Origin: Planctomycetota bacterium
GTDB taxonomy: Bacteria; Planctomycetota; Planctomycetia; Pirellulales; UBA1268
Assembly (NCBI GenBank): GCA_003669585.1
Contig: QWOQ01000005.1
Location: forward strand, 131,846 to 195,845
DNA length: 64,000 nt
Direction of reading: 5' to 3'
Part shown: positions 1-64,000 of the stretch, piece after piece
How positions within the stretch are numbered: position 1 is the stretch's first letter
How the letters are laid out: each line of letters starts with the position of its first letter
The notes under the pieces: model-generated
What the model was told of the DNA's origin: nothing
Databases searched by the model: none
The model's input: only the letters and a program-made list of their open reading frames with translations
Program-made: the position numbers and the translations under genes

Positions 1-1155
1 GACATTGGGATCGACTCGATGGGTTGTGAGATTCCAAGCCCTCAAGGTAAAGCGAATGCCGATGTCCCGACTGACTTGTCCCACCCAGACTTCTTTGTCG
101 GAAAAGCGGAGAGGTGTCAGCCAGAGTCGAAGGTGCAATCGCTCGTTGATAGAACTTCGAATTCGCTGCAGCGCGACATCCTGACCGCGGCCAAAGAGAT
201 ACAGCGGACTGACCGGTGAGTAGCGGTATTCTTGACCGAGGAGAAACGAACGAAAAGTTTTCCAGCAGGTACCAAAAGTGATCGACTCGCATTCGTCCCA
301 TCGAGCAGCAAAAGCACTTAACAGGGTTTCGAAATTGCCGATGATCACCAAATTCACAGGATCCCCATGCCGCACATGGCTGACGCTTGCGTTTGTTGTG
401 GCCGCAGGCATATCGACCAGATGCGTAACCAACTGTTTGTGATCGCAGCAAATAATCGGAGAAACGGGAGAACCTTCAGGAGCGATGAGCCTCGAATAGT
501 CAGTCGACAGGCCGACAACAGGAATCAGAAATGTGATATTCACCGCCGGCGTACAAGGAGTCTGGGACAGTTCGCTGAGAAATGAACAGTCATCGTCTTT
601 CGATATGCCAAGAGTGGTATAGAGACACGCTCGCACAGTTTTATTTCCTGCATCAAGAGTTGTGTAGACAAATCCTTCAACGGTTTTCCCCGGTGGAATT
701 GGTCGCAGTGGAAATCCCAACGTATCGAAGCAGCGATCCATCCGGGTGTTCGCGCGAGATGCCGCAAACAACTTCAGCGGCAAGAAGATCAGCAGTGGCA
801 GAAAATAAAAGGCGGCAATGCCAAATGCTGAAAGCTGTTTGAGAACCGAGAAATGATTGAGACTCGATGCTTCAAGCGGCGTGTAATACTGCGGATCGAT
901 GTCTAATGCAAATAATCGCAGCGGCACGTTGTGGCGATTGGTAATTCTCAAAAATACTGGCTGTATGCTTCGCCGGGCCATAGGAACGCCAAAAACCTGC
1001 CGGCTTTCCTTTGCCGATAACACTGCAGCGGTGATTTCTGCCAGCGGCGTTGCCTTGGTCTGGCTGTCGCGCGCAAGAAAAGATCGCATCAAGGGCTGCG
1101 GTGCGTATCCGGTGGCGAAGATTCGTTCGAAAAATAGCCAGATGCGTAGAGTCAT
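1..1155 (-). CDS. LssY C-terminal domain-like protein (runs off left edge)
   Basis: Hand-translated open frame from ATG 1155 to the window edge: GDPVNLVIIG...YRYSPVSPLYLFGRGQDVALQ...RLHLRLW...VWVGQVSRDIGIRFT...TTHRVDPNV. Not in the ORF track because its stop lies outside the window. Confidence 0.75.
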   Translation of the reverse strand, partial: MTLRIWLFFERIFATGYAPQPLMRSFLARDSQTKATPLAEITAAVLSAKESRQVFGVPMARRSIQPVFLRITNRHNVPLRLFALDIDPQYYTPLEASSLNHFSVLKQLSAFGIAAFYFLPLLIFLPLKLFAASRANTRMDRCFDTLGFPLRPIPPGKTVEGFVYTTLDAGNKTVRACLYTTLGISKDDDCSFLSELSQTPCTPAVNITFLIPVVGLSTDYSRLIAPEGSPVSPIICCDHKQLVTHLVDMPAATTNASVSHVRHGDPVNLVIIGNFETLLSAFAARWDECESITFGTCWKTFRSFLLGQEYRYSPVSPLYLFGRGQDVALQRIRSSINERLHLRLWLTPLRFSDKEVWVGQVSRDIGIRFTLRAWNLTTHRVDPNV

Positions 1156-1208
1156 CGAAGATCTTTTTGCGGTGAGTTGCAAGGATTGCTTTCCAACGAA
1201 TATACGAC

Positions 1209-2450
1209 TCAAGCAACATCCATAATCGACGGCGAAGGGTTGTTGATGGCACGTACGATGTCTTGCAGGAAGCGTGCAGCAGGAGCTCCGTCGATCATGC
1301 GATGATCAAATGTCAGACTCAGCGTTATCTGATGGGTCGGGCAAATCTGCCCATCGTCCAGCACTGTCGGTTCGCGACGAATTGCACCGAGTCCTAGGAT
1401 GGATGCTTCGGGAGCATTGATTATTGGCGTGAAACCATCCACGCCAAAGGCGCCGAGATTCGTGATTGTGAATACGCCTCCCCGCATTTCGTCTCGAGTG
1501 AGTTTTCCTTGACGGGCACGTTCGACTGCATCGCGCGACTGCCTTGCAATTTCCATGATCGTATGCCCAACAATATTTCGTAACACCGGCACGAGAAGGC
1601 CATCAGACGTGTCAACTGCCATGCCGATATGAATTTCATGATCGGGTGGTAGGACGATTGCATCCTCCTCGAGACGACCGGCGAGCAAACGGTGCTTCGC
1701 GAGAGCGTTGCCGACGAGTTTCGTAATGAAATCTTGATAGCTCGGAACCAATGCCGCATCGCTTACGGATTTAAACTGCTCGCGAAGGTTGACAAGATTG
1801 TCAGCATTTGCCTTTGAAAACAGCGTTACGGGAATCATATTCTGACGACTCGCGACCATTCGTTGTGCGATCACCCGGCGGCGATTGGACAGAATCATTC
1901 GCTCTGCCTGAAAGTTCGGCTCCGACGAGTGTTGGGCCAGCGCCGCCTGCACGTCGCGTTGTCGCACTTGTCCTTTGGATCCGCTTCCAGCCAACTGCGT
2001 CCAGTCGAGGTTGTGGTCTCTGGCAACTCTTTTTGCTCGCGGGCTGGCAACCGTCGAGGGTCGCGGTTGGACTACAGTGCGGGCAGCTTCGTCTGTGACT
2101 TGCTCGCCAGACGCTGGCTTTTGATCGTTTGCAGAAATCTCTGGTGCGACAGTCGTCGCTTGTGGCAAAGGGGTCGTGGTCAACGCAGAATCGGAAATCG
2201 ATTCGCCTTCGGCTGCCAGGTATCCCAGGAGTTGTCCAACCGGCACAACGCTTCCTTCTTTTGGAGCATCGGGAGGAATCCGTAAAATTCCATCATCGAG
2301 CGATTCAATTTCTTGAAGCGCCTTCTCGCCCTCGAGTTCAAACAGTGCCTCTCCTCGTCGTACGAAATCACCGTCTCGCTTGAGCCAGCGAATAAAAATG
2401 CCTTCCTCCATCGACCAGCCGAGTCGAGGAACCGAAATTTCGTGTGCCAT
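1209..2450 (-). CDS. 2-oxoacid dehydrogenase E2, dihydrolipoamide acyltransferase
   Basis: Lipoyl domain (ELEGEKA), E3-binding ASPRAKRVA...GSGSKGQV, catalytic TFDHRMIDG. Confidence 0.92.
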   Translation of the reverse strand: MAHEISVPRLGWSMEEGIFIRWLKRDGDFVRRGEALFELEGEKALQEIESLDDGILRIPPDAPKEGSVVPVGQLLGYLAAEGESISDSALTTTPLPQATTVAPEISANDQKPASGEQVTDEAARTVVQPRPSTVASPRAKRVARDHNLDWTQLAGSGSKGQVRQRDVQAALAQHSSEPNFQAERMILSNRRRVIAQRMVASRQNMIPVTLFSKANADNLVNLREQFKSVSDAALVPSYQDFITKLVGNALAKHRLLAGRLEEDAIVLPPDHEIHIGMAVDTSDGLLVPVLRNIVGHTIMEIARQSRDAVERARQGKLTRDEMRGGVFTITNLGAFGVDGFTPIINAPEASILGLGAIRREPTVLDDGQICPTHQITLSLTFDHRMIDGAPAARFLQDIVRAINNPSPSIMDVA

Positions 2451-2459
2451 GATTTCTGA

Positions 2460-4445
2460 CTACTCCTTGACGAGTGAACGAATCTCATCGGCAATTGCTG
2501 CTGCCGTCGGCACAACAGCCTGCTCGAGTGGTGGACTATACGGAGTCGGTGTAAAGACGCCTGTCAGTCGACGAATCGGAGCGTCGAGATCATCGAAACC
2601 AAAAGCGGCGACGTGTGCCGCGATTTCAGCAGCGAAGCCACAGGGTGCCGGTGGCTCATCAACGATCAGCAGGCGGCCCGTTTTGGCAACCGAGCGAAGA
2701 ATTGTTTCTGTATCGAGTGGCGAGACGGTGCGAGGATCGATGAGCTCGACAGATATGCCGTCGCGATCGAGTTGATCGCAGACCGATAGTGCCAGATGCA
2801 CCATTCGAGCAAGTGCCACAACGGTAATGCTCGTGCCGGATCGAACAATATTCGCTTGACCGAATTCAATTTCGTAGTCATCCGTCGGAACGTGGCACTT
2901 GGTTGTCAGAAGCTCACGGTGTTCAAGAAACATGACCGGATCATCACACCGCAGAGCGTAGGTAAAGAGTCCTTTGGCATCGAATGCGTTTGACGGCACA
3001 ACCACTCGCAGGCCCGGCACTTGGCCATACATTGCGTAATAACTGCCAGAGTGGTGGGTTGCGGCAGAATGGCCGATGCCGATGCATCCACGGAGCACGA
3101 TAGGCATTGTGAGACGACCGCTCGACATGTACTGAATTTTTGCAATCTGGTTTACGATTTCTCCAACCGAATCCAAAAGAAAGTCGGCAAACATAAAGTC
3201 GATCACCGGTCGACTGCCGGTCATGGCCGCCCCTCCGGCAAGTCCGACAAAACCTCGTTCGCAAATCGGCGTGTCGCACAGGCGGGTAGATCCATAAAGA
3301 TCATAAAGACCTTTGGTCGTCATGAAGTTTCCACCGCGCTCCCCAATGCCTTCGCCCATAACAAAAATGCCAGGATTGATAGCCATTTCATGTTGAAGTG
3401 CCTCGTGTGTCGCTTGCGTGAAGGTGATTATTCTCACGTCAGATGGCACGGAGGGAATTGTCGCAGCGCGTACTGAAATCGCTCGAGGTGCACTGTAGAT
3501 ATTTGCTGAAGCGAGCGATGCTTCGGGCAATGGACTTGCTTCGGCGAAGAGCCGCGACTGTGTCACAAGCGATTGAATCTCAGACTCGATGTGGATGATC
3601 CGGGCTTCGTCGATGCCAAAGTCGCTGAGCATCCGAGATCGCAGCGATAGAATCGGACAACGTTTTTTCCACTGTTCAACCTGATCGCGAGTTCTATAGG
3701 AGAAGTCCCCCATTCCTTCGGCATGCGCGCGAGTGCGGTATGTTTTGCATTCAATTAAGGTTGCGCCATCACCGCTGCGGGCTCGTGTCACCGCCTCGCG
3801 AGCGACTTCTGCGACGGCCAGTACGTCGTTTCCATCGACTTCAAACCCGGGCAGGCCGTAGTTACTTGCGCGACGACCTACTTCTGGAATGCCGCTGGAG
3901 TAGGTAAACGGCACCTCTGTGGCAAATTGATTGTTTTCGCAGATAAAAAGAACTGGGAGTTTCCAGATGCTCGCCATGTTGAGCCCTTCATGGAACGCGC
4001 CATTGTTGACAGCGCCATCACCGAAGAACGCTACAGAGACTCGCCCTGTTTTGAGAAGTTTTGAACTGTATCCGCCTCCGCATGCCTGAAGAATGCAGGG
4101 GCCGACGATGCCGCTGGTGCCCATCATGCCGATCTCGGGCGAAAATAGATGCATCGACCCACCTCGTCCACGCGAGCAGCCAGTCGCTCGGCCAAAGAGT
4201 TCAGCCATCAGTTCTTGCGGAGGCATTCCTTTTGCCAGAGCATGGCCGTGTCCGCGATGGGTACTGAAGATTGAATCGTCTCGATTCAGAAATGCACAGA
4301 CTCCTGTTGAGATTGCTTCCTGACCGACGTAGGTATGGCATGCTCCGAAAATGAGTCCTTGCTGATGGCAACGAGCCAATTCCTCTTCCGTAAGACGGAT
4401 GATGAGCATGGTGCGATAGAGGGCAAGCAGTTCGGATGCGTCCAT
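2460..4445 (-). CDS. 2-oxoacid/acetoin dehydrogenase E1, fused alpha+beta subunits
   Basis: HTYVGQEA, GRGGSMH, TPP-binding FFGDGA...N; beta part DTPICE, ELIDPRTVSPLD; start MDASELL chosen. Confidence 0.92.
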   Translation of the reverse strand: MDASELLALYRTMLIIRLTEEELARCHQQGLIFGACHTYVGQEAISTGVCAFLNRDDSIFSTHRGHGHALAKGMPPQELMAELFGRATGCSRGRGGSMHLFSPEIGMMGTSGIVGPCILQACGGGYSSKLLKTGRVSVAFFGDGAVNNGAFHEGLNMASIWKLPVLFICENNQFATEVPFTYSSGIPEVGRRASNYGLPGFEVDGNDVLAVAEVAREAVTRARSGDGATLIECKTYRTRAHAEGMGDFSYRTRDQVEQWKKRCPILSLRSRMLSDFGIDEARIIHIESEIQSLVTQSRLFAEASPLPEASLASANIYSAPRAISVRAATIPSVPSDVRIITFTQATHEALQHEMAINPGIFVMGEGIGERGGNFMTTKGLYDLYGSTRLCDTPICERGFVGLAGGAAMTGSRPVIDFMFADFLLDSVGEIVNQIAKIQYMSSGRLTMPIVLRGCIGIGHSAATHHSGSYYAMYGQVPGLRVVVPSNAFDAKGLFTYALRCDDPVMFLEHRELLTTKCHVPTDDYEIEFGQANIVRSGTSITVVALARMVHLALSVCDQLDRDGISVELIDPRTVSPLDTETILRSVAKTGRLLIVDEPPAPCGFAAEIAAHVAAFGFDDLDAPIRRLTGVFTPTPYSPPLEQAVVPTAAAIADEIRSLVKE

Positions 4446-4527
4446 AGAATATTCCGATTTGTAGAAATCAATCTGTGAAGGTGAAAAAACTGAAAACTTG
4501 TTTTGCCGGCATGAGGCTAAAGAAAAA

Positions 4528-5337
4528 CTATTGCAAGGGAGGGGATGCTGCATGCCGCATTGTCGCGCCAGCATTGGCTGCAAGATTGCCACCATCCATG
4601 GCAATGATGGCTCCGGTAATCCAGCTCGATGCATCTGACGCCAGCAGCACGACAAGCCCCTGAATGTCATTGGGCTGACCGAGTCGCCCGCGGGGAATAC
4701 CGCGCAACCACTGCTCCTCGAGTGACGGATCGGCCATCATGCGCTTGAGAAGACCGGGATTGACAACCTGTGCCGGCAAAATCGAGTTGACTCGCACACC
4801 GTGCCCCGACCATTCGGTGCTGAGTTCGCGAGTCATCTGCACAACTGCTCCCATCGCCATGCTGTAGGCAATGTGGCCGCGGCCAAGCGATGAAACACTG
4901 GCAAGTGACCCAATATTGAGAATGCTTCCTCGACCAGCGGAAAGCATTCGGCGTCCCGCTTCCTGACACATAATAAATCGACCAAACACAAGGTTGTCAA
5001 AAACCTGGTGCACTTTTTCAAGAGAAATGTCCTCGGGATTTCCGAGCAGACCTTCGCCGGCAAAATTCCCCAGAAAATCAATCCTTCCAAACTCCGTATC
5101 GAGTGTTGCAAACATCTTTCGAATGGCTTCAGGTTCAGAGACATTGCAGGAAACAGCAACGGCTCGCCTGCCAATGGCACAAATAGCATCGGCAGTTTCA
5201 CGAAGCCCTTCGGCATTGATGTCGCATATCAAGAGATCTGCACCATGCTCCGCTAAAGCCAGCGACGCAGCGCGCCCCATGCCGCTGGCCGCACCCGAGA
5301 CGAGTGCGACAGTGCCAGTAAGATCAAACAGAGACAT
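4528..5337 (-). CDS. SDR family oxidoreductase
   Basis: SGAASGMGRA Rossmann motif; YSMAM replaces canonical YxxxK; VRVNSILP. Confidence 0.88.
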   Translation of the reverse strand: MSLFDLTGTVALVSGAASGMGRAASLALAEHGADLLICDINAEGLRETADAICAIGRRAVAVSCNVSEPEAIRKMFATLDTEFGRIDFLGNFAGEGLLGNPEDISLEKVHQVFDNLVFGRFIMCQEAGRRMLSAGRGSILNIGSLASVSSLGRGHIAYSMAMGAVVQMTRELSTEWSGHGVRVNSILPAQVVNPGLLKRMMADPSLEEQWLRGIPRGRLGQPNDIQGLVVLLASDASSWITGAIIAMDGGNLAANAGATMRHAASPPLQ

Positions 5338-5369
5338 CAGAGAAATCCTCATCGCGAGTGACGGCCTGG

Positions 5370-6953
5370 CTATTGTGCCCACCAGTGCATCAGCGCTGGC
5401 CATTGTTTTTCGAAAAATACAAGGAGTGCGAGACCGAGATAAAAAATTGCACAGCATCCAACCCCGAGTGTTTGGTACCAGCGGGGACGAAGCTCTCGGG
5501 GCAAAAGCGTGTGGTTGATCCAGAGAAGCTGAATCGACGTGATGCCGATGGCGAGGTTGTTGAGGTTCGCGATGACGATGGTCATTAGTTTCGGAGTACC
5601 GTAAGTGCTAAAGAGGTAGGCGCAGACAAGGGACCAAAGCACATAGCTTGCGAGAATCCCATAGTAGATTTTTTTTACGTCGCGAGGACGAAAAGAATCA
5701 CGAACGCGTTGATGAGAAGTCCAGATGGCATCTGTCCATCGACGACTGAAGTCATCGATGATCGACATCTGGCTCGGTAGCATTACCGCGATACCGGCAA
5801 AAAGAGCAGTGATCCAGAGAAGTTTTGTGACTGCAGGAGCCAGACCCGGCGCCAATCGCATTCCGTCTGCAGTAATAATTGCCGCAGACCATGCAAGACC
5901 GCTTTCCTGAAGAGTGGAGTAGGGGGCGAATCTGATCGACATCAACGCCGGAAGCGCCATGCCCATAAAACAACCCGGCCCCCAAATATAGATCTGATCC
6001 GTCAGAATGTATCGCCACCAACCACGCCAGCGCCGGAGGTTGTCAGCGTTTATGGGAAAGACTGTGCCGACGTGGCTCAAAGTTACGTGAGTGCCGCCGA
6101 CGGCACTGCCAATGGCCCCAACGAGACTCCCCATTCCCCAGCCTTTGTCGCGTACAAAATTGCTGTAGGTTGAATTCGATAATCCACCGCCGCCAGCATA
6201 GCCAGCAAAGGCACCGAGCACAGCGATATGCGCCATGGACACTGTTGGCCATTGTCCATACTCGTAGTAATAGCCAAACGCGTTGACGAGCGTTTCACCA
6301 GATTGGCCATCGGAAACGGGAACATTTCCAAACTTTACAAATCCACTGAAGATCTGCCACCACTGATACGGCTCGACAAAACAAATTCCGATGAACAGAC
6401 AAAAGCCCAGTACGAACAATACTTTCGCGGCCATCACCGTCTGCAGCATGTTGTAGACTTTTCCTCCAACAAGAATCGGAAGTGCCACTGCCAGAAGGCA
6501 TGCATAGGCCAGGCCGATCACAAGCCACTTATCGTCAGCGGTTGGTGGTCGCCCTAACACCAGCGAAGCGATGATCGCCGCACCGTGAGTTGAGAGTCCT
6601 GGAATCAGGGCACTGCCATTGAGCAGCAACATGAACCCCATCCAAAGACCAGGCCCCGGTCGCATGCGCATGAAACCGGTAAAGACTGGCTCGCCGCAGT
6701 AGAGTGCGTAGCGGCCACACTCGAGGTTGTAAAAGACTTGCAGCACGATTGCGACCGTCGCAATCCACATGAGTCCACCGCCATATTTCGCAGTGATTTC
6801 TGGACCAAAAAGCCATTCGCCGCCGCCGATCTGAATTCCCATCATGACGATGCCTGGACCGATAAAACTTTTCCAGTTTTTCCATGAAAGGGGCTTCGGT
6901 TCAGGAAGGTCAGCGGTATTCCAGGTGGGAATGGGGGAGATTGGTGGAAGCAT
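5370..6953 (-). CDS. Nramp/APC-superfamily-like membrane transporter
   Basis: GPGIVMMGIQIGGGEW motif, many TM segments. Confidence 0.7.
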   Translation of the reverse strand: MLPPISPIPTWNTADLPEPKPLSWKNWKSFIGPGIVMMGIQIGGGEWLFGPEITAKYGGGLMWIATVAIVLQVFYNLECGRYALYCGEPVFTGFMRMRPGPGLWMGFMLLLNGSALIPGLSTHGAAIIASLVLGRPPTADDKWLVIGLAYACLLAVALPILVGGKVYNMLQTVMAAKVLFVLGFCLFIGICFVEPYQWWQIFSGFVKFGNVPVSDGQSGETLVNAFGYYYEYGQWPTVSMAHIAVLGAFAGYAGGGGLSNSTYSNFVRDKGWGMGSLVGAIGSAVGGTHVTLSHVGTVFPINADNLRRWRGWWRYILTDQIYIWGPGCFMGMALPALMSIRFAPYSTLQESGLAWSAAIITADGMRLAPGLAPAVTKLLWITALFAGIAVMLPSQMSIIDDFSRRWTDAIWTSHQRVRDSFRPRDVKKIYYGILASYVLWSLVCAYLFSTYGTPKLMTIVIANLNNLAIGITSIQLLWINHTLLPRELRPRWYQTLGVGCCAIFYLGLALLVFFEKQWPALMHWWAQ

Positions 6954-7016
6954 GATTGATTGATTCGTACGACGGATGATCCCTGAAGAGTCAGTGACGT
7001 GAGGCTTTCTACAAAG

Positions 7017-8762
7017 TCATTCCAAAACAATTGCTCTGCCGGGACCACCGTGGCAGTCGCGAACCTTGATAGCCGCAAAGAGAAAATATCCTGTCGGTGA
7101 AATGTTTCCGAAGTTCTGTAAGAACTCGACGCCGACCATCTCGCGGCTTCCAAGTGCCCAGTAGGTCATAAGAGCCCGTTTGGGATCGACACCGCCAAGA
7201 TCGGGAGCATCGGTAGCGATACAACGAATTCCTTTGCTCTTGAGATAGACAATGGCCTCAGGGCCCGGAGCTGGCCAGCCTTCGCTGGTGCCACGAAGAG
7301 GATCCAGCCAAACGCCCTTCTCGTTGGGCAGCGGTCTGTAATGTCTGTCGAGATGGCCTGTATAAAAAAGAACAATATCTGTGGGATTGAGAGGACCGTG
7401 CTCTTTTTCGTAGCCCTCGATATGAGTCCGAAGAATTTCTGGTGACGCCGGCCATGATGCTTGACGAGTGCTACCGACGAGCGAACGAACGTCAATGACT
7501 CTTGCCGGTCCGCAGGTCCATTGAAGCGGAACTTTTTCTGTGGTCATCGAACTTGTGCCGCGCGGCCCATAGTTTTTTTCGTATTCGATCAGCCATCCGC
7601 GTACCTCCGGGGAATGTATTGGAGGTGTTCCTTCAAGAGGAAGTGAATACGAAGGTGGAACCAGATGGCTTCCTGCCATCGAATCCATCAGATGCGCGTG
7701 GTGCCAAAGATCGAGATACTCCGAGTACAGAAAATCAATTTTGAGATAGACCTGCCGATGCTGTCCGGTTGCGATGCCTGGAGACGTGATCGGCATTTGT
7801 GTTCCAAGCGTTGGCGAGAGGTCGAGTGCCCGCTTGTTTTTGGCCGCATCGATGAGCCGCTTTGGTAATTCACCACCAACAATTGAGAACGCTCGTCCTT
7901 CGCCATAGGGAGCCCCTTGATGTTTTGGGCCGAGCATGCAGGTGAAGGCTCCCGTTGGCGGCAGGGCTTTATAATTTGTGGCACTTTCCGTCCAGATCAT
8001 GCCGTGTTTGAGACCCGCATAGTGCGTTGGTTCGGCGAGATCCGGTAGCGGCCCCATGCTCGCACTGTCGGTTCCAAGAGTCATCACACCGCGCGACGCT
8101 AGAAATTCCATGCAATCTGGATTTGGGTCTGGAAACCCCGGGGCTTTGCGATCGAGTGCATCGGCGATAAATCGACTTCCTTCAGGAAACGGTCTGTAAT
8201 AGAGATCCGAATAATCGCTCCGAAAAAGTACCACATCCCCTTGTCGCAAGCGTCGATTGCGCTTTTCAAACTCCATCACACGCTCTGGCGTCACCAGCGG
8301 GCTGACACCCTTGGGAGCCTTGTCGAGCAGATCGCACACATCGATTACGCAGGCCTCGCCCCCAAACTGCCACGGCTCGATCGTGTCGGTGTAAGCCAGC
8401 CCCAAAGGCCCCGACTTCTCTCGCATGAGTTCGGGACGAGCAACGGAGTGTGGTGGCACGTCGAGTTGCGTTCCGGTGTTTCCATCAATCAACAGTACGT
8501 CAACATTGTATGCAGAATCTGGACCAATCGTGCGTTGATGCGTGATCTGAAACCTTGGAAATGGAGCCGATGGCCAGGTGCATGGATACTCTGGAGCGAT
8601 GATTAACGAGTGGTCAACAAAAGTAGATTCACTCGATCCGATCACCGCTGAGGGCTGTGTCGTGGTCTCTAAGGCGCTGAGATGTTGGATCAGAAGGATG
8701 CCAATCATCACAGCCACACATGCCGAGTAGCATCGTAAAAAAAAAGAATCTCTTCTACTCAT
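7017..8762 (-). CDS. Cyclase/kynurenine-formamidase family protein with two tandem domains, N-terminal hydrophobic segment
   Basis: Two repeats GTQLDVPPH / GSHLVPPSY, ACVIDV / ARVIDV, C-terminal GGPGRAIV. Confidence 0.75.
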   Translation of the reverse strand: MSRRDSFFLRCYSACVAVMIGILLIQHLSALETTTQPSAVIGSSESTFVDHSLIIAPEYPCTWPSAPFPRFQITHQRTIGPDSAYNVDVLLIDGNTGTQLDVPPHSVARPELMREKSGPLGLAYTDTIEPWQFGGEACVIDVCDLLDKAPKGVSPLVTPERVMEFEKRNRRLRQGDVVLFRSDYSDLYYRPFPEGSRFIADALDRKAPGFPDPNPDCMEFLASRGVMTLGTDSASMGPLPDLAEPTHYAGLKHGMIWTESATNYKALPPTGAFTCMLGPKHQGAPYGEGRAFSIVGGELPKRLIDAAKNKRALDLSPTLGTQMPITSPGIATGQHRQVYLKIDFLYSEYLDLWHHAHLMDSMAGSHLVPPSYSLPLEGTPPIHSPEVRGWLIEYEKNYGPRGTSSMTTEKVPLQWTCGPARVIDVRSLVGSTRQASWPASPEILRTHIEGYEKEHGPLNPTDIVLFYTGHLDRHYRPLPNEKGVWLDPLRGTSEGWPAPGPEAIVYLKSKGIRCIATDAPDLGGVDPKRALMTYWALGSREMVGVEFLQNFGNISPTGYFLFAAIKVRDCHGGPGRAIVLE

Positions 8763-8792
8763 AGGTACGTTCCCCAAAAGGTCCAATAACAA

Positions 8793-9875
8793 TCATTGCG
8801 ACGCTTGCCCTTCAAAAGGAGAAGAGAGTCCGACGGTCTTGGCTGCATTTGATAATGTGGCAACGACATCTGCAGGGAGTGCGATTCCGTCGGTATGCGC
8901 TTGCCGATAGAGTTGCCATTCGCGTTCGCCAGGGAGGAGAACCCGCTCGATACCTTCTGCAGTTGCGGCAGCATGGATCTCATCAATCAGAGTTCCCAGA
9001 CGTTTATAAAACTGCTCGATTGGAACGATGGCTGCAATATCAATCGCGATGAACGAAGCGTTGTGGTGGCTTGGAACAGTGGCATCATCAAACATCCAGC
9101 TTCCAACCTGCCAGGTCGAATGCCCGCCGGGTAGAATGGCCGAAAGAATTTCGCACCACAGTCCGAAGGCATAGCCCTTGTGTCCTGCCATCGGCGCCAG
9201 CGATGCAGCCTGAGGATAGAGGCTGCCGTCAGAAGTGGGTTGGCCGTTATGATCGATCAACCAAGAGGGTGGAATCGGTTCTCCTCTTTGAATCGCGGCA
9301 TAGACCTTGCCTCCGGCAACTGCTGCGGTTGCCATGTCAAGCAGGATTGGATCACCGTTGCCAACGGGAATTCCATAGGCAATAGGATTGCTTCCAAGCA
9401 CTGCTCTTCGCGAGCCAGGGGCAGCGACACTCGGAATATCATTTCCGGTGACAAGTCCGATCAAGCCTTCGCGAGCGGCCAAGGCTGCGTAGTATCCTGC
9501 GGCGCCGATGTGACCAGTATGACGAAGAGCAACGTAAGCGATTCCAACGTGATGGGCTTTTTTTATGGCTGTCTGCATGGCAAAGACGCTGCCCACTTGT
9601 CCCAGTGCGTTTTGGCCGTCGATGAGTGCAAAACCGAGCCCCTCTCGTTCAATGCAAGGACGAGCTGTTGGCCGATAGCCGCCCGCTTTGAGTTTGTTGA
9701 GATAGCCGGCGAGCAATTTTGTGCCGTGTGTAAAAACCCCCATCGCATCAGTGGTGACGAGTGCATCAGAAGCGATTGCGGAATCCGAGGAATTCATTCC
9801 CACTCGCAGAAAGGCAGAGCAGCAAAACTCAGAAAGTTTTTGGGGTGAAATTCGGAAATGTTCGCAGGTGGTCAT
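8793..9875 (-). CDS. Ldh_2 family (malate/L-lactate/sulfolactate) oxidoreductase
   Basis: GVFTHG, HIGAAGYY, GSNPIA, LDMAT, GHKGYA, LPGERE. Confidence 0.9.
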   Translation of the reverse strand: MTTCEHFRISPQKLSEFCCSAFLRVGMNSSDSAIASDALVTTDAMGVFTHGTKLLAGYLNKLKAGGYRPTARPCIEREGLGFALIDGQNALGQVGSVFAMQTAIKKAHHVGIAYVALRHTGHIGAAGYYAALAAREGLIGLVTGNDIPSVAAPGSRRAVLGSNPIAYGIPVGNGDPILLDMATAAVAGGKVYAAIQRGEPIPPSWLIDHNGQPTSDGSLYPQAASLAPMAGHKGYAFGLWCEILSAILPGGHSTWQVGSWMFDDATVPSHHNASFIAIDIAAIVPIEQFYKRLGTLIDEIHAAATAEGIERVLLPGEREWQLYRQAHTDGIALPADVVATLSNAAKTVGLSSPFEGQASQ

Positions 9876-9881
9876 CGTAGA

Positions 9882-10808
9882 TTACGTCTCTCGCACGGTG
9901 TAGCCGAGAGATCGAAGACTCGCGGCGAGAGTTGCTCGATGCGATGCCTCGAGTGGAAGAATCGGCGGGCAGGGGTCACCCACAGGCGGCCCGATCATGT
10001 TGAGAGCTGCCTTCATCACGCCCAACCAGTGCGCACCGTCACCTTTGGAGTGATAGGCACTAAATTGAAGCCGCATCAGTGGCCCGAGTTGCTTCCAGAG
10101 AGTGCGAGCTTCGTGTAAATCACCGCGCACACGAACCGCTTCGTAGAATCGCTTTGCAACAGCAGGCACCATGCTAGGAATCCCGGAAATCCATCCGTGT
10201 GCGCCGTGGCAAAGTCCTTCGAAGGCGACCGTGTCGATGCCCGCGTAGACGAAAAGACGACCGTCTGTGGCTTGAAGCAGTTCGCAGATGCGATCGGGTT
10301 CTGGGTTTGACATCTTCACGCCGCCGATTGCTCCCTCAGAAAAAAGTGCAACAAGATGCTCGGTCTTCAGATCGATCCCCGTGAGTGGAATATTGTGGTA
10401 GAGAATGATCGGAATCGAAACCGCCTCGGCCACGCGGCGATAGTGATCCATCACCTGACTTGGCGTGGGGGCCATATAGTAGGGAGGCACGATCAAAAGC
10501 GCATCCGCGCCAGCCTTTTCGGCATGCCGTGACAGCTCAACGGTGAGCTTTGTGGAGATATGATGCGTTCCGGCTACCATCGGGACCCGGCCTGCATTTG
10601 CCTCCAGAGCAGCCTCGAGCACACGCTTTCGATCATCGACTTCAAGTGAAGAAAACTCTCCGGAACTTCCGAGCGGCGAAAGTGCGTCGGCCCCTTCGCG
10701 AATCAGCCAATCAATGTGTGCGGGCAACTGTTGAAATGCAACGCTTCCGTCAGAATGAAAGGGAGTAATGCTTGAAGCGCACACGCCGCGAAAAAGTGGT
10801 TTGGTCAT
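9882..10808 (-). CDS. DapA (DHDPS)-family aldolase/dehydratase
   Basis: LGSSGEF, PPYY, ILYHNIP, GVKMS Schiff-base lysine. Confidence 0.9.
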   Translation of the reverse strand: MTKPLFRGVCASSITPFHSDGSVAFQQLPAHIDWLIREGADALSPLGSSGEFSSLEVDDRKRVLEAALEANAGRVPMVAGTHHISTKLTVELSRHAEKAGADALLIVPPYYMAPTPSQVMDHYRRVAEAVSIPIILYHNIPLTGIDLKTEHLVALFSEGAIGGVKMSNPEPDRICELLQATDGRLFVYAGIDTVAFEGLCHGAHGWISGIPSMVPAVAKRFYEAVRVRGDLHEARTLWKQLGPLMRLQFSAYHSKGDGAHWLGVMKAALNMIGPPVGDPCPPILPLEASHRATLAASLRSLGYTVRET

Positions 10809-10872
10809 GCAAGGACTCCTGAAAATATCTCTCACTCGTGCGTCAATTCGTCGTCTGAAAACAGCCTTGTGT

Positions 10873-11844
10873 TCAGGTGCTCTTTCCGACCCCATTTACA
10901 ATATTCGGGAGCGGTTCTCCTCGCAGGGCCATCGCCGCAATCGTCGCTGCTGTTTCCCGTAATGTGCGAACTGCTCGCACACTGCACGAAGCAATGTGTG
11001 AGGCGAAAATGACGTTTTCCATCTGCAACATTGGATGGTCAGACGGAATTGGTTCTGGTGTGAAAACGTCGAGAGCCGCCGCCGAAAGATGTTTTTTGAG
11101 TAGAGCTTCGCACAAGGCATCGGAATCGATCAGGTCTCCGCGAGCAACATTGATCAGGATCGCACCTTGCTTCATAGCAGAGAGTGAATCACGATTGATC
11201 ATTCCACGAGTCTGGGGCATTGAAGGACAGTGCAACGAAATCAAATCTGATTCAGCAAACAATTGATCCATACGAACGCTGTGGCAACCTGATTTCTCGA
11301 CGGCCGCATCGGTGACAGCAGGATCGTGTACGAGTACGCGACAGTGAAACGGTTGCAGCCGAGCCGCCACTTCGCGACCAATCCTTCCGAAACCAACAAG
11401 GCCGACCGTCAGATCGCGAAGAGTTCGCATCTGCTCGAGCGGCGTGGCCAATCCCCAACGTCCTTCGCGAACCGCATGGCAGTTGCTCAAGACCTGCCGA
11501 GTGGTTGCGAGCATGAAAGCGAGAGTCTGGTCGGCGACTTCATCAATGCAATAATCGGGAACATTGCAGACGGGAATCCCTCTTGCTTTTGCCGCGAGAA
11601 GGTCGACGTTGTCTACGCCGATGCCGTATCGCACGATCACCCGCGCTCGCTGCATGCTCTGGATTACGTCAGCGGTAAGTGGTGCAAACTGCGTAATCAC
11701 CGCATCGGCGTCGGCAAGGAGCTCTGACAACTGTTGTGCGGAATGTTTTTCTTTCCACGCGGCAATCTGGTGTCCCTGGGGGCACAGAATGCCTTCCTCA
11801 ACGTCGAGGTTTGGGAATGAGTAATCGGTGATTGCAACTTTCAT
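10873..11844 (-). CDS. D-isomer-specific 2-hydroxyacid dehydrogenase (CtBP-like)
   Basis: RYGIGVDNVD, GFGRIG, LINVARG, LDVFTPEP, HIAS. Confidence 0.92.
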   Translation of the reverse strand: MKVAITDYSFPNLDVEEGILCPQGHQIAAWKEKHSAQQLSELLADADAVITQFAPLTADVIQSMQRARVIVRYGIGVDNVDLLAAKARGIPVCNVPDYCIDEVADQTLAFMLATTRQVLSNCHAVREGRWGLATPLEQMRTLRDLTVGLVGFGRIGREVAARLQPFHCRVLVHDPAVTDAAVEKSGCHSVRMDQLFAESDLISLHCPSMPQTRGMINRDSLSAMKQGAILINVARGDLIDSDALCEALLKKHLSAAALDVFTPEPIPSDHPMLQMENVIFASHIASCSVRAVRTLRETAATIAAMALRGEPLPNIVNGVGKST

Positions 11845-11910
11845 GTCAGATCACTGCTTTCTTTCCCCGTGTAAAAGGTCTTGATGCGTCCTAAAAACTG
11901 GACGTAATAA

Positions 11911-11927
11911 AGATTGTCTGATAATCT
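11911..11927. promoter_or_regulatory. Putative FadR/GntR operator
   Basis: Near-perfect palindrome AGATTGTCTGATAATCT in the divergent intergenic region next to the FadR-type regulator. Confidence 0.6.
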
Positions 11928-12009
11928 AATGAACGCACGAGCACTTGGCAACTCACTCCATGTGAGAAACTTTTGTGAGAGGATTTGGTTGGTACGGAAG
12001 GTCTATTCA

Positions 12010-12729
12010 ATGCCTCTTGTAAAACAGATGAACGTGATTGGCCGTCCAAAGCTGCGCACGATTGTGGCCGATCGGCTAAAGACATTTATTGTCAAACACA
12101 ATCTTCAATCGGGCGATCGTTTGCCGACAGAAACAGAGCTTGCAAAAAAGTTCGGGGTGAGTCGGCTGAGTTTGCGTGAAGCCACCAAGTCGTTTGAGTT
12201 TCTGGGGATTCTTGAATCGAAGCCGGGCCGCGGTCTGACCGTTGGCAGTGTGAATATGGAACGAGTCACCGAGTATCTCGGATTTCATCCGGCGTTGCAC
12301 GGCATCTCACTGAGCGAATTAATTGACACTCGAGTGTTGATCGAAACGGGTGTTCTTGCACATGTTTCGCAGCGCATGAAACAGAATGATGTGCTCTACG
12401 ATAAACTCAGCACAATCAATGAGAGTCTTCGTCAGGCCAGGAGTCTGGCCCGATGGATCGAACTCGATAGTGCGTTTCATCGTGAACTGATCTGTGCCAG
12501 CGGCCTTTCGCCCCTGATGGCGTTTACGGACGTGCTTGCTGTGTTTTTCAAGCGATTTCGAGAAAGCATTCAAAAAGCAGAGTGGTCGCAGGGAATTCAA
12601 AGTCATCAGCAGATCATCGAGTTCTTGAAGGCTGGCCGCGTGGTTGATGCGAAAAAGGAACTGCGATTTCATATCGAGAGTCATTCACAGCGAGTGAAAA
12701 CGCCTACTCAGTATCGTGATCGCAAATAG
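12010..12729 (+). CDS. GntR/FadR family transcriptional regulator
   Basis: GDRLPTETELAKKFGVSRLSLREA HTH; FCD domain LDSAFH. Confidence 0.93.
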   Translation: MPLVKQMNVIGRPKLRTIVADRLKTFIVKHNLQSGDRLPTETELAKKFGVSRLSLREATKSFEFLGILESKPGRGLTVGSVNMERVTEYLGFHPALHGISLSELIDTRVLIETGVLAHVSQRMKQNDVLYDKLSTINESLRQARSLARWIELDSAFHRELICASGLSPLMAFTDVLAVFFKRFRESIQKAEWSQGIQSHQQIIEFLKAGRVVDAKKELRFHIESHSQRVKTPTQYRDRK

Positions 12730-12731
12730 AC

Positions 12732-15700
12732 TTGTGGGGGAGACTGACCGTGATACAGAAAAAAAAGCTTCCTCTTCGCTGCCGAGTCTTTGGCGAGTCG
12801 AGTGCAACAACGACACTCTGTGCATGTCTGGTATGGGGCATGGCAAGTGTGTTGGCGGTGTTAGCAATAAGCCAACCCTCAGCACACGCTGGTGAAGGGG
12901 AAGATTTTTTCGAATCGCACATTCGTCCGGTACTTGCTGGAACCTGTTTTCGCTGTCACGGCACTGAAAAAACTGGAGGTGGTCTGCGCGTTGATTCGCT
13001 GGAATCGATTCTCAAGGGGGGAGATTCGGGGCCTGCGATCGTGATTGGAAAACCGTTGGAAAGCCTGCTGTTAAAGGCTGTTCGACGACAGTCCGACGTT
13101 TCCGCGATGCCTCCAGAAATCGACAAGGCGCTGCGAGTCGATCAGGTGAATGCGTTTTCCAAATGGATTGAGGAGGGAGCGGTCTGGCCCGCATCGACCG
13201 TTGCGTTTGAAACGACCAAACATTGGGCGTTTCAAGTCATTAGCGATCCGGAGCTTCCTGAGGTGAGAGATGCCACATGGGGAAAAAAGAGTATCGATGC
13301 GTTTATCCAGGACAGGCGAGAAAAATTAGGTGTTCGGCCTTTTCCTGCAGCCGATCCGCTCACGCTGATTCGTCGCGCAACATTTGATCTCACTGGCTTT
13401 CCTTGCACACCCAATGAAATTCAGGCGTTTCAAAATGATAAATCTCCGCGTGCATTCGAAACGGTGATCGATCGTTTGCTCGCTTCGAATGCGTATGGTG
13501 AGCGATGGGGAAGGCACTGGCTCGATGTGGTGCGTTATGCCGATACGGCCGGGGAGACTGCGGACTATCCGATACCACTGGCGTGGCGGTATAGAAACTA
13601 TGTCATCGACGCATTCAACGCCGACAAACCGTACGACGAGTTTCTCCGAGAACAGATTGCCGGTGACATTCTGGCCGATCGAGGCCCTCGTGAAAAATAT
13701 GCCGAACGGGTCATTGCGACAGGGTATCTCGCGATTTCACGCCGATTCGGTTTCGACTCAGAGAATTATCATCACCTCACGATTCAGGACACAATCGATA
13801 CGTTGGGTCAATCAGTTCTGGGTTTAAGCATCGGCTGTGCAAGGTGTCATGATCACAAATTCGATGCGATCACGATGTCCGATTATTATGGTTTGTACGG
13901 CATTTTTGACAGCAGCCGGTATGCATTTCCAGGCTCAGAGCAAAAACAAAAACTGCGAGCGATGCTCCCACTCGTGCCGCAGTCAGAATCGCTTTCACTG
14001 TGGCGGGCATTCGATGTAAAAGTTGCCATGCTTGCCAGTGCTCTTGAAACACAGAAGCAACCTGTTCCAGCCGCATTGCTGCGTTCGCTCCATGACTGCG
14101 ACGGCGATTTCGAGATGCAAGCGGTAGCGGCAGGCGGCAGCAATGGAGTGCTTGTTCCACCATGGCTTTCCCGAGGAACAATTGCAGTCACGAACGCGGC
14201 ACAAAGTCCGTTTAAAAATTTCTATTCACGAGGAAAAGTTGGTGTACACATTCCCGCCGGCACAGGTGAATACACAATAGCGCAGGCGATTTATCCACGC
14301 CGAAGTGATGCAAACTGCGAGAAAGTCTTTGGGAATTTTGATTTTCGCGTTGCTGCCCCGAATGCAGAGGAAAAAGGAATTCATCGCGTGTGGATTGGAG
14401 GCATGCCGTCGATGCCCGCATTTGAGCTGCTCATTTCGTCAGAGTCTCTCTCTCTGCGAACGGGTGAAAGAGTTGAGAATCTAGGAACGCTCGCGCCAAA
14501 CCAGTGGCATACCATCACGTTTCAGATCGACCTCAAACGCCGGACTGTTTCTTGCACATTCGGAGTGCCTGGAAATACTACAGATTTTCCCGAGAGACCA
14601 CTTTCGCCAGACTACAACGGTGTGATTGAATTTGTTGCGATCGGCTCACCGGCTCAGACAGATACAAAAACCCCATCGCTTGAATGTGACAATTTTGGTC
14701 TGCAGGAGTCAGCGATTGGCAAGGTGACCACAGAATTGCCACAGTCGTCTGCTTTGTTGCCGGAGTTTCATTCCGAGTCGCTGCTCAAGGAACTTGCAAC
14801 GATCACGGGCATCGATGGCGATTTTGAATTTCAGGTATCAGGAAAGGCTCCCGCTGCACCGTGGAATCCTGGTCCCAACAGTGTTGTAAAGCTTGCAACA
14901 ACTTCGCAGAGTCCTTTTTCGAACCTCTTTCCGACAGGTGAGCTTGGCATTCACATGCCCAATCGAAGCGAGTACGACGGTTTTGGACTGGCGATACAGG
15001 ATGGAAAGCCTGACGAACATGGCCGTCTGTTCATCACTTTTGACTTCCGCTGTGAGAATATCACAGCTGGCGGCAGTGGTTCGTGGCGATATTACATCGG
15101 TCATGGTCCGGGAAACTCTGCCGCCATCGAACTGTTTCTAAATGGTAATGAGTTTTTTCGTCGCAGTGCCGACACAAAAGAAAAAGTCTGTCCATTGATT
15201 GTTGGTGAGTGGTATCAGGTCTCTCTTACGTTTGATACCAAAGCAAAAACCTACACAGGTAGGCTTTCCTCCCAAACGTCATCGGTCGAATACAGCGGTC
15301 AGGCGGCGACTGGCTGGGATGGAACAATTGACTACACATTTATCGATAGCTACGGCCACATTCCGGGAGTGCGGCCTTCGCTCGACGCAGACAACTTCTC
15401 CATCTCATCCTCTGCGCGGCCGCTGCTCGATCTCACTGCGATTGAGGCGTTGCAAGCAGCCCGAATATCGTATCGTGAAAAGGCATCTGAAATGCGAAGG
15501 CAGATTGCTGCACGGGTAGAAAGCAATAAAAGTCGAACGCAGGAACTTAGCGCACTGCTGACCGATGGCCCCTTCGAAATGACGTATGGCATGGCTGAAG
15601 GCACGCCCCACAATGTTCGGATGCAGATGCGAGGTGAGCCGGATCAGCCCGGCATCGAAGTGCCACGAGGATTTATTCAGGCTCTTGGTGAGAGTCGGGT

Positions 15701-16616
15701 GATTGATGAGAGTTCTGGAAGCGGTCGGCTCGAACTTGCGCAGTGGCTTTCGGGATCAAAGAACCCACTCACGGCACGAGTTATGGTCAACCGAATTTGG
15801 CAATATCACTTTGGACGAGGGCTCGTTCAAACGCCGAATGACTTTGGTGTCCGCGGAAAACCACCAACGCATCCCGAGCTTCTGGATCACCTTGCAAACA
15901 AATTTATTCACAGTGGATGGAGCGTCAAAGCGATGCATCGTGAAATTATGTTGAGTGCGACGTACCAGCAGGCATCGAGAAGCGATGTGAGCGATGCGTT
16001 GTTGTCTGATCAATCAGCACACGATGCCACGGATGCCTACATCGGTTTCTCACGACGGCGATTGGATGCGGAAGAAATTCGCGACGCCATTCTCTTTGTC
16101 AGCGAACAACTCGATACGGAGCCTGCGAGAGAGCATCCTTTTCCAACGCCGATCAACTGGGGATTTACTCAGCATGGCCCGTTTAATGCCGTCTACGACC
16201 ATAACAAACGCAGCATCTACCTCATGACTCAGAGGCTTAAACGCCATCCATTTCTCGCCCTTTTTGACGGTGCTGATCCCAACGCAACCACCGCTGATCG
16301 CCTCAACACAACCGTGCCGACACAGGCTCTCTTTTTTTTAAACGATCCGTTTGTTCATGAAAAAGCTGAAAAATGGGCCGCTCGTCTTGTGAGTCAATCA
16401 TCCAAGGAAGGTGACTGGGTCGATCTGGTATGGCTTCACGCCATGGGGCACACTCCAAACGATGTCGAGCGGTCTGAGGCGACAGAATTTCTTGCTCTTT
16501 CTCGCGCCGAACTCGCTGGAACAAAACGAATACCGGCCGATCAATGTTCACTCGATTCATTGGCGGCCTACATTCGAACGCTTTTTGGAAGCAATGAATT
16601 TCTTCACGTAGACTGA
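12732..16616 (+). CDS. Planctomycete cytochrome c + DUF1549/DUF1553 (PSD1) protein
   Basis: CFRCHG, HWAF, GERWGRHWLDVVRYADT, CARCHDHKFD, NPLTARVMVNRIWQYHFG, TTVPTQALF; start uncertain. Confidence 0.9.
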   Translation: MWGRLTVIQKKKLPLRCRVFGESSATTTLCACLVWGMASVLAVLAISQPSAHAGEGEDFFESHIRPVLAGTCFRCHGTEKTGGGLRVDSLESILKGGDSGPAIVIGKPLESLLLKAVRRQSDVSAMPPEIDKALRVDQVNAFSKWIEEGAVWPASTVAFETTKHWAFQVISDPELPEVRDATWGKKSIDAFIQDRREKLGVRPFPAADPLTLIRRATFDLTGFPCTPNEIQAFQNDKSPRAFETVIDRLLASNAYGERWGRHWLDVVRYADTAGETADYPIPLAWRYRNYVIDAFNADKPYDEFLREQIAGDILADRGPREKYAERVIATGYLAISRRFGFDSENYHHLTIQDTIDTLGQSVLGLSIGCARCHDHKFDAITMSDYYGLYGIFDSSRYAFPGSEQKQKLRAMLPLVPQSESLSLWRAFDVKVAMLASALETQKQPVPAALLRSLHDCDGDFEMQAVAAGGSNGVLVPPWLSRGTIAVTNAAQSPFKNFYSRGKVGVHIPAGTGEYTIAQAIYPRRSDANCEKVFGNFDFRVAAPNAEEKGIHRVWIGGMPSMPAFELLISSESLSLRTGERVENLGTLAPNQWHTITFQIDLKRRTVSCTFGVPGNTTDFPERPLSPDYNGVIEFVAIGSPAQTDTKTPSLECDNFGLQESAIGKVTTELPQSSALLPEFHSESLLKELATITGIDGDFEFQVSGKAPAAPWNPGPNSVVKLATTSQSPFSNLFPTGELGIHMPNRSEYDGFGLAIQDGKPDEHGRLFITFDFRCENITAGGSGSWRYYIGHGPGNSAAIELFLNGNEFFRRSADTKEKVCPLIVGEWYQVSLTFDTKAKTYTGRLSSQTSSVEYSGQAATGWDGTIDYTFIDSYGHIPGVRPSLDADNFSISSSARPLLDLTAIEALQAARISYREKASEMRRQIAARVESNKSRTQELSALLTDGPFEMTYGMAEGTPHNVRMQMRGEPDQPGIEVPRGFIQALGESRVIDESSGSGRLELAQWLSGSKNPLTARVMVNRIWQYHFGRGLVQTPNDFGVRGKPPTHPELLDHLANKFIHSGWSVKAMHREIMLSATYQQASRSDVSDALLSDQSAHDATDAYIGFSRRRLDAEEIRDAILFVSEQLDTEPAREHPFPTPINWGFTQHGPFNAVYDHNKRSIYLMTQRLKRHPFLALFDGADPNATTADRLNTTVPTQALFFLNDPFVHEKAEKWAARLVSQSSKEGDWVDLVWLHAMGHTPNDVERSEATEFLALSRAELAGTKRIPADQCSLDSLAAYIRTLFGSNEFLHVD

Positions 16617-16623
16617 GGGTCTT

Positions 16624-18039
16624 ATGCGTTACAAATCTCAGTTTGATCAATCGCGTCGAGGCGTTTTGCGTTCGATGGTCGCTGGCTCGCTCCTCATGCC
16701 GGGGATTGTGTCGCACCTACTCTCACAGGATGCCAACGCAGAAAATGCGGACAATCCACTGGCTGTTCGTCCGACGCATTTTCCACCGAAGGCAAAGCGA
16801 GTTATTTTTCTCTACATGAGTGGCGGAGTTTCTCACGTCGATTCATGGGATCCCAAGCCAAAGCTCTTTGCCGACGCCGGAAAGACAGTCCCTATTCGAG
16901 AGTTTCAAGGCCGCAAGGGGGACTACAGCATGTTTCTCAAGCGACCGCAGTGGGAATTTTCTGCGCACGGGAAATGCGGCACTCATGTCAGTTCACTTTT
17001 TCCACATATGGCAAAGTGTGTTGACGATCTATGCGTTGTTCGATCAATGAAGTCGGACCACACCAACCACTACGAAGCAACGTTGGGAATTCATACCGGA
17101 TCATTTACGTTTGCCAGGCCAAGTATCGGTTCGTGGGTGAGTTACGGTCTTGGTACGGAAAATCAAAATCTTCCATCGTTTGTTGTGATTGCACCGCAAT
17201 CTCCTTACGCGGGCGGACAGGTCTGGGGGAGTGATTTTCTGCCTGGTGCACATCAGGGAACGCTGATGGTTCCCGGTGCTCAGCCAGTTTCAAATATTAC
17301 GCGCCGCGCTGTCAGCGATCGGCTGCAACAATTAGAGCTTGGAACATTATCCAGAATGAATCAGCGGCATCTTGATTCTCGACGAGGTGATCCGCTGCTC
17401 ACTGCGAGAATCAAATCTTTTGAGACAGCATTCGGTATGCAGGCGGAAATGCCCGAAGTGTTCGATCTCTCAAAGGAGACCGACGCAACGCTGAGTCTCT
17501 ACGGATTAGAACGAGGAAGTACAAAGGGATTTGCATGGCAGTGCCTTATTGCTCGCCGGCTTGCCGAGCACGGAGTTCGTTTTGTCGAGCTGATTGATGT
17601 TGGATCATCGTCGAATTGGGATGCCCATGGCGACATGCTCACACACGCCCCGCTGGCGAAAAATGTAGATCAACCAATAGCCGGCCTGCTGTGCGACTTA
17701 AAGCAGCGGGGCATGCTGGATGATACGCTCGTTGTCTGGACCACTGAATTTGGTCGGACTCCCTTTAATGCTGCCGCCGGTGCCGCAGGACGCGAGCACC
17801 ATCACTGGGTTTTTTCATCGTGGCTGGCAGGTGCAGGAGTAAAGCCTGGAATCACCTACGGCGAATCGGACGAGTACGGAATCGATGTAGCTCAGGATCC
17901 GGTTCACGTTCATGATTTTCATGCGACGATTCTGCATCTGCTTGGTCTGGATCACACAAAACTGACATATCGTCACACTGGCCGTGACTATCGACTGACC
18001 GACGTGCACGGTCGCGTGGTACACGAAATTCTGGCCTGA
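16624..18039 (+). CDS. DUF1501 (sulfatase-like) protein, Tat signal
   Basis: SRRGVL, AKRVIFLYMSGGVSHVD, WDAH, EFGRTP, HVHDFHATIL. Confidence 0.92.
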   Translation: MRYKSQFDQSRRGVLRSMVAGSLLMPGIVSHLLSQDANAENADNPLAVRPTHFPPKAKRVIFLYMSGGVSHVDSWDPKPKLFADAGKTVPIREFQGRKGDYSMFLKRPQWEFSAHGKCGTHVSSLFPHMAKCVDDLCVVRSMKSDHTNHYEATLGIHTGSFTFARPSIGSWVSYGLGTENQNLPSFVVIAPQSPYAGGQVWGSDFLPGAHQGTLMVPGAQPVSNITRRAVSDRLQQLELGTLSRMNQRHLDSRRGDPLLTARIKSFETAFGMQAEMPEVFDLSKETDATLSLYGLERGSTKGFAWQCLIARRLAEHGVRFVELIDVGSSSNWDAHGDMLTHAPLAKNVDQPIAGLLCDLKQRGMLDDTLVVWTTEFGRTPFNAAAGAAGREHHHWVFSSWLAGAGVKPGITYGESDEYGIDVAQDPVHVHDFHATILHLLGLDHTKLTYRHTGRDYRLTDVHGRVVHEILA

Positions 18040-18119
18040 CGCTATTTCTTCATTACGCATTTGACGCTAAAAAATAGAACGTCGACGAATGTAAAAGTGT
18101 TCTTGTTTTTACAAAGCAA

Positions 18120-18476
18120 GTGTTTGTCCTTGCAAACGCGTTGAACTCTTTACGGAAAGTTTCTTGGTGCCGCACCAAGCCTTGGGTCACAGTGAATACA
18201 AAAGAAGATCGGACATTCGCGAGCCACTACGCGTATTCGATCGTTCAGGCAGACGGTTTGTTCGATTTGGAACGCAAGGCGAATGAAGGTGATGCCGGCG
18301 ATCTATTTTCGCAAGGGAAGAGCTTGTCCGATTCCGAACCTGATCAGCATCCAAATTCTCGCTGGTGGGATGGCAGCAAATCAGAACTCCACATCAGCAA
18401 CATTCGCTTTCTTTCAGATCATAAGATATCTTTTTCGACGAAGCGGAGCGATCCATCGACTGAGAAAAACAAATAA
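18120..18476 (+). pseudogene. C-terminal fragment of an M6-family (immune inhibitor A-like) metalloprotease
   Basis: IVQADGLFDLE...GDAGDLF...PNSRWWDG typical of M6 C-termini; no catalytic part. Confidence 0.5.
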
Positions 18477-18743
18477 GCCACGAGAAAATTTTGCGACGAT
18501 GAGCGTGGTTGAAGGGTGCGTTTTGCGGCTGAAATCGTGATGAGAGTGTGGCCGTCGCGAGGCTTTGTTCAAGCTGTAAAGCCGGCGCGAAAGCCTGGAG
18601 TGTTTTTGAAAACATTTCAACGGCGAAAGTTCGCCAGCAGTCCCATCGACACGAGAAAGTTGTCGCGGGCAATTGATTTGCTATTCTAAAGAGCGAGGTG
18701 TCTCGTTTACAACAATCCACGTTTGCAAAAAGTAAAGTAAGCC

Positions 18744-21251
18744 ATGAACATTCTGACGCGTTGCCTGTTGCCGGTCGTGATGGTGCTGATGTGGAGCGAT
18801 GTCGCGACGCTGCCTGCCGCTGATCCCTTCGGCCCCTCGGTGACGGATCTTACACTTGAGCAGGCGGTCAAACTTGCCGGCACGCAAGGTGATCTGGAGC
18901 TCAGCCATCTCCGCGTCTTGCCGCCGCAGGTTGCTGCGATGCTCGCCCGTTCCACTGGCTCGATTCAGCTCAACGGTCTCGCGTCACTCTCGCCGGAGTC
19001 GGCCGCCGCCCTGTCGCAGCCAGACGCCTTCCTCGAGTTAGATGGTCTCACCGAACTGCCGCTCGACACCGCCCGGGCCCTCATCACCGTCACGAACCCG
19101 CGATCCCTCACGCTCCGGGGCCTGCAATCCATCAGCGACGAGGTTGCAGAGCTGATGGGGCAGCACAGCGGCTATCTGAGGCTGTCGGGCTTGGAGTCCG
19201 TCACCGACCGACAGATTGAACTGCTCACTGCACACCGGGGATTTCTTGGGCTCTCCGGCCTGCAGCAGCTTTCCGAACGGGCCGCCAAAGCGATCGGACA
19301 ACACGAAGGGATTCTCGGGCTCAATGGTCTCACGTCGCTTTCGCCAGAGGCGGCGGTAGCCCTCGCACCGCACGCCCAGTTTATACGGATGGATGGTCTC
19401 AAGACGATCTCGGACGAGGTCGCCACGGCTCTCGCCCAACACAAAGGCCCGCTGGGGCTTCACGGGATCACCACGCTCTCCGACACCTCGGCCGAATCGC
19501 TGGCCCAACACAAGGGCACCCTCTATCTGATGGGACTGGAAACGCTCTCTGACCGGGCCGCCAAAGCGCTCAGGACCAACCCCGAGATCCGTCTTCCAGC
19601 GCGATTCGGTCTGCAGGCATCGACAAGCCTGCAGGCGACCGCTCCCGCCGATGCCCCGCCCGCTCCGCCTTCTGACCACCAGTCGCAGCGCACCAAGGAG
19701 CTCATCGCCGCCGGCCGGCCCATCGATGCCGGCAAACTGGAGATCGAGAGTCGCTTCCATCTGGCCAGAGGGATGTGGAGCTACGACGGCCTCGAGACGC
19801 TCAACGAGGCGTGGGCCGAGGAGGCTATCGACGAGGCCGAACGGGCCCGTCTCAATAGCGTTCGGGAGTTCAGCCCGGCCTGGTGGCGTGAAATGGAATA
19901 TCGCTACGGCATGCATCCGCCTGTGCCGGAGAGCCATCAGGATTTCACCGTGGCGATTGGGCTCATCCGCACTCAGGCGAACGTCGTGGGCGGAAGCTCG
20001 CCCGGCATGGTCTCGAGTTGCCGTCTCTGCCATTCAACGATGCTTTTTACGAGTCCCGATCCCCGTAATCCCGAGCCGCGTTTTGCGGAGGGCATTCCAA
20101 ACGCGTTTCTCGACTTCGAGCGATTCCATCAGAACGTCGCGACGAGCGGTGGAACGAGCCCTGGCTTCCTGTTTGCAAAAAACCTCCCCAGATTCTTCGT
20201 TGACTCCGCCGACTTCTTCGGAATCCTTGTGCCCGTGGTCCGGCCCGACGGGCTCAAGCCGAGCCTGCTCCGCTACGACAAGTTTTTCGTGGCCGACCAC
20301 GGTAGCAGCTACACCAAGAAGATCGAGGGGCAGGTGCCGCTGATTCCGTTCCTCAAGCCCCTGCCCTGGACCAATTACAAATACAAGACTGCTGGCACAG
20401 AGGGTCAAGGACTCTATGTCGACGGCGGCTTTACCGGCAACGTCGCCGATGTGACCTATGCGATGGCGATCAGCCGCGACCACCTCGGCGCCGATTACGC
20501 CGATGCCCGTGAGGTGTTCGCGCATTGCGTTCCCGAGTATTTCAAATCGCTCACCACGCCTCGGTATCCGTTCATCGGCGACGTCAGTGAAGAGCAGGCC
20601 GACGCGGGGCACGCGGTCTTCGTGGAGACCTGTGCGCGTTGCCACGGTGACTTCAAAAAGACCGGATCGAAAACCTACGACCTCGTGAGCTTCCCCAACA
20701 CGCTCGTGGACCAGGATGAGCTCGGCACCGATCCGCTGCGGATCACGGGAGTATTTGATATGGACGCCGAGGAGAAGAAGCGATTCCTGAGCGGCACTGT
20801 GACGTTGACGCACAAGTATGTTGCACCCCCCTTGGTGGGCATCTGGGCCCGCGGCCCCTATCTCCACAATGCGTCGGTGCCCACGGTCTACAATCTGCTC
20901 AAGTCTTCGAGCCGGCCGCGAAAATACTCCATGCGTCCGACCAGCACCGATCCAAATAACTACGATCAGGCCCGCATCGGTTGGAAGTTTGTTGACGAAT
21001 CGGCCAAGAGCCACCAGCAGATTCTAGAGCAGATGGAACAGGAGCCATACGTGCGGATTTTTGATCCCGACTGGCGATCGCCGGAACAATGGGAAGCGCT
21101 TCGACAGTCGCTGGCCAACGTCAAGAGCGTGAAGGTCGACCCCACAAAGCCGGAGCTCTACACCGGCATGCTCAACACCGGCCACACCTTCGGCGACGAT
21201 CTTTCGGAGGAGCAGCGACTGGCGGTGCTCGAGTTTCTCAAGTGCCTGTAG
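18744..21251 (+). CDS. Secreted LRR-like repeat + di-heme cytochrome c (RoxA/CCP-like) protein
   Basis: Signal peptide; ~22-aa repeats LxLxGLxxLSxxxAxAL; CRLCH and CARCH; YVAPPLVGIWARGPYLHNASVPT; GHTFG...LEFLK. Confidence 0.8.
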   Translation: MNILTRCLLPVVMVLMWSDVATLPAADPFGPSVTDLTLEQAVKLAGTQGDLELSHLRVLPPQVAAMLARSTGSIQLNGLASLSPESAAALSQPDAFLELDGLTELPLDTARALITVTNPRSLTLRGLQSISDEVAELMGQHSGYLRLSGLESVTDRQIELLTAHRGFLGLSGLQQLSERAAKAIGQHEGILGLNGLTSLSPEAAVALAPHAQFIRMDGLKTISDEVATALAQHKGPLGLHGITTLSDTSAESLAQHKGTLYLMGLETLSDRAAKALRTNPEIRLPARFGLQASTSLQATAPADAPPAPPSDHQSQRTKELIAAGRPIDAGKLEIESRFHLARGMWSYDGLETLNEAWAEEAIDEAERARLNSVREFSPAWWREMEYRYGMHPPVPESHQDFTVAIGLIRTQANVVGGSSPGMVSSCRLCHSTMLFTSPDPRNPEPRFAEGIPNAFLDFERFHQNVATSGGTSPGFLFAKNLPRFFVDSADFFGILVPVVRPDGLKPSLLRYDKFFVADHGSSYTKKIEGQVPLIPFLKPLPWTNYKYKTAGTEGQGLYVDGGFTGNVADVTYAMAISRDHLGADYADAREVFAHCVPEYFKSLTTPRYPFIGDVSEEQADAGHAVFVETCARCHGDFKKTGSKTYDLVSFPNTLVDQDELGTDPLRITGVFDMDAEEKKRFLSGTVTLTHKYVAPPLVGIWARGPYLHNASVPTVYNLLKSSSRPRKYSMRPTSTDPNNYDQARIGWKFVDESAKSHQQILEQMEQEPYVRIFDPDWRSPEQWEALRQSLANVKSVKVDPTKPELYTGMLNTGHTFGDDLSEEQRLAVLEFLKCL

Positions 21252-21329
21252 CCTGGGCCCGAACGGAAAAAAGGGGAGCAGGACCAATAGGAGTGTGCGG
21301 CTGAAAGACATCGACCATACGCTCGTATT

Positions 21330-21607
21330 GGTCGACATCTATTTTGAGTCACAATCAAAACGGGCATCATAGGCTTCAAACGTATTGTGTGATCATCGCC
21401 TGTCTTTTGATCAGCGTGTGGACAAGCCGCAAGCCGACGAAACGGACCTACGAGATGATTTGCTTTTGCTTCCTTGGCTTGGCCTGACTGCCACCGCGAG
21501 TCACCCACGACAAGTTATTCTGACAGTCGATTCTCTCTCCCCGCCGTCCCGCCCGCTCTTGCGTTTCACTACAGCGAATACAGCGAATGTCGTGCCGAAC
21601 AGTATTG
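21330..21607 (+). mobile_element. Decayed IS4-family transposase 3' remnant and probable right end
   Basis: Frameshifted reading LQTYCVIIACLLISVWTSRKPTKRTYEMICF resembles planctomycete IS4 transposase C-termini; ends at TGCCGAACAGTATTG. Confidence 0.55.
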
Positions 21608-21629
21608 GGTCAGATCTCTTTTAAATCCC

Positions 21630-22664
21630 ATGATGACCATTTTCGTTGATCCATCGCTCGAAGAAGCTCTTGGACGGGACGGACTCCGCGCCGAGTTTTT
21701 CGACTTTTCCGACCGCTCGCGGTGCGGAATACGACTCGACGAGGTGCGTTCACAGATTGCAAATGGGCGGTTCGTGTGGATCGATGTCGACAGTGCGGAG
21801 GCCGACGCAAAGACAATCATCGGTGCCCTGCCCGAAGACGTCGACAGAGGAGTCCACATCGGTGCCATCCTCGCGGTGCACTTGAACGTTAACGTCGAAC
21901 ATGTCTCCTCGCTGCACCGGTCAGAAAGCCTCCTGCACATGGTGCTCGTCAGCGCAGCGTCCCACGAAACGACACGCATCAGCCAGCGGCTCGACGTGGT
22001 GATCAGAGAGGGCCTACTCCTCACGATCCATCGCGGGCCGCACGAGGTCATCTCCGCTGTCCGTCGCGATTACGTGTCTGACTTCCAGCAGCACGCGACA
22101 ACCCCGAGCTTTCTCATCTACGAGATTTGCAACCAGCATGTTGAGCAGTTTCTCGTCGCGGAGGGCCAGTTAGAAAAGGAGGTGGAGGAGACGCGCCTTG
22201 CGCTGCGGCAGGCCGCGGACGATAAGATGTTCAACCGGCTGGCGGAGATTTCTGACAGTCTGCTTGCGCTACGGAAGTTGATCGTGCCGGTGCGGCGCGT
22301 CTTAGAGGAACTCGTGTCGCGCAAGACCACGCTCATCAGCGAAGCGTCTCTTGGCTTTCTCGGCGTAATGATCGGCACGCTCGAACGGCTACTCGACGAC
22401 ATCGCATCGAACCGTGAAATTCTCGAATCCTCGCTACAATTTTCGATCACTGTCATGTCGCACCGTACGAGCCAAACAATGAATCGACTGGCAGTGGTCA
22501 GTACGATCTTCCTGCCGCTGACGTTCCTCTGCGGCGTGTATGGCATGAATTTCGACGTCATGCCGGAGACCCGCTGGGCCCACGGCTATACCTTTTTTTG
22601 GATACTCTCCGGCGTCGTCACGCTGACGCTGCTGTTTCTGCTTCGGCGAGCTCGACTCCTGTAG
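21630..22664 (+). CDS. corA: CorA family Mg2+/Co2+ transporter
   Basis: TIFLPLTFLCGVYGMNF (GMN motif), two C-terminal TM helices. Confidence 0.9.
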   Translation: MMTIFVDPSLEEALGRDGLRAEFFDFSDRSRCGIRLDEVRSQIANGRFVWIDVDSAEADAKTIIGALPEDVDRGVHIGAILAVHLNVNVEHVSSLHRSESLLHMVLVSAASHETTRISQRLDVVIREGLLLTIHRGPHEVISAVRRDYVSDFQQHATTPSFLIYEICNQHVEQFLVAEGQLEKEVEETRLALRQAADDKMFNRLAEISDSLLALRKLIVPVRRVLEELVSRKTTLISEASLGFLGVMIGTLERLLDDIASNREILESSLQFSITVMSHRTSQTMNRLAVVSTIFLPLTFLCGVYGMNFDVMPETRWAHGYTFFWILSGVVTLTLLFLLRRARLL

Positions 22665-22669
22665 GAAAG

Positions 22670-23063
22670 TAGAGGGCGCCGAGCTCAACTCTGGCGTTTC
22701 AGGAGGCGTCTGGGAGTGGCGGGGTCAAAGTTGGTGTGAAGACTTTGTTTATCGAGCCATTGCTCACCTTAGGGAGAAGGGCTCCATCGAGAGCTTCTTT
22801 TGTATTGCTTCGAGACGAGTTGCTCCAACGCGCAGCGTTGGACACGCTGCTCGAGGCCAGCGGTGCTATTTCGATCGCTGGCGGGCCGCACTACACGATC
22901 CGGCCACACAGAGCCTTGGGCTATCGGCCGGCGCTTCCAAGTGTGGCAGCGCCGTTTGTTCGCATGGCGTTCGCCTCAGCCAACACACGGGGCTGGTCTA
23001 TTTCTATTCGATAGAGGGCAAAATCCTCGCTGAATTACTGGCGTCATTCATGGAGGCAGGTCA
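22670..23063 (+). mobile_element. Decayed IS3-family transposase remnant with right end
   Basis: VKTLFIEP...LRDELL...HY-TIRPHRALGYRP with frameshifts; terminal GGAGGCAGGTCA. Confidence 0.7.
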
Positions 23064-23064
23064 G

Positions 23065-24144
23065 TCATCTCGGCCACTCGCTGTTGATGATAGGTTTCAG
23101 CGTCAGCGTTGCCAGATCAATGACCACATGGCGGATGTTCATGCGCCGATAGGTGTAGGTGATGTGGATGAGATCGTCGCTGGTTTGAATCACGGCGGGA
23201 TAGCTGAACTCCTGCCTCGGTGTGCTCTCCAGCACGAGTGCGGCCTTCCAGATTTTGCCATCGTTGGAGACAGCGACATTCAGCGGCGAGCGATCACCTT
23301 TGGTTTGTCCGTCGCGGTTTCCGGTGTGATTATAGACGAGCACATGGCGGCCATCACGCAACGTTACTGCATCCGTGCCGGAGTTGTTGTTCGGCAAATC
23401 CATCAGGCTCATCTTGCCCCAGCTCAGACCGCCATCCTCGGACCAGATTTCAAACAAGCGCCCTTGCTGCGTGCGGCCCAGTGCCTGGAATCGATTGTTC
23501 GGATGAAACAGGATACTCGGCTGGATGGCTTGAATTTCGTGCCCGTCATTCACCGGCCCGATGCGATCCCATGACTTGCCGCCATTCGTGCTGCGCTCGA
23601 AATGCACGCGCCAGCAGCTGCCTTTCGGTGAAGGAATCTCGACGCTCGCCGGACTCAAAATGGAACCGTCTGCGAGCAGCACGGGTTTGTTTTTGATCGG
23701 CCCGTATAGCCCATTGTAAAGCCTGTCAGGCTTCGACCACGTCGCGCCGTCATCGGCAGATCGCTTCACATAAGCCCACCACTTGCCCGTCTTATAAAAC
23801 AGCAGCAGCGGCCCATTCGGCACTTGAAACAACACCGGATTCAGGCAGTTCACACGCGGATCTTCCGTTTCCGCGCCGTTGGCGACTTCCACGGGTACCG
23901 ACCACTTGCTATCTCGGTGATGTGACAACCAGATGCCCACATCCGGATGGCCCTCCTTCGTCCCGCCAAACCATGCCGCGACCAACCCGCTTGATGTCTC
24001 GACAATGGTGCTTGAATGACACTGCGAATGCGGCGCCGAATCGAAGATGAACTCCGTTTTGATAATGCCCGGCTGCTCGGCGAACGCCGAAACTGCCAAC
24101 GTCAACCAGACACATGCGAAGGATAGTCTCATAGTGATCTTCAA
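23065..24144 (-). CDS. BNR-repeat sialidase-like protein, secreted
   Basis: CHSSTIVE, AAWFGG, Asp boxes SADDGATW, STNGGKSW, SEDGGLSW, SNDGKIW; FSYPAVIQ. Confidence 0.88.
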   Translation of the reverse strand: MKITMRLSFACVWLTLAVSAFAEQPGIIKTEFIFDSAPHSQCHSSTIVETSSGLVAAWFGGTKEGHPDVGIWLSHHRDSKWSVPVEVANGAETEDPRVNCLNPVLFQVPNGPLLLFYKTGKWWAYVKRSADDGATWSKPDRLYNGLYGPIKNKPVLLADGSILSPASVEIPSPKGSCWRVHFERSTNGGKSWDRIGPVNDGHEIQAIQPSILFHPNNRFQALGRTQQGRLFEIWSEDGGLSWGKMSLMDLPNNNSGTDAVTLRDGRHVLVYNHTGNRDGQTKGDRSPLNVAVSNDGKIWKAALVLESTPRQEFSYPAVIQTSDDLIHITYTYRRMNIRHVVIDLATLTLKPIINSEWPR

Positions 24145-24153
24145 ATGGGATGA

Positions 24154-25341
24154 TTATTTTCCCAGCTTGTAAATCTCGCTCGCTGCCAGCAGGAACGCTC
24201 CAGTGACGTACTCGTGGGTATTTTCCTGTTTAATCTCGGTCGGCCGGTCGCCGACGAGCTGGCCGTATTGCACCTGGCCTTCCGAACTCACCACACCAGT
24301 CAGTCCCCTCCATGCCTTGCGGACCACCGGCTCGAAAGTGATCCGGTCGAGGATGCCGCGGTTCATTCCCCAGGTAATCGCATAACAGAGAAATCCGGAG
24401 CCGCTGCTCTCGGGCATGGGAAAATGCGAGGGATCGTCCAGATTGCAACGCCACAGGCCATCGGACGGCTGACGATTGGAAACGGCGACCGCCATGGCCT
24501 TGAACTGTTCAACATACTGGCCGCGCGCCGGATCGTCCGTTGGTAGATACTCCAGCACGCGTACCAAGCCGCCCATCACCCAGCCATTGCCGCGCGACCA
24601 AAAAATCTTTTTCCCACCGGAGGACCGCTTGCCAATAAACGAGCGGTCCCGATAGAAGAGCGAGTCGTCCTTGTCGAAAAGTTCTTCCGACACGTCCGCC
24701 CAGAAGGGGTGCAGGTATGCGAGATATTTTCGGTCGCCGGTGGCTTGGGCGAGCATGGCCAGCGCGGGCGCGCCGTAGAGCGAGTCCGCGTACACCCCGC
24801 CTTTTCCGCGATACCAGATTTTAGCGCCGGCGGGCGAATTGGACGCCGGGGTCGCGAGCCATTGGATGGTGGGAGCAATCATGGCCGGGTCTTTTTTCTC
24901 CAAATACAATTCCACCCAGGTTTCAACACAAAACAGACGGTTGCCGCCCAGAATCCCCGGACTGACCTGCCAATGGTGTTGTTGACCCCAAGCCATGGCT
25001 TGGTCGAGGAAGCGTGGATCCCTGGTCGTCTTGTGAGCGGCCATGACGCCGGTGTACCAGGTGCCGCGCTCCCAGTTGCGATCCGTTTCCTTCACTCGCG
25101 GATGCGCCTTTTGCCAGTCATTGGTCAGGTGCATCAATTTGAGAACGGCTTCCGGTTGAAACACCGCGTCCACCGGCGGGGTTTCCGCTGAAACGGGAGC
25201 CGAAAACGCTGGTAGCCCGAGCATAACGGTGGCGAGAAACGCCCGCCCTTTTTCGAAGAAACACAAGAATGAGCGTATTCGACGGTTTCCGCCGTTTGTT
25301 ACTTGTTGTGCCGCCGAGTATGACTTTCCGCTAATGTTCAT
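24154..25341 (-). CDS. GH88/GH105 unsaturated glucuronyl/rhamnogalacturonyl hydrolase
   Basis: FWSRGNGWV, ESSGSG, YVTGAFLLA; start uncertain. Confidence 0.85.
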   Translation of the reverse strand: MNISGKSYSAAQQVTNGGNRRIRSFLCFFEKGRAFLATVMLGLPAFSAPVSAETPPVDAVFQPEAVLKLMHLTNDWQKAHPRVKETDRNWERGTWYTGVMAAHKTTRDPRFLDQAMAWGQQHHWQVSPGILGGNRLFCVETWVELYLEKKDPAMIAPTIQWLATPASNSPAGAKIWYRGKGGVYADSLYGAPALAMLAQATGDRKYLAYLHPFWADVSEELFDKDDSLFYRDRSFIGKRSSGGKKIFWSRGNGWVMGGLVRVLEYLPTDDPARGQYVEQFKAMAVAVSNRQPSDGLWRCNLDDPSHFPMPESSGSGFLCYAITWGMNRGILDRITFEPVVRKAWRGLTGVVSSEGQVQYGQLVGDRPTEIKQENTHEYVTGAFLLAASEIYKLGK

Positions 25342-25360
25342 GGCGTTAGAGTATCTTTTT

Positions 25361-28300
25361 CTAGGTGGACGATGATGGGCACGGCGTAGTTGATGCTACC
25401 CACGGGCCATCGGTCGCTCGTCCATCCATTGCGGAAGTGCCGCTGATCGGACGATCCTCTCCACTCCTCGGCAGGTTACTGCCGGGCACATCGCTGGAAT
25501 GATCGCGACGCCGAGTGCCCAAGATCAACTGTTGCAACTCAATCATCACGCTTAGCAGCGCGGGGACGAATACCAGTGTCACCGCTGTGGAGATGAGCAA
25601 ACCGCCGAGCAACACCGCGCCGATGCCGCGATACAGTTCACTGCCGGCACCCGGCGCGAGCACCAGGGGCAACAAACCAACCAGGCCGCCGATTGTAGTC
25701 ATGAAGATCGGGCGAATACGTGTGCGCACGCTTTCAATCACCGCGTCGCCGATGCTCATGTGATCATCGTGAAAGTGAATCAGCGATTGCTCGACGATCA
25801 GAATCGGGTTATTCACGACGGTGCCGACCAGCATGATGAAGCCGAGCATCGTGAGCACATCGAGCGGCTGCAGCACCCACATGTTGAGTAACCACAGACC
25901 GGCGAAACCACCCACGGCACCGAGCGGCACCGTCATGATCACGACGAAGGGATAAACCCACGATTCAAACGTCGCAGCCATCAGCAAGTACGTGATGACG
26001 ACGGCGAGCACGAGATTCCACCGCAGCGACTGCCAGGCGCTGCGCAGTTTATCAGCCGTTCCTTCCAGACTAATGCGATAGCCACCCTTCAACTGGCCGC
26101 TGGCTTGCAACGGCCGAATCACCTGCTTGGTGATCATGTCCATCGCAAGTTCAAGCGGCATTTCCGGCGGCGGGCTCACTTCGAGTGTGATGGCCCGTTG
26201 CCGCGTGCGGTGATTCACCTGTTCCGGGCCCGGTTCCAAGCGGATGTCAGCGAGGGCTTCGAGCGGCACCAGCTGTCCGCTCGGAGTCGCAATCGGCACA
26301 GTTTGCAGGCTCTGTTCGCTATTGGCGAAGCGATCTTCGCCGACGATCCGCAGGTCGATCTTCTCGCCACCTTTGTAATAGTCTGTGGCGTACGCACCAT
26401 CGACGAGAGCGTCGACCGCGTAACCAAGTTCTTGCGCCGACATGCGCAGGTCAGCCGCCTGTTCAAACTTCGGATAGATCCGCATTTCTGGATTCGCCAG
26501 ATCCAAACTGGGCGTGGGCCGAATTTGTGCAGCCGGCATCAGGCCGCGTGCATCGGGCGAACCTTTCAACTGCCCAAAGATCTGGCCGCCCAACGCAACC
26601 AATTGATTGATATCTGGCCCGGTAATTTCAATATCGACCGTGCGTCCGCCGGTGAGTCCTTGTTCAAACAAACTTGCCTGCTTGGCGATCAGAAAAGTGC
26701 CGGGAAGCTTGTCGCCCACTTTTTGAATGACGCCGACCAGATCTTTCGCGCGAGTGGGATCAAGTGCTCTCGCTCCGATGAACACCTGACGATTGCGGGC
26801 CACGAAAAAGAAATCGTCGATCACCAGTTTTTTGCCGCTGATGACGTCGGGATCCGTCGACTCGACATCCCAAAACGGCCGTAATTCCTCTTCCACCAGA
26901 TTGCCCATTTTCAGCAAGTGGTCGAGGTTGTAGCCCGGCGGCGGAATGATGATGCCGAAGACCAGATTGCGATCGCCGCTCGGCAAATACTCCACCTTCG
27001 GCAACAGCATCCAAGTGAGCACGCACGAGGCAGCTACCACACCACACACGAGGATGATCCGCGGCAACAGGCCGACCTGGAGTGTGCGGTTGATCCCGAT
27101 CAACAGTGCGACCATCCATTCGGCGACCCGATCTGCCACGCCCAAGATCATTCGAATCGGCAGCATCAGCAGGTCGACGACTCCTCCCACGCCGTAGCGG
27201 CGTTCTCGGTGTGGGTTCGGCACGGTCAGAATGACATTCCCCTCGCGGTCGCGCTTGTGTTTTTTCAGGATGCGCATCGCTGCCGTCGGCACCACCGCCA
27301 CCGCGACGAGCATTGAAAGGGCCACCGCCGCCGAAATAGAGATCGCAATATCGCGAAATAGCTGCCCGGCCTCGTCACGAATGAAGAGGACCGGAATAAA
27401 CACGGCAAGGTTTGCCAGCGTGGCGTTGAGCAGCGCTCCCCACACTTCGCCGGCCCCTTTGACCGCGGCCGTTTCGGGATCTTCGCCCCGCTGATAGCGG
27501 CGGAAAATGTTTTCGAGCATGACAATCGCGTTGTCGACGAGCATGCCGACCGCAAAGGCCAAGCCGCCGAGCGCGGGGACGTTCAACGAGCGACCGAGCG
27601 CCGCCATAACGAGAAAGGCACCGACGGTGCTGATGATGATGTGCGCGAAAATGATCACGGTCGACCAGCCGCTGCGGAGAAAGACCAGCAGCGTTACAAA
27701 CGTGAAAATACTCCCCCAGAATAAGTTGTCGCTGACGAGGTTCATGGCCGAGTAGATGTAATCGGTCTCGTCGTAAACCTGTACCAACTGCAGTTCGTTA
27801 TTGCGCAGGATGTCTTCATTCAAATCCTTTGTGGCAACGCGAACTCCCTTCATCACATCGAGCACGTTTTCACCAACGCCACGCTGCACGTTGATGGCAA
27901 TGCTCGTCGTGCCGAATCGTTTCACGATGCCGTCGGGCTTTTTGTAGCCCTCCACCACTTTCGCAATATCGCGAACATACACGGGAACGCCGTCGCGTCG
28001 GGCGACGATCGCGTTTTCGACTTGTTCCGGAGAGCGAAACTGCCCCAGCGTCCGAACGACATACCGGCGTTTCCCTTCCCAATAGTCACCGCCCGATGTG
28101 TCTTCGTTCTGGCCTCGCAAAGCGAGTCGAATGTCGTTCATCGTCAGACCGCGGGCCGCGAGATGCTCGGGATTGACGACTATCTGCAGTTCTTCCTCGC
28201 GGCCGCCGAGCACGTTGGCATTCGAAACTCCATCGACTCGCTCGAGCGCCGATTCGATGTAATCTTCCGCAAACTTGCGGAGCGTAGTGACATCGCGATC

Positions 28301-28894
28301 CTTCGGCATCCAGGCCTTGATGCGCGGCTCTTTTTCGGCCAGCTCCTTCAGCCGGTGCATCGTCAGCCCTTCATTTTTGGTGGAATACGCCTTATCAAGA
28401 ATGGGCTTGAGATCCGGATTCTTTTCGACACACTCGTCCTTTTCAGCGCGCGTCGGCACGCGCTCGCCGAGGATCAACCAAGCAATGGGCCGATTCGCAG
28501 CGCTCGAGGTATTGATCACCGGCTCGTCAACATCTTCGGGATAGCTGGCGACCTGCGAGAGCTTGGTGTTGACTTTGAGCAGCGCTTCACTCACGTCGAT
28601 GCCGACGGGAAACTCCAGCGTGATCCGCCCCATCGAGTCCATGCTTTCGGAAGTCATCTTCCGCACGCCTTCGACGCTCTTCAGCTGCTCCTCCTGCTCG
28701 TGGATGATCTGTTTTTCCACTTCTTCGGGGCTGGCACCGGGCCACGCCGTTTCGATGGTCAGCGTGGGGACTTCCACTTCCGGCGTGAGCTGCATCGGCA
28801 TCGTGAAGACCGACAGAATGCCGAACAATAAGAGCAGGATCACGCCCACTGTGACTTTCACAGGGTTATGCACAAAGATCGAAATCACATTCAT
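25361..28894 (-). CDS. RND efflux permease (AcrB/AcrD/AcrF family)
   Basis: WPGASPEEVE, GMLVDNAIVMLEN, RIRPIFMTT. Confidence 0.95.
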   Translation of the reverse strand: MNVISIFVHNPVKVTVGVILLLLFGILSVFTMPMQLTPEVEVPTLTIETAWPGASPEEVEKQIIHEQEEQLKSVEGVRKMTSESMDSMGRITLEFPVGIDVSEALLKVNTKLSQVASYPEDVDEPVINTSSAANRPIAWLILGERVPTRAEKDECVEKNPDLKPILDKAYSTKNEGLTMHRLKELAEKEPRIKAWMPKDRDVTTLRKFAEDYIESALERVDGVSNANVLGGREEELQIVVNPEHLAARGLTMNDIRLALRGQNEDTSGGDYWEGKRRYVVRTLGQFRSPEQVENAIVARRDGVPVYVRDIAKVVEGYKKPDGIVKRFGTTSIAINVQRGVGENVLDVMKGVRVATKDLNEDILRNNELQLVQVYDETDYIYSAMNLVSDNLFWGSIFTFVTLLVFLRSGWSTVIIFAHIIISTVGAFLVMAALGRSLNVPALGGLAFAVGMLVDNAIVMLENIFRRYQRGEDPETAAVKGAGEVWGALLNATLANLAVFIPVLFIRDEAGQLFRDIAISISAAVALSMLVAVAVVPTAAMRILKKHKRDREGNVILTVPNPHRERRYGVGGVVDLLMLPIRMILGVADRVAEWMVALLIGINRTLQVGLLPRIILVCGVVAASCVLTWMLLPKVEYLPSGDRNLVFGIIIPPPGYNLDHLLKMGNLVEEELRPFWDVESTDPDVISGKKLVIDDFFFVARNRQVFIGARALDPTRAKDLVGVIQKVGDKLPGTFLIAKQASLFEQGLTGGRTVDIEITGPDINQLVALGGQIFGQLKGSPDARGLMPAAQIRPTPSLDLANPEMRIYPKFEQAADLRMSAQELGYAVDALVDGAYATDYYKGGEKIDLRIVGEDRFANSEQSLQTVPIATPSGQLVPLEALADIRLEPGPEQVNHRTRQRAITLEVSPPPEMPLELAMDMITKQVIRPLQASGQLKGGYRISLEGTADKLRSAWQSLRWNLVLAVVITYLLMAATFESWVYPFVVIMTVPLGAVGGFAGLWLLNMWVLQPLDVLTMLGFIMLVGTVVNNPILIVEQSLIHFHDDHMSIGDAVIESVRTRIRPIFMTTIGGLVGLLPLVLAPGAGSELYRGIGAVLLGGLLISTAVTLVFVPALLSVMIELQQLILGTRRRDHSSDVPGSNLPRSGEDRPISGTSAMDGRATDGPWVASTTPCPSSST

Positions 28895-28969
28895 AATTCA
28901 GGCTCTCGTCACGGGCAGGCGACGGTGAGTTATTTCAGGCAGGTGCTCGGCAGATGCTGATAAACAGGT

Positions 28970-30232
28970 TTACGGAAAGCTGATCTGAATTGGCTCGGCG
29001 CGCACTTCCATCCCGGGGCGCAGGCGTTCATTTCCTTCAACAACGACAATGTCACCTGCATTGAGTTCATTCGCGCCCACACTCACCCATTGACCTTGCG
29101 CAACGCCCAGCGTCACAGGTACAGGCCGCACGGTGCTTTTGCCGCCAGCGGTCTCGACAACATAGATCACCGGAGTGCGACCACCGATGGAGATGGCATC
29201 TTTGGGAACGAGCGGGAGCGGCTTCTCATCGCCGACGGGAAGCGTCACGCGTGCGAACATGCCGGCCTTGAGAAGCGGGCCGCGCTCGTCCACAACGTTT
29301 TCGACGCGGACTTTCACTGGAAAGGTGCGAGCTCGCGCGTCGGCTTGGGGATTGATGATCGCAACTTTACCCACGAAGCGCTGACCGTGCAGTGCGTGAA
29401 CTTCGACATTGCCCATCACGCCGGGCGTGAGCTTGGTGACGTAATCTTCGAGCACTGCGATTTCGACATCGACGCTGCCGAGTTCGGCGATTTCGGCAGC
29501 TTTATCGCCTTGCATCAGCCACTGGCCCACTTCGGTGAACTCCGCCGTAACCCAACCGTCGAAGGGCGCGAACATGGTATGGCGATCGAATTGTTCGCTG
29601 ATGCGTTCGACTTCGGCTTGTTGAACCGCGACACGGGCCCGCCATTGTTCGCGCTTTTGTTCCCAGGAAGTGCCGGTCAGCAAACGCAAGACGGCGGTCG
29701 CATTATTCTCGGTCGCGTGCGCTTGCTGCTCGAGACTCAGCGCTTCTTCGAGGGCTTCTTTCGTGATGGCGTTGGCTAATTGCTTTGCACGTTCGGCCTT
29801 GGCATGTTGAAAGCGACGATTGGCTTCGGCAATGGCCACTTGAGCTTTTGCCTGCGCGATTTCATCTTGCAGCGAGTTCTCCATTTCGGCGAGAGCTGCC
29901 TTGCGAACTTCGAGCTCGGCTTCGGCGGCCCGCTTTTCAGCGCCAATGATGCCGCGGCGGAGATGCGCGATGGGTGCACCCTTTTTGACGAAGTCGCCTT
30001 CGTTGACGAGATATTCTTCCACCCGGCCCGGTGCAGCGCTGCCAACGACGCTTTTGCGCAAGGGCATGACCGTGCCAACGAAGCTCTTGGGTTCGTCGAG
30101 CGTTTCTACTCGCGCAGTGGCGACAAACACACGCGGCGCTGGAGGAGCGGCGGGGCCTTTGGGCGCTTGCGCAAAAAGCGGCGATGTCATGTTGAAGAGC
30201 AGCGTAAATGCGATTGCAATGGTGCGATTCAT
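28970..30232 (-). CDS. RND periplasmic adaptor (MFP)
   Basis: EGDFVKKG, helical hairpin, APFDG, ARTFPVKV, LKAGMFARV. Confidence 0.92.
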   Translation of the reverse strand: MNRTIAIAFTLLFNMTSPLFAQAPKGPAAPPAPRVFVATARVETLDEPKSFVGTVMPLRKSVVGSAAPGRVEEYLVNEGDFVKKGAPIAHLRRGIIGAEKRAAEAELEVRKAALAEMENSLQDEIAQAKAQVAIAEANRRFQHAKAERAKQLANAITKEALEEALSLEQQAHATENNATAVLRLLTGTSWEQKREQWRARVAVQQAEVERISEQFDRHTMFAPFDGWVTAEFTEVGQWLMQGDKAAEIAELGSVDVEIAVLEDYVTKLTPGVMGNVEVHALHGQRFVGKVAIINPQADARARTFPVKVRVENVVDERGPLLKAGMFARVTLPVGDEKPLPLVPKDAISIGGRTPVIYVVETAGGKSTVRPVPVTLGVAQGQWVSVGANELNAGDIVVVEGNERLRPGMEVRAEPIQISFP

Positions 30233-30687
30233 GAGACTGTCTCCAGAGCAGAAAGCCCCTGGTTGATGTTCTTTTGCACTTGATTCAATAATCGTTTGAG
30301 TGTCGCCAGTTCGCTGGGCTTCATCCCATGAGTTGCCCGTGCCCGCACGCGTTTCACGCACGCGACGATCTTCGTCCAGACCGGCTTGGCCGACGGTTGT
30401 GGGTGAATCAACTTTCGCCGGCGATCGTTGTGGCAAGCGAGGCGCTTGATCCAGCCGTCGCGTTCCATGCGATCGAGAATGCCGACGAGGGTGGCCGGCT
30501 CCAGATGCATCCGCTCGGCCAGTTCGGCTTGAGCGAGCGGCCCTTCGAGCGCGAGAAAGCCGAGCACCTGGGCCTGCCGGTACGTAATGCCGGTTGGCGC
30601 GAGTTCTTCGTTAATCGCCCGCTGATATTTGTGCGCCGCGGTCATGATCCAAAACCCGACGCTATTCTCGAAGTCGTATTCAAGCAC
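30229..30687 (-). CDS. MarR family regulator
   Basis: QAELAERM...LDRMERDGWI...DRRRK. Confidence 0.93.
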   Translation of the reverse strand: MLEYDFENSVGFWIMTAAHKYQRAINEELAPTGITYRQAQVLGFLALEGPLAQAELAERMHLEPATLVGILDRMERDGWIKRLACHNDRRRKLIHPQPSAKPVWTKIVACVKRVRARATHGMKPSELATLKRLLNQVQKNINQGLSALETVS

Positions 30688-30732
30688 GGGAATGGTTTCC
30701 GTACAAATGGTAAGCGCCCTAACGATTTCCGT

Positions 30733-30761
30733 ATATTAGATATGCCGCTTCCAGAATGCAA
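30733..30761 (-). promoter_or_regulatory. Putative sigma70 promoter of marR-RND operon
   Basis: TTGCAT-N17-TAATAT on minus strand, ~45 bp upstream of marR. Confidence 0.5.
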
Positions 30762-30784
30762 GGTCCGACGTACTGGTGAGACGA

Positions 30785-30994
30785 CTACCAGTTCGATTCC
30801 TCCGACGTATACCCATGAACCCGATAAACTTCTTGCGCCTGATACTTCGTCAGCTTCTTCTGGCGAATGAGTTCACGGGCCAGTTCCTCGACATCTTTTC
30901 GGGATGCTTTGGGTGGATGAAGTCCGTCCTTGAGCGTATCGCCAGCAAGAATCTTGCTGTCTTCAAGCTGCTGAACGAATTCTTTGAGCTTCAA
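30785..30994 (-). pseudogene. N-terminal fragment of a planctomycete Ser/Thr kinase
   Basis: FVQQLEDSKILAGDTLKD...ELARELIRQKKLTKYQAQEVYR resembles the pre-kinase helical domain; no kinase domain follows. Confidence 0.5.
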
Positions 30995-31105
30995 GATAAA
31001 GTTTTTTACCTGCCGTATGGCGAGGGTTTTAGTCCAAGAAATATCTCCAGCGACGAGGCTCCCTCCACCATCAATGTTATCCGGATCAGAGGTTTTGTCG
31101 CGGAT

Positions 31106-31168
31106 TGACCTGCCCCTTAAACACCACCAGATTCTCTCTCTGAAAGTGGTGCCGATTCAAGGATGGGC
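31106..31168. mobile_element. Possible IS3-family terminal remnant
   Basis: TGACCTGCCCC, near reverse complement of the IS3 end at 23063. Confidence 0.35.
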
Positions 31169-31248
31169 AATTTTTACTACATCGATTTGAACTCGAGAAG
31201 CCAGGAAATGCCTCGCGATCGCTACGTCGATCGCTCATCGCGGGTTCA

Positions 31249-31284
31249 ACGCTTGTGGAAGTGCCTTTGACCGGGCTATCTTTT
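31249..31284 (+). repeat. 36-bp module-junction site, copy 1
   Basis: ACGCTTGTGGAAGTGCCTTTGACCGGGCTATCTTTT. Confidence 0.9.
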
Positions 31285-31436
31285 GCGTTCGGGACAATAG
31301 TGACTGTTCTTGAGTCTTGGTGTCGAGTCCATACTGACTTTTGTGGTTCGCTCTACATCGCGAGTCGAAGCGGTCTTCGATTCCCAGTCACGATTCATCT
31401 GCTGGAACAAGACTCCAGTTTTCAACGGAATCTTCC

Positions 31437-32774
31437 ATGCACGAGTCCTTACGATCTCCTTCATCGTCTACCGACACTGCAATTGTTTCGGTCTCCTCTC
31501 GCGAGGCGACTTGTCTGAGCGAACTTTCCCCCCAACAGGTAAAGTCGGGTCTTGCAGCCTGGCTGGGCTGGTTGTTTGACGGACTCGACATGCACTTGTA
31601 CGTGCTGGTGGCGACTCCGTTTGTGGCGGAATTGTTGGGAGTCACCAATCAGAAAGACCCGCAGGTTGGCTACTACAGCTCGTTGATTCAGGCTGCGTTT
31701 CTGATCGGCTGGGCCTTGGGAGGAAGCTTCTTTGGCCGTGTCGCTGATCGTGTGGGTCGCAGTCGGGCTCTCATGCTGACGATCCTCACCTATGCCGCAT
31801 TTACCGGTCTCTCGTTCTTTGCACAGACGTGGTGGCATCTGCTCATCTTTCGATTTTTGGCGGCGCTCGGCATCGGGGGCGAGTGGGCTGTCGGAGCGGC
31901 GCTACTGTCCGAGACGTGGCCGCGTCGCTGGAGGCCGTGGATGGCTGCTGTCCTTCAAACGGGAGTGAATCTCGGTGTGATGCTGGCGGGTCTGGCGATC
32001 TTTTTGCTGGCAGACTATCCGAAGCGAACGGTGTTTCTGGTGGGAATTCTCCCGGCACTGTTAGTGCTTTGGATTCGACAAGCCGTCCCGGAGCCGGAGG
32101 AGTGGCATGCGGCCAAGCAGCAGTCTTTGGACTCGCCGCCGAAGTTTCTCGATCTCTTTCGCGGAGATGTCCGTCGCACGACAGTGCTGACGCTGATCGT
32201 CTGCACACTCTCTTTGACGGGGCATTGGGCCTTTCTGTTCTGGCATCTGCAACATGTGAGAAACCTTCCGGAAATCAGCCAATGGGCCGATGCAGAGAAG
32301 AGCCAGTTGATTAGCCAGATGGTGTGGGTGGTGATGCTGATGTCGATTGTGGGGAACTTTCTGGCTGGATTTATGGCTCAGTGGTTGAAGTACCGGACGG
32401 CCATCGCACTGCTGTTTCTGGGGTACTTTGTGTCGATGACGGTCACCTACTCCACCCCTCGCGATCACCATGCGTTATGGTATTGTTTTGTCCCCATCGG
32501 GTTGTGTCATGGGTGCTTCGCCCTGTTCACGATGTATTTGCCGCCGTTGTTTCCCACGTTACTCAGGACGACTGGAGCCGGTTTCTGTTACAACTTTGGC
32601 CGCATCGTGGCTGGAGTGGGGACGGTGTTCTTTGGACTCTTTTCCAAGGTCGGCGATTCGCGGCTCGCTCTGTTTTATGCGGGTTTCCTTTTTCTGCCTG
32701 CTGCATGTTTTGCCATTCTGTTGCCCGAGCCTCCTGCCGAACCATCGATAATTCCTCCCCGAACAGTTGAGTAA
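31437..32774 (+). CDS. MFS transporter
   Basis: GWLFDGLD, GRVADRVGR, GIGGEW, LFPTLLRTTG. Confidence 0.92.
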   Translation: MHESLRSPSSSTDTAIVSVSSREATCLSELSPQQVKSGLAAWLGWLFDGLDMHLYVLVATPFVAELLGVTNQKDPQVGYYSSLIQAAFLIGWALGGSFFGRVADRVGRSRALMLTILTYAAFTGLSFFAQTWWHLLIFRFLAALGIGGEWAVGAALLSETWPRRWRPWMAAVLQTGVNLGVMLAGLAIFLLADYPKRTVFLVGILPALLVLWIRQAVPEPEEWHAAKQQSLDSPPKFLDLFRGDVRRTTVLTLIVCTLSLTGHWAFLFWHLQHVRNLPEISQWADAEKSQLISQMVWVVMLMSIVGNFLAGFMAQWLKYRTAIALLFLGYFVSMTVTYSTPRDHHALWYCFVPIGLCHGCFALFTMYLPPLFPTLLRTTGAGFCYNFGRIVAGVGTVFFGLFSKVGDSRLALFYAGFLFLPAACFAILLPEPPAEPSIIPPRTVE

Positions 32775-32775
32775 G

Positions 32776-33804
32776 ATGAAAAGTTCTTTCCCGTCGACTG
32801 CGGCCTCTGGCAATTCTGCAGGAGCGTTTCGCTACGACGCACACGACCACTGGGCGCAGCTGCCGCACGGTTGGAGTTGGAATGAAGTCACTGCAGTGGC
32901 TGTGGATTCCCAAGATCGAGTCTTGGTATTCAATCGGGGAGATCATCCAGTGCTGGTCTTCGAACGCGACGGAGCGTTCGTGACTTCTTGGGGCGAAGGA
33001 GCCTTCGCCCGCCCGCATGGGATTACGATCGGTGCGGATGATTGTGTCTACTGCACGGATGACCTCGATCATACTGTCAAGAAATTCACGCCCGACGGAC
33101 ACTTGTTGATGACTCTGGGTACGAGCGGAAAACCCTCGAATACCGGGGCGACGAGCATTGATTATCGCACGATTTGTCACGCTGGTGAGCCGTTTTATTT
33201 TCCGACCAATATCGCATTGGCTGCCGATGGAGCAATCTATGTGACGGATGGGTATGGCAACGCTCGCGTTCATAAGTTCAATGCCGATGGCCAGTTGCTG
33301 TTCTCGTGGGGAGAGCCAGGCAGCGATCCGGGACAGTTTCGTGTCCCGCATGGGATCGCGATTGATCGCGAGGGACAGGTCTTCGTGGCGGATCGCGAGA
33401 ATAGCCGCATCCAGGTCTTCTCGCCCACCGGGGAATTCCTTCGTGAGATGACGAACATGGCGCGTCCGTGTCAGGTTGTATTCGACGCAGCGGGCAATCT
33501 CTACGTCGCTGAATTGGGATACCGCGCAGGCATGTGGCCCGGCACCACCGCTCCGTCGCCGGATGCGACCGGGGGGCGAGTGAGCATCTTCGCCTCCGCT
33601 GGCCAATTACTGGCTCGTTGGGGCGGGGGTGAGAACCCGACAGCTCTCGGAGACTTCTTCGCCCCACATGACATTCGTGTCGATTCCCACGGGGATGTCT
33701 ACGTGTCGGAAGTCGTCATGTCAGCGGGCGGGAATCGCGGACTGGTTTCACCGACCTGTCACAGTCTTCAGAAGTTCACGCGGCGACACGATACGATGGA
33801 ATGA
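32776..33804 (+). CDS. NHL-repeat beta-propeller (peptidyl-alpha-hydroxyglycine lyase-like)
   Basis: RPHGI, YVTDGYGNARV, PHGIAID, VADRENSRIQ, PHDI. Confidence 0.88.
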   Translation: MKSSFPSTAASGNSAGAFRYDAHDHWAQLPHGWSWNEVTAVAVDSQDRVLVFNRGDHPVLVFERDGAFVTSWGEGAFARPHGITIGADDCVYCTDDLDHTVKKFTPDGHLLMTLGTSGKPSNTGATSIDYRTICHAGEPFYFPTNIALAADGAIYVTDGYGNARVHKFNADGQLLFSWGEPGSDPGQFRVPHGIAIDREGQVFVADRENSRIQVFSPTGEFLREMTNMARPCQVVFDAAGNLYVAELGYRAGMWPGTTAPSPDATGGRVSIFASAGQLLARWGGGENPTALGDFFAPHDIRVDSHGDVYVSEVVMSAGGNRGLVSPTCHSLQKFTRRHDTME

Positions 33805-33855
33805 TCTCGTACTCCTTGCGACGATTCACGGTTCATCCACGAGAGGCACAGACCA

Positions 33856-34950
33856 ATGCGAGCATGGCGTTTTTACGGGTTCGGTGATTTTCGTCTCGAA
33901 GAAGTCGCTCCACCCGAGTTGCGACCGCGGCACGTGCTTGTGGAACCATTGTGCGTCCAGCCCAGCGTGACAGAGGCCCAGCTGGCGTTTGGGATTCCGA
34001 CATTGGCGTATGATCGTGTCAAACGACGACTCGAAGCCGATGCTCCACTCCAGTTGTTTGGACACGAGTTCTGTGCCCGCATCATTGAAGTCGGTCCCGG
34101 TGTGACTCGCTTTCATGTCGGCGACCGTGTGGCGGCCCGTGCAAAGCTGCCGTGTGAGCAGTGCCTCTTGTGTTTGAGTGAGCGGAGTTCACTCTGTCGC
34201 ACAGGTCCCGTGATCGGTTTCGACCAGCCGGGTTGTTTCAGTGAGATTGCGCTGCTCCCTGAGATTTCTCTGGTGCGTGTCGATGACAGCATCTCGGACA
34301 GCGAGGCCGCTTGCCTGCAATCTCTGAGCGATAGCGTGGCTGCAGTCGAGACCGCTCAAATTCAGATTGGCAATTCGATCGTGATCTTCGGTCAGGGCAG
34401 CATGGGGTTGGAGTGTTTGCAGATCGCAAGGATCAGCGGAGCAGGGCGAGTTATTACGGTCGACGTGCGTGACGAGTCGTGCCGTATGTCGAAGGAGTTG
34501 GGGGCTGACTACGCTCTTAATGCAACCCGGTGCGATGTCGTGGCTGAGATTCGCAACTTGACCGATGGCATTGGAGCTGACGTCGTATTTGAGTGCGCTG
34601 GAGGAAGTCCCAAGCAAGGGCTGGCTGGAACGCAAACGCTGCGGCAGGCCATCGATACCGCGCGATCTGGCGGCAAGGTTATCGGGGTCTCCTGGTTCGG
34701 TGGTCCGCTGGAACTCGATGTCGATCTCCTGCGTGAGCGCAGCTTGCGCTACATTTTTCCAGACATCAGCACGCAGGCCCATCTCGAACACACCGTCCGC
34801 CTCGTCGCTTCGGGGCGGGTCAACCTGCGTCCCACGATTACGCACGTCTTACAGGGGATTGAGTCGGTGGCCGAGGCCTTTGAGATCACCGCGAACAAAG
34901 GCAAATACAAGGCGATTAACCCGGCCCAGGTGATGTTCCAGCGAGGATAA
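33856..34950 (+). CDS. Zinc-binding (MDR) alcohol/sugar dehydrogenase
   Basis: FGHEF, CEQCLLC...C structural Zn site, GQGSMG. Confidence 0.9.
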   Translation: MRAWRFYGFGDFRLEEVAPPELRPRHVLVEPLCVQPSVTEAQLAFGIPTLAYDRVKRRLEADAPLQLFGHEFCARIIEVGPGVTRFHVGDRVAARAKLPCEQCLLCLSERSSLCRTGPVIGFDQPGCFSEIALLPEISLVRVDDSISDSEAACLQSLSDSVAAVETAQIQIGNSIVIFGQGSMGLECLQIARISGAGRVITVDVRDESCRMSKELGADYALNATRCDVVAEIRNLTDGIGADVVFECAGGSPKQGLAGTQTLRQAIDTARSGGKVIGVSWFGGPLELDVDLLRERSLRYIFPDISTQAHLEHTVRLVASGRVNLRPTITHVLQGIESVAEAFEITANKGKYKAINPAQVMFQRG

Positions 34951-35176
34951 ATCTACCCATGCCCTGCCTGCGAGAAGTCACCGGAACCGTCATGCGTTCG
35001 CAGCGGTGCAGCCCGCCAGCAGGAGCCGTTTCACTTCGAATTCGAGGTTCGCAAGCAGACGAAGGCTAGGGATCGCTTCGTACGCGTGAAGATAAGAACC
35101 TGACACACCTCGGCGAACTGCTCCGTGCCGTGAACGGCCTCAACCTTCACCCAATCGACCGTTCGTCAACCGGCCA

Positions 35177-35212
35177 ACGCTTGCCGAAGTGTCGTTGACC
35201 GGGCTATCCTTG
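35177..35212 (+). repeat. 36-bp module-junction site, copy 2
   Basis: ACGCTTGCCGAAGTGTCGTTGACCGGGCTATCCTTG. Confidence 0.9.
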
Positions 35213-35303
35213 GCTCCGCATTCGTTCGTCGTCTCCTTTCATTCGTCGGGCACTTCCAGATTTGTCTTTGGATTCGTCTCACCATCTTACAAAGGAGAGC
35301 CAC

Positions 35304-36374
35304 TTGATCCGTCACCTCATCACACTCGCAACGTTGATCGTCTTGGGACTTTTCTCCACCGTAAGTGTCCAAGCTGCGGATCTGATTCGCATCGGAATTC
35401 TCGGCATCGATAACTATGGGTCGGTCGCGTACACGGAATTTCTCAACAAGCCGCATGCCGAGGGAGTCTTCGAGGGGATGCGAGTCGTCGCCGCGTATCC
35501 CATCGGCAGCGATGACTACCCAGAGAGCAAGACGCTGGGAGACAAGTGGAAAGATCAGCTCTCGAAGATGTATCAGACTCCGAAAGACCCGAAGGACGCG
35601 GTGCCGCCGATCGATTGGGTCGATTCGCTCGACGAACTGTTGAAGCGCGTCGATTGCGTGATGATCTTCAGCCTCGACGCTCGACTGCATCGCAAACAGG
35701 CGGAATCGGTGCTGCGAGCAGGTAAGAAACTTTTTATCGGCCGGCCGTTGGCGTCTTCGCCGGAAGATGCGGTCGCGATCATGAAGCTCGCCGCCGAAAC
35801 AAAGACCCCGTGCTGGAGCGGTTCACAGCATCGCTTCAGCACCGGCTTCGCCGGGATGGTCAATCATCCTGAAGTCGGCAAGGTGATCGGCTGCGATGTC
35901 TATGGTGGCTGGGATCCGAAGACTCCCGAAGTGGATAAGTTCTGGCTTCCGCTGCATAGCCTCGAAACGCTCTACACGATCATGGGGGGACCGGGCGTCG
36001 TGTCAGTGACGTGTGCTTCGACGCCAACCACCGAATCCATCACCGCCACTTGGAAAGACGGCCGCGTCGGAACGTACCGAGGCATCAAAGAGGGAGCGGT
36101 CAAATACAGCGCGACGGTCTTCGGCGACAAAGGAGTTTCGACGGCTGGCATCTACGGCCACGGCATCCCGGTCATGGGAGTTGTCCCGACGAACGACGAA
36201 TACGTCGGCTACAAACCGCTGGCCACCGAGATCGCCAAGTTCTTCAAGACCGGCCAAGTCCCGGTCCAGCCCGGCGAAACGCTGGAGATCTTCGCTCTGA
36301 TGCAGGCCGCCGAAGAAAGTAAAGCCAAAGGCGGAGCCGTCGTGCCGCTGAAGAACCTTTGGGAAACGAAGTAA
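35304..36374 (+). CDS. Gfo/Idh/MocA-like oxidoreductase, signal peptide
   Basis: IRIGILG, FIGRPLA; RBS AAGGAG before TTG 35304. Confidence 0.75.
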   Translation: MIRHLITLATLIVLGLFSTVSVQAADLIRIGILGIDNYGSVAYTEFLNKPHAEGVFEGMRVVAAYPIGSDDYPESKTLGDKWKDQLSKMYQTPKDPKDAVPPIDWVDSLDELLKRVDCVMIFSLDARLHRKQAESVLRAGKKLFIGRPLASSPEDAVAIMKLAAETKTPCWSGSQHRFSTGFAGMVNHPEVGKVIGCDVYGGWDPKTPEVDKFWLPLHSLETLYTIMGGPGVVSVTCASTPTTESITATWKDGRVGTYRGIKEGAVKYSATVFGDKGVSTAGIYGHGIPVMGVVPTNDEYVGYKPLATEIAKFFKTGQVPVQPGETLEIFALMQAAEESKAKGGAVVPLKNLWETK

Positions 36375-36603
36375 TCGTCGGCGAGTTGCTCCCTTGATTT
36401 GCATTCCGAGCGTCGTTGAACACCCGATGTGGCATTTCGTGTTAGTTTCCAATCGCCTTGAAAATCTCAATTGCGGGAGCAACTGAGCTACGTTTATTTG
36501 TCGTCTGCAACCGCGGTGAAGACAGCCGCATCGAGAGAGTCCGCGAGGTGCAGCCGCGGCACTTTGGCCGGCAACTGGGCCGGCCCGGCTCGTCATCGGT
36601 CAC

Positions 36604-36639
36604 GCGTTTGTGGAAGTGCCGTTGACCGGGCTATCCTTT
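36604..36639 (+). repeat. 36-bp module-junction site, copy 3
   Basis: GCGTTTGTGGAAGTGCCGTTGACCGGGCTATCCTTT. Confidence 0.9.
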
Positions 36640-36839
36640 GGCGAACGTCTACACGCTGCTGTCGAAGAACTCCGGCCAGACGCATGCGCCGCCGAGCTGC
36701 GTCCCATTCCATACGCGGATCAGGCAAGACGATTCGACAATTTGTGTACGGGCGTATATATTCTTGCGAAGAACATGCGTCTTGTTGACCTCCGCTCTGT
36801 GCAGCGGCTTCCCCCGAAAACGACAGTTCTTCCGCAGCC

Positions 36840-37184
36840 ATGAAGACCGCCGCAACCAACCTCCGCCTCACGCCGAGCGAGCGCGACGGGATACGAGCCG
36901 CAGTACAAAAGGCCTGCGGGGAGACGGGGGCAGTCTGGCGGCGGATTGTGGTTTTCGGTTCGCGTACTGATCCGAACCGTCGCGGGGGCGACATCGACCT
37001 ACTCGTCGAGTTGGAGCCAGCAAGACCGGCTGACACGTTTCGTCTGAACCAAAGGCTACGGATGGCGCTTGAAGACGAACTCGGCGAGCAACGCATCGAT
37101 CTTGTCCTCGATGACGGCAACGCGGACAGCGTGTTCCCGACGCTTGCACGCGAGACAGGAGTCGAGTTGTGGTCGAACACCTGA
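36840..37184 (+). CDS. Minimal nucleotidyltransferase (MNT) antitoxin
   Basis: FGSRTDPNRRGGDIDL (GSx10DxD). Confidence 0.88.
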   Translation: MKTAATNLRLTPSERDGIRAAVQKACGETGAVWRRIVVFGSRTDPNRRGGDIDLLVELEPARPADTFRLNQRLRMALEDELGEQRIDLVLDDGNADSVFPTLARETGVELWSNT

Positions 37185-37570
37185 AGAAGTTGCTCACAGA
37201 CCAAATCGCTCTGATGCGGGCCGCGGTTCAAGTGCTCGACGAGTCCCGTATTCGTGTTTCTGCCTTTGCTGATCGGCTGGATAGCGAGCTGACCATAAGC
37301 GAGCGGGAGTCGTGCGAGGCGCTGACTTCTCGCTTCGCGAGACTCAATGATTTCCTGTTGCAGCGAGTGTTTCGCACCCTCGACCAAATCGAACTGGCGG
37401 ACGAAGGGACGGTCCTTGATCGTCTGCAGCGGGCGGAGGCTCGTGGGCTTATCTCCTCCGCTGAGCGTTGGCGGGAGTTGCGACTGCTCCGGAACGCGAT
37501 CGCACACGACTACCTGATTGAGAGTGTCGATCGCGTGCTTCGCGAGTCGCTGATCGCAGCCCCGAACTGA
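37169..37570 (+). CDS. HEPN-domain toxin (possibly C-terminally frameshifted)
   Basis: RNAIAHDY (Rx4H), overlaps MNT gene. Confidence 0.85.
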   Translation: MVEHLKKLLTDQIALMRAAVQVLDESRIRVSAFADRLDSELTISERESCEALTSRFARLNDFLLQRVFRTLDQIELADEGTVLDRLQRAEARGLISSAERWRELRLLRNAIAHDYLIESVDRVLRESLIAAPN

Positions 37571-37811
37571 TCGAGACCGCCGAATGTGTCGGCCGTTATG
37601 TCCATGCAAAGGGCTACAGCGGCGAGAGTTATTAAGCCCGATGACTCCCCGACAATCATCTGAAACTGGTTCTGAGCTTTGACTCAGTGCCCGTAAAGCA
37701 TCCGGGCGACCCGTTGTGTAACGTTTCTTCTGTAAATAACCGGTATGGGCCTGACAGTTTGAAAAGGCGGGTCATAGAGGTTTTCTTGGAAGTGAGCCCC
37801 GTTTTCTTCCC

Positions 37812-38500
37812 ATGATTGGTTCGTCGCTTGTGACAGGCACCAACAAACTCATTCCGGCGGAGGAATTTCGGCATTCCCAGACAGACGAGACCGGCGAGGT
37901 TCAGAAGGATGCCAACGGGCACGAACTGAAAGGCAGAGCAATCGATCGGGCGCTTGCTACCTCGCGCACGGTGAGAGTCCGCATTCCATCTGTCCACTCT
38001 TCGGCTCCCTCTTCGGCACGATCTACGACATCAGTAGGATCTTCATTCTGTGGTTTGCGGGTGCATCGGCGATGGCCGGACTTTTGAACATGGTGCCCCG
38101 CTATCTGGCGCGTTACGGTATGGCACCCCAGTGGGCAGCCGCCTATCGGCCTCTGGTGGTTACGTTCACGATTATCAATCTGATCGTGACCTGGTTTTTC
38201 CGGGCGAATGTCGCGGCGCAGGGAGGTGCCTATGCCACCGACGTGCTGGTTCTCATGACCAGCGCGTGTGTTGGATCATGGGTGCACATCTATCGAAAAA
38301 AACCCCTGACAACTCAAGACCTCCGTGGGCGGTTGCGAATGCTGATCGGTTTCGGCCTGATCACCGTTGTTTTCATCAACACCACGATCGCCAACATGAT
38401 CGCACGGCCCAACGGCGTTGTGATCGCCTCCATTTTTATCCTGTGCGTGATGATCATTTCCATTATGTCGCGAGTCCTGCGCAGCGTCGCAATTCCTGAT
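37812..38500 (+). pseudogene. Truncated, frameshifted APC-family permease
   Basis: LIPAEEF...RA/YLAHG (frameshift)...FGTIYDIS...[26 protein letters not shown]...AQGGAYAT; 5' half missing, 3' end fused to unrelated sequence. Confidence 0.7.
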
Positions 38501-38876
38501 CGCTGGGTTCGCCTGCATCGTTCTTGTGAACGGCCCACGGATCACACGCTCAGGACCAAAGCCCTCGCCGCGATTGACTCGAAGCTAGCAGAGCCGATTG
38601 TGAAAGGGCAGAGGATCTTCACCTGTGGGCACAGCTTTCATGTCTGGGTGCCGGGGATTGTCGTCGACCACATTCGCGAACTATGTTCGTCGAATAACGA
38701 TGCAATTGGAAGAAAAGCGACAGCGGAAGCTATAAACAAAAACGAGGGGATGCCTGATACGCAGTTCTGTGACACGCGTTATCACCGGACTTCTCAATCT
38801 GAGTTGCCTGCAAGAACAGGTTGGATCTTCGATGGGCATTCAGTCCAGTGCGAGGGTGATCGATTACCCTGTCGAC

Positions 38877-41237
38877 TTATCGCTTGAAGAACAGATCTGA
38901 CAAAATCAGGTTCTCAATGACTGTGCGGAGTTTGTATTCCTCTTTCTGACTCGCGACCGTGATGGCTTTGATCTGTGCTGTATCATCGATCGTCATGACT
39001 CTCCGCAGAGCATAGGTTGCGAGTTGTTCGACGAAGGCTTCGGCAAAGCGGTCGGTGTCTTGAGCGAGTAATTGTTTGAACTCCTCCGAGCCGTTGTAAG
39101 AACGGCCATCCATCAGTTGGCCACTGGCGTTGACGGGGGGGGAGATTCCTTGTCCTCCCGGCACTTGTTCGCTCGTTCGCCAGCGGCCAATGGCGTCGAA
39201 GTTGTCAAAGGCAAAACCCAACGGGTCGATCTTCTGATGGCACGAAGCGCAGGTGGCATGCGTGGCATGGGATTCTAGCTGCATGCGGATCGTAGCCTTC
39301 GGTTGGTCGCTGGGAGTCGGTGCGAGCGGCTCGACGTTGGGTGGAGGTGGAGGGGGAGTGCGGCCAAAGACAGCTTCTGAAACCCAAACGCCGCGATGCA
39401 CCGGGCGATGCCGCGTGCCGTCCGATGTCAACGAGAGAATCGATGCCTGCGTCAGTAACCCGCCGCGATGCTCCTCGGGGCGGAGCAACACTCGCTGCAG
39501 GCTGCTGACCTCTGGACGAGGCAATCCATAGTGCATGGCCAGTCGCGGATTCATCATCGTCCAATCCGAAACCAGGAATTCCCGGAGCTGCAGGTTCTTG
39601 GAAAACACTTCACCGAAATAGCCAGTTGTCTCCTGCACCATGCTCTGTTCGAGCCACTTGTCGTAGTCGGGGAAGAGACTCGCATCGGGTGGGAACGCTC
39701 CAACACGGTGCAGCTGCAACCACTGGCGAGGAAACGATTCCGTGAAGCGACCGATCTTGGGATCGGCAAGCATCCGCGTCAGCTGCGCCCGCAGAACTTC
39801 TGGACGATGGAGCGTCCCTTGCTGAGCGAGGCCGTACAGCTCGTCGTCCGGCATCGAACTCCACAGGAAGTAGGACAGCCGGGAAGCAAGTTCCCAATCG
39901 TTGACGGTGTCACGTCGTAGCGAGGGCGAACCCTCTTCCAGGTAATAAAAGTTCTTGGAGGACAGCACGGCGACCATGGCCGCCCGATACGCGGAACGGA
40001 AAGTCTCCCCGGCAGCGACTTCGCTTTCGATCAGTTGGATGTAGCGATTTAGGTCCGCATCGGTCACAGGACGCCGCCAGGCCAGAGTCACAAATCGGTT
40101 CAGGCTCTCGCGGGCTGCCTTCAGGTCGTCAGCCTGAGCGGGGATCAGTCCTGCACGTTTCTTCTGATCCGATGCAGGAAGTATTGGACCCTCGGTCTCC
40201 ACCCAATCGACAATCAGCAGCGGAAAGATCGATTGCCCAGCGTCGTTGAACAGCCGGTAGGCGGTCGGCTGATTCGAGCGGCTGTCAGTGGTGTTCACAA
40301 ATGGGGACTGAGAGACACTGGGAGTCTGACCGTCGGCCAACATCCCCGGGGATTCGTTCATCACATTGAACTGGCCTTCGGGGAGAAACGTCTCGATTTC
40401 AATGACCGTCGGCTTGTCTTCCGGAGCGTCAACATCCAGACCGACGATCGAGCGTTTTAATTGATGATGCCAGAGCGCGAGATGCGGTAAACGGCCTTTG
40501 AAGGAGGGCAGGGCACTGAGCCGAATCCGAATTCGGTACAAGCCGGGCATGCTGGCGGTGACAAGGTGCTGCCCATGCCCTGGCCAAAGGGGCCAGCGAA
40601 CCGGACCGACCAGACCTTGCCCCGCGCTGGCTTCGCGGCGTGTCTTCTGTGAAGTCGGTTCCTGGTCGGGAAAGGCCCGTTCGAGGACCGTCTCAGCTGC
40701 TCGAAAGTAACGATCGACGTGCGACGGAGAGAGTGTCAGCAACGAACCGATGCGGTCGAAACCATGCCAGCGCGGATCTTCGTTAAACGCTCCCGGCAGG
40801 TTCACATCGAAGTAGACACCAAGCAGGTCGTAGACCGTGTGTCCGTATTCCTCACGGCTGAGACGGTAGTGCGAGACTGGCCCTCGCTGGGCCATCCTCG
40901 CGGCTTCGCCTTCCTGGATTCGCGTCGAGAGCCAATCGACAACTGCCCCCAGTTCTTGGGGCTTGGGCTGAGGTTCTTTCGTGGGCGGCATCTCGCCGGA
41001 GTTCAGCCGGAAGACGACTTCGGCCCATCGCTGCGCCGTGGCTTGAACGACGAATTCGCGAGGGAGAGTATCGAGCCGAAACTTGCCTTCCTGCTTCTGA
41101 GCGTTATGACAGCGCAGGCAATGGGTCTCAATAAAGGGTAGGACCGATTGGTCAAATCCGGCTACTCCATCGGCGGCGTTCGCTTCTGTGTTCACTGCGA
41201 ACAACAGTGCCCACAGCGAGAGTCTCATGACGAACAT
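38877..41237 (-). CDS. DUF1592/DUF1588 family cytochrome c protein (PSCyt)
   Basis: [50 protein letters not shown]. Confidence 0.9.
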
Positions 41238-41296
41238 CGTCCCTCCAGTCGTCATTGGCCATGTTTCGCGAACGTCTTCGAGGGCGTGTCTGTCGG

Positions 41297-42238
41297 TCAC
41301 CATATGGCTCCCACCGGCTTCGCCCCAGCGTGCTTCATCCGAACGCTATAGAGTGAAGTTTTCGCCGTGATGAACAGTGTCTTGTAGTCCTCGCCACCGA
41401 AGTTGACGTTGGCGGGGCCTTCCGGGACTTCGATCTTCTCCAGCAGTTTGCCATCGGCGTTGTAAATAGTAACACCACCATGAGTCGTGTAGAGGTTGCC
41501 TAGCTCGTCAACGGTCATGCCGTCGCTTCCTTCCGAGATTGTGAAGAGCTTCTTGCCGAGTTGACCATCGTTATGAACCTCGTAGCAATGGACTCCGGCC
41601 GGGAGATTGTGGAATGCCGGATCGGGATGCTTGGGATGTCCACCCGTGTCGGCGATGTAGAGGCGGCTTTCATCGGGCGAGAAGTTGATCCCATTCGGCA
41701 TGGCCAGATCCTTGACGACAGGCTCGACCTTGCCCGTTGTCGGATCGAGCTTGAAGACCCAATGGCCGGGCAGTTCGCCGGGTCCGTTCAGTCCCCACGG
41801 CGGGTCGGTGAACCAGAGCGTGCCATCGGATTTCACCTCCACATCATTCGGAGAGTTGAATCGTTTGCCGTCGTATTTATCGGCCAGCACGGTGATGGAG
41901 CCATCCGCCTCGGTCCGCACAAGGTTGCGAGCGGCGTGCTGACAGGAGATGAGCCGCCCCTGAAGATCGAGGATGTTTCCGTTGGCTTGCTCGCAGGGAC
42001 GAAACACCGACAGTCCGTCGCCTGCTTTCCACTGCATCAGTTTACTATTGGGAATATCAGAGAAGACGAGCGTCTTCTTCGCGGGAATCCACACCGGTCC
42101 TTCGGTGAATTTCATGTCGCCCGCGAGCTTCTGCACCTTCTCACCGGGGGCGATCAGTGATATTTTTTCGTCAGCGCGAGCCGAACCGGCGATCACGGCC
42201 AGCAGTAGAACGAGAGTGGTAAGAACAGACTTCATCAT
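41297..42238 (-). CDS. SMP-30/gluconolactonase family protein, secreted
   Basis: FTEGPVW, FNSPND, FTDPP, PNGI, SDGMTVD. Confidence 0.92.
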   Translation of the reverse strand: MMKSVLTTLVLLLAVIAGSARADEKISLIAPGEKVQKLAGDMKFTEGPVWIPAKKTLVFSDIPNSKLMQWKAGDGLSVFRPCEQANGNILDLQGRLISCQHAARNLVRTEADGSITVLADKYDGKRFNSPNDVEVKSDGTLWFTDPPWGLNGPGELPGHWVFKLDPTTGKVEPVVKDLAMPNGINFSPDESRLYIADTGGHPKHPDPAFHNLPAGVHCYEVHNDGQLGKKLFTISEGSDGMTVDELGNLYTTHGGVTIYNADGKLLEKIEVPEGPANVNFGGEDYKTLFITAKTSLYSVRMKHAGAKPVGAIW

Positions 42239-42287
42239 CGAGACCTCCAGCGGTATAAGGGACGTTGCTTCAGGGTCAGAGGAGTTT

Positions 42288-43469
42288 TCACGGCAGGCGA
42301 AACAGGGTCGATCGCTGCTGCTCTTCCATCGTCTTGACTCGCTCTTCCGACGGCATGGTCACGAAGAGCCAGTCGTGGCACTTCACGCGAACGACTCGAC
42401 CGGGACGGTAACCATCGAGTAACTCGGTGAACTTCATGCGGACCTGAATGCCACTGCTGCCGGAGGGTGGGTTCTCGGATTCTTTCCACTCGATTACCTG
42501 GCCGATCTTCTTGTCACTGCGGTGAAACCACGTGCGCAGAGACTTCTCAGCCACAGCGACACCGAAGCCTTTGTCCTGCGTCGCTTTCAACTCGGCATAC
42601 AGCGAAGGGTCCATGCCGCCGAAAAGCGTCAGCGTGATGATGCCCCCGCCGTAGTCATTGTCTTCCACGGAGTCGATCCAACCGGGAAGCCAGCGCTGCT
42701 TCTGATACTTCACATGACGGCGGCGCTGGAGATCGGTCGCGAACTTCCGACTTTCGTCGTCGAGCCAGAGTTCCGAGACGGTGAATTCCCTGTCTCGCCA
42801 ACCGGGTGACCAGCCCAGGTTGAACTGCACGATTTGGTCTGGGGCGATATCAGTCAACTCGACCAGTGTGTGGCCTTTCCAGACTTTGGTGAGGTCGTCG
42901 ATATCAAAGGTGGAGGGCGTATTGATGCCGTCCTGGGCCATCTGGCCTGCCGGGGCGACATGGATTTTCCCCTTCTTGGAATCAATCGAGACCACCTTCC
43001 AGCTCTGACCGCGACGCTGATAGAAGCTGAAGTCGTCTTCCAGCGACACGGCATGATTCTGCTTGATTTCGTACCGCTCCATGTCTTTGGGTAGCGGCGG
43101 GATCGTGGCTTCTTCTCCAACTGGAGGCAGGTAGAAGTAACCGTGGACGTGAGTCCCGAGCGGGATGTCTCGTAGTTCAGCGGGAGCGCCGTTGAACGAG
43201 AGCATTCCATAGGGGAGCATCGCGAAATAATGCAGCGGCCCGCTGTGATAGCGATCGTGAGGCTCATTGCCATCCAGCCGCAAGCCCCCCCGACGATTGA
43301 CCGGGTCGATAATAACCAGCTCGCCTGCGAGGTACGTGCCGGTGTTCGGTGGCGGAAACTCGCCAGCCTTTGGGACGGGGTGAGCGGATTCCTGCGCAGT
43401 GGCAGGATCAAGGAGCAGACAGCACACAGCGGAACAAACGATCGACAGCAACCAAGAACGACGCATCAC
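42288..43469 (-). CDS. Exported hypothetical protein (paralog of 44906-46093)
   Basis: Signal peptide; LAGELV..VNRRG..RYHS..HYFAMLPYG..EDDFSFY..RWLPGW shared with paralog. Confidence 0.8.
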   Translation of the reverse strand: MMRRSWLLSIVCSAVCCLLLDPATAQESAHPVPKAGEFPPPNTGTYLAGELVIIDPVNRRGGLRLDGNEPHDRYHSGPLHYFAMLPYGMLSFNGAPAELRDIPLGTHVHGYFYLPPVGEEATIPPLPKDMERYEIKQNHAVSLEDDFSFYQRRGQSWKVVSIDSKKGKIHVAPAGQMAQDGINTPSTFDIDDLTKVWKGHTLVELTDIAPDQIVQFNLGWSPGWRDREFTVSELWLDDESRKFATDLQRRRHVKYQKQRWLPGWIDSVEDNDYGGGIITLTLFGGMDPSLYAELKATQDKGFGVAVAEKSLRTWFHRSDKKIGQVIEWKESENPPSGSSGIQVRMKFTELLDGYRPGRVVRVKCHDWLFVTMPSEERVKTMEEQQRSTLFRLP

Positions 43470-44836
43470 GACAACACCTCTGAGATCGTGCCGTTGCTGT
43501 CGGCGAATCTTTCCGTGGGGACATCCATCTTCTGAGCCATCGTCAGCAGCAAGTTACTGAGGTGTGCCTTGCTGTTCACGGGGCTGTGGCAGATCGCATA
43601 GTGTTTGCCAGGAGTGTCGAGGTCATATGTGTAGCCTTCTGGCTTCGACATCGCGTTGTAGTCAATGTGTCGACCGTGCTTGATCCCCAGTCCACCGCCG
43701 CCCGCGAAGATGAGCGGTAGGTTCGCATTGCCGTGGCTGTGACCGAAGGCCATGCCACTGCCGTAGAGGGCCATCGTCGAATCGAGCAACGGTCCGTCCG
43801 CGTCCTGCACCTGGCTCAGTCGGTCGAGGAAGTAGCTGAACTGTTGAATGTTGAACGTGTCACTCGCCGTCAGATCCTGCATCAGCTTAGGATTGGCGTT
43901 GTGGTGAGAGAGCGAATGGCGATCCTGCTTCACGCCGATTTCCGGGACCGATGGGCCAGTGCCTTCGTTGCCGGTGCTGAAAGTTGCTACGCGAGTCATG
44001 TCGGTCTGAAACGCCAGAACGATAATGTCGTACATCGTGCGCAGATACTCGCCGAGTCGTTCGAGGGAGATATCGCGATTGAGCTGCGACTCGACTGCCG
44101 GATCGACTTTGGGCCGAGGTGTATCGAGCCACTTGTCGGATCGCTCCGTGCGAATCTCCACTTCGCGAACCGAAGTCAGATACTGCTCCAGACGGCCGCG
44201 ATCCTCTTTCCCGAGTTGATCACCCAGAGACTGAGCTTCGCCCAGAATCGCGTCGAGAATGCTGCCTCGACGTTGCAGGCCACGCCGCTGCTTGGCAATG
44301 CCGCCTTGTGGTTCCGTGAACATATCTCGAAACACAACGCTGGGATTGCCTTGAGCCGGCAGGCCAATCCCATCGGCTGTACAGGCGAGGGAGTGTCCCT
44401 GATTACTCATCTCGATTGACGAGTAGCGGGTGAGCGGCGCAGTGACGTGCGTCATCAGCTGGTCGACTGAGATCGTGTTTCGTTCCGATTGCCCGATCTT
44501 GCCGCCAGTGAGCCAGATACTGCTGCAGTTATGGTGATGTCCCAAGCCATGCGGGTGATGGAGCCCGCTGATCGGCGTGAGGCTCGCGCGATGTTTCTTT
44601 AGCGGCAGGAGAGACTTGGAAAACTGGTAATCCGCACCGGCCTGCTTGATCTGGAAGTCGAGCGTATTCACGCCGTTGGGCAGATAGATGAAGACGCTTC
44701 GTTTGGCACGCGTCCGGGTTTCTGCAGCAGCCAGCGGTTGCATGCAGTCAAGCAGAGGGAGCGCGACAGCAACTCCGAGTCCTCGCAAGAAGTGTCGACG
44801 GTGAAGCAGCCGTCGTTGCGAGAGGAAGTGAGCCAT
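43466..44836 (-). CDS. DUF1552 protein
   Basis: RRHFLRGLGVAVALPLL, SILDAI, LAFQTDMTRVAT, HSLSHH, HLSNLLL. Confidence 0.9.
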   Translation of the reverse strand: MAHFLSQRRLLHRRHFLRGLGVAVALPLLDCMQPLAAAETRTRAKRSVFIYLPNGVNTLDFQIKQAGADYQFSKSLLPLKKHRASLTPISGLHHPHGLGHHHNCSSIWLTGGKIGQSERNTISVDQLMTHVTAPLTRYSSIEMSNQGHSLACTADGIGLPAQGNPSVVFRDMFTEPQGGIAKQRRGLQRRGSILDAILGEAQSLGDQLGKEDRGRLEQYLTSVREVEIRTERSDKWLDTPRPKVDPAVESQLNRDISLERLGEYLRTMYDIIVLAFQTDMTRVATFSTGNEGTGPSVPEIGVKQDRHSLSHHNANPKLMQDLTASDTFNIQQFSYFLDRLSQVQDADGPLLDSTMALYGSGMAFGHSHGNANLPLIFAGGGGLGIKHGRHIDYNAMSKPEGYTYDLDTPGKHYAICHSPVNSKAHLSNLLLTMAQKMDVPTERFADSNGTISEVLS

Positions 44837-44905
44837 TTCCAATTCTCCTGTTCGACTATGATCATCAGTACGACATGTTAGCCAGATTTCGCCACGAAGA
44901 ACGGA

Positions 44906-46093
44906 TCATCGCTCATCCAAACTGTTGATTCGTGCTTCGGGCGGCAGTTTGACGTTTGGGAAACTGTTGGGGCGAAATCGAATGATTCGTCCCGCGCGAT
45001 AGCCTTCGAGCAGACGGCTGAATTGTACACGCAGTTGCAATCCACTGCTGCCGGGCGGGGGATTCGGGGAGTCTTTGAAGTCGAGTACCGGGCCGTTTCT
45101 TGAATCGTGCTCCTGCCACCAAGTGCGAAGCGTCCATTCGGCAGCTGCCATCGAGGCACCTCCGCCGGGCTTGGCCTCGGCCCGAGCAGCATCGTACAAC
45201 GTTTGATCCATTCCGCTGAATAAGGTGACCGAGACAATGCCGCCACCGCCTGGCTGATGCTCCACATGATCGACCCAGCCTGGCAGCCAGCGAGTCCGCA
45301 TATGGCGAATATGGACCTGCCGTTGCACCTCGCGGGCCACATCTCGACTTTCCGGGTCAATCCAGACATCGGCGACGTGGAACATTCCGTTTTTCCATTC
45401 AGGAGCCCAGGTCAGATTCAACTGCATACTTTGGTCGGGTGCCAGATCCTTGAGTTCTCCAAACGCACGTCCGTTCCAGACTCGCGTACTGCGATCGATT
45501 TCAAACACACAATCGCCCGTCAATCCTGCGGAGGATGGCTGTCCTAATGAGCTGACATTCAGCGTCCCCTTGCTGATATCAACAGCTGTGATTTTCCAAG
45601 ACTGCCCCTGACGCTCATAGAAGCTGAAGTCGTCTTCCAGAGTCAGAGCCTGATTCTGTGCGGGAACATACTTGGACTGGTTTTTCTCGATCGGTGGGTA
45701 TGCGGTAATCCCTTCAGCAGGCAACAGAAATGTGCCATGCAGCAGAGTGCCAATCGGAACGTCGCGAAGCTCTGCTGGTGCTCCGTGATAACGCACGGTT
45801 CCATAAGGCAGCATCGCGAAGCGATGGCTCGGAGCGGAGTGATAGCGACTATCGTCATTGTCACCGACCAGCCGGATCGCACCGCGTCGATTGACATGAT
45901 CGACCGACACCAATTCTCCCGCCAGGGACACACCCGTGCCGAGTGCTGGAAACGTTCCAGGCTTGGGCACGACATCGGTCTCTGCGGCAAGAGATGGTGA
46001 CGCGTCATTCAGCAACGGCAATGCAACCACCATCCCAAGCGATTGCAGGATGCGACGACGGCTCACAGTGTGATCCCTGTTGACTTCATGCAT
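44906..46093 (-). CDS. Tat-exported hypothetical protein (paralog of 42288-43469)
   Basis: SRRRIL Tat motif; shared motifs with paralog. Confidence 0.8.
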   Translation of the reverse strand: MHEVNRDHTVSRRRILQSLGMVVALPLLNDASPSLAAETDVVPKPGTFPALGTGVSLAGELVSVDHVNRRGAIRLVGDNDDSRYHSAPSHRFAMLPYGTVRYHGAPAELRDVPIGTLLHGTFLLPAEGITAYPPIEKNQSKYVPAQNQALTLEDDFSFYERQGQSWKITAVDISKGTLNVSSLGQPSSAGLTGDCVFEIDRSTRVWNGRAFGELKDLAPDQSMQLNLTWAPEWKNGMFHVADVWIDPESRDVAREVQRQVHIRHMRTRWLPGWVDHVEHQPGGGGIVSVTLFSGMDQTLYDAARAEAKPGGGASMAAAEWTLRTWWQEHDSRNGPVLDFKDSPNPPPGSSGLQLRVQFSRLLEGYRAGRIIRFRPNSFPNVKLPPEARINSLDER

Positions 46094-46116
46094 GTGGGCG
46101 ACTTCGTCCTTCTCGA

Positions 46117-48540
46117 TCAGCGCTTTTGGAACAGGTCGGACAGGATCAGGTTCTCGATCAATGAGCGGAGCTTGTAACCTTCCGGCTTGCTGGCAGTTGC
46201 GATGGCCTTGATCTGCGGGGCATCGTCGATCGTCATCACACGTCGCAAGGCATAGGTGGCGAGCTGTTCGACAAACGCCTCGGCAAAATGATCGAGGTCC
46301 TGCAGCAAGAGATGTTTGAACTCGTCTGGTCCTTGGAATTGCTGGCCCTGGAGGAGGACGCCGCTGGCATTCACCAGTGGATTGCTGCCTTGCCCGGTGG
46401 CCACGTGCTCTTCCGTTCGCCAGCCACCAATGGCATCAAAGTTTTCGAAGGCAAAGCCGAGCGGGTCGATCTTCTGATGACACGAAGCACATGTGGAATG
46501 CGTGGCGTGTGCTTCGAGTTGCATGCGGATTGTGGCCTTGGGCTTGTCGCTGAGTGTTGGGGCCAGCGGTTCAACATTTGGCGGTGGTGGCGGGGGAGTT
46601 CGACCGAAGATCGCCTCCGACACCCACACTCCGCGATGCACTGGGCGATGACGCGTCCCATCCGAGGTAAGCGAAAGGATCGCGGCTTGTGTCAGCAGTC
46701 CGCCGCGATGATCCTCGGGCCGCAGCTTAACCTTCTGGAGGCCAGTGGTGGCAAGCGGCGGGAGTTGGTAGTGGGCTGCCAGTCGCGGGTTCGCCATCGT
46801 CCAGTCTGAGGAAATGAACTCGCGCAGCGAAAGATTCTGCGAGTCAACCTCATTGAAGAACGCCAGCGTCTCCAGGGACATACTTGTTTCCAGCCATTTG
46901 TCGTAGCCGGGATAAAGTCCCGGATCGGGCGGAAACATGCCGACGCGATGCAGTTGCAGCCACTGCTTCGGGAACGACTCCGTGAAACGACGATACTTTG
47001 AGTCCGCCAGCATCCGCCGGGTCTGTGATTTCAGTCCGTCCGGATGAGCGAGTGAACCGGCTTGGGCGGCCGCCAGCAGTTCGTCATCGGGCATTGAACT
47101 CCAGAGAAAGTACGACAACCGTGAGGCCAGTTCCCAATCGTTGACCGTGTCGCGTTTCTGACTGACGGAGCCCTCTTCGAGGTAATAGAAGTTTTTCGAC
47201 GTGAGGACGCCGACGAGCGCAGCTCGATAAGCCGTGTCGGGGGTTTCCCCCGCCTGGAGTTCGCTCTCGACGATCGTGACGTAGCGATCGACTTCGGCAT
47301 CGGTCATGGGGCGTCGCCACGCGCGACTGGCGAATCGCTTCAGTTGAGTCCGCATCTCGCCTGGGTCGATTTTCATCGCGGTGATATTTACGGGGAAGAC
47401 ATCCGAGCGTTTCTTTTGTTCCTCGTCGGTGATGATCGGACCTTCCCACTCGATCCAGTCAATGAGCAACATGGGGTAGATCGGCTCACCAGTATCCGTG
47501 AAGAGCAGATAGCCGGTTGGATTGATCCGGCGCATGTCGCGTGTGCTGGTAAAGACACTGCCGCCAGCATGCAGAATGTTGGCCGTGTGATCCCCTTCAC
47601 CTTGCTGCTTAAATGCACCGGCAACTTCATTGATCAAACTTAATCCCCCGGGCGACAACGCGGATTCAAATTCGACGAGGATCGGCTTGTCTTCCGGAGC
47701 AAGAATATCTTGGTCGTAGATCGACTTCTTCAACTCCTGATGCCAAATCGAAAGGTGTGGTGCCGGTCCTTGTGGCGGTTGAAGACCGCTTAGTTGAATG
47801 CGAACTCGATAGTTTCCTGGCTGCGAGATGTTCATCAAATTCTCCCGACGACCGGGAAAGACCTGCCAACGAACGCTCCCCGTGATCTTTTGCTCGGCCA
47901 GTAGTATCTCGTGTCCCTGGTTGGCGTCGCGACGAACAATGGCAGACTTCGTGGGCTGATCCGGAAAGGCGAGATTGAACGACTTCTCAGCGGCGAGGAA
48001 GTAGCGGTCGATATGCGATGGGGAGAGCGAGAGCAACGCGCCGATGCGATTGAAGCCATGCCAACGCGGGTCGTCGTTGAACAGTCCGGGCTGGTTGACA
48101 TCGAGATAGACGCCAAGCAGATCGTAGATCGTATGGCCGTACTCCTCGCGACTCAGTCGGTAGAGCGACACTGGCCCACGCTGGGCCAGCCTCGCGGCTT
48201 CGCCATCCTTGATCCGTGTCGACAGCCAATCGACGACCGCGCCGAGTTCTAAAGCCTTCGGTTGTGGTTCGTTCTTGGGCGGCATCTCACCGGAGTTCAT
48301 CCGAAACACGATCTCGCCCCAGCGCTGAGCCGTGGCTTGATCGACGAATTCGCGAGGGAGAGTATCGAGCCGAAACTTGCCTTCCTGCTTCTGGGCATCA
48401 TGACAACGCTGGCAATATGTCGTGAAAAACGGCTGAATGCTCGTGTCAAACCCAGCCGGTTTTGCCGCGAATGTCGTGCTCGCCGTGCTCGCAAATAGCA
48501 AGATTATCCACAGTGCCAGGGGCGACTTCTGTCGTATCAT
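46117..48540 (-). CDS. DUF1592/DUF1588 family cytochrome c protein (PSCyt)
   Basis: [41 protein letters not shown]. Confidence 0.9.
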   Translation of the reverse strand: MIRQKSPLALWIILLFASTASTTFAAKPAGFDTSIQPFFTTYCQRCHDAQKQEGKFRLDTLPREFVDQATAQRWGEIVFRMNSGEMPPKNEPQPKALELGAVVDWLSTRIKDGEAARLAQRGPVSLYRLSREEYGHTIYDLLGVYLDVNQPGLFNDDPRWHGFNRIGALLSLSPSHIDRYFLAAEKSFNLAFPDQPTKSAIVRRDANQGHEILLAEQKITGSVRWQVFPGRRENLMNISQPGNYRVRIQLSGLQPPQGPAPHLSIWHQELKKSIYDQDILAPEDKPILVEFESALSPGGLSLINEVAGAFKQQGEGDHTANILHAGGSVFTSTRDMRRINPTGYLLFTDTGEPIYPMLLIDWIEWEGPIITDEEQKKRSDVFPVNITAMKIDPGEMRTQLKRFASRAWRRPMTDAEVDRYVTIVESELQAGETPDTAYRAALVGVLTSKNFYYLEEGSVSQKRDTVNDWELASRLSYFLWSSMPDDELLAAAQAGSLAHPDGLKSQTRRMLADSKYRRFTESFPKQWLQLHRVGMFPPDPGLYPGYDKWLETSMSLETLAFFNEVDSQNLSLREFISSDWTMANPRLAAHYQLPPLATTGLQKVKLRPEDHRGGLLTQAAILSLTSDGTRHRPVHRGVWVSEAIFGRTPPPPPPNVEPLAPTLSDKPKATIRMQLEAHATHSTCASCHQKIDPLGFAFENFDAIGGWRTEEHVATGQGSNPLVNASGVLLQGQQFQGPDEFKHLLLQDLDHFAEAFVEQLATYALRRVMTIDDAPQIKAIATASKPEGYKLRSLIENLILSDLFQKR

Positions 48541-48607
48541 CCCGATCACTTTCAGTCTTGGTGACAAATCTGGAATTTGGCACTTTCGCAAACGGTTGTC
48601 TCGGGTC

Positions 48608-48643
48608 AAAGGATAGCCCGGTCAACGGCACTTCGGCAAGCGT
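48608..48643 (-). repeat. 36-bp module-junction site, copy 4
   Basis: Minus strand ACGCTTGCCGAAGTGCCGTTGACCGGGCTATCCTTT. Confidence 0.9.
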
Positions 48644-49128
48644 TGGACGGTTGACGAGGCAACGCTGAGGCCGTTCACGGCACGTCGGTCGGTGCCGTGA
48701 CTTCAAAGCTCACACCCAAACTGCCGCTGTGTGAACAGTTTTTCGCCGCCAAAGCAGCCCTTCCGGAATTCGACCAGCGGTTCGCTGCTTGTGGCCGCCC
48801 TCAACGCGAGCGGATTTCGATCACTGGCAGTTCATCGTGCGCGATCTCTACGTCGTCATGCCCCTGCCTACGCAAGTGCCGTCACGGCGGGTGGTTCGGC
48901 GCAAACACGTCGTGATAGCGGGTGCTTCCGCAGCGGTGGCACGCGAGTCGCACACGACCGAGAAACTCAACAGGTAAGAAGATTAGATTGTAGGAATGCC
49001 GGCGTTCAGCATGGTCGAAAGAATTTGCAGCGAAGCCGTGCGAGGAGGACGCCGCCAGCACCGCAATCAGACACAGTAGAAAACTTTTTTATGACAAAAT
49101 CTCGTTCACAAGCTGTAGAGAGCCCGGA

Positions 49129-50430
49129 TCAAATGCCCGTCAATCGCTCTGTCGAATCGCCAAAACTGTCGAGTTCCAAGCCACCCCACTCCATCAGGCT
49201 GAGGAACAGGCTACACATGCGCCGGTTCGGCGAATCGAGGTAATCGAGCATGCGGCCACCGCGGAGTTTTCCCCCTGCGCCTCCGAGCAGGATGATTGGC
49301 AACTGCTTCGCGTCGTGACTGCCGTGCAACATGCTCGAACAGTGCATGATCGAGGTGTTGTCGAGCAGCGTGCGATCCCCTTCCTTGACTTCTGACATCC
49401 GTTCGCAGAGGTAGGCGAGCTGGGACGTGAAGAACTGGTTGAGTGGGATAAGTTCCGGCGGCTGGGTGTGGGCCATCTGGTGATGCTGATCTTTGGCGCC
49501 GCAGTGAGTGTGGGTTTCGGCGGAGCCGTCGTTGCAATACTTGAGGGTCGCGATCCGGGTGGTGTCGGTGCGAAAGGCAAGCAGCACGATGTCGTTCATC
49601 AGTTTCCAATACTCAGGAATCTCGGTGGGAATCCCGTCAGATGGCCGCGGGCGATCAGGGGCGGCCAGAGTTGGCTGCCAGCCGTTGGCATCGCGCTGAG
49701 TGTCGGTTCTTTTGATGCGACCTTCGATCTCGTGAACGCTGCCCAGGTACTCTTCAAACCGCTGACGGTCCGAGAGGGAGAGCCGCAGACGCAGCGACTT
49801 CGCGTCTTCGAGCACGGCATCGACAACGCGGCGGTCGCCACGATTGCGATCGGTGCGGAAGAGTTGGTCGAAGGCCAGCGCAGGCCGCGTCTCGGTCCAG
49901 GTCGGCGACACCGCCGTGCTCCAGGAAATGTGCGAACTGTAGAGCAAGGGAAGCCCGTCCTGGAGTCCAGGGATCGGTCCTTCACAGCCTAGCACCAGCG
50001 ACGGGATTCGCGTGCGGTCGCCAATTCGCTGAGCCATCACTTGATCAAAACTGACGCCCGTGCGGACTTCGGCCCCCGACAACGGCGCGCCGCTGAGCAT
50101 GTTCCCTGTCTGCATGCAGTGAATGGCGCTCTTGTTGGCCTGCTCGTTCCACAGGCCGCGAAGGAAGACCATCCGCTCTTTCCACGGCTCGAGCGGTTCT
50201 AGGCACGGCCCAAGTTCCATGCCTGCTCCCTCCCCCTTGGCCCACCAGTGATTCGAGTGGAAGCCCATGCCCGTGAAAGTGACGAGCGTGCGAATGGGCG
50301 GCTGATCGCCGGCGCTTGTTTTTTCGCCCGCTGCGAACGAGAGCGATTCGAGCCAGGGCAGAGCCATCGAAACGCCGAGTCCACGCAGCAGGGTGCGTCG
50401 CGAGAAAATGGAAGAAGGTGTGGTGGGCAT
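49129..50430 (-). CDS. DUF1552 protein
   Basis: SRRTLLRGLGVSMALPWLES, LAFRTDTTRIAT, RMCSLFLS. Confidence 0.9.
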   Translation of the reverse strand: MPTTPSSIFSRRTLLRGLGVSMALPWLESLSFAAGEKTSAGDQPPIRTLVTFTGMGFHSNHWWAKGEGAGMELGPCLEPLEPWKERMVFLRGLWNEQANKSAIHCMQTGNMLSGAPLSGAEVRTGVSFDQVMAQRIGDRTRIPSLVLGCEGPIPGLQDGLPLLYSSHISWSTAVSPTWTETRPALAFDQLFRTDRNRGDRRVVDAVLEDAKSLRLRLSLSDRQRFEEYLGSVHEIEGRIKRTDTQRDANGWQPTLAAPDRPRPSDGIPTEIPEYWKLMNDIVLLAFRTDTTRIATLKYCNDGSAETHTHCGAKDQHHQMAHTQPPELIPLNQFFTSQLAYLCERMSEVKEGDRTLLDNTSIMHCSSMLHGSHDAKQLPIILLGGAGGKLRGGRMLDYLDSPNRRMCSLFLSLMEWGGLELDSFGDSTERLTGI

Positions 50431-50451
50431 GAGAACGTCCTTTCGTGAGTG

Positions 50452-53400
50452 TCAGGGGAATGTAGCAGCAGCAGTGGACGCTGGGCGAATGCAGCGGAAC
50501 TGCTCACTGTGAACAATCATGAGTAAGACATCCGACCAGCGGCCGCCGTCGACCATGGTCTTCGTCAGTTCGTTGACCAGCTTCCGATCGGAAAGCTGCA
50601 CAGCGCGTCCCAACGCGTAGCCCGTCAGTTTGTGAGCGAGTTCTCGCAGTAAGTCCTTACGCCGCGGACCGGCGATATAGTCGCGCAGGCCAACGAAGCC
50701 ATCGATATCGACGCCGTCACGCGTGGTTGCCCTGGCATCACCAGGCTTCTGATCTTTGGCGGGCCGCAGTCGGCCGAGGGCGTCGAATTGTTCAAGCGTC
50801 ATGCCGTAGGGATCGATGCGGACGTGGCAGCCGGCACAGGCTGCTTCCTGACGATGCCGCTCGGTGATCTCACGCACGCTGAGTCCGTCGGGCGGAGTCT
50901 CCGGCAGCGGTGGCACGCCGGGCGGGACCTTCGGCAGCCGCTCGCCGATCAGCTGAACCACCCACGCGCCACGCTTGACGGGGCTCGTACGGGACGCCGC
51001 TGACTGCTTGGCGAGCACCGCGCCAAATCCGAGCAACCCGCCGCGACCGTAGGCTGAAACCTTCTCGACGCGACGCCACTGCGGACCGGTGACGCCGGGG
51101 ATCCCGTAGTACTCGGCGAGGAGATCGTTGGCGACCACCGCGTCGGCTGCAATCACGTCGCCGACCGGACGGTCGTTCACGAGCAAATCCGCGAAAAATC
51201 GCACCGGCTCTTCGGCCAGCGCGTCGCGCACAGCCGGCGTGAACTCGGGAAAGTGCTTCAGGTTCCGGCCGTGGTTGGTGACGAAGTCCCGCACGCCCAG
51301 CCAGCGGGCGCCGAACTCCGCGGCCATGCCCTGCACCCGAACGTCGGTCAGCATCCGTCGCAGTTGCTCCTCCATGACCGCCGGCTCGTGGAGCCGCGCG
51401 GCCTTCGCCCGCAGTTGGTCGTCGGGAATCGAGTCCCACAGTAGGAAACTCAGCCGCGTCGCCAGTTCGTCGCCCGAGACCGGCTGCCAGTGCGGTCCCG
51501 GCGCGGGTTGTTCCGCCCGATAGAGGAACCAGGGCGACGACAGGACGCGGGCCATTGCGGCACGGAACGCCGGATCATGCTTGGCGCCTTCGGCACGGTC
51601 GGCGCGGTAAGACGTGAGGATCGCCTTCCGCTCGTCGGCGGCGAGTGGGCGGCGCCATGCTCGGGTAGCGAAGGCTAGTAGCGTCTCCAGATGCCCCGGC
51701 TCCGCAGCGACTTGAGTCGCGAGAAAGGCTTTCTCCTCACGTTTGATCTGTTCCTCGAACAGCTGGATGTAGAAGAACATGATCCGCGCGCCGTCGTTCG
51801 GCTTGCGGTAGTACTGCACGAGTCCCTCATACGCGATCGGGGTGGCGAACGCTTGCTCGCTCACAAACTCCAGTTCGCTCCACAGCCGGTCGATCTCAGC
51901 CCGGCCCGCCTCGTCGAGCAGGAGCCGACGCAGCGGCTCGTCTTCGCGGCGGTACAGGAAGACGCTGCCTTGAGCGTCTCGCGGGATGATCGGTTGAAAG
52001 AGGACCGCTGGCGGGAAGAGAGCACGAAACTCCGCCGCCGGCCGCGCCCGTTCGGCGGCGACGCGTGGATGCACGATCTGCGCGGCATGCGGGTCGCCCA
52101 CTTCAGCTTTGGCGACCGGCTCAGCCAGATTGCCGCCGCCGCCTGTGGCACCGATCAGGAACGCTTCAACGGAGGCCGTTTCCGGACTCGCTTCGTCGAG
52201 GCTCACATCGGCGCGGAGAAACCGAGGCAGCGTGAGCGCCTTCTGCAGATCTGCTGGCAGTTTCGTCAGATCGATGATGACCTCGGTACCGGCAGCCGTG
52301 ACGAGAGCAGACTTTGGCACCGGTCGCCCCTGCGGGTGATGGCCGAATTTGAGTCCCGATGCTTGCTCGACGACCGCCGCCAGTTCTGGATGCTCCGCAA
52401 ACACCAGCGGCGGACCGTCACCACCTTCCAGTCGCAGCCGGTCCCAGACCACAAAGGTGTTGGGCTGAGCTGGCAACGCAACCATACGGAAGAGCGGTTC
52501 ACGGGCGGCGCCTTGCACCCGCTCACGAGCGACCACGCGACGCAGATCCTCCCAGGCGGGAAAGCCATTGCCAACCGCCATGGCCGCATTCTTCCCGTAG
52601 TTGCCTTGAAACAACTGGTCCTGCGCGGCCTTGATCGCCGCCAAGACCGGTGCCGGATCGGTGGTTGCCTCCCGCCACTTTTCTCGAATGTGGTCGAGCA
52701 GTGCCGGAGCCGGACCGGGATCCGGCAGATCAGTGGACGCACTGCCCAGATCGGCCAGCGCCTGCCCCAAGTCTGGAGCCGCGACATGTGACAGCTCGAA
52801 CGAGACTCCGTCGCCACCCGAGGGATGGGCATCGGCAACGCGGCCCGCGACCACTAACTCACCAGCAATCGGACTCGTCCAGGCGATCGCCACAGGTCGT
52901 TTCTGTCCGGGATGCACGAAGACCGATCGTGCGGGCAATGTCGTCCATACACTAATTGGTTCCGCAGCGGAGTTCACGAAGACCGAGGGTTCGGAACCGA
53001 GGCTCCACGATTTCAGTTCGGACTTCCCTGCGATACTGTCGCGGCGTTCGGTGAGGAACGTCGGGAGGGATGTCGTTTCCAAAAAGCTCCAGCGGGCCTC
53101 GTGCTTGTCCGACCAGGGGTTTCCCATCAGCAGATTGGGCACCAGATCGGCGACGCTCCAGGTTCGCCCATCAGCGGCTGTTTCGTGGATCGTCCATTCG
53201 ACGAGCGTGCTGTCGGCCCCGTGATTTTCGTTCGGAAGCACAGTCAAGAGGAGCAGTTCGCCACGCTCGACCAAGACCTTGTGCTCGAAGGGAACAGAGC
53301 CCCCTTCCGCAACTTTGGACTCCGCAAGGACACGTTTCGACGATGCCCAACGGGACTCGATCTTTGGCAAAGCGGCCTTGCGTCGTTGCTTCTCGGCTTC

Positions 53401-54342
53401 AAACTGGGCCGTCTTCTCCCGCCACTGCTTCATCCGAGCATCGACTTCCGCTGACGGTAACGACGAGGCCGTCGTGCCGCTGAGCCCCGCCCAAAGCGCG
53501 GTCAGGTAAGTCGTATTAAGCTTCTCCTCGGCGGCCACTCCAGCGATGTCGGCGGCCCCGCCGCTGGTGAACTTGTCGCGGTAGCGCAGGGTCGCCGCGA
53601 GGTGCGCTGCTAGCGGCGGCTCTCCATTGGGTCCGGCATAGCGAGCGTGGAAACTGCGGAGCGGCTTGAGAGCCTCCTCAGTCCAATCCGGGCGTTCGGT
53701 GGAAGGGGAAAATCGGAAACCGCCGGGCAGGAGCACTACCCGCGCGGCGACGTCACGAGCGGCGTGGTGATAGCGTTCGACCAGTTCGGGCGTGACCGGC
53801 ATCGCCTCCCCGACGTTGGCAAAGCCCTCGCCGCCGACGCTGTCGACGGGAAACTCGCGAGCCTGTGTTGGTCGCATGTCTACGCCGGTGAGATCACGGA
53901 CCGCGTTGTCGTACTCCGTGTTGCTCAGTCGACGCAGCGTGACCTGCCCGGGATCACCGGCCCGCGCGGCCGCCTCGGCATCGAGTGCCGCCGTGATCCA
54001 GCCCAGCAGTTGCTCCCTCTCGGCCTCACTTGGCTGCGGCGCGTCTTTCGGCGGCATGTCGCCCAGTCGCAACCGGTCGGCAACGTCACCGAGCAGTTTG
54101 GGCTTGGCGAGTATCGCCTGGGCGGAGCCAAAGCCCGTGAGATCGAGATCGTTATCGTTGGGCATTTCCCCGTGGCAATTCCCGCAGGACCTGACGAGTA
54201 GCGGCTGGATCTGTGTGGTATACGTTTGCGCGAGGTCGTCTGCACTATCGGCAGACGCGGCCGCGAGTGTGAGAGAGGCAATAAGCAGCACAGCGCAAGC
54301 CGTCCGGTTCCGCCGTGCCCCTACTTCTATGAGGCATCGCAT
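50452..54342 (-). CDS. Large DUF1592/DUF1588 family cytochrome c protein
   Basis: CGNCHG, LRRLSNTEYDN, ELATRLSFLLWDSIPD, RTSPVKRG, CAGCHVRIDP. Confidence 0.9.
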   Translation of the reverse strand: MRCLIEVGARRNRTACAVLLIASLTLAAASADSADDLAQTYTTQIQPLLVRSCGNCHGEMPNDNDLDLTGFGSAQAILAKPKLLGDVADRLRLGDMPPKDAPQPSEAEREQLLGWITAALDAEAAARAGDPGQVTLRRLSNTEYDNAVRDLTGVDMRPTQAREFPVDSVGGEGFANVGEAMPVTPELVERYHHAARDVAARVVLLPGGFRFSPSTERPDWTEEALKPLRSFHARYAGPNGEPPLAAHLAATLRYRDKFTSGGAADIAGVAAEEKLNTTYLTALWAGLSGTTASSLPSAEVDARMKQWREKTAQFEAEKQRRKAALPKIESRWASSKRVLAESKVAEGGSVPFEHKVLVERGELLLLTVLPNENHGADSTLVEWTIHETAADGRTWSVADLVPNLLMGNPWSDKHEARWSFLETTSLPTFLTERRDSIAGKSELKSWSLGSEPSVFVNSAAEPISVWTTLPARSVFVHPGQKRPVAIAWTSPIAGELVVAGRVADAHPSGGDGVSFELSHVAAPDLGQALADLGSASTDLPDPGPAPALLDHIREKWREATTDPAPVLAAIKAAQDQLFQGNYGKNAAMAVGNGFPAWEDLRRVVARERVQGAAREPLFRMVALPAQPNTFVVWDRLRLEGGDGPPLVFAEHPELAAVVEQASGLKFGHHPQGRPVPKSALVTAAGTEVIIDLTKLPADLQKALTLPRFLRADVSLDEASPETASVEAFLIGATGGGGNLAEPVAKAEVGDPHAAQIVHPRVAAERARPAAEFRALFPPAVLFQPIIPRDAQGSVFLYRREDEPLRRLLLDEAGRAEIDRLWSELEFVSEQAFATPIAYEGLVQYYRKPNDGARIMFFYIQLFEEQIKREEKAFLATQVAAEPGHLETLLAFATRAWRRPLAADERKAILTSYRADRAEGAKHDPAFRAAMARVLSSPWFLYRAEQPAPGPHWQPVSGDELATRLSFLLWDSIPDDQLRAKAARLHEPAVMEEQLRRMLTDVRVQGMAAEFGARWLGVRDFVTNHGRNLKHFPEFTPAVRDALAEEPVRFFADLLVNDRPVGDVIAADAVVANDLLAEYYGIPGVTGPQWRRVEKVSAYGRGGLLGFGAVLAKQSAASRTSPVKRGAWVVQLIGERLPKVPPGVPPLPETPPDGLSVREITERHRQEAACAGCHVRIDPYGMTLEQFDALGRLRPAKDQKPGDARATTRDGVDIDGFVGLRDYIAGPRRKDLLRELAHKLTGYALGRAVQLSDRKLVNELTKTMVDGGRWSDVLLMIVHSEQFRCIRPASTAAATFP

Positions 54343-54466
54343 CAGATTCGCTCCTTGGCTCTCGATATGCTTGCACAGTTCGGCCGTCACCGCAGCGACA
54401 TCAACTTTTGCCAGTTTGTCCACAATGAGCTGGTGGCTTTCGACTCCGGCCTTCCACTCTTAGGAT

Positions 54467-54502
54467 AAAGGATAGCCCGGTCAACGGCACTTCCACAAGC
54501 GT
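54467..54502 (-). repeat. 36-bp module-junction site, copy 5
   Basis: Minus strand ACGCTTGTGGAAGTGCCGTTGACCGGGCTATCCTTT. Confidence 0.9.
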
Positions 54503-54639
54503 CGAACCTGTCAAAGTGATGCTCTCGGCATCAGCGAACGCACCCTTTGGAGTTTGACAGCCCCTCGCGGTTCGATTCCCTGTGTGCGGTGTGGTCACGG
54601 GAAGGCTTGTTTACAACTGAAGGCCTAGAGATGGCCTTG

Positions 54640-54786
54640 CGCTGCGGCAACGTCAGGCTTCGGCATCCGCCTCACCAGCAATAGTCTGCGCTTACTGTCA
54701 CTGTTTACTGAACCGACTGCCTGCGGGACACACGAAAACCCAGGTAGTAGTAGCGGCTCGACGGGCCGCGGCTGACGCGGAACGCC
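54640..54786 (-). repeat. Orphan copy of FGE-sulfatase 3' end plus downstream flank (direct repeat of 55953-56102)
   Basis: Encodes AFRVSRGPSSRYYYLGFRVSRRQSVQ* and ~65 bp of shared downstream sequence. Confidence 0.88.
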
Positions 54787-54872
54787 CGGAAGTTGGCACA
54801 AGAGCAGGTGAACAATGGCGGCAGACGCTTCAACAATCCGAGTCCCTCAACACAGAGGAGCCGAAGAGGGGT

Positions 54873-55694
54873 TCACCCGATTTTTATCAATAATCCCTCG
54901 ACTGTCGTCGACGAGTACGATTTCAGTGAGAGCGCGGCCCCCTTCACGCTCGTAACTCCTGTTGACGTTAATTTCGCAGACCCCGTTCCATTAATTTCAG
55001 CACATCCTGCGCTGACGGTGTAATTGCCGGCTGTGACTTTCCTTGACAAACATGTTAAGCCATCCATTCCCGCAACAGTCGTGTCCATGGTTACATAGCA
55101 TCCCGTTTCCTCGCCAATTATTTTCTTAACAGCGAGAGCTAGCTTGGTATTTTTTCCGTGCGAGGCTATTCTATCCGTTGCCGTTTCACATTTTGTTGAT
55201 GTGTCAATAACGTATCCCGGGCCTTTTTTTACCGTTACGCTATTCGCATTGGATATATCGATCTTGAATCCCCCCACGGGCAGAGCCCCCCCAAGCAACG
55301 GAAGAAGTCCGAAAGCGCTAACCTGTAATCCCGACGTACTGGAAATATTTGCTCCAACGACAGCGGTCAATTTCAGGCCGTAGTGACTACTCGAACCAAA
55401 GCCAGCCTGCACGCTGGCCGAGTTTCCTTCCAGGAAACTGTTGCTGTTGCCAAAATGCACCCCCCTTTTGGTTCCCTCAAGAAACCCATAAGAATCACCT
55501 TTCTGTGTGTTGGCACTGTCTCCAATCTGCTCTTTATAGCTGTCGCCTGTTTGAAGCTCGGCCGAAGAACCCTTCGTGTTAAAATTCGCGGACTCTTCTG
55601 TTATGCCGGTTGTGTTACCGCTGAATCTAAATTTTTTCTGCCCGGAACCAAAATTATCCGTAAACCATCCGGTAAATTTTTCTAAGGTCGTCAT
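54873..55694 (-). CDS. Gly/Ser/Thr-rich protein resembling a VgrG/gp5 C-terminal beta-helix
   Basis: 8-residue periodic repeats (LQTGDSYK/EQIGDSAN/TQKGDSYG), ends TTVEGLLIKIG; RBS AGAAAGGA; AT-richer than neighbours. Confidence 0.55.
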   Translation of the reverse strand: MTTLEKFTGWFTDNFGSGQKKFRFSGNTTGITEESANFNTKGSSAELQTGDSYKEQIGDSANTQKGDSYGFLEGTKRGVHFGNSNSFLEGNSASVQAGFGSSSHYGLKLTAVVGANISSTSGLQVSAFGLLPLLGGALPVGGFKIDISNANSVTVKKGPGYVIDTSTKCETATDRIASHGKNTKLALAVKKIIGEETGCYVTMDTTVAGMDGLTCLSRKVTAGNYTVSAGCAEINGTGSAKLTSTGVTSVKGAALSLKSYSSTTVEGLLIKIG

Positions 55695-56017
55695 GGGGAG
55701 ATCCTTTCTAACGAGCGAAATGATTGAAGTGAATAAATTCGTGCACCAGGCTATCACAGAAAAACTTTTCCCAAGCCATCATCTCTCTACAATCCCAAAA
55801 ATAAATGTGTCGGTAACGAACATCAGAACAGACTATTTTCTGTTTTTAGATGTGTTCAAAAAATGTCAAACACCCTAACCGATTTCTAACTCTTTGGTCA
55901 CCGGGGTGAGCTTACGCTCGAGACGTGGGACGGGTAGCGATGAGAGCTGCCTCGCTGCGGAAAAGTCAGGCTGCGGCATCTGCCTCACGAGCAATAGTCT
56001 GCGCTTACTGTCACTAT

Positions 56018-56788
56018 TTACTGAACCGACTGCCTGCGGGACACACGGAAACCCAGGTAGTAGTAGTGGCCCGACGGGACGTAGAAGCTGTTGCGGAGCG
56101 CCGACCGACAGCCGCCTGGATAGAACCACCAGCCGCCTCCGCGAAGCACGCGGGACGAGCCCTCTTCGGGGCCGATTGGATCGACACCGCCTCTAAGTTT
56201 TCCGTCGTACCAATCCGAGCACCACTCGAACACGTTGCCGTGCATGTCGTGCAAGCCCCAAGGGTTTGGCTTTTTCAAGCCAACCTCGTGGTCGTATTTC
56301 TCGTCAACACTCTTAAAGTTGTGGTCGAACCACGCATACTCACCCAACTTCGATTCATCATTGCCAAATGAAAATGCTGTTGTTGTTTCTGCCCGACACG
56401 CATACTCCCACTCCGCTTCTGTCGGCAGACGATACTCTTCATCAGCTTTCAGCTTCCCGGACTTACGTTCAATCGCTGTCAGCTTCTTGCAAAACTCTGT
56501 GGCTTCATCCCAGCTCACATACGTTGCCGGGCAGTTCTTGTCAGCCTGTATGGAGTCTTTCCCTTTCCAAGGCTCCGACTTCATCACGCTCTTCCACTGC
56601 TCTTGAGTCACTCCTGTCTTGCCAAGCCCGAATGGCTGCGTCAGCGTCACGGAAACTTGTGCCTCGTCGTCTTCACGAGTCTTTTCGCTTTTAGGACTGC
56701 CCATCGTGAACTTCCCTGCTGGAATCTCAATCAACTCCATCCCAATTGAATTGATTACGCTCGAGAGCTTCACGCCCTGTGTACACAT
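56018..56788 (-). CDS. FGE-sulfatase (SUMF1) domain protein, candidate DGR target
   Basis: NSIGMELIEIPAGKFTMGS, RLPTEAEWEYACRA, PNPWGLHDMHGNVFEWC, RVLRGGGW, LGFRV. Confidence 0.92.
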   Translation of the reverse strand: MCTQGVKLSSVINSIGMELIEIPAGKFTMGSPKSEKTREDDEAQVSVTLTQPFGLGKTGVTQEQWKSVMKSEPWKGKDSIQADKNCPATYVSWDEATEFCKKLTAIERKSGKLKADEEYRLPTEAEWEYACRAETTTAFSFGNDESKLGEYAWFDHNFKSVDEKYDHEVGLKKPNPWGLHDMHGNVFEWCSDWYDGKLRGGVDPIGPEEGSSRVLRGGGWWFYPGGCRSALRNSFYVPSGHYYYLGFRVSRRQSVQ

Positions 56789-56911
56789 TGGAATTCCCCT
56801 TGAAAGTATGGTGATCGGGGGGATTTTACACACGGGACGCTGGACGGGTAGTTGTGCACACTTTACTTTGTGATTTTTCTCTAGTTATGGCTTGTTTTGC
56901 CGCTTAAAGCC

Positions 56912-57135
56912 GAGCCGAAGAGTGGATCATCCGCAACCAGTTTTGAAGGCGCAACCCGTCGGCCTACACTCGCACACAGATGGCCTTGCGTCTGGAGGCG
57001 ACCATCGCGGCACGGGCGAAGGCGAACGTCAAGCGTGGAGCAGGATCCTGAGTTTCGGTTCGTCAGAAATCTGACAACCCGATCGACACCAAGCGTGAAA
57101 TCGCCACGCTCGCCGGCGTCTCGCAAGACATAGCG
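56912..57135 (+). pseudogene. ParB-like phage/plasmid protein remnant
   Basis: AEEWIIRNQF*RRNPSAYTRTQMALRLEATIAARAK...QKSDNPIDTKREIATLAGVSQD with in-frame stops. Confidence 0.6.
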
Positions 57136-57494
57136 CAGGCCTTCGCTGTGCAGATGAATCGCATAAAAAAATAAACATGATCTGCTTTACGCTTTCGCTA
57201 TGCTCGCCAAGGCCCTGGCTCCGAAGAGCTGCTGAGTCTGAAACGCTGTTAGGCGTGATCCTCGAAGGCCGTTTCTCGTCGAGTTGTGTCAAAATGAGGC
57301 TGCCCCCGCTGTAGACGATCCAGAAACACAAATTGTTGGCGATTGGATGGTCTTATAATTACAGCGTCTGCCTGCTGGCCGATGTTCCCGATGGCAAGCG
57401 CCATGACGGTCCGCCGCAGCGAATGATTCGGCGCGATGGCGTGAAAGCGGCCGCTACGGGAATCAGAGAGAGGCCGCAGTTCATCACACGGAAT

Positions 57495-57640
57495 GAGACG
57501 GATTGGATGGGCAACACATCGAAAGTAGCCCTGCGAGAATATCTTGATGACCGATGACCGATGACCACAGACCACGGACACGCATTTTGATGCGGCAGTG
57601 CGGGGGGGTGAAAAACCGCTGCAATGCGTTGCAGCGAGTG
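57495..57640 (+). pseudogene. C-terminal remnant of a tyrosine integrase next to the tRNA
   Basis: DWMGNTSKVALREYL...TDTHFDAAV resembles the WxGNS..VA..HY..TD.HF end of planctomycete integrases; interrupted by (GATGACC)3 at 57546-57566. Confidence 0.55.
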
Positions 57641-57716
57641 CACGCAAGGGTGGGGCCTAGAGCCGCAACCACACAACCGAAAAAAAAGAAACCCCTGTTT
57701 TGCAGAGGCTTGCAGA

Positions 57717-57740
57717 GGGGTTGCGATTTCTTGCAACCCC
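57717..57740 (-). terminator. Hairpin downstream of tRNA
   Basis: GGGGTTGC-N8-GCAACCCC directly after the tRNA 3' end. Confidence 0.45.
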
Positions 57741-57746
57741 CCATAA

Positions 57747-57820
<74 letters not shown>

Positions 57821-58207
57821 ACATATTAAAACAGTCACACAAGAGTGTCTGAATCAGTGCGTTACTATACCGGCTGCAGTGCCGTCTTGAAAGTACCTGT
57901 GAAAAAGAACTCTCTTCGTATTGTTTTGACACTGACAACAAAGGACATTGGGCGTCTTGAGGCCCAGACTTCTGAAAAACATTGCGATCGTTGGCTATGC
58001 GGCAAAACCTGCCTAAACTGCCAATCTCATCGTTGAAATAAAAGATTTTTCTACGTTTATGAGTTTGAATCCCATTTTCAGCATCGAAAAAAACTCTGTA
58101 TTTTGTCGATACTTCAATGCAGCGGTAACGTGAGAACATCGGGGGCAACAAAGGTTGCCACTGACATTGATTCTCTTCCGTCGATGGTTTGATTCATGTG
58201 AGTTGAA

Positions 58208-59854
58208 ATGGATTTCCCAAACGATTCCAAAAAACCATCGCTGCCCCGAAAGCCAAGAGCGCCAGCATTTCCCGACATCGCAATTGGCAGTGTGCTTGTG
58301 GGAGGTCTTCCGTGGAAGGATGCAAACGCATCGAAGACTGAAAAAGAGAAGTTAGGCGACATCAGTTCATCGGTAAAAAAGAAGAACCGTCAAGGAAAAA
58401 AAGAACCTGAATCTGCTGAAACTTTGTTCGAACGATTTATTCGATCAACGCCCGCGTGGACTGTAAGTCTGTCGGTGCACATGGTCGTGGTTCTCATTCT
58501 TGCGCTGTGGAATGTGCACCATGAAATTCCAAAGACCATTCGGTTAACCATGTCGTTCAACGCTGGTGTTGATCGTACCGATGACAAGCGGGTGGATATT
58601 CCGTCGATCGCATCAGAAGAGATTCCTGAAGAGACTGAAATTGTGATGACAAACGAACCTCTGGTTGAAGATCCAGAGGCGTCACCTTCGGAAGTGCCAA
58701 TAACTGTGGATGTCAGTTCGATGGCTTCTCATGAGGCGCCCTTGGTGATGGGAACTCCGCTTGCAGGTCGCGAACCGGGCAGCAAACAGATTCTCATTGC
58801 AGCGCACGGAGGATGTGATCGCACCGAGCAAGCCGTGGGAAAGGCGCTTGAGTGGTTAGCCCGGCAGCAAAACAAAAAAACCGATCTCTGGAGTCTTACT
58901 GGCCCTTACAAAGATGGGGGAAGTCAGGAAAACCAACTCGCGGCCAGCGCGATGGCACTTCTGGCATTTCAGGGAGCTGGAAACACTACCAATCAAGGGC
59001 CGTATCGAGATGTGGTTCAGCGGGCGTGGGGGAAAATTCTTGCCAAGCAAAACCCGGACGGTGTCTTTGAAGTTGGAAAGGTTCCTCTGCAGCACAAACA
59101 CTATTCCCATGCGCAGATCACGATTGCCCTGTGTGAAATGTATGGAATGACAAAGAATCCAATTTATGAAGAACCAGCGCGACGGGCAATTGCGTACGCG
59201 ATCAATTCCCAAGGCCCCGATGGAGGTTGGAGGTACGAACCGGGAAAGCCCGGCGACATGTCGATGACGGGTTGGTTCATGATGGCACTGAAGAGCGCCG
59301 AAATGGCGGAGATCCCGGTGCCGGCTGAGTCGTTCGTTCAGATCAACAATTTCCTCGACCTCGTGGCCGAAAATGACGGAGCCAGATATGGCTATCAACG
59401 TCCAAATCATAATAAAAAACCAGTTGCCATCACCAAGGCAGTGTCTGCCGAGGGTTTGCTTTGTCGGCAGTATCTTGGATGGAAGCATGACGATCCAAGA
59501 CTGATTGCCGGAGTGGAATTGCTTCTCGATGCACCGTTGGACTTGTCGGGAGAGAAGGATTTTTATGCGTGGTATTACGTTACGCAGGTCTGCCATCACA
59601 TCCAAGGCTCGGCGTGGAAGAGATGGAACTCGCAGATGCGAGATGTTTTGCCAGATGCTCAAGTTGAGAGCGGTTCAGAACGCGGAAGTTGGGATCCGGC
59701 ACTCGATCATTGGGGAAGTCAAGCAGGCAGAATTTTTACGACCTGCATGGCAACCTACATGCTTGAGGTTTATTACCGGCATCTGCCGATCTATCAACAA
59801 AAAGCTTCACAGAACAAAATCATTCTTTCCGATACATCGCACGGATCGAATTAA
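58208..59854 (+). CDS. Prenyltransferase/squalene-oxidase repeat protein, membrane-anchored
   Basis: SLSVH TM segment, ALEWLARQQ, QNPDG, QGPDGGWRY, GSWDP, LEVYYRHLP. Confidence 0.85.
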   Translation: MDFPNDSKKPSLPRKPRAPAFPDIAIGSVLVGGLPWKDANASKTEKEKLGDISSSVKKKNRQGKKEPESAETLFERFIRSTPAWTVSLSVHMVVVLILALWNVHHEIPKTIRLTMSFNAGVDRTDDKRVDIPSIASEEIPEETEIVMTNEPLVEDPEASPSEVPITVDVSSMASHEAPLVMGTPLAGREPGSKQILIAAHGGCDRTEQAVGKALEWLARQQNKKTDLWSLTGPYKDGGSQENQLAASAMALLAFQGAGNTTNQGPYRDVVQRAWGKILAKQNPDGVFEVGKVPLQHKHYSHAQITIALCEMYGMTKNPIYEEPARRAIAYAINSQGPDGGWRYEPGKPGDMSMTGWFMMALKSAEMAEIPVPAESFVQINNFLDLVAENDGARYGYQRPNHNKKPVAITKAVSAEGLLCRQYLGWKHDDPRLIAGVELLLDAPLDLSGEKDFYAWYYVTQVCHHIQGSAWKRWNSQMRDVLPDAQVESGSERGSWDPALDHWGSQAGRIFTTCMATYMLEVYYRHLPIYQQKASQNKIILSDTSHGSN

Positions 59855-59858
59855 CAAA

Positions 59859-60320
59859 TCAGCCCCACTGTCGCAGTGCTTCATAGCAGGCGATCGCAGC
59901 GCAATTGGAGACGTTCAAACTGCGGACTTGCGGACGCGCAGCAATCCGAAGAACCCGATCAGGATGATGCGCGAGCAATTCCTTTGGGAGCCCGCGAGAT
60001 TCACTGCCAAAGATAATTGCATCTCCATGTTCAAAACCAACATCGGTATACTTGCGAGAAGCGTGTGTTGAGAAAAACCACATAGGACGCACGCCCATGC
60101 GATCAATCAGATGTTGCCACGAGTCAACCGCCTCCCACTCCAGTTCATCCCAGTAATCCAACCCCGCTCGTCGGAGATAATAATCATCGAGACTAAATCC
60201 CAGAGGTCGCACGAGCCACATTTTCGCGCCTACCGCCACGCAGGTGCGGCCGACATTCCCAGCATTTGGAGGAATCTCTGGTTCGTGTAAGACAACATGA
60301 AGAAGAGGGTTGTAACGCAT
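59859..60320 (-). CDS. trmL: tRNA (cytidine(34)-2'-O)-methyltransferase
   Basis: PEIPPNAGN, RRAGLDYW, FGSESRGL, RSLNVSN. Confidence 0.93.
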   Translation of the reverse strand: MRYNPLLHVVLHEPEIPPNAGNVGRTCVAVGAKMWLVRPLGFSLDDYYLRRAGLDYWDELEWEAVDSWQHLIDRMGVRPMWFFSTHASRKYTDVGFEHGDAIIFGSESRGLPKELLAHHPDRVLRIAARPQVRSLNVSNCAAIACYEALRQWG

Positions 60321-60534
60321 GCCGAAGACCTCATGAAAAGAACATTCTCGATGAAAGTTGGCTGAGGAAAAGGGTTCGTCCTCCCCGACTCCAAAGGCCT
60401 CTGGTATCGTCTCAGTTTGAGAATATGAGGCTCGTGGAGTTCACAATCAATTTCTGCAGTATCATTCATCTGTTCCGAATTAAAAAGGTTCCCTACAAAA
60501 ACAAGCCGCCCTCGAAATAATCCGTTCACACTTT

Positions 60535-60574
60535 TTGTCGACTTTTCGACTTGTCGACTTGTCGACTTGTCTAC
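60535..60574. repeat. 8-bp tandem repeat x5
   Basis: TTGTCGAC TTTTCGAC TTGTCGAC TTGTCGAC TTGTCTAC. Confidence 0.9.
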
Positions 60575-60584
60575 TATTGGCTCT

Positions 60585-61739
60585 ATGATCACCATTGTTC
60601 GAAATCCAACTCGTTCGGTTCGTGTAGGCTTGGTCACCATTGGTGGCGGGCACCCAATTGTGCTGCAGAGCATGACAGCCACGCACACCAGCGATATTGA
60701 CGCAACCGTTGACCAGATAGAGGCTCTGCGCCAAGCGGGAGCGGGGATCGTTCGCATCGCGGTCGACAATCGAAAGGACACTGCAGCACTCCAGCAGATT
60801 CGAGCGCGCACAAACGCGACACTTGCGATTGATCTTCAGGAAAATTACAGACTCGCAGCTGAGGCTGCACCCTACGTTGACAAGCTCAGATATAATCCTG
60901 GGCATTTGTATCATCACGAACCGACAAAGCCGTGGCAGGACAAGGTTCGATGGTTGGCCGATATTGCTTCCAAGCACGACTGCGCGATGCGTGTGGGCGT
61001 GAATTGTGGAAGTGTGGATCCTTCAAAAAAAGAAGTGTTTGCCGAGGGAGACTCCATCGGTCCAATGATTGCAAGTGCTCTTGAGCACTGCGAGTTGCTC
61101 GACTCGATTGGATTTACGCAATACTGCGTCTCCCTCAAAGACTCTGATCCTTCCAAAGTGATTGACGTCAATCGACAATTTGCTCAGATTCGTCCAGACG
61201 TGCCACTCCATCTTGGAGTCACAGAAGCCGGCATGCCTCCTGATGGAATCATCAAGACACGAATTGCCTTTGAGCAGCTTTTGAGTCGTGGCATCGGAGA
61301 TACGGTGCGAGTTTCTTTGACGGTTCCCAATGTGCGAAAGCCGGAAGAAATTCTGGCTGCGCGAGAAATTCTTGCTGACATAGCGAGCGGTCGGGTTCGA
61401 AGCGTAGTGGACTACGGGTTGTCTTCGCTCAACATTATCAGCTGCCCGAGCTGCTCTCGCGTGGAAAATGAAGCCTTTATTGAACTCGCCAGTCAGGTCA
61501 AGGAGATGACTGGCTATGCCCGTGAACACGCCATCACAATTGCCGTCATGGGTTGTCGAGTGAATGGACCTGGCGAGACTGACGATGCTGATCTTGGTCT
61601 TTGGTGCGGTCCTACCCATGTCAATCTCAAGCGGCGATCCGTCGAACTCGGCGCGTTTCGGTATGATTTAATTTTGCCAAAGCTTCGAGAGGAACTCGAT
61701 CTTTTGATCGCTGCTCGTGCGTCTGCGAAAGCAATATGA
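60585..61739 (+). CDS. ispG: (E)-4-hydroxy-3-methylbut-2-enyl-diphosphate synthase
   Basis: [56 protein letters not shown]. Confidence 0.96.
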
Positions 61740-61833
61740 CAAAAAATCTTTTCGCGTTCGCATCGGAAAATGCTCCCCTTACTTTCACAGACTTTAACAT
61801 TCTGATTCGAACTCCTTGCTGCGCAACACCGCT

Positions 61834-63285
61834 ATGAATCTCCCACGATCACTTCCGACACTCGATATTCTTCCTGATGATGATGACGCTTCGTCCGAGC
61901 TTTTTTCGGCCTCTTCGCATGCGCCACTGCGGGGAACATTCGCCTTGGTGACTTTGGGATGCCCTAAAAATCTCGTTGATAGTGAACGGATGCTAGGGCT
62001 TCTTCGTGATGATGGCTGGCAGCTTGTGAAGGAGCCTCGAGGATCGGACCTTGTCATTGTCAATACATGTGCATTCATTGATCAGTCCAGAAAAGAATCG
62101 TACGGTGCAATTGAGGAAATGATTGCACTTAAGGTCTCCGGGGGCACGCGCGGTGTGATCGTCTCGGGATGTCTTGCGGAAAGACAAAAAGAGGCTCTTT
62201 TCGAAGAATGTCCGGGCATCGATTCGGTTATCGGTGTATTTTCCCGCGATGAAATTGCTCGTGTAGCCGAACGACTCATTGGAGGACTGACTGAGCAGCG
62301 CAGCCTTTTTCGACCGGCTCCCTCACAGCCTCTTGAAGATCGCGGACGATTGCGAGTCACGCCACGCCACATGGCGTACCTCAAGATTTCTGAGGGATGC
62401 GATCGGACCTGCACATTTTGCGCAATTCCAAAAATGCGAGGCAAGCATGCGACAAAACCTTTTGAAGAGGTTCTTCGGGAGGCCCGCGAACTTGCGGCGG
62501 ATGGCGTCAAAGAGCTCGTTATCGTTGCGCAAGACACCACCTACTACGGCATGGATCTTTATGGCGAGCCGCGACTCGTCGAGCTGCTTGCAGAATTGGA
62601 AAAAGTCGAAGGGATTCGTTGGATTCGACTGATGTACCTCTATCCAATTTACTTTTCGGACGCATTAATTGACACGATTGCCAACAGCACAAAAATTATT
62701 CCTTATCTTGATATGCCATTGCAACACGCTTGTGATGCGGTGCTCAAACGGATGCAGCGACGCGTTGGTAGAGCGCCAACTGAAGTGCTTCTGCATCGCC
62801 TCCGATCACAGATTCCGAATCTCGTCATTCGCACAACTTGTATCACCGGTTTTCCCGGAGAGACTGACGAGCAATTTGAGGAACTGTTCGAATTTGTAAA
62901 AAAGTGGAAGTTTGAACGATTAGGAGTTTTTCCATACTCATTTGAGCCAGACACGCCCGCAGCACGCCTCGATGGACATCTTCCCGAGGAGGTAAAACTA
63001 TTCAGGCGTGACCGTCTGATGAGTTTGCAACAGTCGATCGCGTATGACTGGAGTCGCCGTCAGGTTGGCAAGGTATTCGACGTCATCATTGATTCCCAAA
63101 GTTCTACTCGAGCCGATGTTTGGATCGGCCGAAGCTATGCGGATGCTCCCGATATCGACGGCTCGGTATACGTTACAGCCAGCGGTCTTCGCGTTGGACA
63201 AATCGTGCCAGTCGAGATCGTCGCTTCGAGTGGGTACGATCTGGCAGGAGTTCCAGCGGAAATCGCCTCTGCTGGAAAACAGTAG
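61834..63285 (+). CDS. rimO: Ribosomal protein S12 methylthiotransferase
   Basis: LGCPKNLVDSE, AYLKISEGCDRTCTFC, DAPDIDG TRAM domain. Confidence 0.96.
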   Translation: MNLPRSLPTLDILPDDDDASSELFSASSHAPLRGTFALVTLGCPKNLVDSERMLGLLRDDGWQLVKEPRGSDLVIVNTCAFIDQSRKESYGAIEEMIALKVSGGTRGVIVSGCLAERQKEALFEECPGIDSVIGVFSRDEIARVAERLIGGLTEQRSLFRPAPSQPLEDRGRLRVTPRHMAYLKISEGCDRTCTFCAIPKMRGKHATKPFEEVLREARELAADGVKELVIVAQDTTYYGMDLYGEPRLVELLAELEKVEGIRWIRLMYLYPIYFSDALIDTIANSTKIIPYLDMPLQHACDAVLKRMQRRVGRAPTEVLLHRLRSQIPNLVIRTTCITGFPGETDEQFEELFEFVKKWKFERLGVFPYSFEPDTPAARLDGHLPEEVKLFRRDRLMSLQQSIAYDWSRRQVGKVFDVIIDSQSSTRADVWIGRSYADAPDIDGSVYVTASGLRVGQIVPVEIVASSGYDLAGVPAEIASAGKQ

Positions 63286-63377
63286 CTTTGTCCATGTATG
63301 GTTCAATCAACGATGCGACGGAATTGTTTCTGGCGACTGTCAAGCCAACGGCAAGGAGCCTTTGAGGCAACGCGCGT

Positions 63378-63986
63378 ATGAGTGATGGTTTTAGCTCACG
63401 TGAAAACGAATCGTCGCGGCGAATTGTAAACGTTCCTAACGGAATTTCTTTGGTGCGACTGTTGTTGTCACCAGTTCTTTTTACGGCGATTGCATCGCAG
63501 TGGCATCGAACGGCGTGTTCTCTTTTCATAATTATTTCGCTCAGTGACGTGCTTGACGGATGGTGGGCAAGAAAATTTAACCAGGTCACCGCTGTCGGTC
63601 GGGTGCTCGACCCGTTGCTCGACAAAGTCGCGATATGCGGAGCGATGATTCTATTGGCAGATTCGCGAGGAGAAATTGCCTCGGCGATTGTTTCTTGGAT
63701 GGCCGTAGTCGTGGTGGTGAGAGAACTCGTTGTCACTGCGATTCGCAGTGAGCTAGAACGTCTGGGACATGATTTTTCAGCCGGTGTTTCCGGAAAACTA
63801 AAAATGGTTTTGCAGTGTGCTGGCATTACCATGGAACTCTGCACTCGCATTTGGCCGAGTCAATCGCTTCACGACGCAACCGTGTGGGTCATTCTGGCAG
63901 CGGTCGTAGCAACGATCTACTCGGGAGTGGAGTACTTCATTGCTGCATGGCGAGTGGTTCAAAAACAAGGAGAGAAGCGATCATGA
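63378..63986 (+). CDS. pgsA: CDP-diacylglycerol--glycerol-3-phosphate 3-phosphatidyltransferase
   Basis: NVPNGISLVR, DVLDGWWAR...GRVLDPLLDK, GKLKMVLQ; follows rimO. Confidence 0.92.
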   Translation: MSDGFSSRENESSRRIVNVPNGISLVRLLLSPVLFTAIASQWHRTACSLFIIISLSDVLDGWWARKFNQVTAVGRVLDPLLDKVAICGAMILLADSRGEIASAIVSWMAVVVVVRELVVTAIRSELERLGHDFSAGVSGKLKMVLQCAGITMELCTRIWPSQSLHDATVWVILAAVVATIYSGVEYFIAAWRVVQKQGEKRS

Positions 63987-64000
63987 GTGCAACTGAAGGC

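Follow-up and report, generated by a model that had tools for sequence, protein, structure and literature searches.

The 36-bp site that punctuates unrelated gene modules in this planctomycete contig is, judged by sequence homology, the 3′ terminus (oriIS end) of a rolling-circle insertion sequence (IS) of the IS91/ISCR family, endemic to the family of freshwater planctomycetes in which the genome falls. Taken as a whole, the explanation that we favor and consider probable is that the sites are oriIS ends, that they sit on eroded relics of the element, and that the surrounding island was assembled stepwise. The system in this genome looks like a fossil record more than a working cassette machine.

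The window, i.e., the whole stretch of 64,000 nucleotides analyzed, was searched for the 36-mer with the TG/CC positions set to N and up to three mismatches allowed. The five matches (31249-31284 +, 35177-35212 +, 36604-36639 +, 48608-48643 -, and 54467-54502 -, with 2, 2, 2, 0, and 0 mismatches in that order) compare with none in 100 dinucleotide-preserving shuffles (0 expected), which confirms the five copies and 0-2 mismatches reported in an earlier note on this DNA. The note's spacings of 3.9, 1.4, and 5.9 kb are likewise correct, as is its statement that all copies are intergenic: counted up to the earliest start codon that the co-oriented gene could use, the gaps are 56, 49, and 200 nt at the forward copies and 43 nt at 54467-, and at 48608- the longest ORF begins at a TTG with a 2-nt overlap with the motif, the first ATG lying 67 nt off. 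Pfam supports the module contents it had named (MFS-NHL-ADH; Gfo/Idh/MocA; an MNT-like gene plus partner; a DUF1592 operon; and a DUF1592-DUF1552 pair), and the abrupt 3′ stop in homology is seen in pairwise alignments of 26 genomic copies, which cease 0-10 nt past CTATC. The TG/CC dimorphism is real as variation but not as two states, the dinucleotide being simply hypervariable (TG, CC, CG, AG, CA, and GG among 67 distinct copies from the planctomycete family). Two features had been missed: homology runs 28 to ~400 nt 5′ of the motif and includes transposase-gene fragments, and a sixth, degenerate copy, with four mismatches to the 23-nt core, lies at 25434-25456 +. The claim that the window holds no transposase is right for an intact gene but not for fragments, of which there are four. 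The features of the window are as follows:

18900..54502, no strand: GC-rich island of 36 kb, 56-65% GC, containing all six ori copies of the window
25434..25456, + strand: degenerate ori core (sixth copy), within the 3′ end of an AcrB-family ORF as called; nhmmer E 3e-9
31166..31284, + strand: relic 1, ~115 nt of the IS 3′ end; motif 31249-31284, core 31258-31280, then TTTT; faces the MFS-NHL-ADH genes
31341..36374, + strand: modules between relics 1-3, MFS-NHL-ADH and a single Gfo/Idh/MocA gene
34988..35212, + strand: relic 2, coding for a C-terminal piece of the transposase (34988-35123), and 89 nt of ori region, motif 35177-35212; faces the Gfo/Idh/MocA gene
36538..36639, + strand: relic 3, a 51-nt transposase-gene fragment (36538-36588), motif 36604-36639; faces the MNT-like/HEPN-like pair
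48608..49010, - strand: relic 4, ~400 nt of eroded IS 3′ part, motif 48608-48643; faces the six-gene DUF1592 operon
49124..54342, - strand: module flanked by relics 5 and 4, a DUF1592 gene (1323 aa as called) and a DUF1552 gene (433 aa), GC 61-65%
54467..54539, - strand: relic 5, ~45 nt of ori region plus motif 54467-54502; faces the DUF1592-DUF1552 pair
57363..57449, - strand: isolated fragment of the transposase gene (aa 384-413 of the intact enzyme) without a recognizable ori

The five relics are 45 to ~400 nt long and 5′-eroded; three of the five have transposase fragments, and all keep the exact 3′ end. Homology of relic 1 to other copies extends from -114 to +5. The fragment in relic 2 has an internal deletion and matches transposase relics at C1:98990-99124 and C8:314572-314690 as well as transposase genes in L055/L056; that in relic 3 is 88% identical over 51 nt to the L058 transposase relic, and relic 4 holds the transposase motif RYH(D/G)VFAPNH at 48891-48980. 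Relic 5 is the exact right edge of the GC-rich island (genome mean 52.5% GC, sd 3.2% per kb), and no ori was found at its left edge (18900). The sixth copy is the only one oriented against its neighbors, and the isolated fragment lies ~300 nt from a tRNA gene (57747-57820 -).

The identity of the site follows from an intact element elsewhere in the genome. A single Y2_Tnp match represents the sole intact HUH transposase (533 aa, C16:237446-239044), with Y2_Tnp (PF04986, 5.7e-26) and Zn_Tnp_IS91 (PF14319, 7.1e-16) domains, both above the Pfam cut-offs. The earlier note had proposed looking for the motif downstream of an HUH/Y2 transposase, and a co-oriented copy is indeed present ~190 nt after the stop codon of this gene, ending ~215 nt past it. 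By its profile scores, the protein is a relative, and not a member, of either curated NCBIfam model: its best match is ISCR clade Ia (240.7 bits; cut-off 925), and it scores 86.9 bits against the IS91 equivalog (cut-off 125).

One of the closest known parallels is ISPps1, an IS91-like element carried by catabolic plasmids including pADP-1. The two transposases are 47% identical in full-length amino-acid sequence, with conserved zinc-binding, HUH (HVHLH), tyrosine (LLRYCARPPF), and RHRY(H/F)GV motifs, and the ISPps1 terminus also stands ~190 nt after the stop, sharing CTTG-N7-TGC-N2-TTGA-N5-CTATCC at equal spacing (18/31 identical). Among the matches listed, 25 of 30 plasmid rows lose homology at that terminus (query 313-320). 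ISPps1 differs in belonging to another phylum, no plasmid-borne relative in the collection searched exceeds 47.5% identity, and ~30 solo 3′ ends are found here against one intact copy.

Intact copies in other genomes set the boundaries of the IS from TAGTGTAC... to ...GGGCTATCCTT, a length of ~1.87 kb. The two ends are unlike and, read directly, not reverse complements of each other (left, TAGTGTACGGGCG..., and right, ...GACCGGGCTATCCTT, seen in 11 and 12 copies, respectively), and the flanks show no evident target duplication, with a fuzzy left boundary. By eye, the left-end palindrome carries apparently compensating changes (ACGGG/CCCGT versus ACGGC/GCCGT). Short subfamily-specific inverted repeats are present in the ori ends; across 67 ori copies no conserved hairpin or consensus structure was predicted, and single-copy ori folds were no better than those of shuffles. 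The bases after CTATC in genomic copies are C (23/26), T (24/26), and T (21/26), and a comparison between genomes pairs an occupied site reading CTTT with CTGT at a site without a recognizable ori. The IS91/ISCR reading of the earlier note, with ends stacked in tandem beside unrelated modules and followed by a CTTG-like tetranucleotide, is therefore upheld by the copy behind the intact transposase, the ISPps1-homologous terminus, the CTT that follows CTATC, the accessory nature of the genes downstream, and the loss of synteny at the ori terminus in related genomes.

The genome-wide search that the note had called for returned ~27-34 copies, all but one of which are 5′-truncated, transposase-associated relics. 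Outside the intact gene, all transposase fragments start at aa 360 or later, and no fragment of the left end or the first 1130 nt of the IS was found elsewhere in the genome; the 5′ extent of the copies varies from -28 to -440 nt, and the 3′ end is fixed. Upstream of the core, relics are 72-92% identical to each other (best pair, 92% over 226 nt) and hence old, and neighboring copies in the window belong to different subfamilies.

Nearly all of these relics lie in DNA that is rich in GC and looks foreign, clustered in one orientation and facing a co-oriented gene. Of the downstream 3-kb windows, 23/27 fall in the top 20% of GC, and all nine neighbor pairs at ≤6.5 kb share an orientation (random mean 1.05, maximum 6, in 5000 trials); in several arrays, each inter-operon gap is occupied. 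With genes called by a crude codon-usage caller, the downstream gene is co-oriented at 24 of 27 copies, and contexts with genes in the same direction only give 18 versus 1 by recount (p 7e-5 when tested at 17 versus 1). The downstream genes share no function and are accessory rather than core genes. The note's other suggestion, that the copies might be recombination sites, is not sustained: the genome has seven PF00589 tyrosine-recombinase genes, none in the window (where the note had seen no intact recombinase), and the nearest to any of the 26 scored copies lies ~10 kb away, from the intact element, by comparison of coordinates.

The element family is widespread among related genomes, with transposase matches in 86 of the 120 searched. 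Within one family, the genera show strong conservation of the ori core; a search of 16 genomes from the order's other families returned no motif. Tandem same-orientation ori arrays recur in other genomes, with a weaker orientation bias (14/20, p 0.06), and a copy binned with another genus matches the intact one at 99% identity. The DUF1592-DUF1552 module is 86-88% identical over ~5.1 kb to five genomes of genus g7 and 81% to one of genus g8, with most other genera at 71-73%, and no ori or transposase was found within 0.2-1.5 kb of flank at the six g7/g8 loci. The MNT-HEPN module is 89% identical to that of another genus without an ori there, orthologs of window modules at 11 loci of other genera have no ori, and the MFS-NHL-ADH trio occurs together again, in changed order, in one genome of another genus.

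The earlier note had proposed comparing strains for module gain or loss at CTATC/CTTT. Between genera, synteny does break where the ori ends. Outside the window, this genome and one of another genus share, at 93% identity, a block of relic, ori, and CBM2 gene; in that second genome, the block and a further relic-ori adjoin a 92%-identical ortholog of a gene that stands elsewhere here without an ori, on a contig (G050) that may hold a chimeric join at the repeat because the comparison genomes are fragmented metagenome bins. Homology in this comparison begins at CT(T/G)T beside the ori end, and alignment to ori-less CBM2 homologs begins within a few nt of it. In the window, the two population- or strain-level differences seen lie off CTATC/CTTT: one is a break at 34988, where relic 2 starts on its 5′ side, 189 nt upstream of its motif, and the other a 1786-bp absence beginning 112 nt downstream of relic 3. 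In a strain of 97.8% identity, the same junction of ori2 and the Gfo gene retains more of the relic.

Set against known systems, the planctomycete element resembles IS91, IS801, and IS1294 in having two different ends and a CTTG/GTTC-type tetranucleotide adjoining the ori end (PMC13181058); by the same account, IS91 inserts at CTTG/GTTC, T being the second base, makes no duplication, needs only its final 82 bp plus the tetranucleotide, and carries neighboring DNA by one-ended transposition in 1-10% of events. It departs from them in its sub-threshold IS91 equivalog score, in a C-T-T-N tetranucleotide with T favored at the last position, and in having just ~45 nt ahead of the transposase start, too little space for an orf121-like gene. 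For ISCR1, PMC6218425 describes variable genes that follow oriIS, are oriented with it, and are driven by outward promoters, the intergenic gaps measuring 0-1211 bp. With our case, ISCR1 and other ISCR elements share the unrelated, co-oriented genes behind the ori end, the short gaps, and the truncated copies flanking modules; the outward promoters of the ISCR1 ori region have here only a candidate counterpart, the transposase falls well short of the clade Ia cut-off (240 versus 925 bits), and the setting is an island in the chromosome of an environmental bacterium, with neither an integron 3′-conserved segment nor resistance genes. Integron gene-cassette arrays are similar in outline only, as tandem same-direction modules split by a short conserved site. 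Here no tyrosine recombinase, and so no IntI-type enzyme, lies nearby, the sites are ends of an IS, with remnants of its transposase, instead of attC hairpins, and each module has a leader of its own, some comprising several genes. Helitrons share the HUH rolling-circle mechanism, gene capture, and a fixed 3′ end; they differ in being eukaryotic and in their helicase-fused transposase.

For the favored explanation, the HUH transposase would nick the junction of the ori end and the C-T-T-N tetranucleotide, replication would run back through the transposase gene and stop at the other terminus, and overshoot past that terminus would take upstream genes along by one-ended transposition. The fixed 3′ end of copies that vary in 5′ extent, and the ori-linked blocks standing in unlike contexts, bear on such movement only indirectly. 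Whether ISCR-style events of this kind built the island stepwise, elements having come with or beside modules and their transposase parts having then decayed, we judge to be evenly balanced. The surviving ends may persist because the ori end, as in ISCR1, reads out into the downstream gene. The alignment of ori copies offers a candidate outward promoter (TTGnnG-N18-TATCCT), with TATAAT at this position in one copy of another genome; a sigma-70 consensus scan of the motif called no promoter. Several observations weigh against this explanation: the relics are old, adjacent window copies are of different subfamilies, the strain-level differences avoid CTATC/CTTT, module orthologs at 11 loci of other genera and the DUF1592-DUF1552 pair at six loci stand without an ori, the left edge of the island has none, the motif has neither a consensus promoter nor a conserved hairpin, and the orientation bias drops in other genomes.

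A rival explanation has full-length copies inserting independently into intergenic gaps of an island built otherwise, with the transposase later deleted, only gene-direction insertions tolerated or useful (through polarity or an outward promoter), and no cargo ever carried. Adjoining relics of unlike subfamilies, the progressive erosion after insertion at one site in the close strain, modules without an ori in other genera, and the separate boundaries of the MNT-HEPN presence/absence, 112 nt from the ori, all suit it, and the stronger bias of the old relics here (24/27 against 14/20 elsewhere) fits a survivorship filter. We regard it as possible, if rather doubtful: nine same-orientation pairs against about one expected call for an extra hot-spot assumption, every inter-operon gap is filled in several arrays, the foreign DUF1592-DUF1552 block has relics on both sides, the ori-linked CBM2 block stands in unlike contexts in two genera, and 5′ parts of the IS survive nowhere even though internal deletions should spare them as often as 3′ parts. 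Cassettes still on the move, in contrast, would have competent relic ends served in trans by the intact transposase, with replication through the upstream module to the next ori/CTTN and re-insertion at another ori junction. The last 34 nt of relic 5, one base off the ori of the intact element, the small sequence requirement of IS91 (PMC13181058), the near-identical copy in another genus, and the arrays in other genomes speak for such movement. It is very unlikely, with no near-identical duplicated cassettes in the genome, ori upstream regions that vary by subfamily, and a single transposase gene for ~30 ends; contigs of four metagenome runs break at the ori repeats, so joints between ori junctions cannot be shown there. 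The earlier note's proposal of non-autonomous elements mobilized in trans may hold for the past; for mobilization today, the age of the relics, the mixed subfamilies of neighbors, and the position of the strain breaks are unfavorable. A host regulatory site, whether a regulon operator or an alternative-sigma promoter with no tie to mobile DNA, would place the motif upstream of co-oriented genes and conserve its core across genera, as seen. We reject it as next to impossible: the motif is continuous with transposase-gene fragments and the intact transposase and shares homology with the end of ISPps1, the genes behind it lack a common function, orthologous promoters in other genera lack it, and so do the genomes searched from other families.

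ISCR elements have been blamed for resistance-gene clusters, and no ISCR transposition has been demonstrated experimentally, according to PMC6218425. The freshwater planctomycete chromosome presents an ISCR-like architecture in which ordinary accessory genes are the modules: ori ends read into co-oriented genes of unrelated kinds, transposases are truncated, and the arrays stand in tandem in DNA that looks foreign. With one intact transposase and many natural substrates, this harmless system is suited to the study of the mechanism and of the outward-promoter idea. Should the relic ends be live, which we think quite improbable, the HUH transposase would nick any ori/CTTN, copy the upstream module to the next ori junction, and re-insert the circle at another, each ori supplying a promoter, and planctomycete accessory islands would grow in an integron-like manner via a rolling-circle enzyme instead of a recombinase. 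The finding suggests that ISCR-type gene accretion is a general and old route to genomic islands, reaching beyond clinical plasmids.

The 36-bp site that punctuates the window is the fixed 3′ end of a family of rolling-circle insertion sequences, and the copies there are relics in which this end has survived erosion. A pattern search finds exactly the five copies claimed in the earlier note (2, 2, 2, 0, and 0 mismatches) and no match in 100 shuffles, and the gene content proposed around them agrees with Pfam searches of both strands:

31249, + strand: copy 1, followed by MFS, NHL, and zinc-ADH genes
35177, + strand: copy 2, followed by a Gfo/Idh/MocA protein
36604, + strand: copy 3, followed by a Pol-beta-type nucleotidyltransferase and a small partner
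48608, − strand: copy 4, followed by a six-gene block whose first gene encodes a DUF1592-family protein
54467, − strand: copy 5, followed by a DUF1592/DUF1552 pair
25434-25456, + strand: a sixth, degenerate core

The abrupt 3′ end of homology claimed for these copies is borne out by an alignment of their flanks, in which similarity is lost within a few bases of CTATC and, upstream of the motif, goes on in two or three sequence subtypes. Across the whole genome (4.27 Mb, 18 contigs), the 23-nt core occurs 21 times at up to 3 mismatches and 26 times at up to 4; one further indel variant is clear from a profile search, which also picks up roughly 3-7 weaker fragments. CTATC is followed by C in 23, T in 24, and T in 21 of the 26 copies, then by any base; this C-T-T-N fits the tetranucleotide described for IS91 (PMC13181058), which is of the CTTG/GTTC type with an invariant T at position 2.

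A copy placed just downstream of an HUH/Y2 transposase, as the earlier note had proposed looking for, exists on contig C16, ~190 nt after a co-oriented 533-aa ORF that carries Y2_Tnp and Zn_Tnp_IS91 domains and is the sole Y2_Tnp match in the genome. Among NCBIfam models, the ISCR clade Ia model scores best for this protein, with the IS91 equivalog behind, both under their curated cut-offs. It shares 44-47.5% identity with plasmid-borne IS91-like transposases, including that of ISPps1. The alignment with the ISPps1 protein is full-length at 47% identity and preserves the zinc-binding, HUH, and tyrosine motifs. The likeness extends to the ISPps1 terminus on pADP-1, where CTTG-N7-TGC-N2-TTGA-N5-CTATCC, ~190 nt after the stop codon, has the spacing of the motif and 18 of 31 bases identical. 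When this pADP-1 stretch was compared with a plasmid collection, 5 of the best 30 of 46 records had the same downstream context, and in the other 25 the match broke off between query positions 313 and 320, where the sequence reads ...CTATCC. Because of the transposase adjacency, the ISPps1 terminus match, and this loss of homology at CTATCC, the 36-bp motif is an oriIS-type terminus (hereafter, ori) of an IS91/ISCR-family element.

The length of the element, ~1865 bp, is set by intact copies found elsewhere in the same bacterial family; its left end, TAGTGTAC..., lies roughly 45 nt ahead of the transposase start codon, and its right end is ...GGGCTATCCTT. The GC content of the element is 67.5%. 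At 47% identity to ISPps1 and under both NCBIfam cut-offs, the element is a new member of the IS91/ISCR family, and a distant one. Literature searches on IS91 in Planctomycetes and on ISCR elements, oriIS, and rolling-circle gene capture turned up no account of the element, nor of arrays like these in Planctomycetes; one hit, PMC2754498, was discarded because it matched only through IS911. Two side observations concern the intact copy on C16. A 278-nt stretch at C16:239429-239706, 340-620 nt upstream of it, is repeated at 96.8% identity at C18:325318-325595, with a 72% copy nearby. Three short contigs of a comparison genome binned in another genus (G088; C572, C786, and C855, loci L069 and L119) are 96-99% identical to this genome and include the intact IS with 157 nt of common left flank, after which the sequences diverge; these are either a recent transfer or close-strain contigs put in the wrong bin.

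The intact gene aside, all transposase fragments in the genome derive from the last third of the protein, and searches with a left-end profile and with ten diverse intact copies (first 1300 nt of each) found nothing else in the genome. Homology upstream of the motif extends for 28 to ~440 nt at 72-92% identity, with the 3′ end fixed. The window contains the following fragments:

34988-35123: transposase fragment upstream of a motif
36538-36588: transposase fragment upstream of a motif
48891-48980: transposase fragment upstream of a motif
57363-57449: orphan transposase fragment beside a tRNA gene

A divergent small gene (peptide PLCEQFF...) was considered for the conserved upstream stretch and rejected, as the stretch belongs to the co-oriented transposase gene, of which it is the C-terminal coding part and 3′ untranslated region. 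On a metagenome contig that matches window 34988-36536 at 97.8% identity, the ori of copy 2 and the Gfo gene meet at the same junction, a longer transposase relic (~aa 270-520) is retained, and a different, divergent gene stands upstream where the window has ADH; therefore, relic erosion goes on after insertion, and the gene upstream of a relic can vary between close strains. A second repeat, CACCACCA-GATTCTCTCTCTGAAAGTGGTGC-TGTTTAAGGGGG..., lies at window 31122-31165 (+) and has 20 copies genome-wide. ORFs with HTH_Tnp_1 and rve domains next to a full copy (C8:657.6 kb) identify it as the end region of an IS3-family element. Of the 20 copies, four are found upstream of an IS91-type ori relic at a distance of no more than 350 nt, in either orientation, and three of these four coincide with the point where relics of the 'TG' subtype are truncated on the 5′ side, which suggests that the IS3-family element inserts into, or helped truncate, IS91-type elements.

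The relics cluster in one orientation within foreign-looking DNA and read into co-oriented genes. By gene calls from our own crude codon-usage caller, the downstream gene is co-oriented with the ori at 24 of 27 copies (the 27 represent 17 independent loci); where both neighbours run the same way, co-orientation prevails by 18 to 1 (binomial tests), the 18 including the intact element with its own transposase upstream. The downstream genes are of diverse accessory types (PSCyt/DUF1549, DUF1501, two sulfatases, ECF sigma factor, HNH, LamG, MOSC, CBM2, and FGGY kinase among them). Nine pairs of neighbouring copies are less than 6.5 kb apart, where random placement gives 1.05 such pairs on average and never more than 6 in 5000 trials; all nine share an orientation. 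For 23 of 27 copies, the downstream 3 kb rank in the top fifth by GC (genome mean, 52.5%), and all six window copies lie inside one 36-kb island of 56-65% GC (~18.9-54.5 kb). Copy 5 marks its right edge; the left edge is without an ori, and the idea of an island bounded by the site on both sides was dropped. A tRNA gene at 57747-57820 (−) stands ~300 nt from the orphan fragment and 3.2 kb outside the island, and the DNA between it and the island has low or typical GC and contains an FGE-sulfatase-family gene.

Several other explanations of the site were weighed. A regulon or promoter site unrelated to mobile DNA was rejected once the transposase link was found. An integron-like recombinase system was rejected as well: of seven tyrosine-recombinase genes in the genome, none lies in the window. 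Replication-direction bias would account for a shared orientation, and it was rejected: of 27 copies, no more than 15 have the ori on the strand that carries most genes of the region, and 19 agree in strand with the sign of GC skew, so that orientation tracks the immediate genes, not the region, and GC skew only weakly. An ancient exaptation conserved across genera was also rejected, because orthologous loci in other genera have no ori: none was found in the flanks of window-module orthologs at 11 loci. The terminus itself is widespread within the family, with the motif in 21 of 24 other genomes (11 genera) and transposase matches in 86 of 120 genomes; a search of 16 genomes outside the family but within the order did not find the motif. 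Other genomes of the family also have truncated transposases with ori in tandem arrays of one orientation, and one dense mixed-orientation cluster of fragments; the downstream gene is co-oriented at 14 of 20 copies from 19 genomes, a weaker bias than here.

On whether the modules are cargo, the evidence points both ways. In favour, five genomes of one other genus match the DUF1592-DUF1552 pair, which lies between copies 5 and 4, at 86-88% identity over ~5.1 kb, and a single genome of a further genus matches it at 81%; the figure for most other genera is 71-73%. The match begins just past the signal peptide and ends with the stop codon, and the pair has 61-65% GC, as do the matching loci. In this genome, copy 5 lies on one side of the pair, 125 nt ahead of the likely ATG, and a transposase relic on the other, from ~120 nt past the stop. 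Against cargo, no ori was found in the flanks of the six loci with the pair at 81-88% identity, nor in those of the 11 window-module ortholog loci. Also in favour, a block of relic, ori, and CBM2 gene outside the window matches a contig from another genus at 93% identity over 3.6 kb; on that contig the block is followed by a second relic and ori and then by 780 nt matching this genome at 92%. The 780-nt match is a gene sited elsewhere in this genome with no recognisable ori, and its homology starts at CT(T/G)T by the ori end; in ori-less CBM2 homologs from two further genera, alignment starts a few bases, or ~35 nt, from the ori end. Against cargo again, the MNT-HEPN module (36726-37708) is 89% identical in DNA and 93-94% in protein to an other-genus contig without any ori; the pair has its own sigma-70-like site at 36734-36762. 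No donor was accepted for the six-gene operon, which has only paralog-level matches (65-71%), and an array on contig C2 is uninformative on boundaries, its 644-aa gene being 89% identical to one other-genus genome with no ori in the flanks examined. The comparison genomes are fragmented bins, in which a misjoin at a repeat is possible. At one locus of another genus (L046, G085:C326), NHL, ADH, and MFS homologs occur together in a different order at 62-76% protein identity, and therefore the first window module is a functional unit rather than three unrelated genes.

Strain differences, also counted against cargo, do not fall where the earlier note had proposed to look for them, exactly at CTATC|CTTT: one break lies within relic 2, and the other begins 112 nt after copy 3, where the only bridging contig with a presence/absence difference lacks 36752-38537 and has 16 other bases instead. 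This form is seen in the lake populations, with a single contig in each of two metagenome runs. Contigs of the metagenome runs break at every ori copy and therefore could show neither junction variants nor circles; window parts lacking bridging contigs carry no evidential weight. Several metagenome contigs join the paralogous DUF1592-family genes at the two ends of the six-gene block (38877-41303 and 46117-48609; 39430 to 46691 and similar), with short sides of ~30 nt. These were set aside as repeat or other-organism artefacts, and could be recombinant or deletion forms or come from other organisms. Window 37927-38489, with matches of ~69-79% in many of 120 family genomes (often two places per genome) and a paralog at C13:308253-308878, overlaps a 271-aa ORF (38072-38887; no Pfam match) and looks like an unnamed conserved gene.

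The guess of IS91/ISCR-type ends was essentially right at the level of mechanism; its strong form, in which cassettes are mobilised in trans today, has a low probability. IS91 initiates at the ori end, terminates at the other end, and overshoots in 1-10% of events (PMC13181058), and in ISCR1 outward promoters drive variable genes that lie downstream of oriIS in the same orientation (PMC6218425). By analogy with this mechanism and precedent, elements arriving again and again, together with gene modules or next to them, would have built up the island; their transposase genes would have decayed afterwards, and the ends may persist where they are harmless or helpful to expression. A candidate promoter, TTGnnG-N18-TATCCT, covers the most conserved columns of a 67-copy alignment and fails a consensus scan; a conserved hairpin in the motif has no support. 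In the RNA runs found, only 5-14% of sampled words were present. As a single-copy anecdote, at L116 (G050:C89, 782-830) the ori end is GGGATATAATTCTTT, not GGGCTATCCTTT, giving a consensus TATAAT 18 nt past the motif's TTGCCG, with a 783-aa gene directly downstream. The relic arrays resemble ISCR-type accretion but lie on the chromosome of an environmental planctomycete and carry non-resistance cargo; by this comparison, they look like ISCR-type accretion transplanted to such a chromosome.

Follow-up and report, generated by a model that had tools for sequence, protein, structure and literature searches.

The C-terminal segments of a family of about 15 FGE-sulfatase paralogs, one of which is encoded on the minus strand at positions 56018-56833 of the 64,000-nucleotide stretch analysed here (the window), carry the codon signature of adenine mutagenesis in a genome in which we found neither a reverse transcriptase (RT) nor a template, and we regard them, with a probability of roughly 0.6, as relic variable regions of a DGR. 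The members of the family would be secreted or lipoprotein C-type-lectin-fold binding proteins, whose C-terminal ligand loops would have been diversified when a template containing AAC codons was reverse-transcribed with errors, a process that would place random bases at codon positions 1 and 2 while re-copying an invariant framework; with the retroelement presumably gone from the genome, the variable regions would now be relics, changing only through the usual processes of mutation, duplication and decay. Both repeats seen in the window would then be the 3' units of two tandem sister genes, each unit made up of a variable-region tail, a conserved element of about 65 nt and the leader of the next gene. 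The downstream sister would have lost its body to a foreign cassette bearing a 273-aa ORF, leaving an orphan tail, and the surviving gene has itself been deprived of the start codon and the signal peptide.

The repeat search gave one such pair, 54640-54768 and 55953-56081, a direct repeat of 129 nt with 92% identity and a spacing of 1313, both copies being read on the minus strand; when the minus strands are aligned with MAFFT, a gapped homology can be followed further upstream, as far as about 54790 and 56102, respectively. The gene copy ends in ...CRSALRNSFYVPSGHYYYLGFRVSRRQSVQ (ORF 56018-56833), and the orphan copy reads ...RAFRVSRGPSSRYYYLGFRVSRRQSVQ, the stop codon lying at 54705-54707. 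The loop codons of gene and orphan differ as CTC/TTC, AAC/GTC, TAC/CGC, GTC/GGC, GGC/AGC and CAC/CGC, with a gap opposite the gene's TTC, so that the loops are separated by eight substitutions, 8/8 of them at codon positions 1-2, and by one codon indel. Between YYY and the stop (48 nt) there is a single difference, the synonymous TTC/TTT, and in the 65 nt past the stop there are six, after which the homology ends following CCGCAGCG. An earlier reading of the DNA by a model, made from the letters alone (the sequence-only reading), had reported the direct repeats, the eight substitutions at positions 1-2 of NNC codons and the single synonymous change beyond them, and all of these we could confirm, the codon indel being an addition. 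Divergence is concentrated in the loops (8/33, compared with 7/113 in the flanks; Fisher p = 0.006). We also considered whether the orphan might have served as template for the gene, or vice versa, and ruled this out, the mismatches being adenine-specific in neither direction.

Single contigs of 1343 nt from metagenome runs X1 and X4 span 54705-56047 with 0 differences, and shorter exact pieces cover the same interval in run X7; the arrangement of the repeats is therefore not an assembly artefact. In the metagenome contigs the depth is uneven and breaks occur at 54705 and at 56018-56047, both of which reflect the multi-copy nature of the tail.

On the minus strand, the gene's variable-region-like segment (EGSSRVLRGGGWW...LGFRVSRRQSVQ*) occupies 56018-56164, as recognized from the codon listing, the NNC statistics and the match to a template from a related DGR described below, and its NNC codons lie at positions that are hypervariable family-wide. 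Directly after the gene stop comes the first copy of a conserved non-coding element (55942-56017), shared with the orphan and with other paralogs, and then the family's promoter-like 5' leader motif (55895-55937; both on the minus strand), identified as a repeat and by alignment, which recurs upstream of paralog genes. Elsewhere in the family the motif usually precedes the ATG by about 25 nt; in the window, foreign DNA of lower GC comes next, with the junction near 55894. The 273-aa ORF lies beyond it (54873-55694, minus strand), followed by the orphan tail (54705-54791, minus strand), which comprises the last ~28 codons of a variable region, aligns with the gene tail and has no gene body upstream. 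Repeat and alignment alike place the second copy of the conserved element at 54628-54704, again on the minus strand, and on the same strand at 54530-54627 there is what we judged by eye, from partial similarity in alignments, to be a degenerate remnant of the leader motif, a hint that three or more genes once stood here in tandem. A tRNA-Met gene lies 0.9 kb upstream of the FGE-sulfatase gene.

The orphan tail is a sister copy of the gene tail, the two having in common a derived SRRQSVQ ending and the run TAC TAC TAC. Its best reading would be that of a pseudogene tail, left by a tandem paralog whose body was probably replaced by the foreign 273-aa ORF. Pseudogene tail is a better term for it than the earlier one of orphan variable-region copy; the genome has 23 tail copies, about eight of them, this one included, truncated or degenerate. 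An orphan copy of tail plus downstream element is also found downstream of an unrelated gene in another genome (G050:C301). The GC content of the ORF region ranges from 41 to 52% along its length, against 52% for the genome. Profile searches assigned the 273-aa ORF to no Pfam and no PHROG family; a protein atlas offered a lead to a phage baseplate or gp5-like beta-helix protein, a feature-based match with a score of 0.93, and there is one weak paralog in the same genome (C17:153875-154570).

Because the direct repeats enclose 1.1 kb of lower-GC sequence with a phage-like ORF, and a tRNA-Met lies nearby, they might also be taken for an attL/attR-like duplication: a cassette carrying the 273-aa ORF would have entered a lone FGE gene at its 3' end and supplied its own copy of the target end. 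We consider this very improbable. The copies differ by eight loop substitutions, a codon indel and 6/65 non-coding bases; neither the ORF list nor Pfam revealed an integrase within or beside the insert; the repeated unit is the normal intergenic unit of the family, leader motif included; and no insert of this kind accompanies the other orphan tails, whether in the window genome or in G050. Reading of the sequence had left an impression of an integrase C-terminal remnant at 57333-57557, which has no Pfam match at E <= 1.

The product of the gene at 56018-56833 matches PF03781 over residues 33-264 (E 4.2e-45; 154.8 bits, against a curated cut-off of 23.3). Its best match in the PDB is the Treponema denticola variable protein TvpA (2y3c; E 6.7e-27), a non-enzymatic protein that ranks ahead of the true FGEs (E 2.5e-17). 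As in DGR targets, the variable region forms the C-terminal end of a C-type-lectin (FGE-sulfatase) fold, which the 2017 survey (PMC5758913) gives as the type that DGRs target most often; the sequence-only reading had named it as a common target, and that view is upheld. The gene start is likely the ATG at 56788, and comparison with the 5' ends of two paralogs showed that a 44-nt deletion has removed the family start codon and the signal peptide; many family members have N-termini of lipoprotein or secreted type.

Within the genome, tblastn gave 31 matches to the family and blastn 34 copies; the 14 full paralogs that we aligned share 49-72% amino-acid identity and differ along their whole length. 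At hypervariable C-terminal columns, defined as those with at least five residue types in the 14-paralog alignment, 173/221 codons (78%) end in C, compared with 106/453 (23%) upstream, the Fisher p value of 6e-43 for this enrichment being overstated because the paralogs are related. Codons for K, E, Q, M and W make up 10/221 at these columns but 163/453 upstream and, for the same residue types, the share of C-ending codons is 32% upstream and 78% in the loops. In the paralog alignment, codon positions 1-2 hold 28/29 of the variable nucleotide positions. The third positions show the opposite behaviour, deviating from the family consensus at 8% in the last 47 codons and at 19-26% upstream (nine closest paralogs), which would be expected if the paralogs, once separated, had received this segment afresh from a common template. 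In what we read as decay, each paralog departs from the framework at 2-32 of 103 positions, almost none of these at a consensus A. The NNC pattern noted earlier from the two copies in the window is therefore real and wider than had been claimed.

It might be argued that no retroelement was ever involved, and that point mutation, diversifying selection on the ligand loops and a local preference for C-ending codons would suffice; the divergence of the paralogs along their whole length would fit this, as would the failure to find an RT or template in this genome, across its order or in the viral, metagenome and genome collections scanned (see below). We give it hardly any credence. It would not account for the higher share of C-ending codons among the same residue types in the loops, for the near-absence of K, E, Q, M and W, which lie one third-position step away, for the restriction of variable nucleotides to codon positions 1-2, or for third positions that are more conserved where residues vary most. 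Nor would it account for the coincidence with a related template, as follows.

A related planctomycete MAG carries a DGR cassette (L077, the same locus as G426:C356) in the order FGE target with variable region, HRDC gene, RT and start of the template repeat, and its full template was located on L064/L066. All 13 of the 13 AAC codons of the L066/L077 template fall on hypervariable columns of the window family (hypergeometric 9e-9), and at 15/15 aligned hypervariable columns the template codon carries an A as its first or second base. This DGR and the window family have in common the loop architecture CRSA-x-R-xxxx-PS-x-R-xxx-LGFR, a near-identical DNA framework and, as judged by eye, a similar G-rich stretch past the variable region. 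However, the L077 tail reads GFRLAL... where the family has GFRVARSQS, and the template shows 20-28 non-adenine mismatches to the family's variable regions; it is therefore homologous and not cognate, and the confinement of the family's variation to template adenines is borne out indirectly, through this non-cognate template together with the NNC statistics. Two more DGR cassettes with FGE-type templates are present in genomes of the same family (G002 and G020). From the signature and the template match we infer that a cognate DGR was once active here. The low third-position divergence and the excess of loop differences between the two sister copies count against the relic reading in that they suggest a diversification which outlasted the tandem duplication and ended only fairly recently.

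The genome searched is 4.27 Mb in 18 contigs, 94.9% complete, with a GC content of 52%, and is the sole representative of its own genus among the genomes compared. A six-frame search with PF00078 gave 0 RT matches in it, while the controls were detected, and tblastn with three related DGR RTs (best E 0.06) and with a related HRDC protein (E 0.28 or worse) returned noise. None of the 17 genome segments with at least seven in-frame AAC codons resembled a template, and 0/34 blastn copies were AAC-rich; the sequence-only reading was correct in stating that the window has no RT and that neither of the two repeats resembles a template. The three components of a complete DGR system – RT, template repeat and HRDC accessory gene – were thus all unfound in the genome. 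A 42-nt inferred template, searched with up to three mismatches, was present in 0/401 genomes of the order. Viral, metagenome and genome collections, all public, were scanned by pattern, with exact matches to the inferred template required, which would miss a divergent one: three viral scans gave no match; the metagenome scan gave 17 loci, of which seven were templates of the GFRLAL tail class, three were variable regions of the family and seven were chance matches in unrelated genes, with no cognate template; and the genome-collection scan, using the family tail, gave seven loci in five MAGs and no template. What the sequence-only reading had proposed beyond the signature, namely that both copies are fed by a template and RT elsewhere, found no support. 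A DGR origin is favoured by the NNC signature, the related template and the fold, but active supply by an RT and template is not; of the two findings that had been named as refuting the proposal, the first was obtained for RT and template in the genome and for a cognate template in relatives, and gene and orphan do differ beyond template adenines, in the codon indel, the third-position change and the six non-coding changes. We count the proposal as half refuted.

Population data point the same way. The organism is present in lake metagenomes of 20 runs from eight studies. Logan contigs, rather than reads, were compared, and both loops were matched exactly by contigs in three of four runs (X1, X4 and X7, from three separate lake-metagenome studies). 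The fourth run, X11, has a variant contig in which the gene loop differs by only two synonymous third-position changes (56120 and 56123). No ongoing diversification was seen in the contigs of these four runs, from which rare variants are dropped, and in which diversification at a low level would go unseen; the loops look static at present.

The tail GGTTTCCGTGTGGCCCGCAGTCAGTCGG and the 65-nt downstream element are kept across paralogs and genera, the element being common to the gene copy, the orphan, other paralogs, two other genera and metagenome contigs; the family itself is carried by two other genera (G024 and G050). DGR variable regions, as known from the Bordetella phage literature, have a GC-rich homing sequence (IMH) and a downstream recognition structure. 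We found no stable hairpin in the downstream element, with DNA fold z-scores of +1.31, +0.06, +1.89, -1.69 and -0.48 for five copies, and an alifold of 13 copies (-14.7) gave no convincing helix; an Rfam scan of 53500-59000 found nothing besides the tRNA-Met. An RNA or DNA structure for the element found no support in these folds.

Against relics it can be said that a DGR cassette, itself a repeat, could be unassembled or could lie on an unbinned phage or plasmid, because the genome is 94.9% complete, is in 18 contigs and has several family genes at contig ends. The family might then still be diversified in trans by a DGR in the unassembled 5%, on a phage or plasmid or in a strain-variable island, with tail and downstream element as the homing site. 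Framework third positions that are 2-3 times better conserved than those upstream would agree with this, as would sister copies that differ mainly at NNC positions 1-2, the retention of tail and element across genera, the similar G-rich stretch after the genuine L077 variable region, and one MAG that combines the family tail (L073) with a DGR (L077); in addition, remote targets are on record in the 2017 survey (PMC5758913), and trans-acting and incomplete loci are described for Thiohalocapsa PB-PSB1 (PMC10907252). We nevertheless think it unlikely, given that RT, HRDC gene and template were all unfound in a genome of this completeness, that the L077 DGR has a different tail and is not cognate, that the loops are identical in three studies with only a synonymous variant in X11, and that most paralogs have several non-adenine framework changes, while the orphan has no reading frame on which selection could act and the window gene has no signal peptide. 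A more specific form, in which an unassembled DGR, phage-borne, plasmid-borne or strain-variable, homes in trans into at least 14 dispersed paralogs, with tail and element as a portable landing pad and the orphans of the window and of G050:C301 as spare pads for new variable C-termini, seems to us distinctly doubtful. We therefore prefer the relic reading, and infer that the DGR was lost and not merely left unassembled.

Known systems offer partial parallels. The T. denticola DGR has, according to the 2017 survey (PMC5758913), an RT and a template in the genome and seven non-adjacent targets, the maximum named there; like the window family, its TvpA-related targets are dispersed over a single genome, but the window genome has about 15 paralogs and neither RT nor template was found. 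Thiohalocapsa PB-PSB1, as described in PMC10907252, likewise has candidate remote targets with C-terminal lectin-fold variable regions that lack an RT or template of their own and have spread by intragenomic duplication; unlike here, its genome has RTs and templates at other places, and metagenomes show visible diversification at most of the loci. Birth-and-death tandem multigene families resemble the window family in their tandem arrays (as on C8), truncated or frameshifted copies and conserved intergenic units, although birth-and-death evolution alone would leave the NNC-restricted hypervariability unexplained.

Were a trans-acting DGR to prove true, its targets would number at least 14, above the seven of the 2017 survey (PMC5758913), and the family would be among the largest target sets known. 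DGR surveys begin at the RT, an approach stated in PMC8144416 to miss remote targets, and are thus blind to variable regions whose retroelement has been lost or acts from another place. The window genome would provide a clean case of a large lectin-fold family that has the adenine-mutagenesis signature with RT and template gone, the signature being recognizable from paralog comparison alone, through NNC restriction, conserved third positions and the match to a related template. Framework decay and pseudogene tails may serve as a rough clock for the loss of the DGR, and the window itself is better annotated as a decaying gene cluster than as an active hypermutation cassette.

A repeat search found one long direct repeat in the region, of 129 nt and 92% identity (54640–54768 and 55953–56081, 1313 nt apart), with both copies on the minus strand. 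The upper one forms the 3′ end of ORF 56018–56833 (−), which encodes an FGE-sulfatase domain (PF03781, E 4.2e-45), and the lower one, that of the orphan tail (54705–54791, −), has the same ...YYYLGFRVSRRQSVQ ending and stop without a gene body in front. In a codon alignment the loops of gene and orphan tail differ by eight substitutions, 8/8 at codon positions 1–2, and one codon is missing; over the 48 nt that run from YYY up to the stop there is one difference (TTC/TTT), and the 65 non-coding nucleotides past it contain six, so that divergence is 8/33 in the loops against 7/113 in the flanks (Fisher p = 0.006). Two separate metagenome studies yielded 1343-nt contigs that cover 54705–56047 with 0 differences, and the arrangement therefore exists in nature. 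The sequence-only reading had described these repeats and codon differences, accurately as judged by the repeat search, the codon alignment and the metagenome contigs. The position 1–2 excess between the sister tails suggests that a diversity-generating retroelement (DGR) was still active after the duplication of both.

The gene belongs to a large family. The genome (4.27 Mb, 18 contigs, 94.9% complete, 52% GC) gave 31 tblastn matches, with tandem arrays on contig C8, and 14 full paralogs were aligned. Most have an N-terminal signal peptide of Sec or lipoprotein type and all end in CRSA-x-R-xxxx-PS-x-R-xxx-LGFRVARSQS-x-Q and the stop; in many, the 3′ unit includes a conserved non-coding element of ~65 nt, followed in arrays by a leader motif ahead of the next ATG. 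The solved structure closest to the window protein is TvpA, a Treponema DGR variable protein (2y3c, E 6.7e-27), with true formylglycine-generating enzymes ranking behind. C-terminal lectin-fold variable regions (VRs) in FGE-sulfatase domains are the largest DGR target category, 71/372, in one survey (PMC5758913). Long 15-nt tandem repeats (CTCAACACCTCCAGG-like) occur at three contig ends (C6:1–164, C6:32978–33273 and C18:1–241), probably from one repetitive gene breaking the assembly.

In the 16 C-terminal columns with at least five residue types, 173/221 codons end in C, compared with 106/453 in 33 comparably variable upstream columns (32% when limited to residues having an NNC option). The residues K, E, Q, M and W, which NNC does not encode, make up 10/221 in the loops and 163/453 upstream. 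Within the last 47 codons, 28 of the 29 variable nucleotide positions are codon positions 1 or 2, and among the nine closest paralogs third positions deviate from consensus by 8% in the C-terminal segment and by 19–26% upstream. The Fisher and hypergeometric p-values are overstated, the paralogs being related, and the effect sizes are large. Third positions conserved in this way are the reverse of the pattern expected from point mutation under diversifying selection, and agree with a single template having been copied repeatedly. Selection alone, with no DGR, fits the data poorly and is very improbable. Judged from the alignments, the DGR signature is present family-wide, and the loops are DGR-type VRs by every sequence criterion testable without a template.

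Two relatives from the same taxonomic family have genuine DGR cassettes with AAC-rich FGE-type template repeats directly downstream of the reverse transcriptase (RT) gene (L049:5451–5601 in G002:C87 and L051:6237–6363 in G020:C72); these are intact and offer possible comparison material. A metagenome scan found seven templates of one class, and a MAG bearing a family tail (L073) also has a cassette matching that class (L077), ordered as FGE target with VR, HRDC gene, RT and start of template. HRDC accessory genes are given for 4% of DGRs in PMC5758913. Aligned codon by codon, the full template of this class (L066) places 13/13 AAC codons on hypervariable family columns and an adenine at position 1 or 2 in 15/15 aligned hypervariable columns, and its framework (TGC CGG TCG GCG / CGC / CCG TCG / CGC / CTG GGC TTC CGT) is nearly identical DNA to that of the family. 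However, its tail reads GFRLAL... rather than GFRVARSQS, and it has 20–28 non-adenine mismatches to the family VRs; it is therefore a homologue and not the cognate donor.

The sequence-only reading had proposed a template repeat and an RT elsewhere, and neither was found in this genome. The RT domain PF00078 was absent from all six frames of the assembly (94.9% complete, not closed), while controls matched; tblastn found nothing with either the HRDC protein or any of three kin DGR RTs as query, and none of 17 genome windows with at least seven in-frame AAC codons was template-like. The inferred template, at up to 3 mismatches, was found in 0/401 genomes of the order, and three viral scans likewise found none, the patterns in both cases relying on inferred sequence. 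A family-tail scan of the genome collection returned seven loci in five MAGs, all VRs or orphan tails. In three lake-metagenome studies (X1, X4 and X7), contigs match the orphan and gene loops of the window letter for letter, although contigs hide rare alleles, and a variant contig in X11 has only two synonymous third-position changes in the gene loop. Each paralog deviates from the framework consensus at 2–32 of 103 positions, hardly ever where the consensus has an adenine, and this is ordinary decay. No sign of a DGR acting now was found, and by membership tests the system is not a complete or active DGR. The DGR interpretation of the earlier reading holds for the family-wide NNC-type signature and the kin template match, and not for an RT, a template or current DGR action. 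The main rival, a DGR encoded on DNA outside the assembly and still acting in trans, is unlikely, although family genes do lie near contig ends. Published work describes remote targets missed by RT-anchored mining (PMC8144416) and incomplete loci with candidate remote targets diversified in trans (PMC10907252), and the most non-adjacent targets given in PMC5758913 are seven, in Treponema. A limited literature search, too narrow to call such families unpublished, surfaced no paper on RT-less relic VR families.

The gene itself is damaged. At its 5′ end (56788–56875, −), a 44-nt deletion relative to the paralogs has eliminated the family ATG along with almost the whole signal peptide, and the remaining in-frame ATG, at 56788, is fortuitous; the product would thus be cytoplasmic, if made at all. 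Both repeats are copies of the family 3′ unit. Past that of the gene, the leader motif (55895–55937, −) runs into foreign DNA of lower GC containing a 273-aa ORF (54873–55694, −), itself of lower GC, beyond which the orphan tail is followed by its element and then by a degraded leader. This ORF matched no Pfam family and no PHROG, has one weak paralog (C17:153875–154570), and is nearest in a protein atlas to phage baseplate-lysozyme/gp5-C beta-helix clusters (score 0.93, a feature-based lead only). The simplest history would be a tandem array in which the body of the second gene was replaced; an att-type duplication by the cassette carrying the 273-aa ORF fits the data poorly and is likewise very improbable. 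About 8 of the 23 tail copies in the genome are truncated or degenerate, those elsewhere lying at C1:111.4k, C1:115.8k, C17:145.7k, C8:505.7k, C8:458.8k, C6:1.3k and C13:131.1k.

Among the neighbours, a short ORF (57333–57557, +) adjoins tRNA-Met (57746–57821, −), and its ending ...DWMGNTSKVALREYLDDR resembles a tyrosine integrase C-terminus; a Pfam search of it up to E 1 gave no match, a comparable stretch lies beside a tRNA in G024:C77, and the pair may mark an old integration site. On the other side, 50452–54423 (−) encodes a 1323-aa planctomycete PSD-domain protein (DUF1592/1588/1587/1595/1585), in windows of 57–70% GC against the genome mean of 52%. About 40–70 nt ahead of its start, at 54460–54494 (−), lies a copy of a dispersed ~50-nt motif (...CGCTCATCGCGGGTTCGACGCTTGTGGAAGTGCCGTTGACCGGGCTATCCTT) present at 25 places in the genome with at most 4 mismatches in a 25-nt core, four more of them in the window (about 25432, 31256, 35184 and 36611). 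The motif also follows the tail element in G050 and G024-like contigs, its metagenome depth is far above that of its flanks, and it may be a promoter or other regulatory repeat.

The 65-nt element past the stop is conserved in the paralogs, in two other genera (G024 and G050) and in metagenome contigs. In G050:C301 (L047, about 3409–3515 and 5865–5895) the element accompanies two orphan tails (NLGFRVARSQ...), each placed behind an unrelated gene, one a deaminase-like ORF and the other a 624-aa ORF. About 30 nt of non-FGE sequence ahead of the tails are common to both, and the tail unit has therefore been copied as a small repeat in that genome. A similar G-rich stretch, identified by eye, follows the genuine VR in L077. 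Rfam gave no match for the element, and structure analyses showed neither a stable fold nor convincing covariation. A DGR reportedly needs, from work on a Bordetella phage, a cis site next to its target, and the element might be such a site.

Taken as a whole, we favour, with a probability of about 0.6, a cognate DGR that once rewrote the loops and was then lost. It would have acted on the C-terminal loops of surface lectin-fold proteins in an already expanded family, and would probably have been laid out as in the kin (target, HRDC, RT, template), with a GFRVARSQS-type tail. After its loss from the lineage, the family would now be turning over through duplication, deletion and insertion, with orphan tails such as 54705–54791 left behind.
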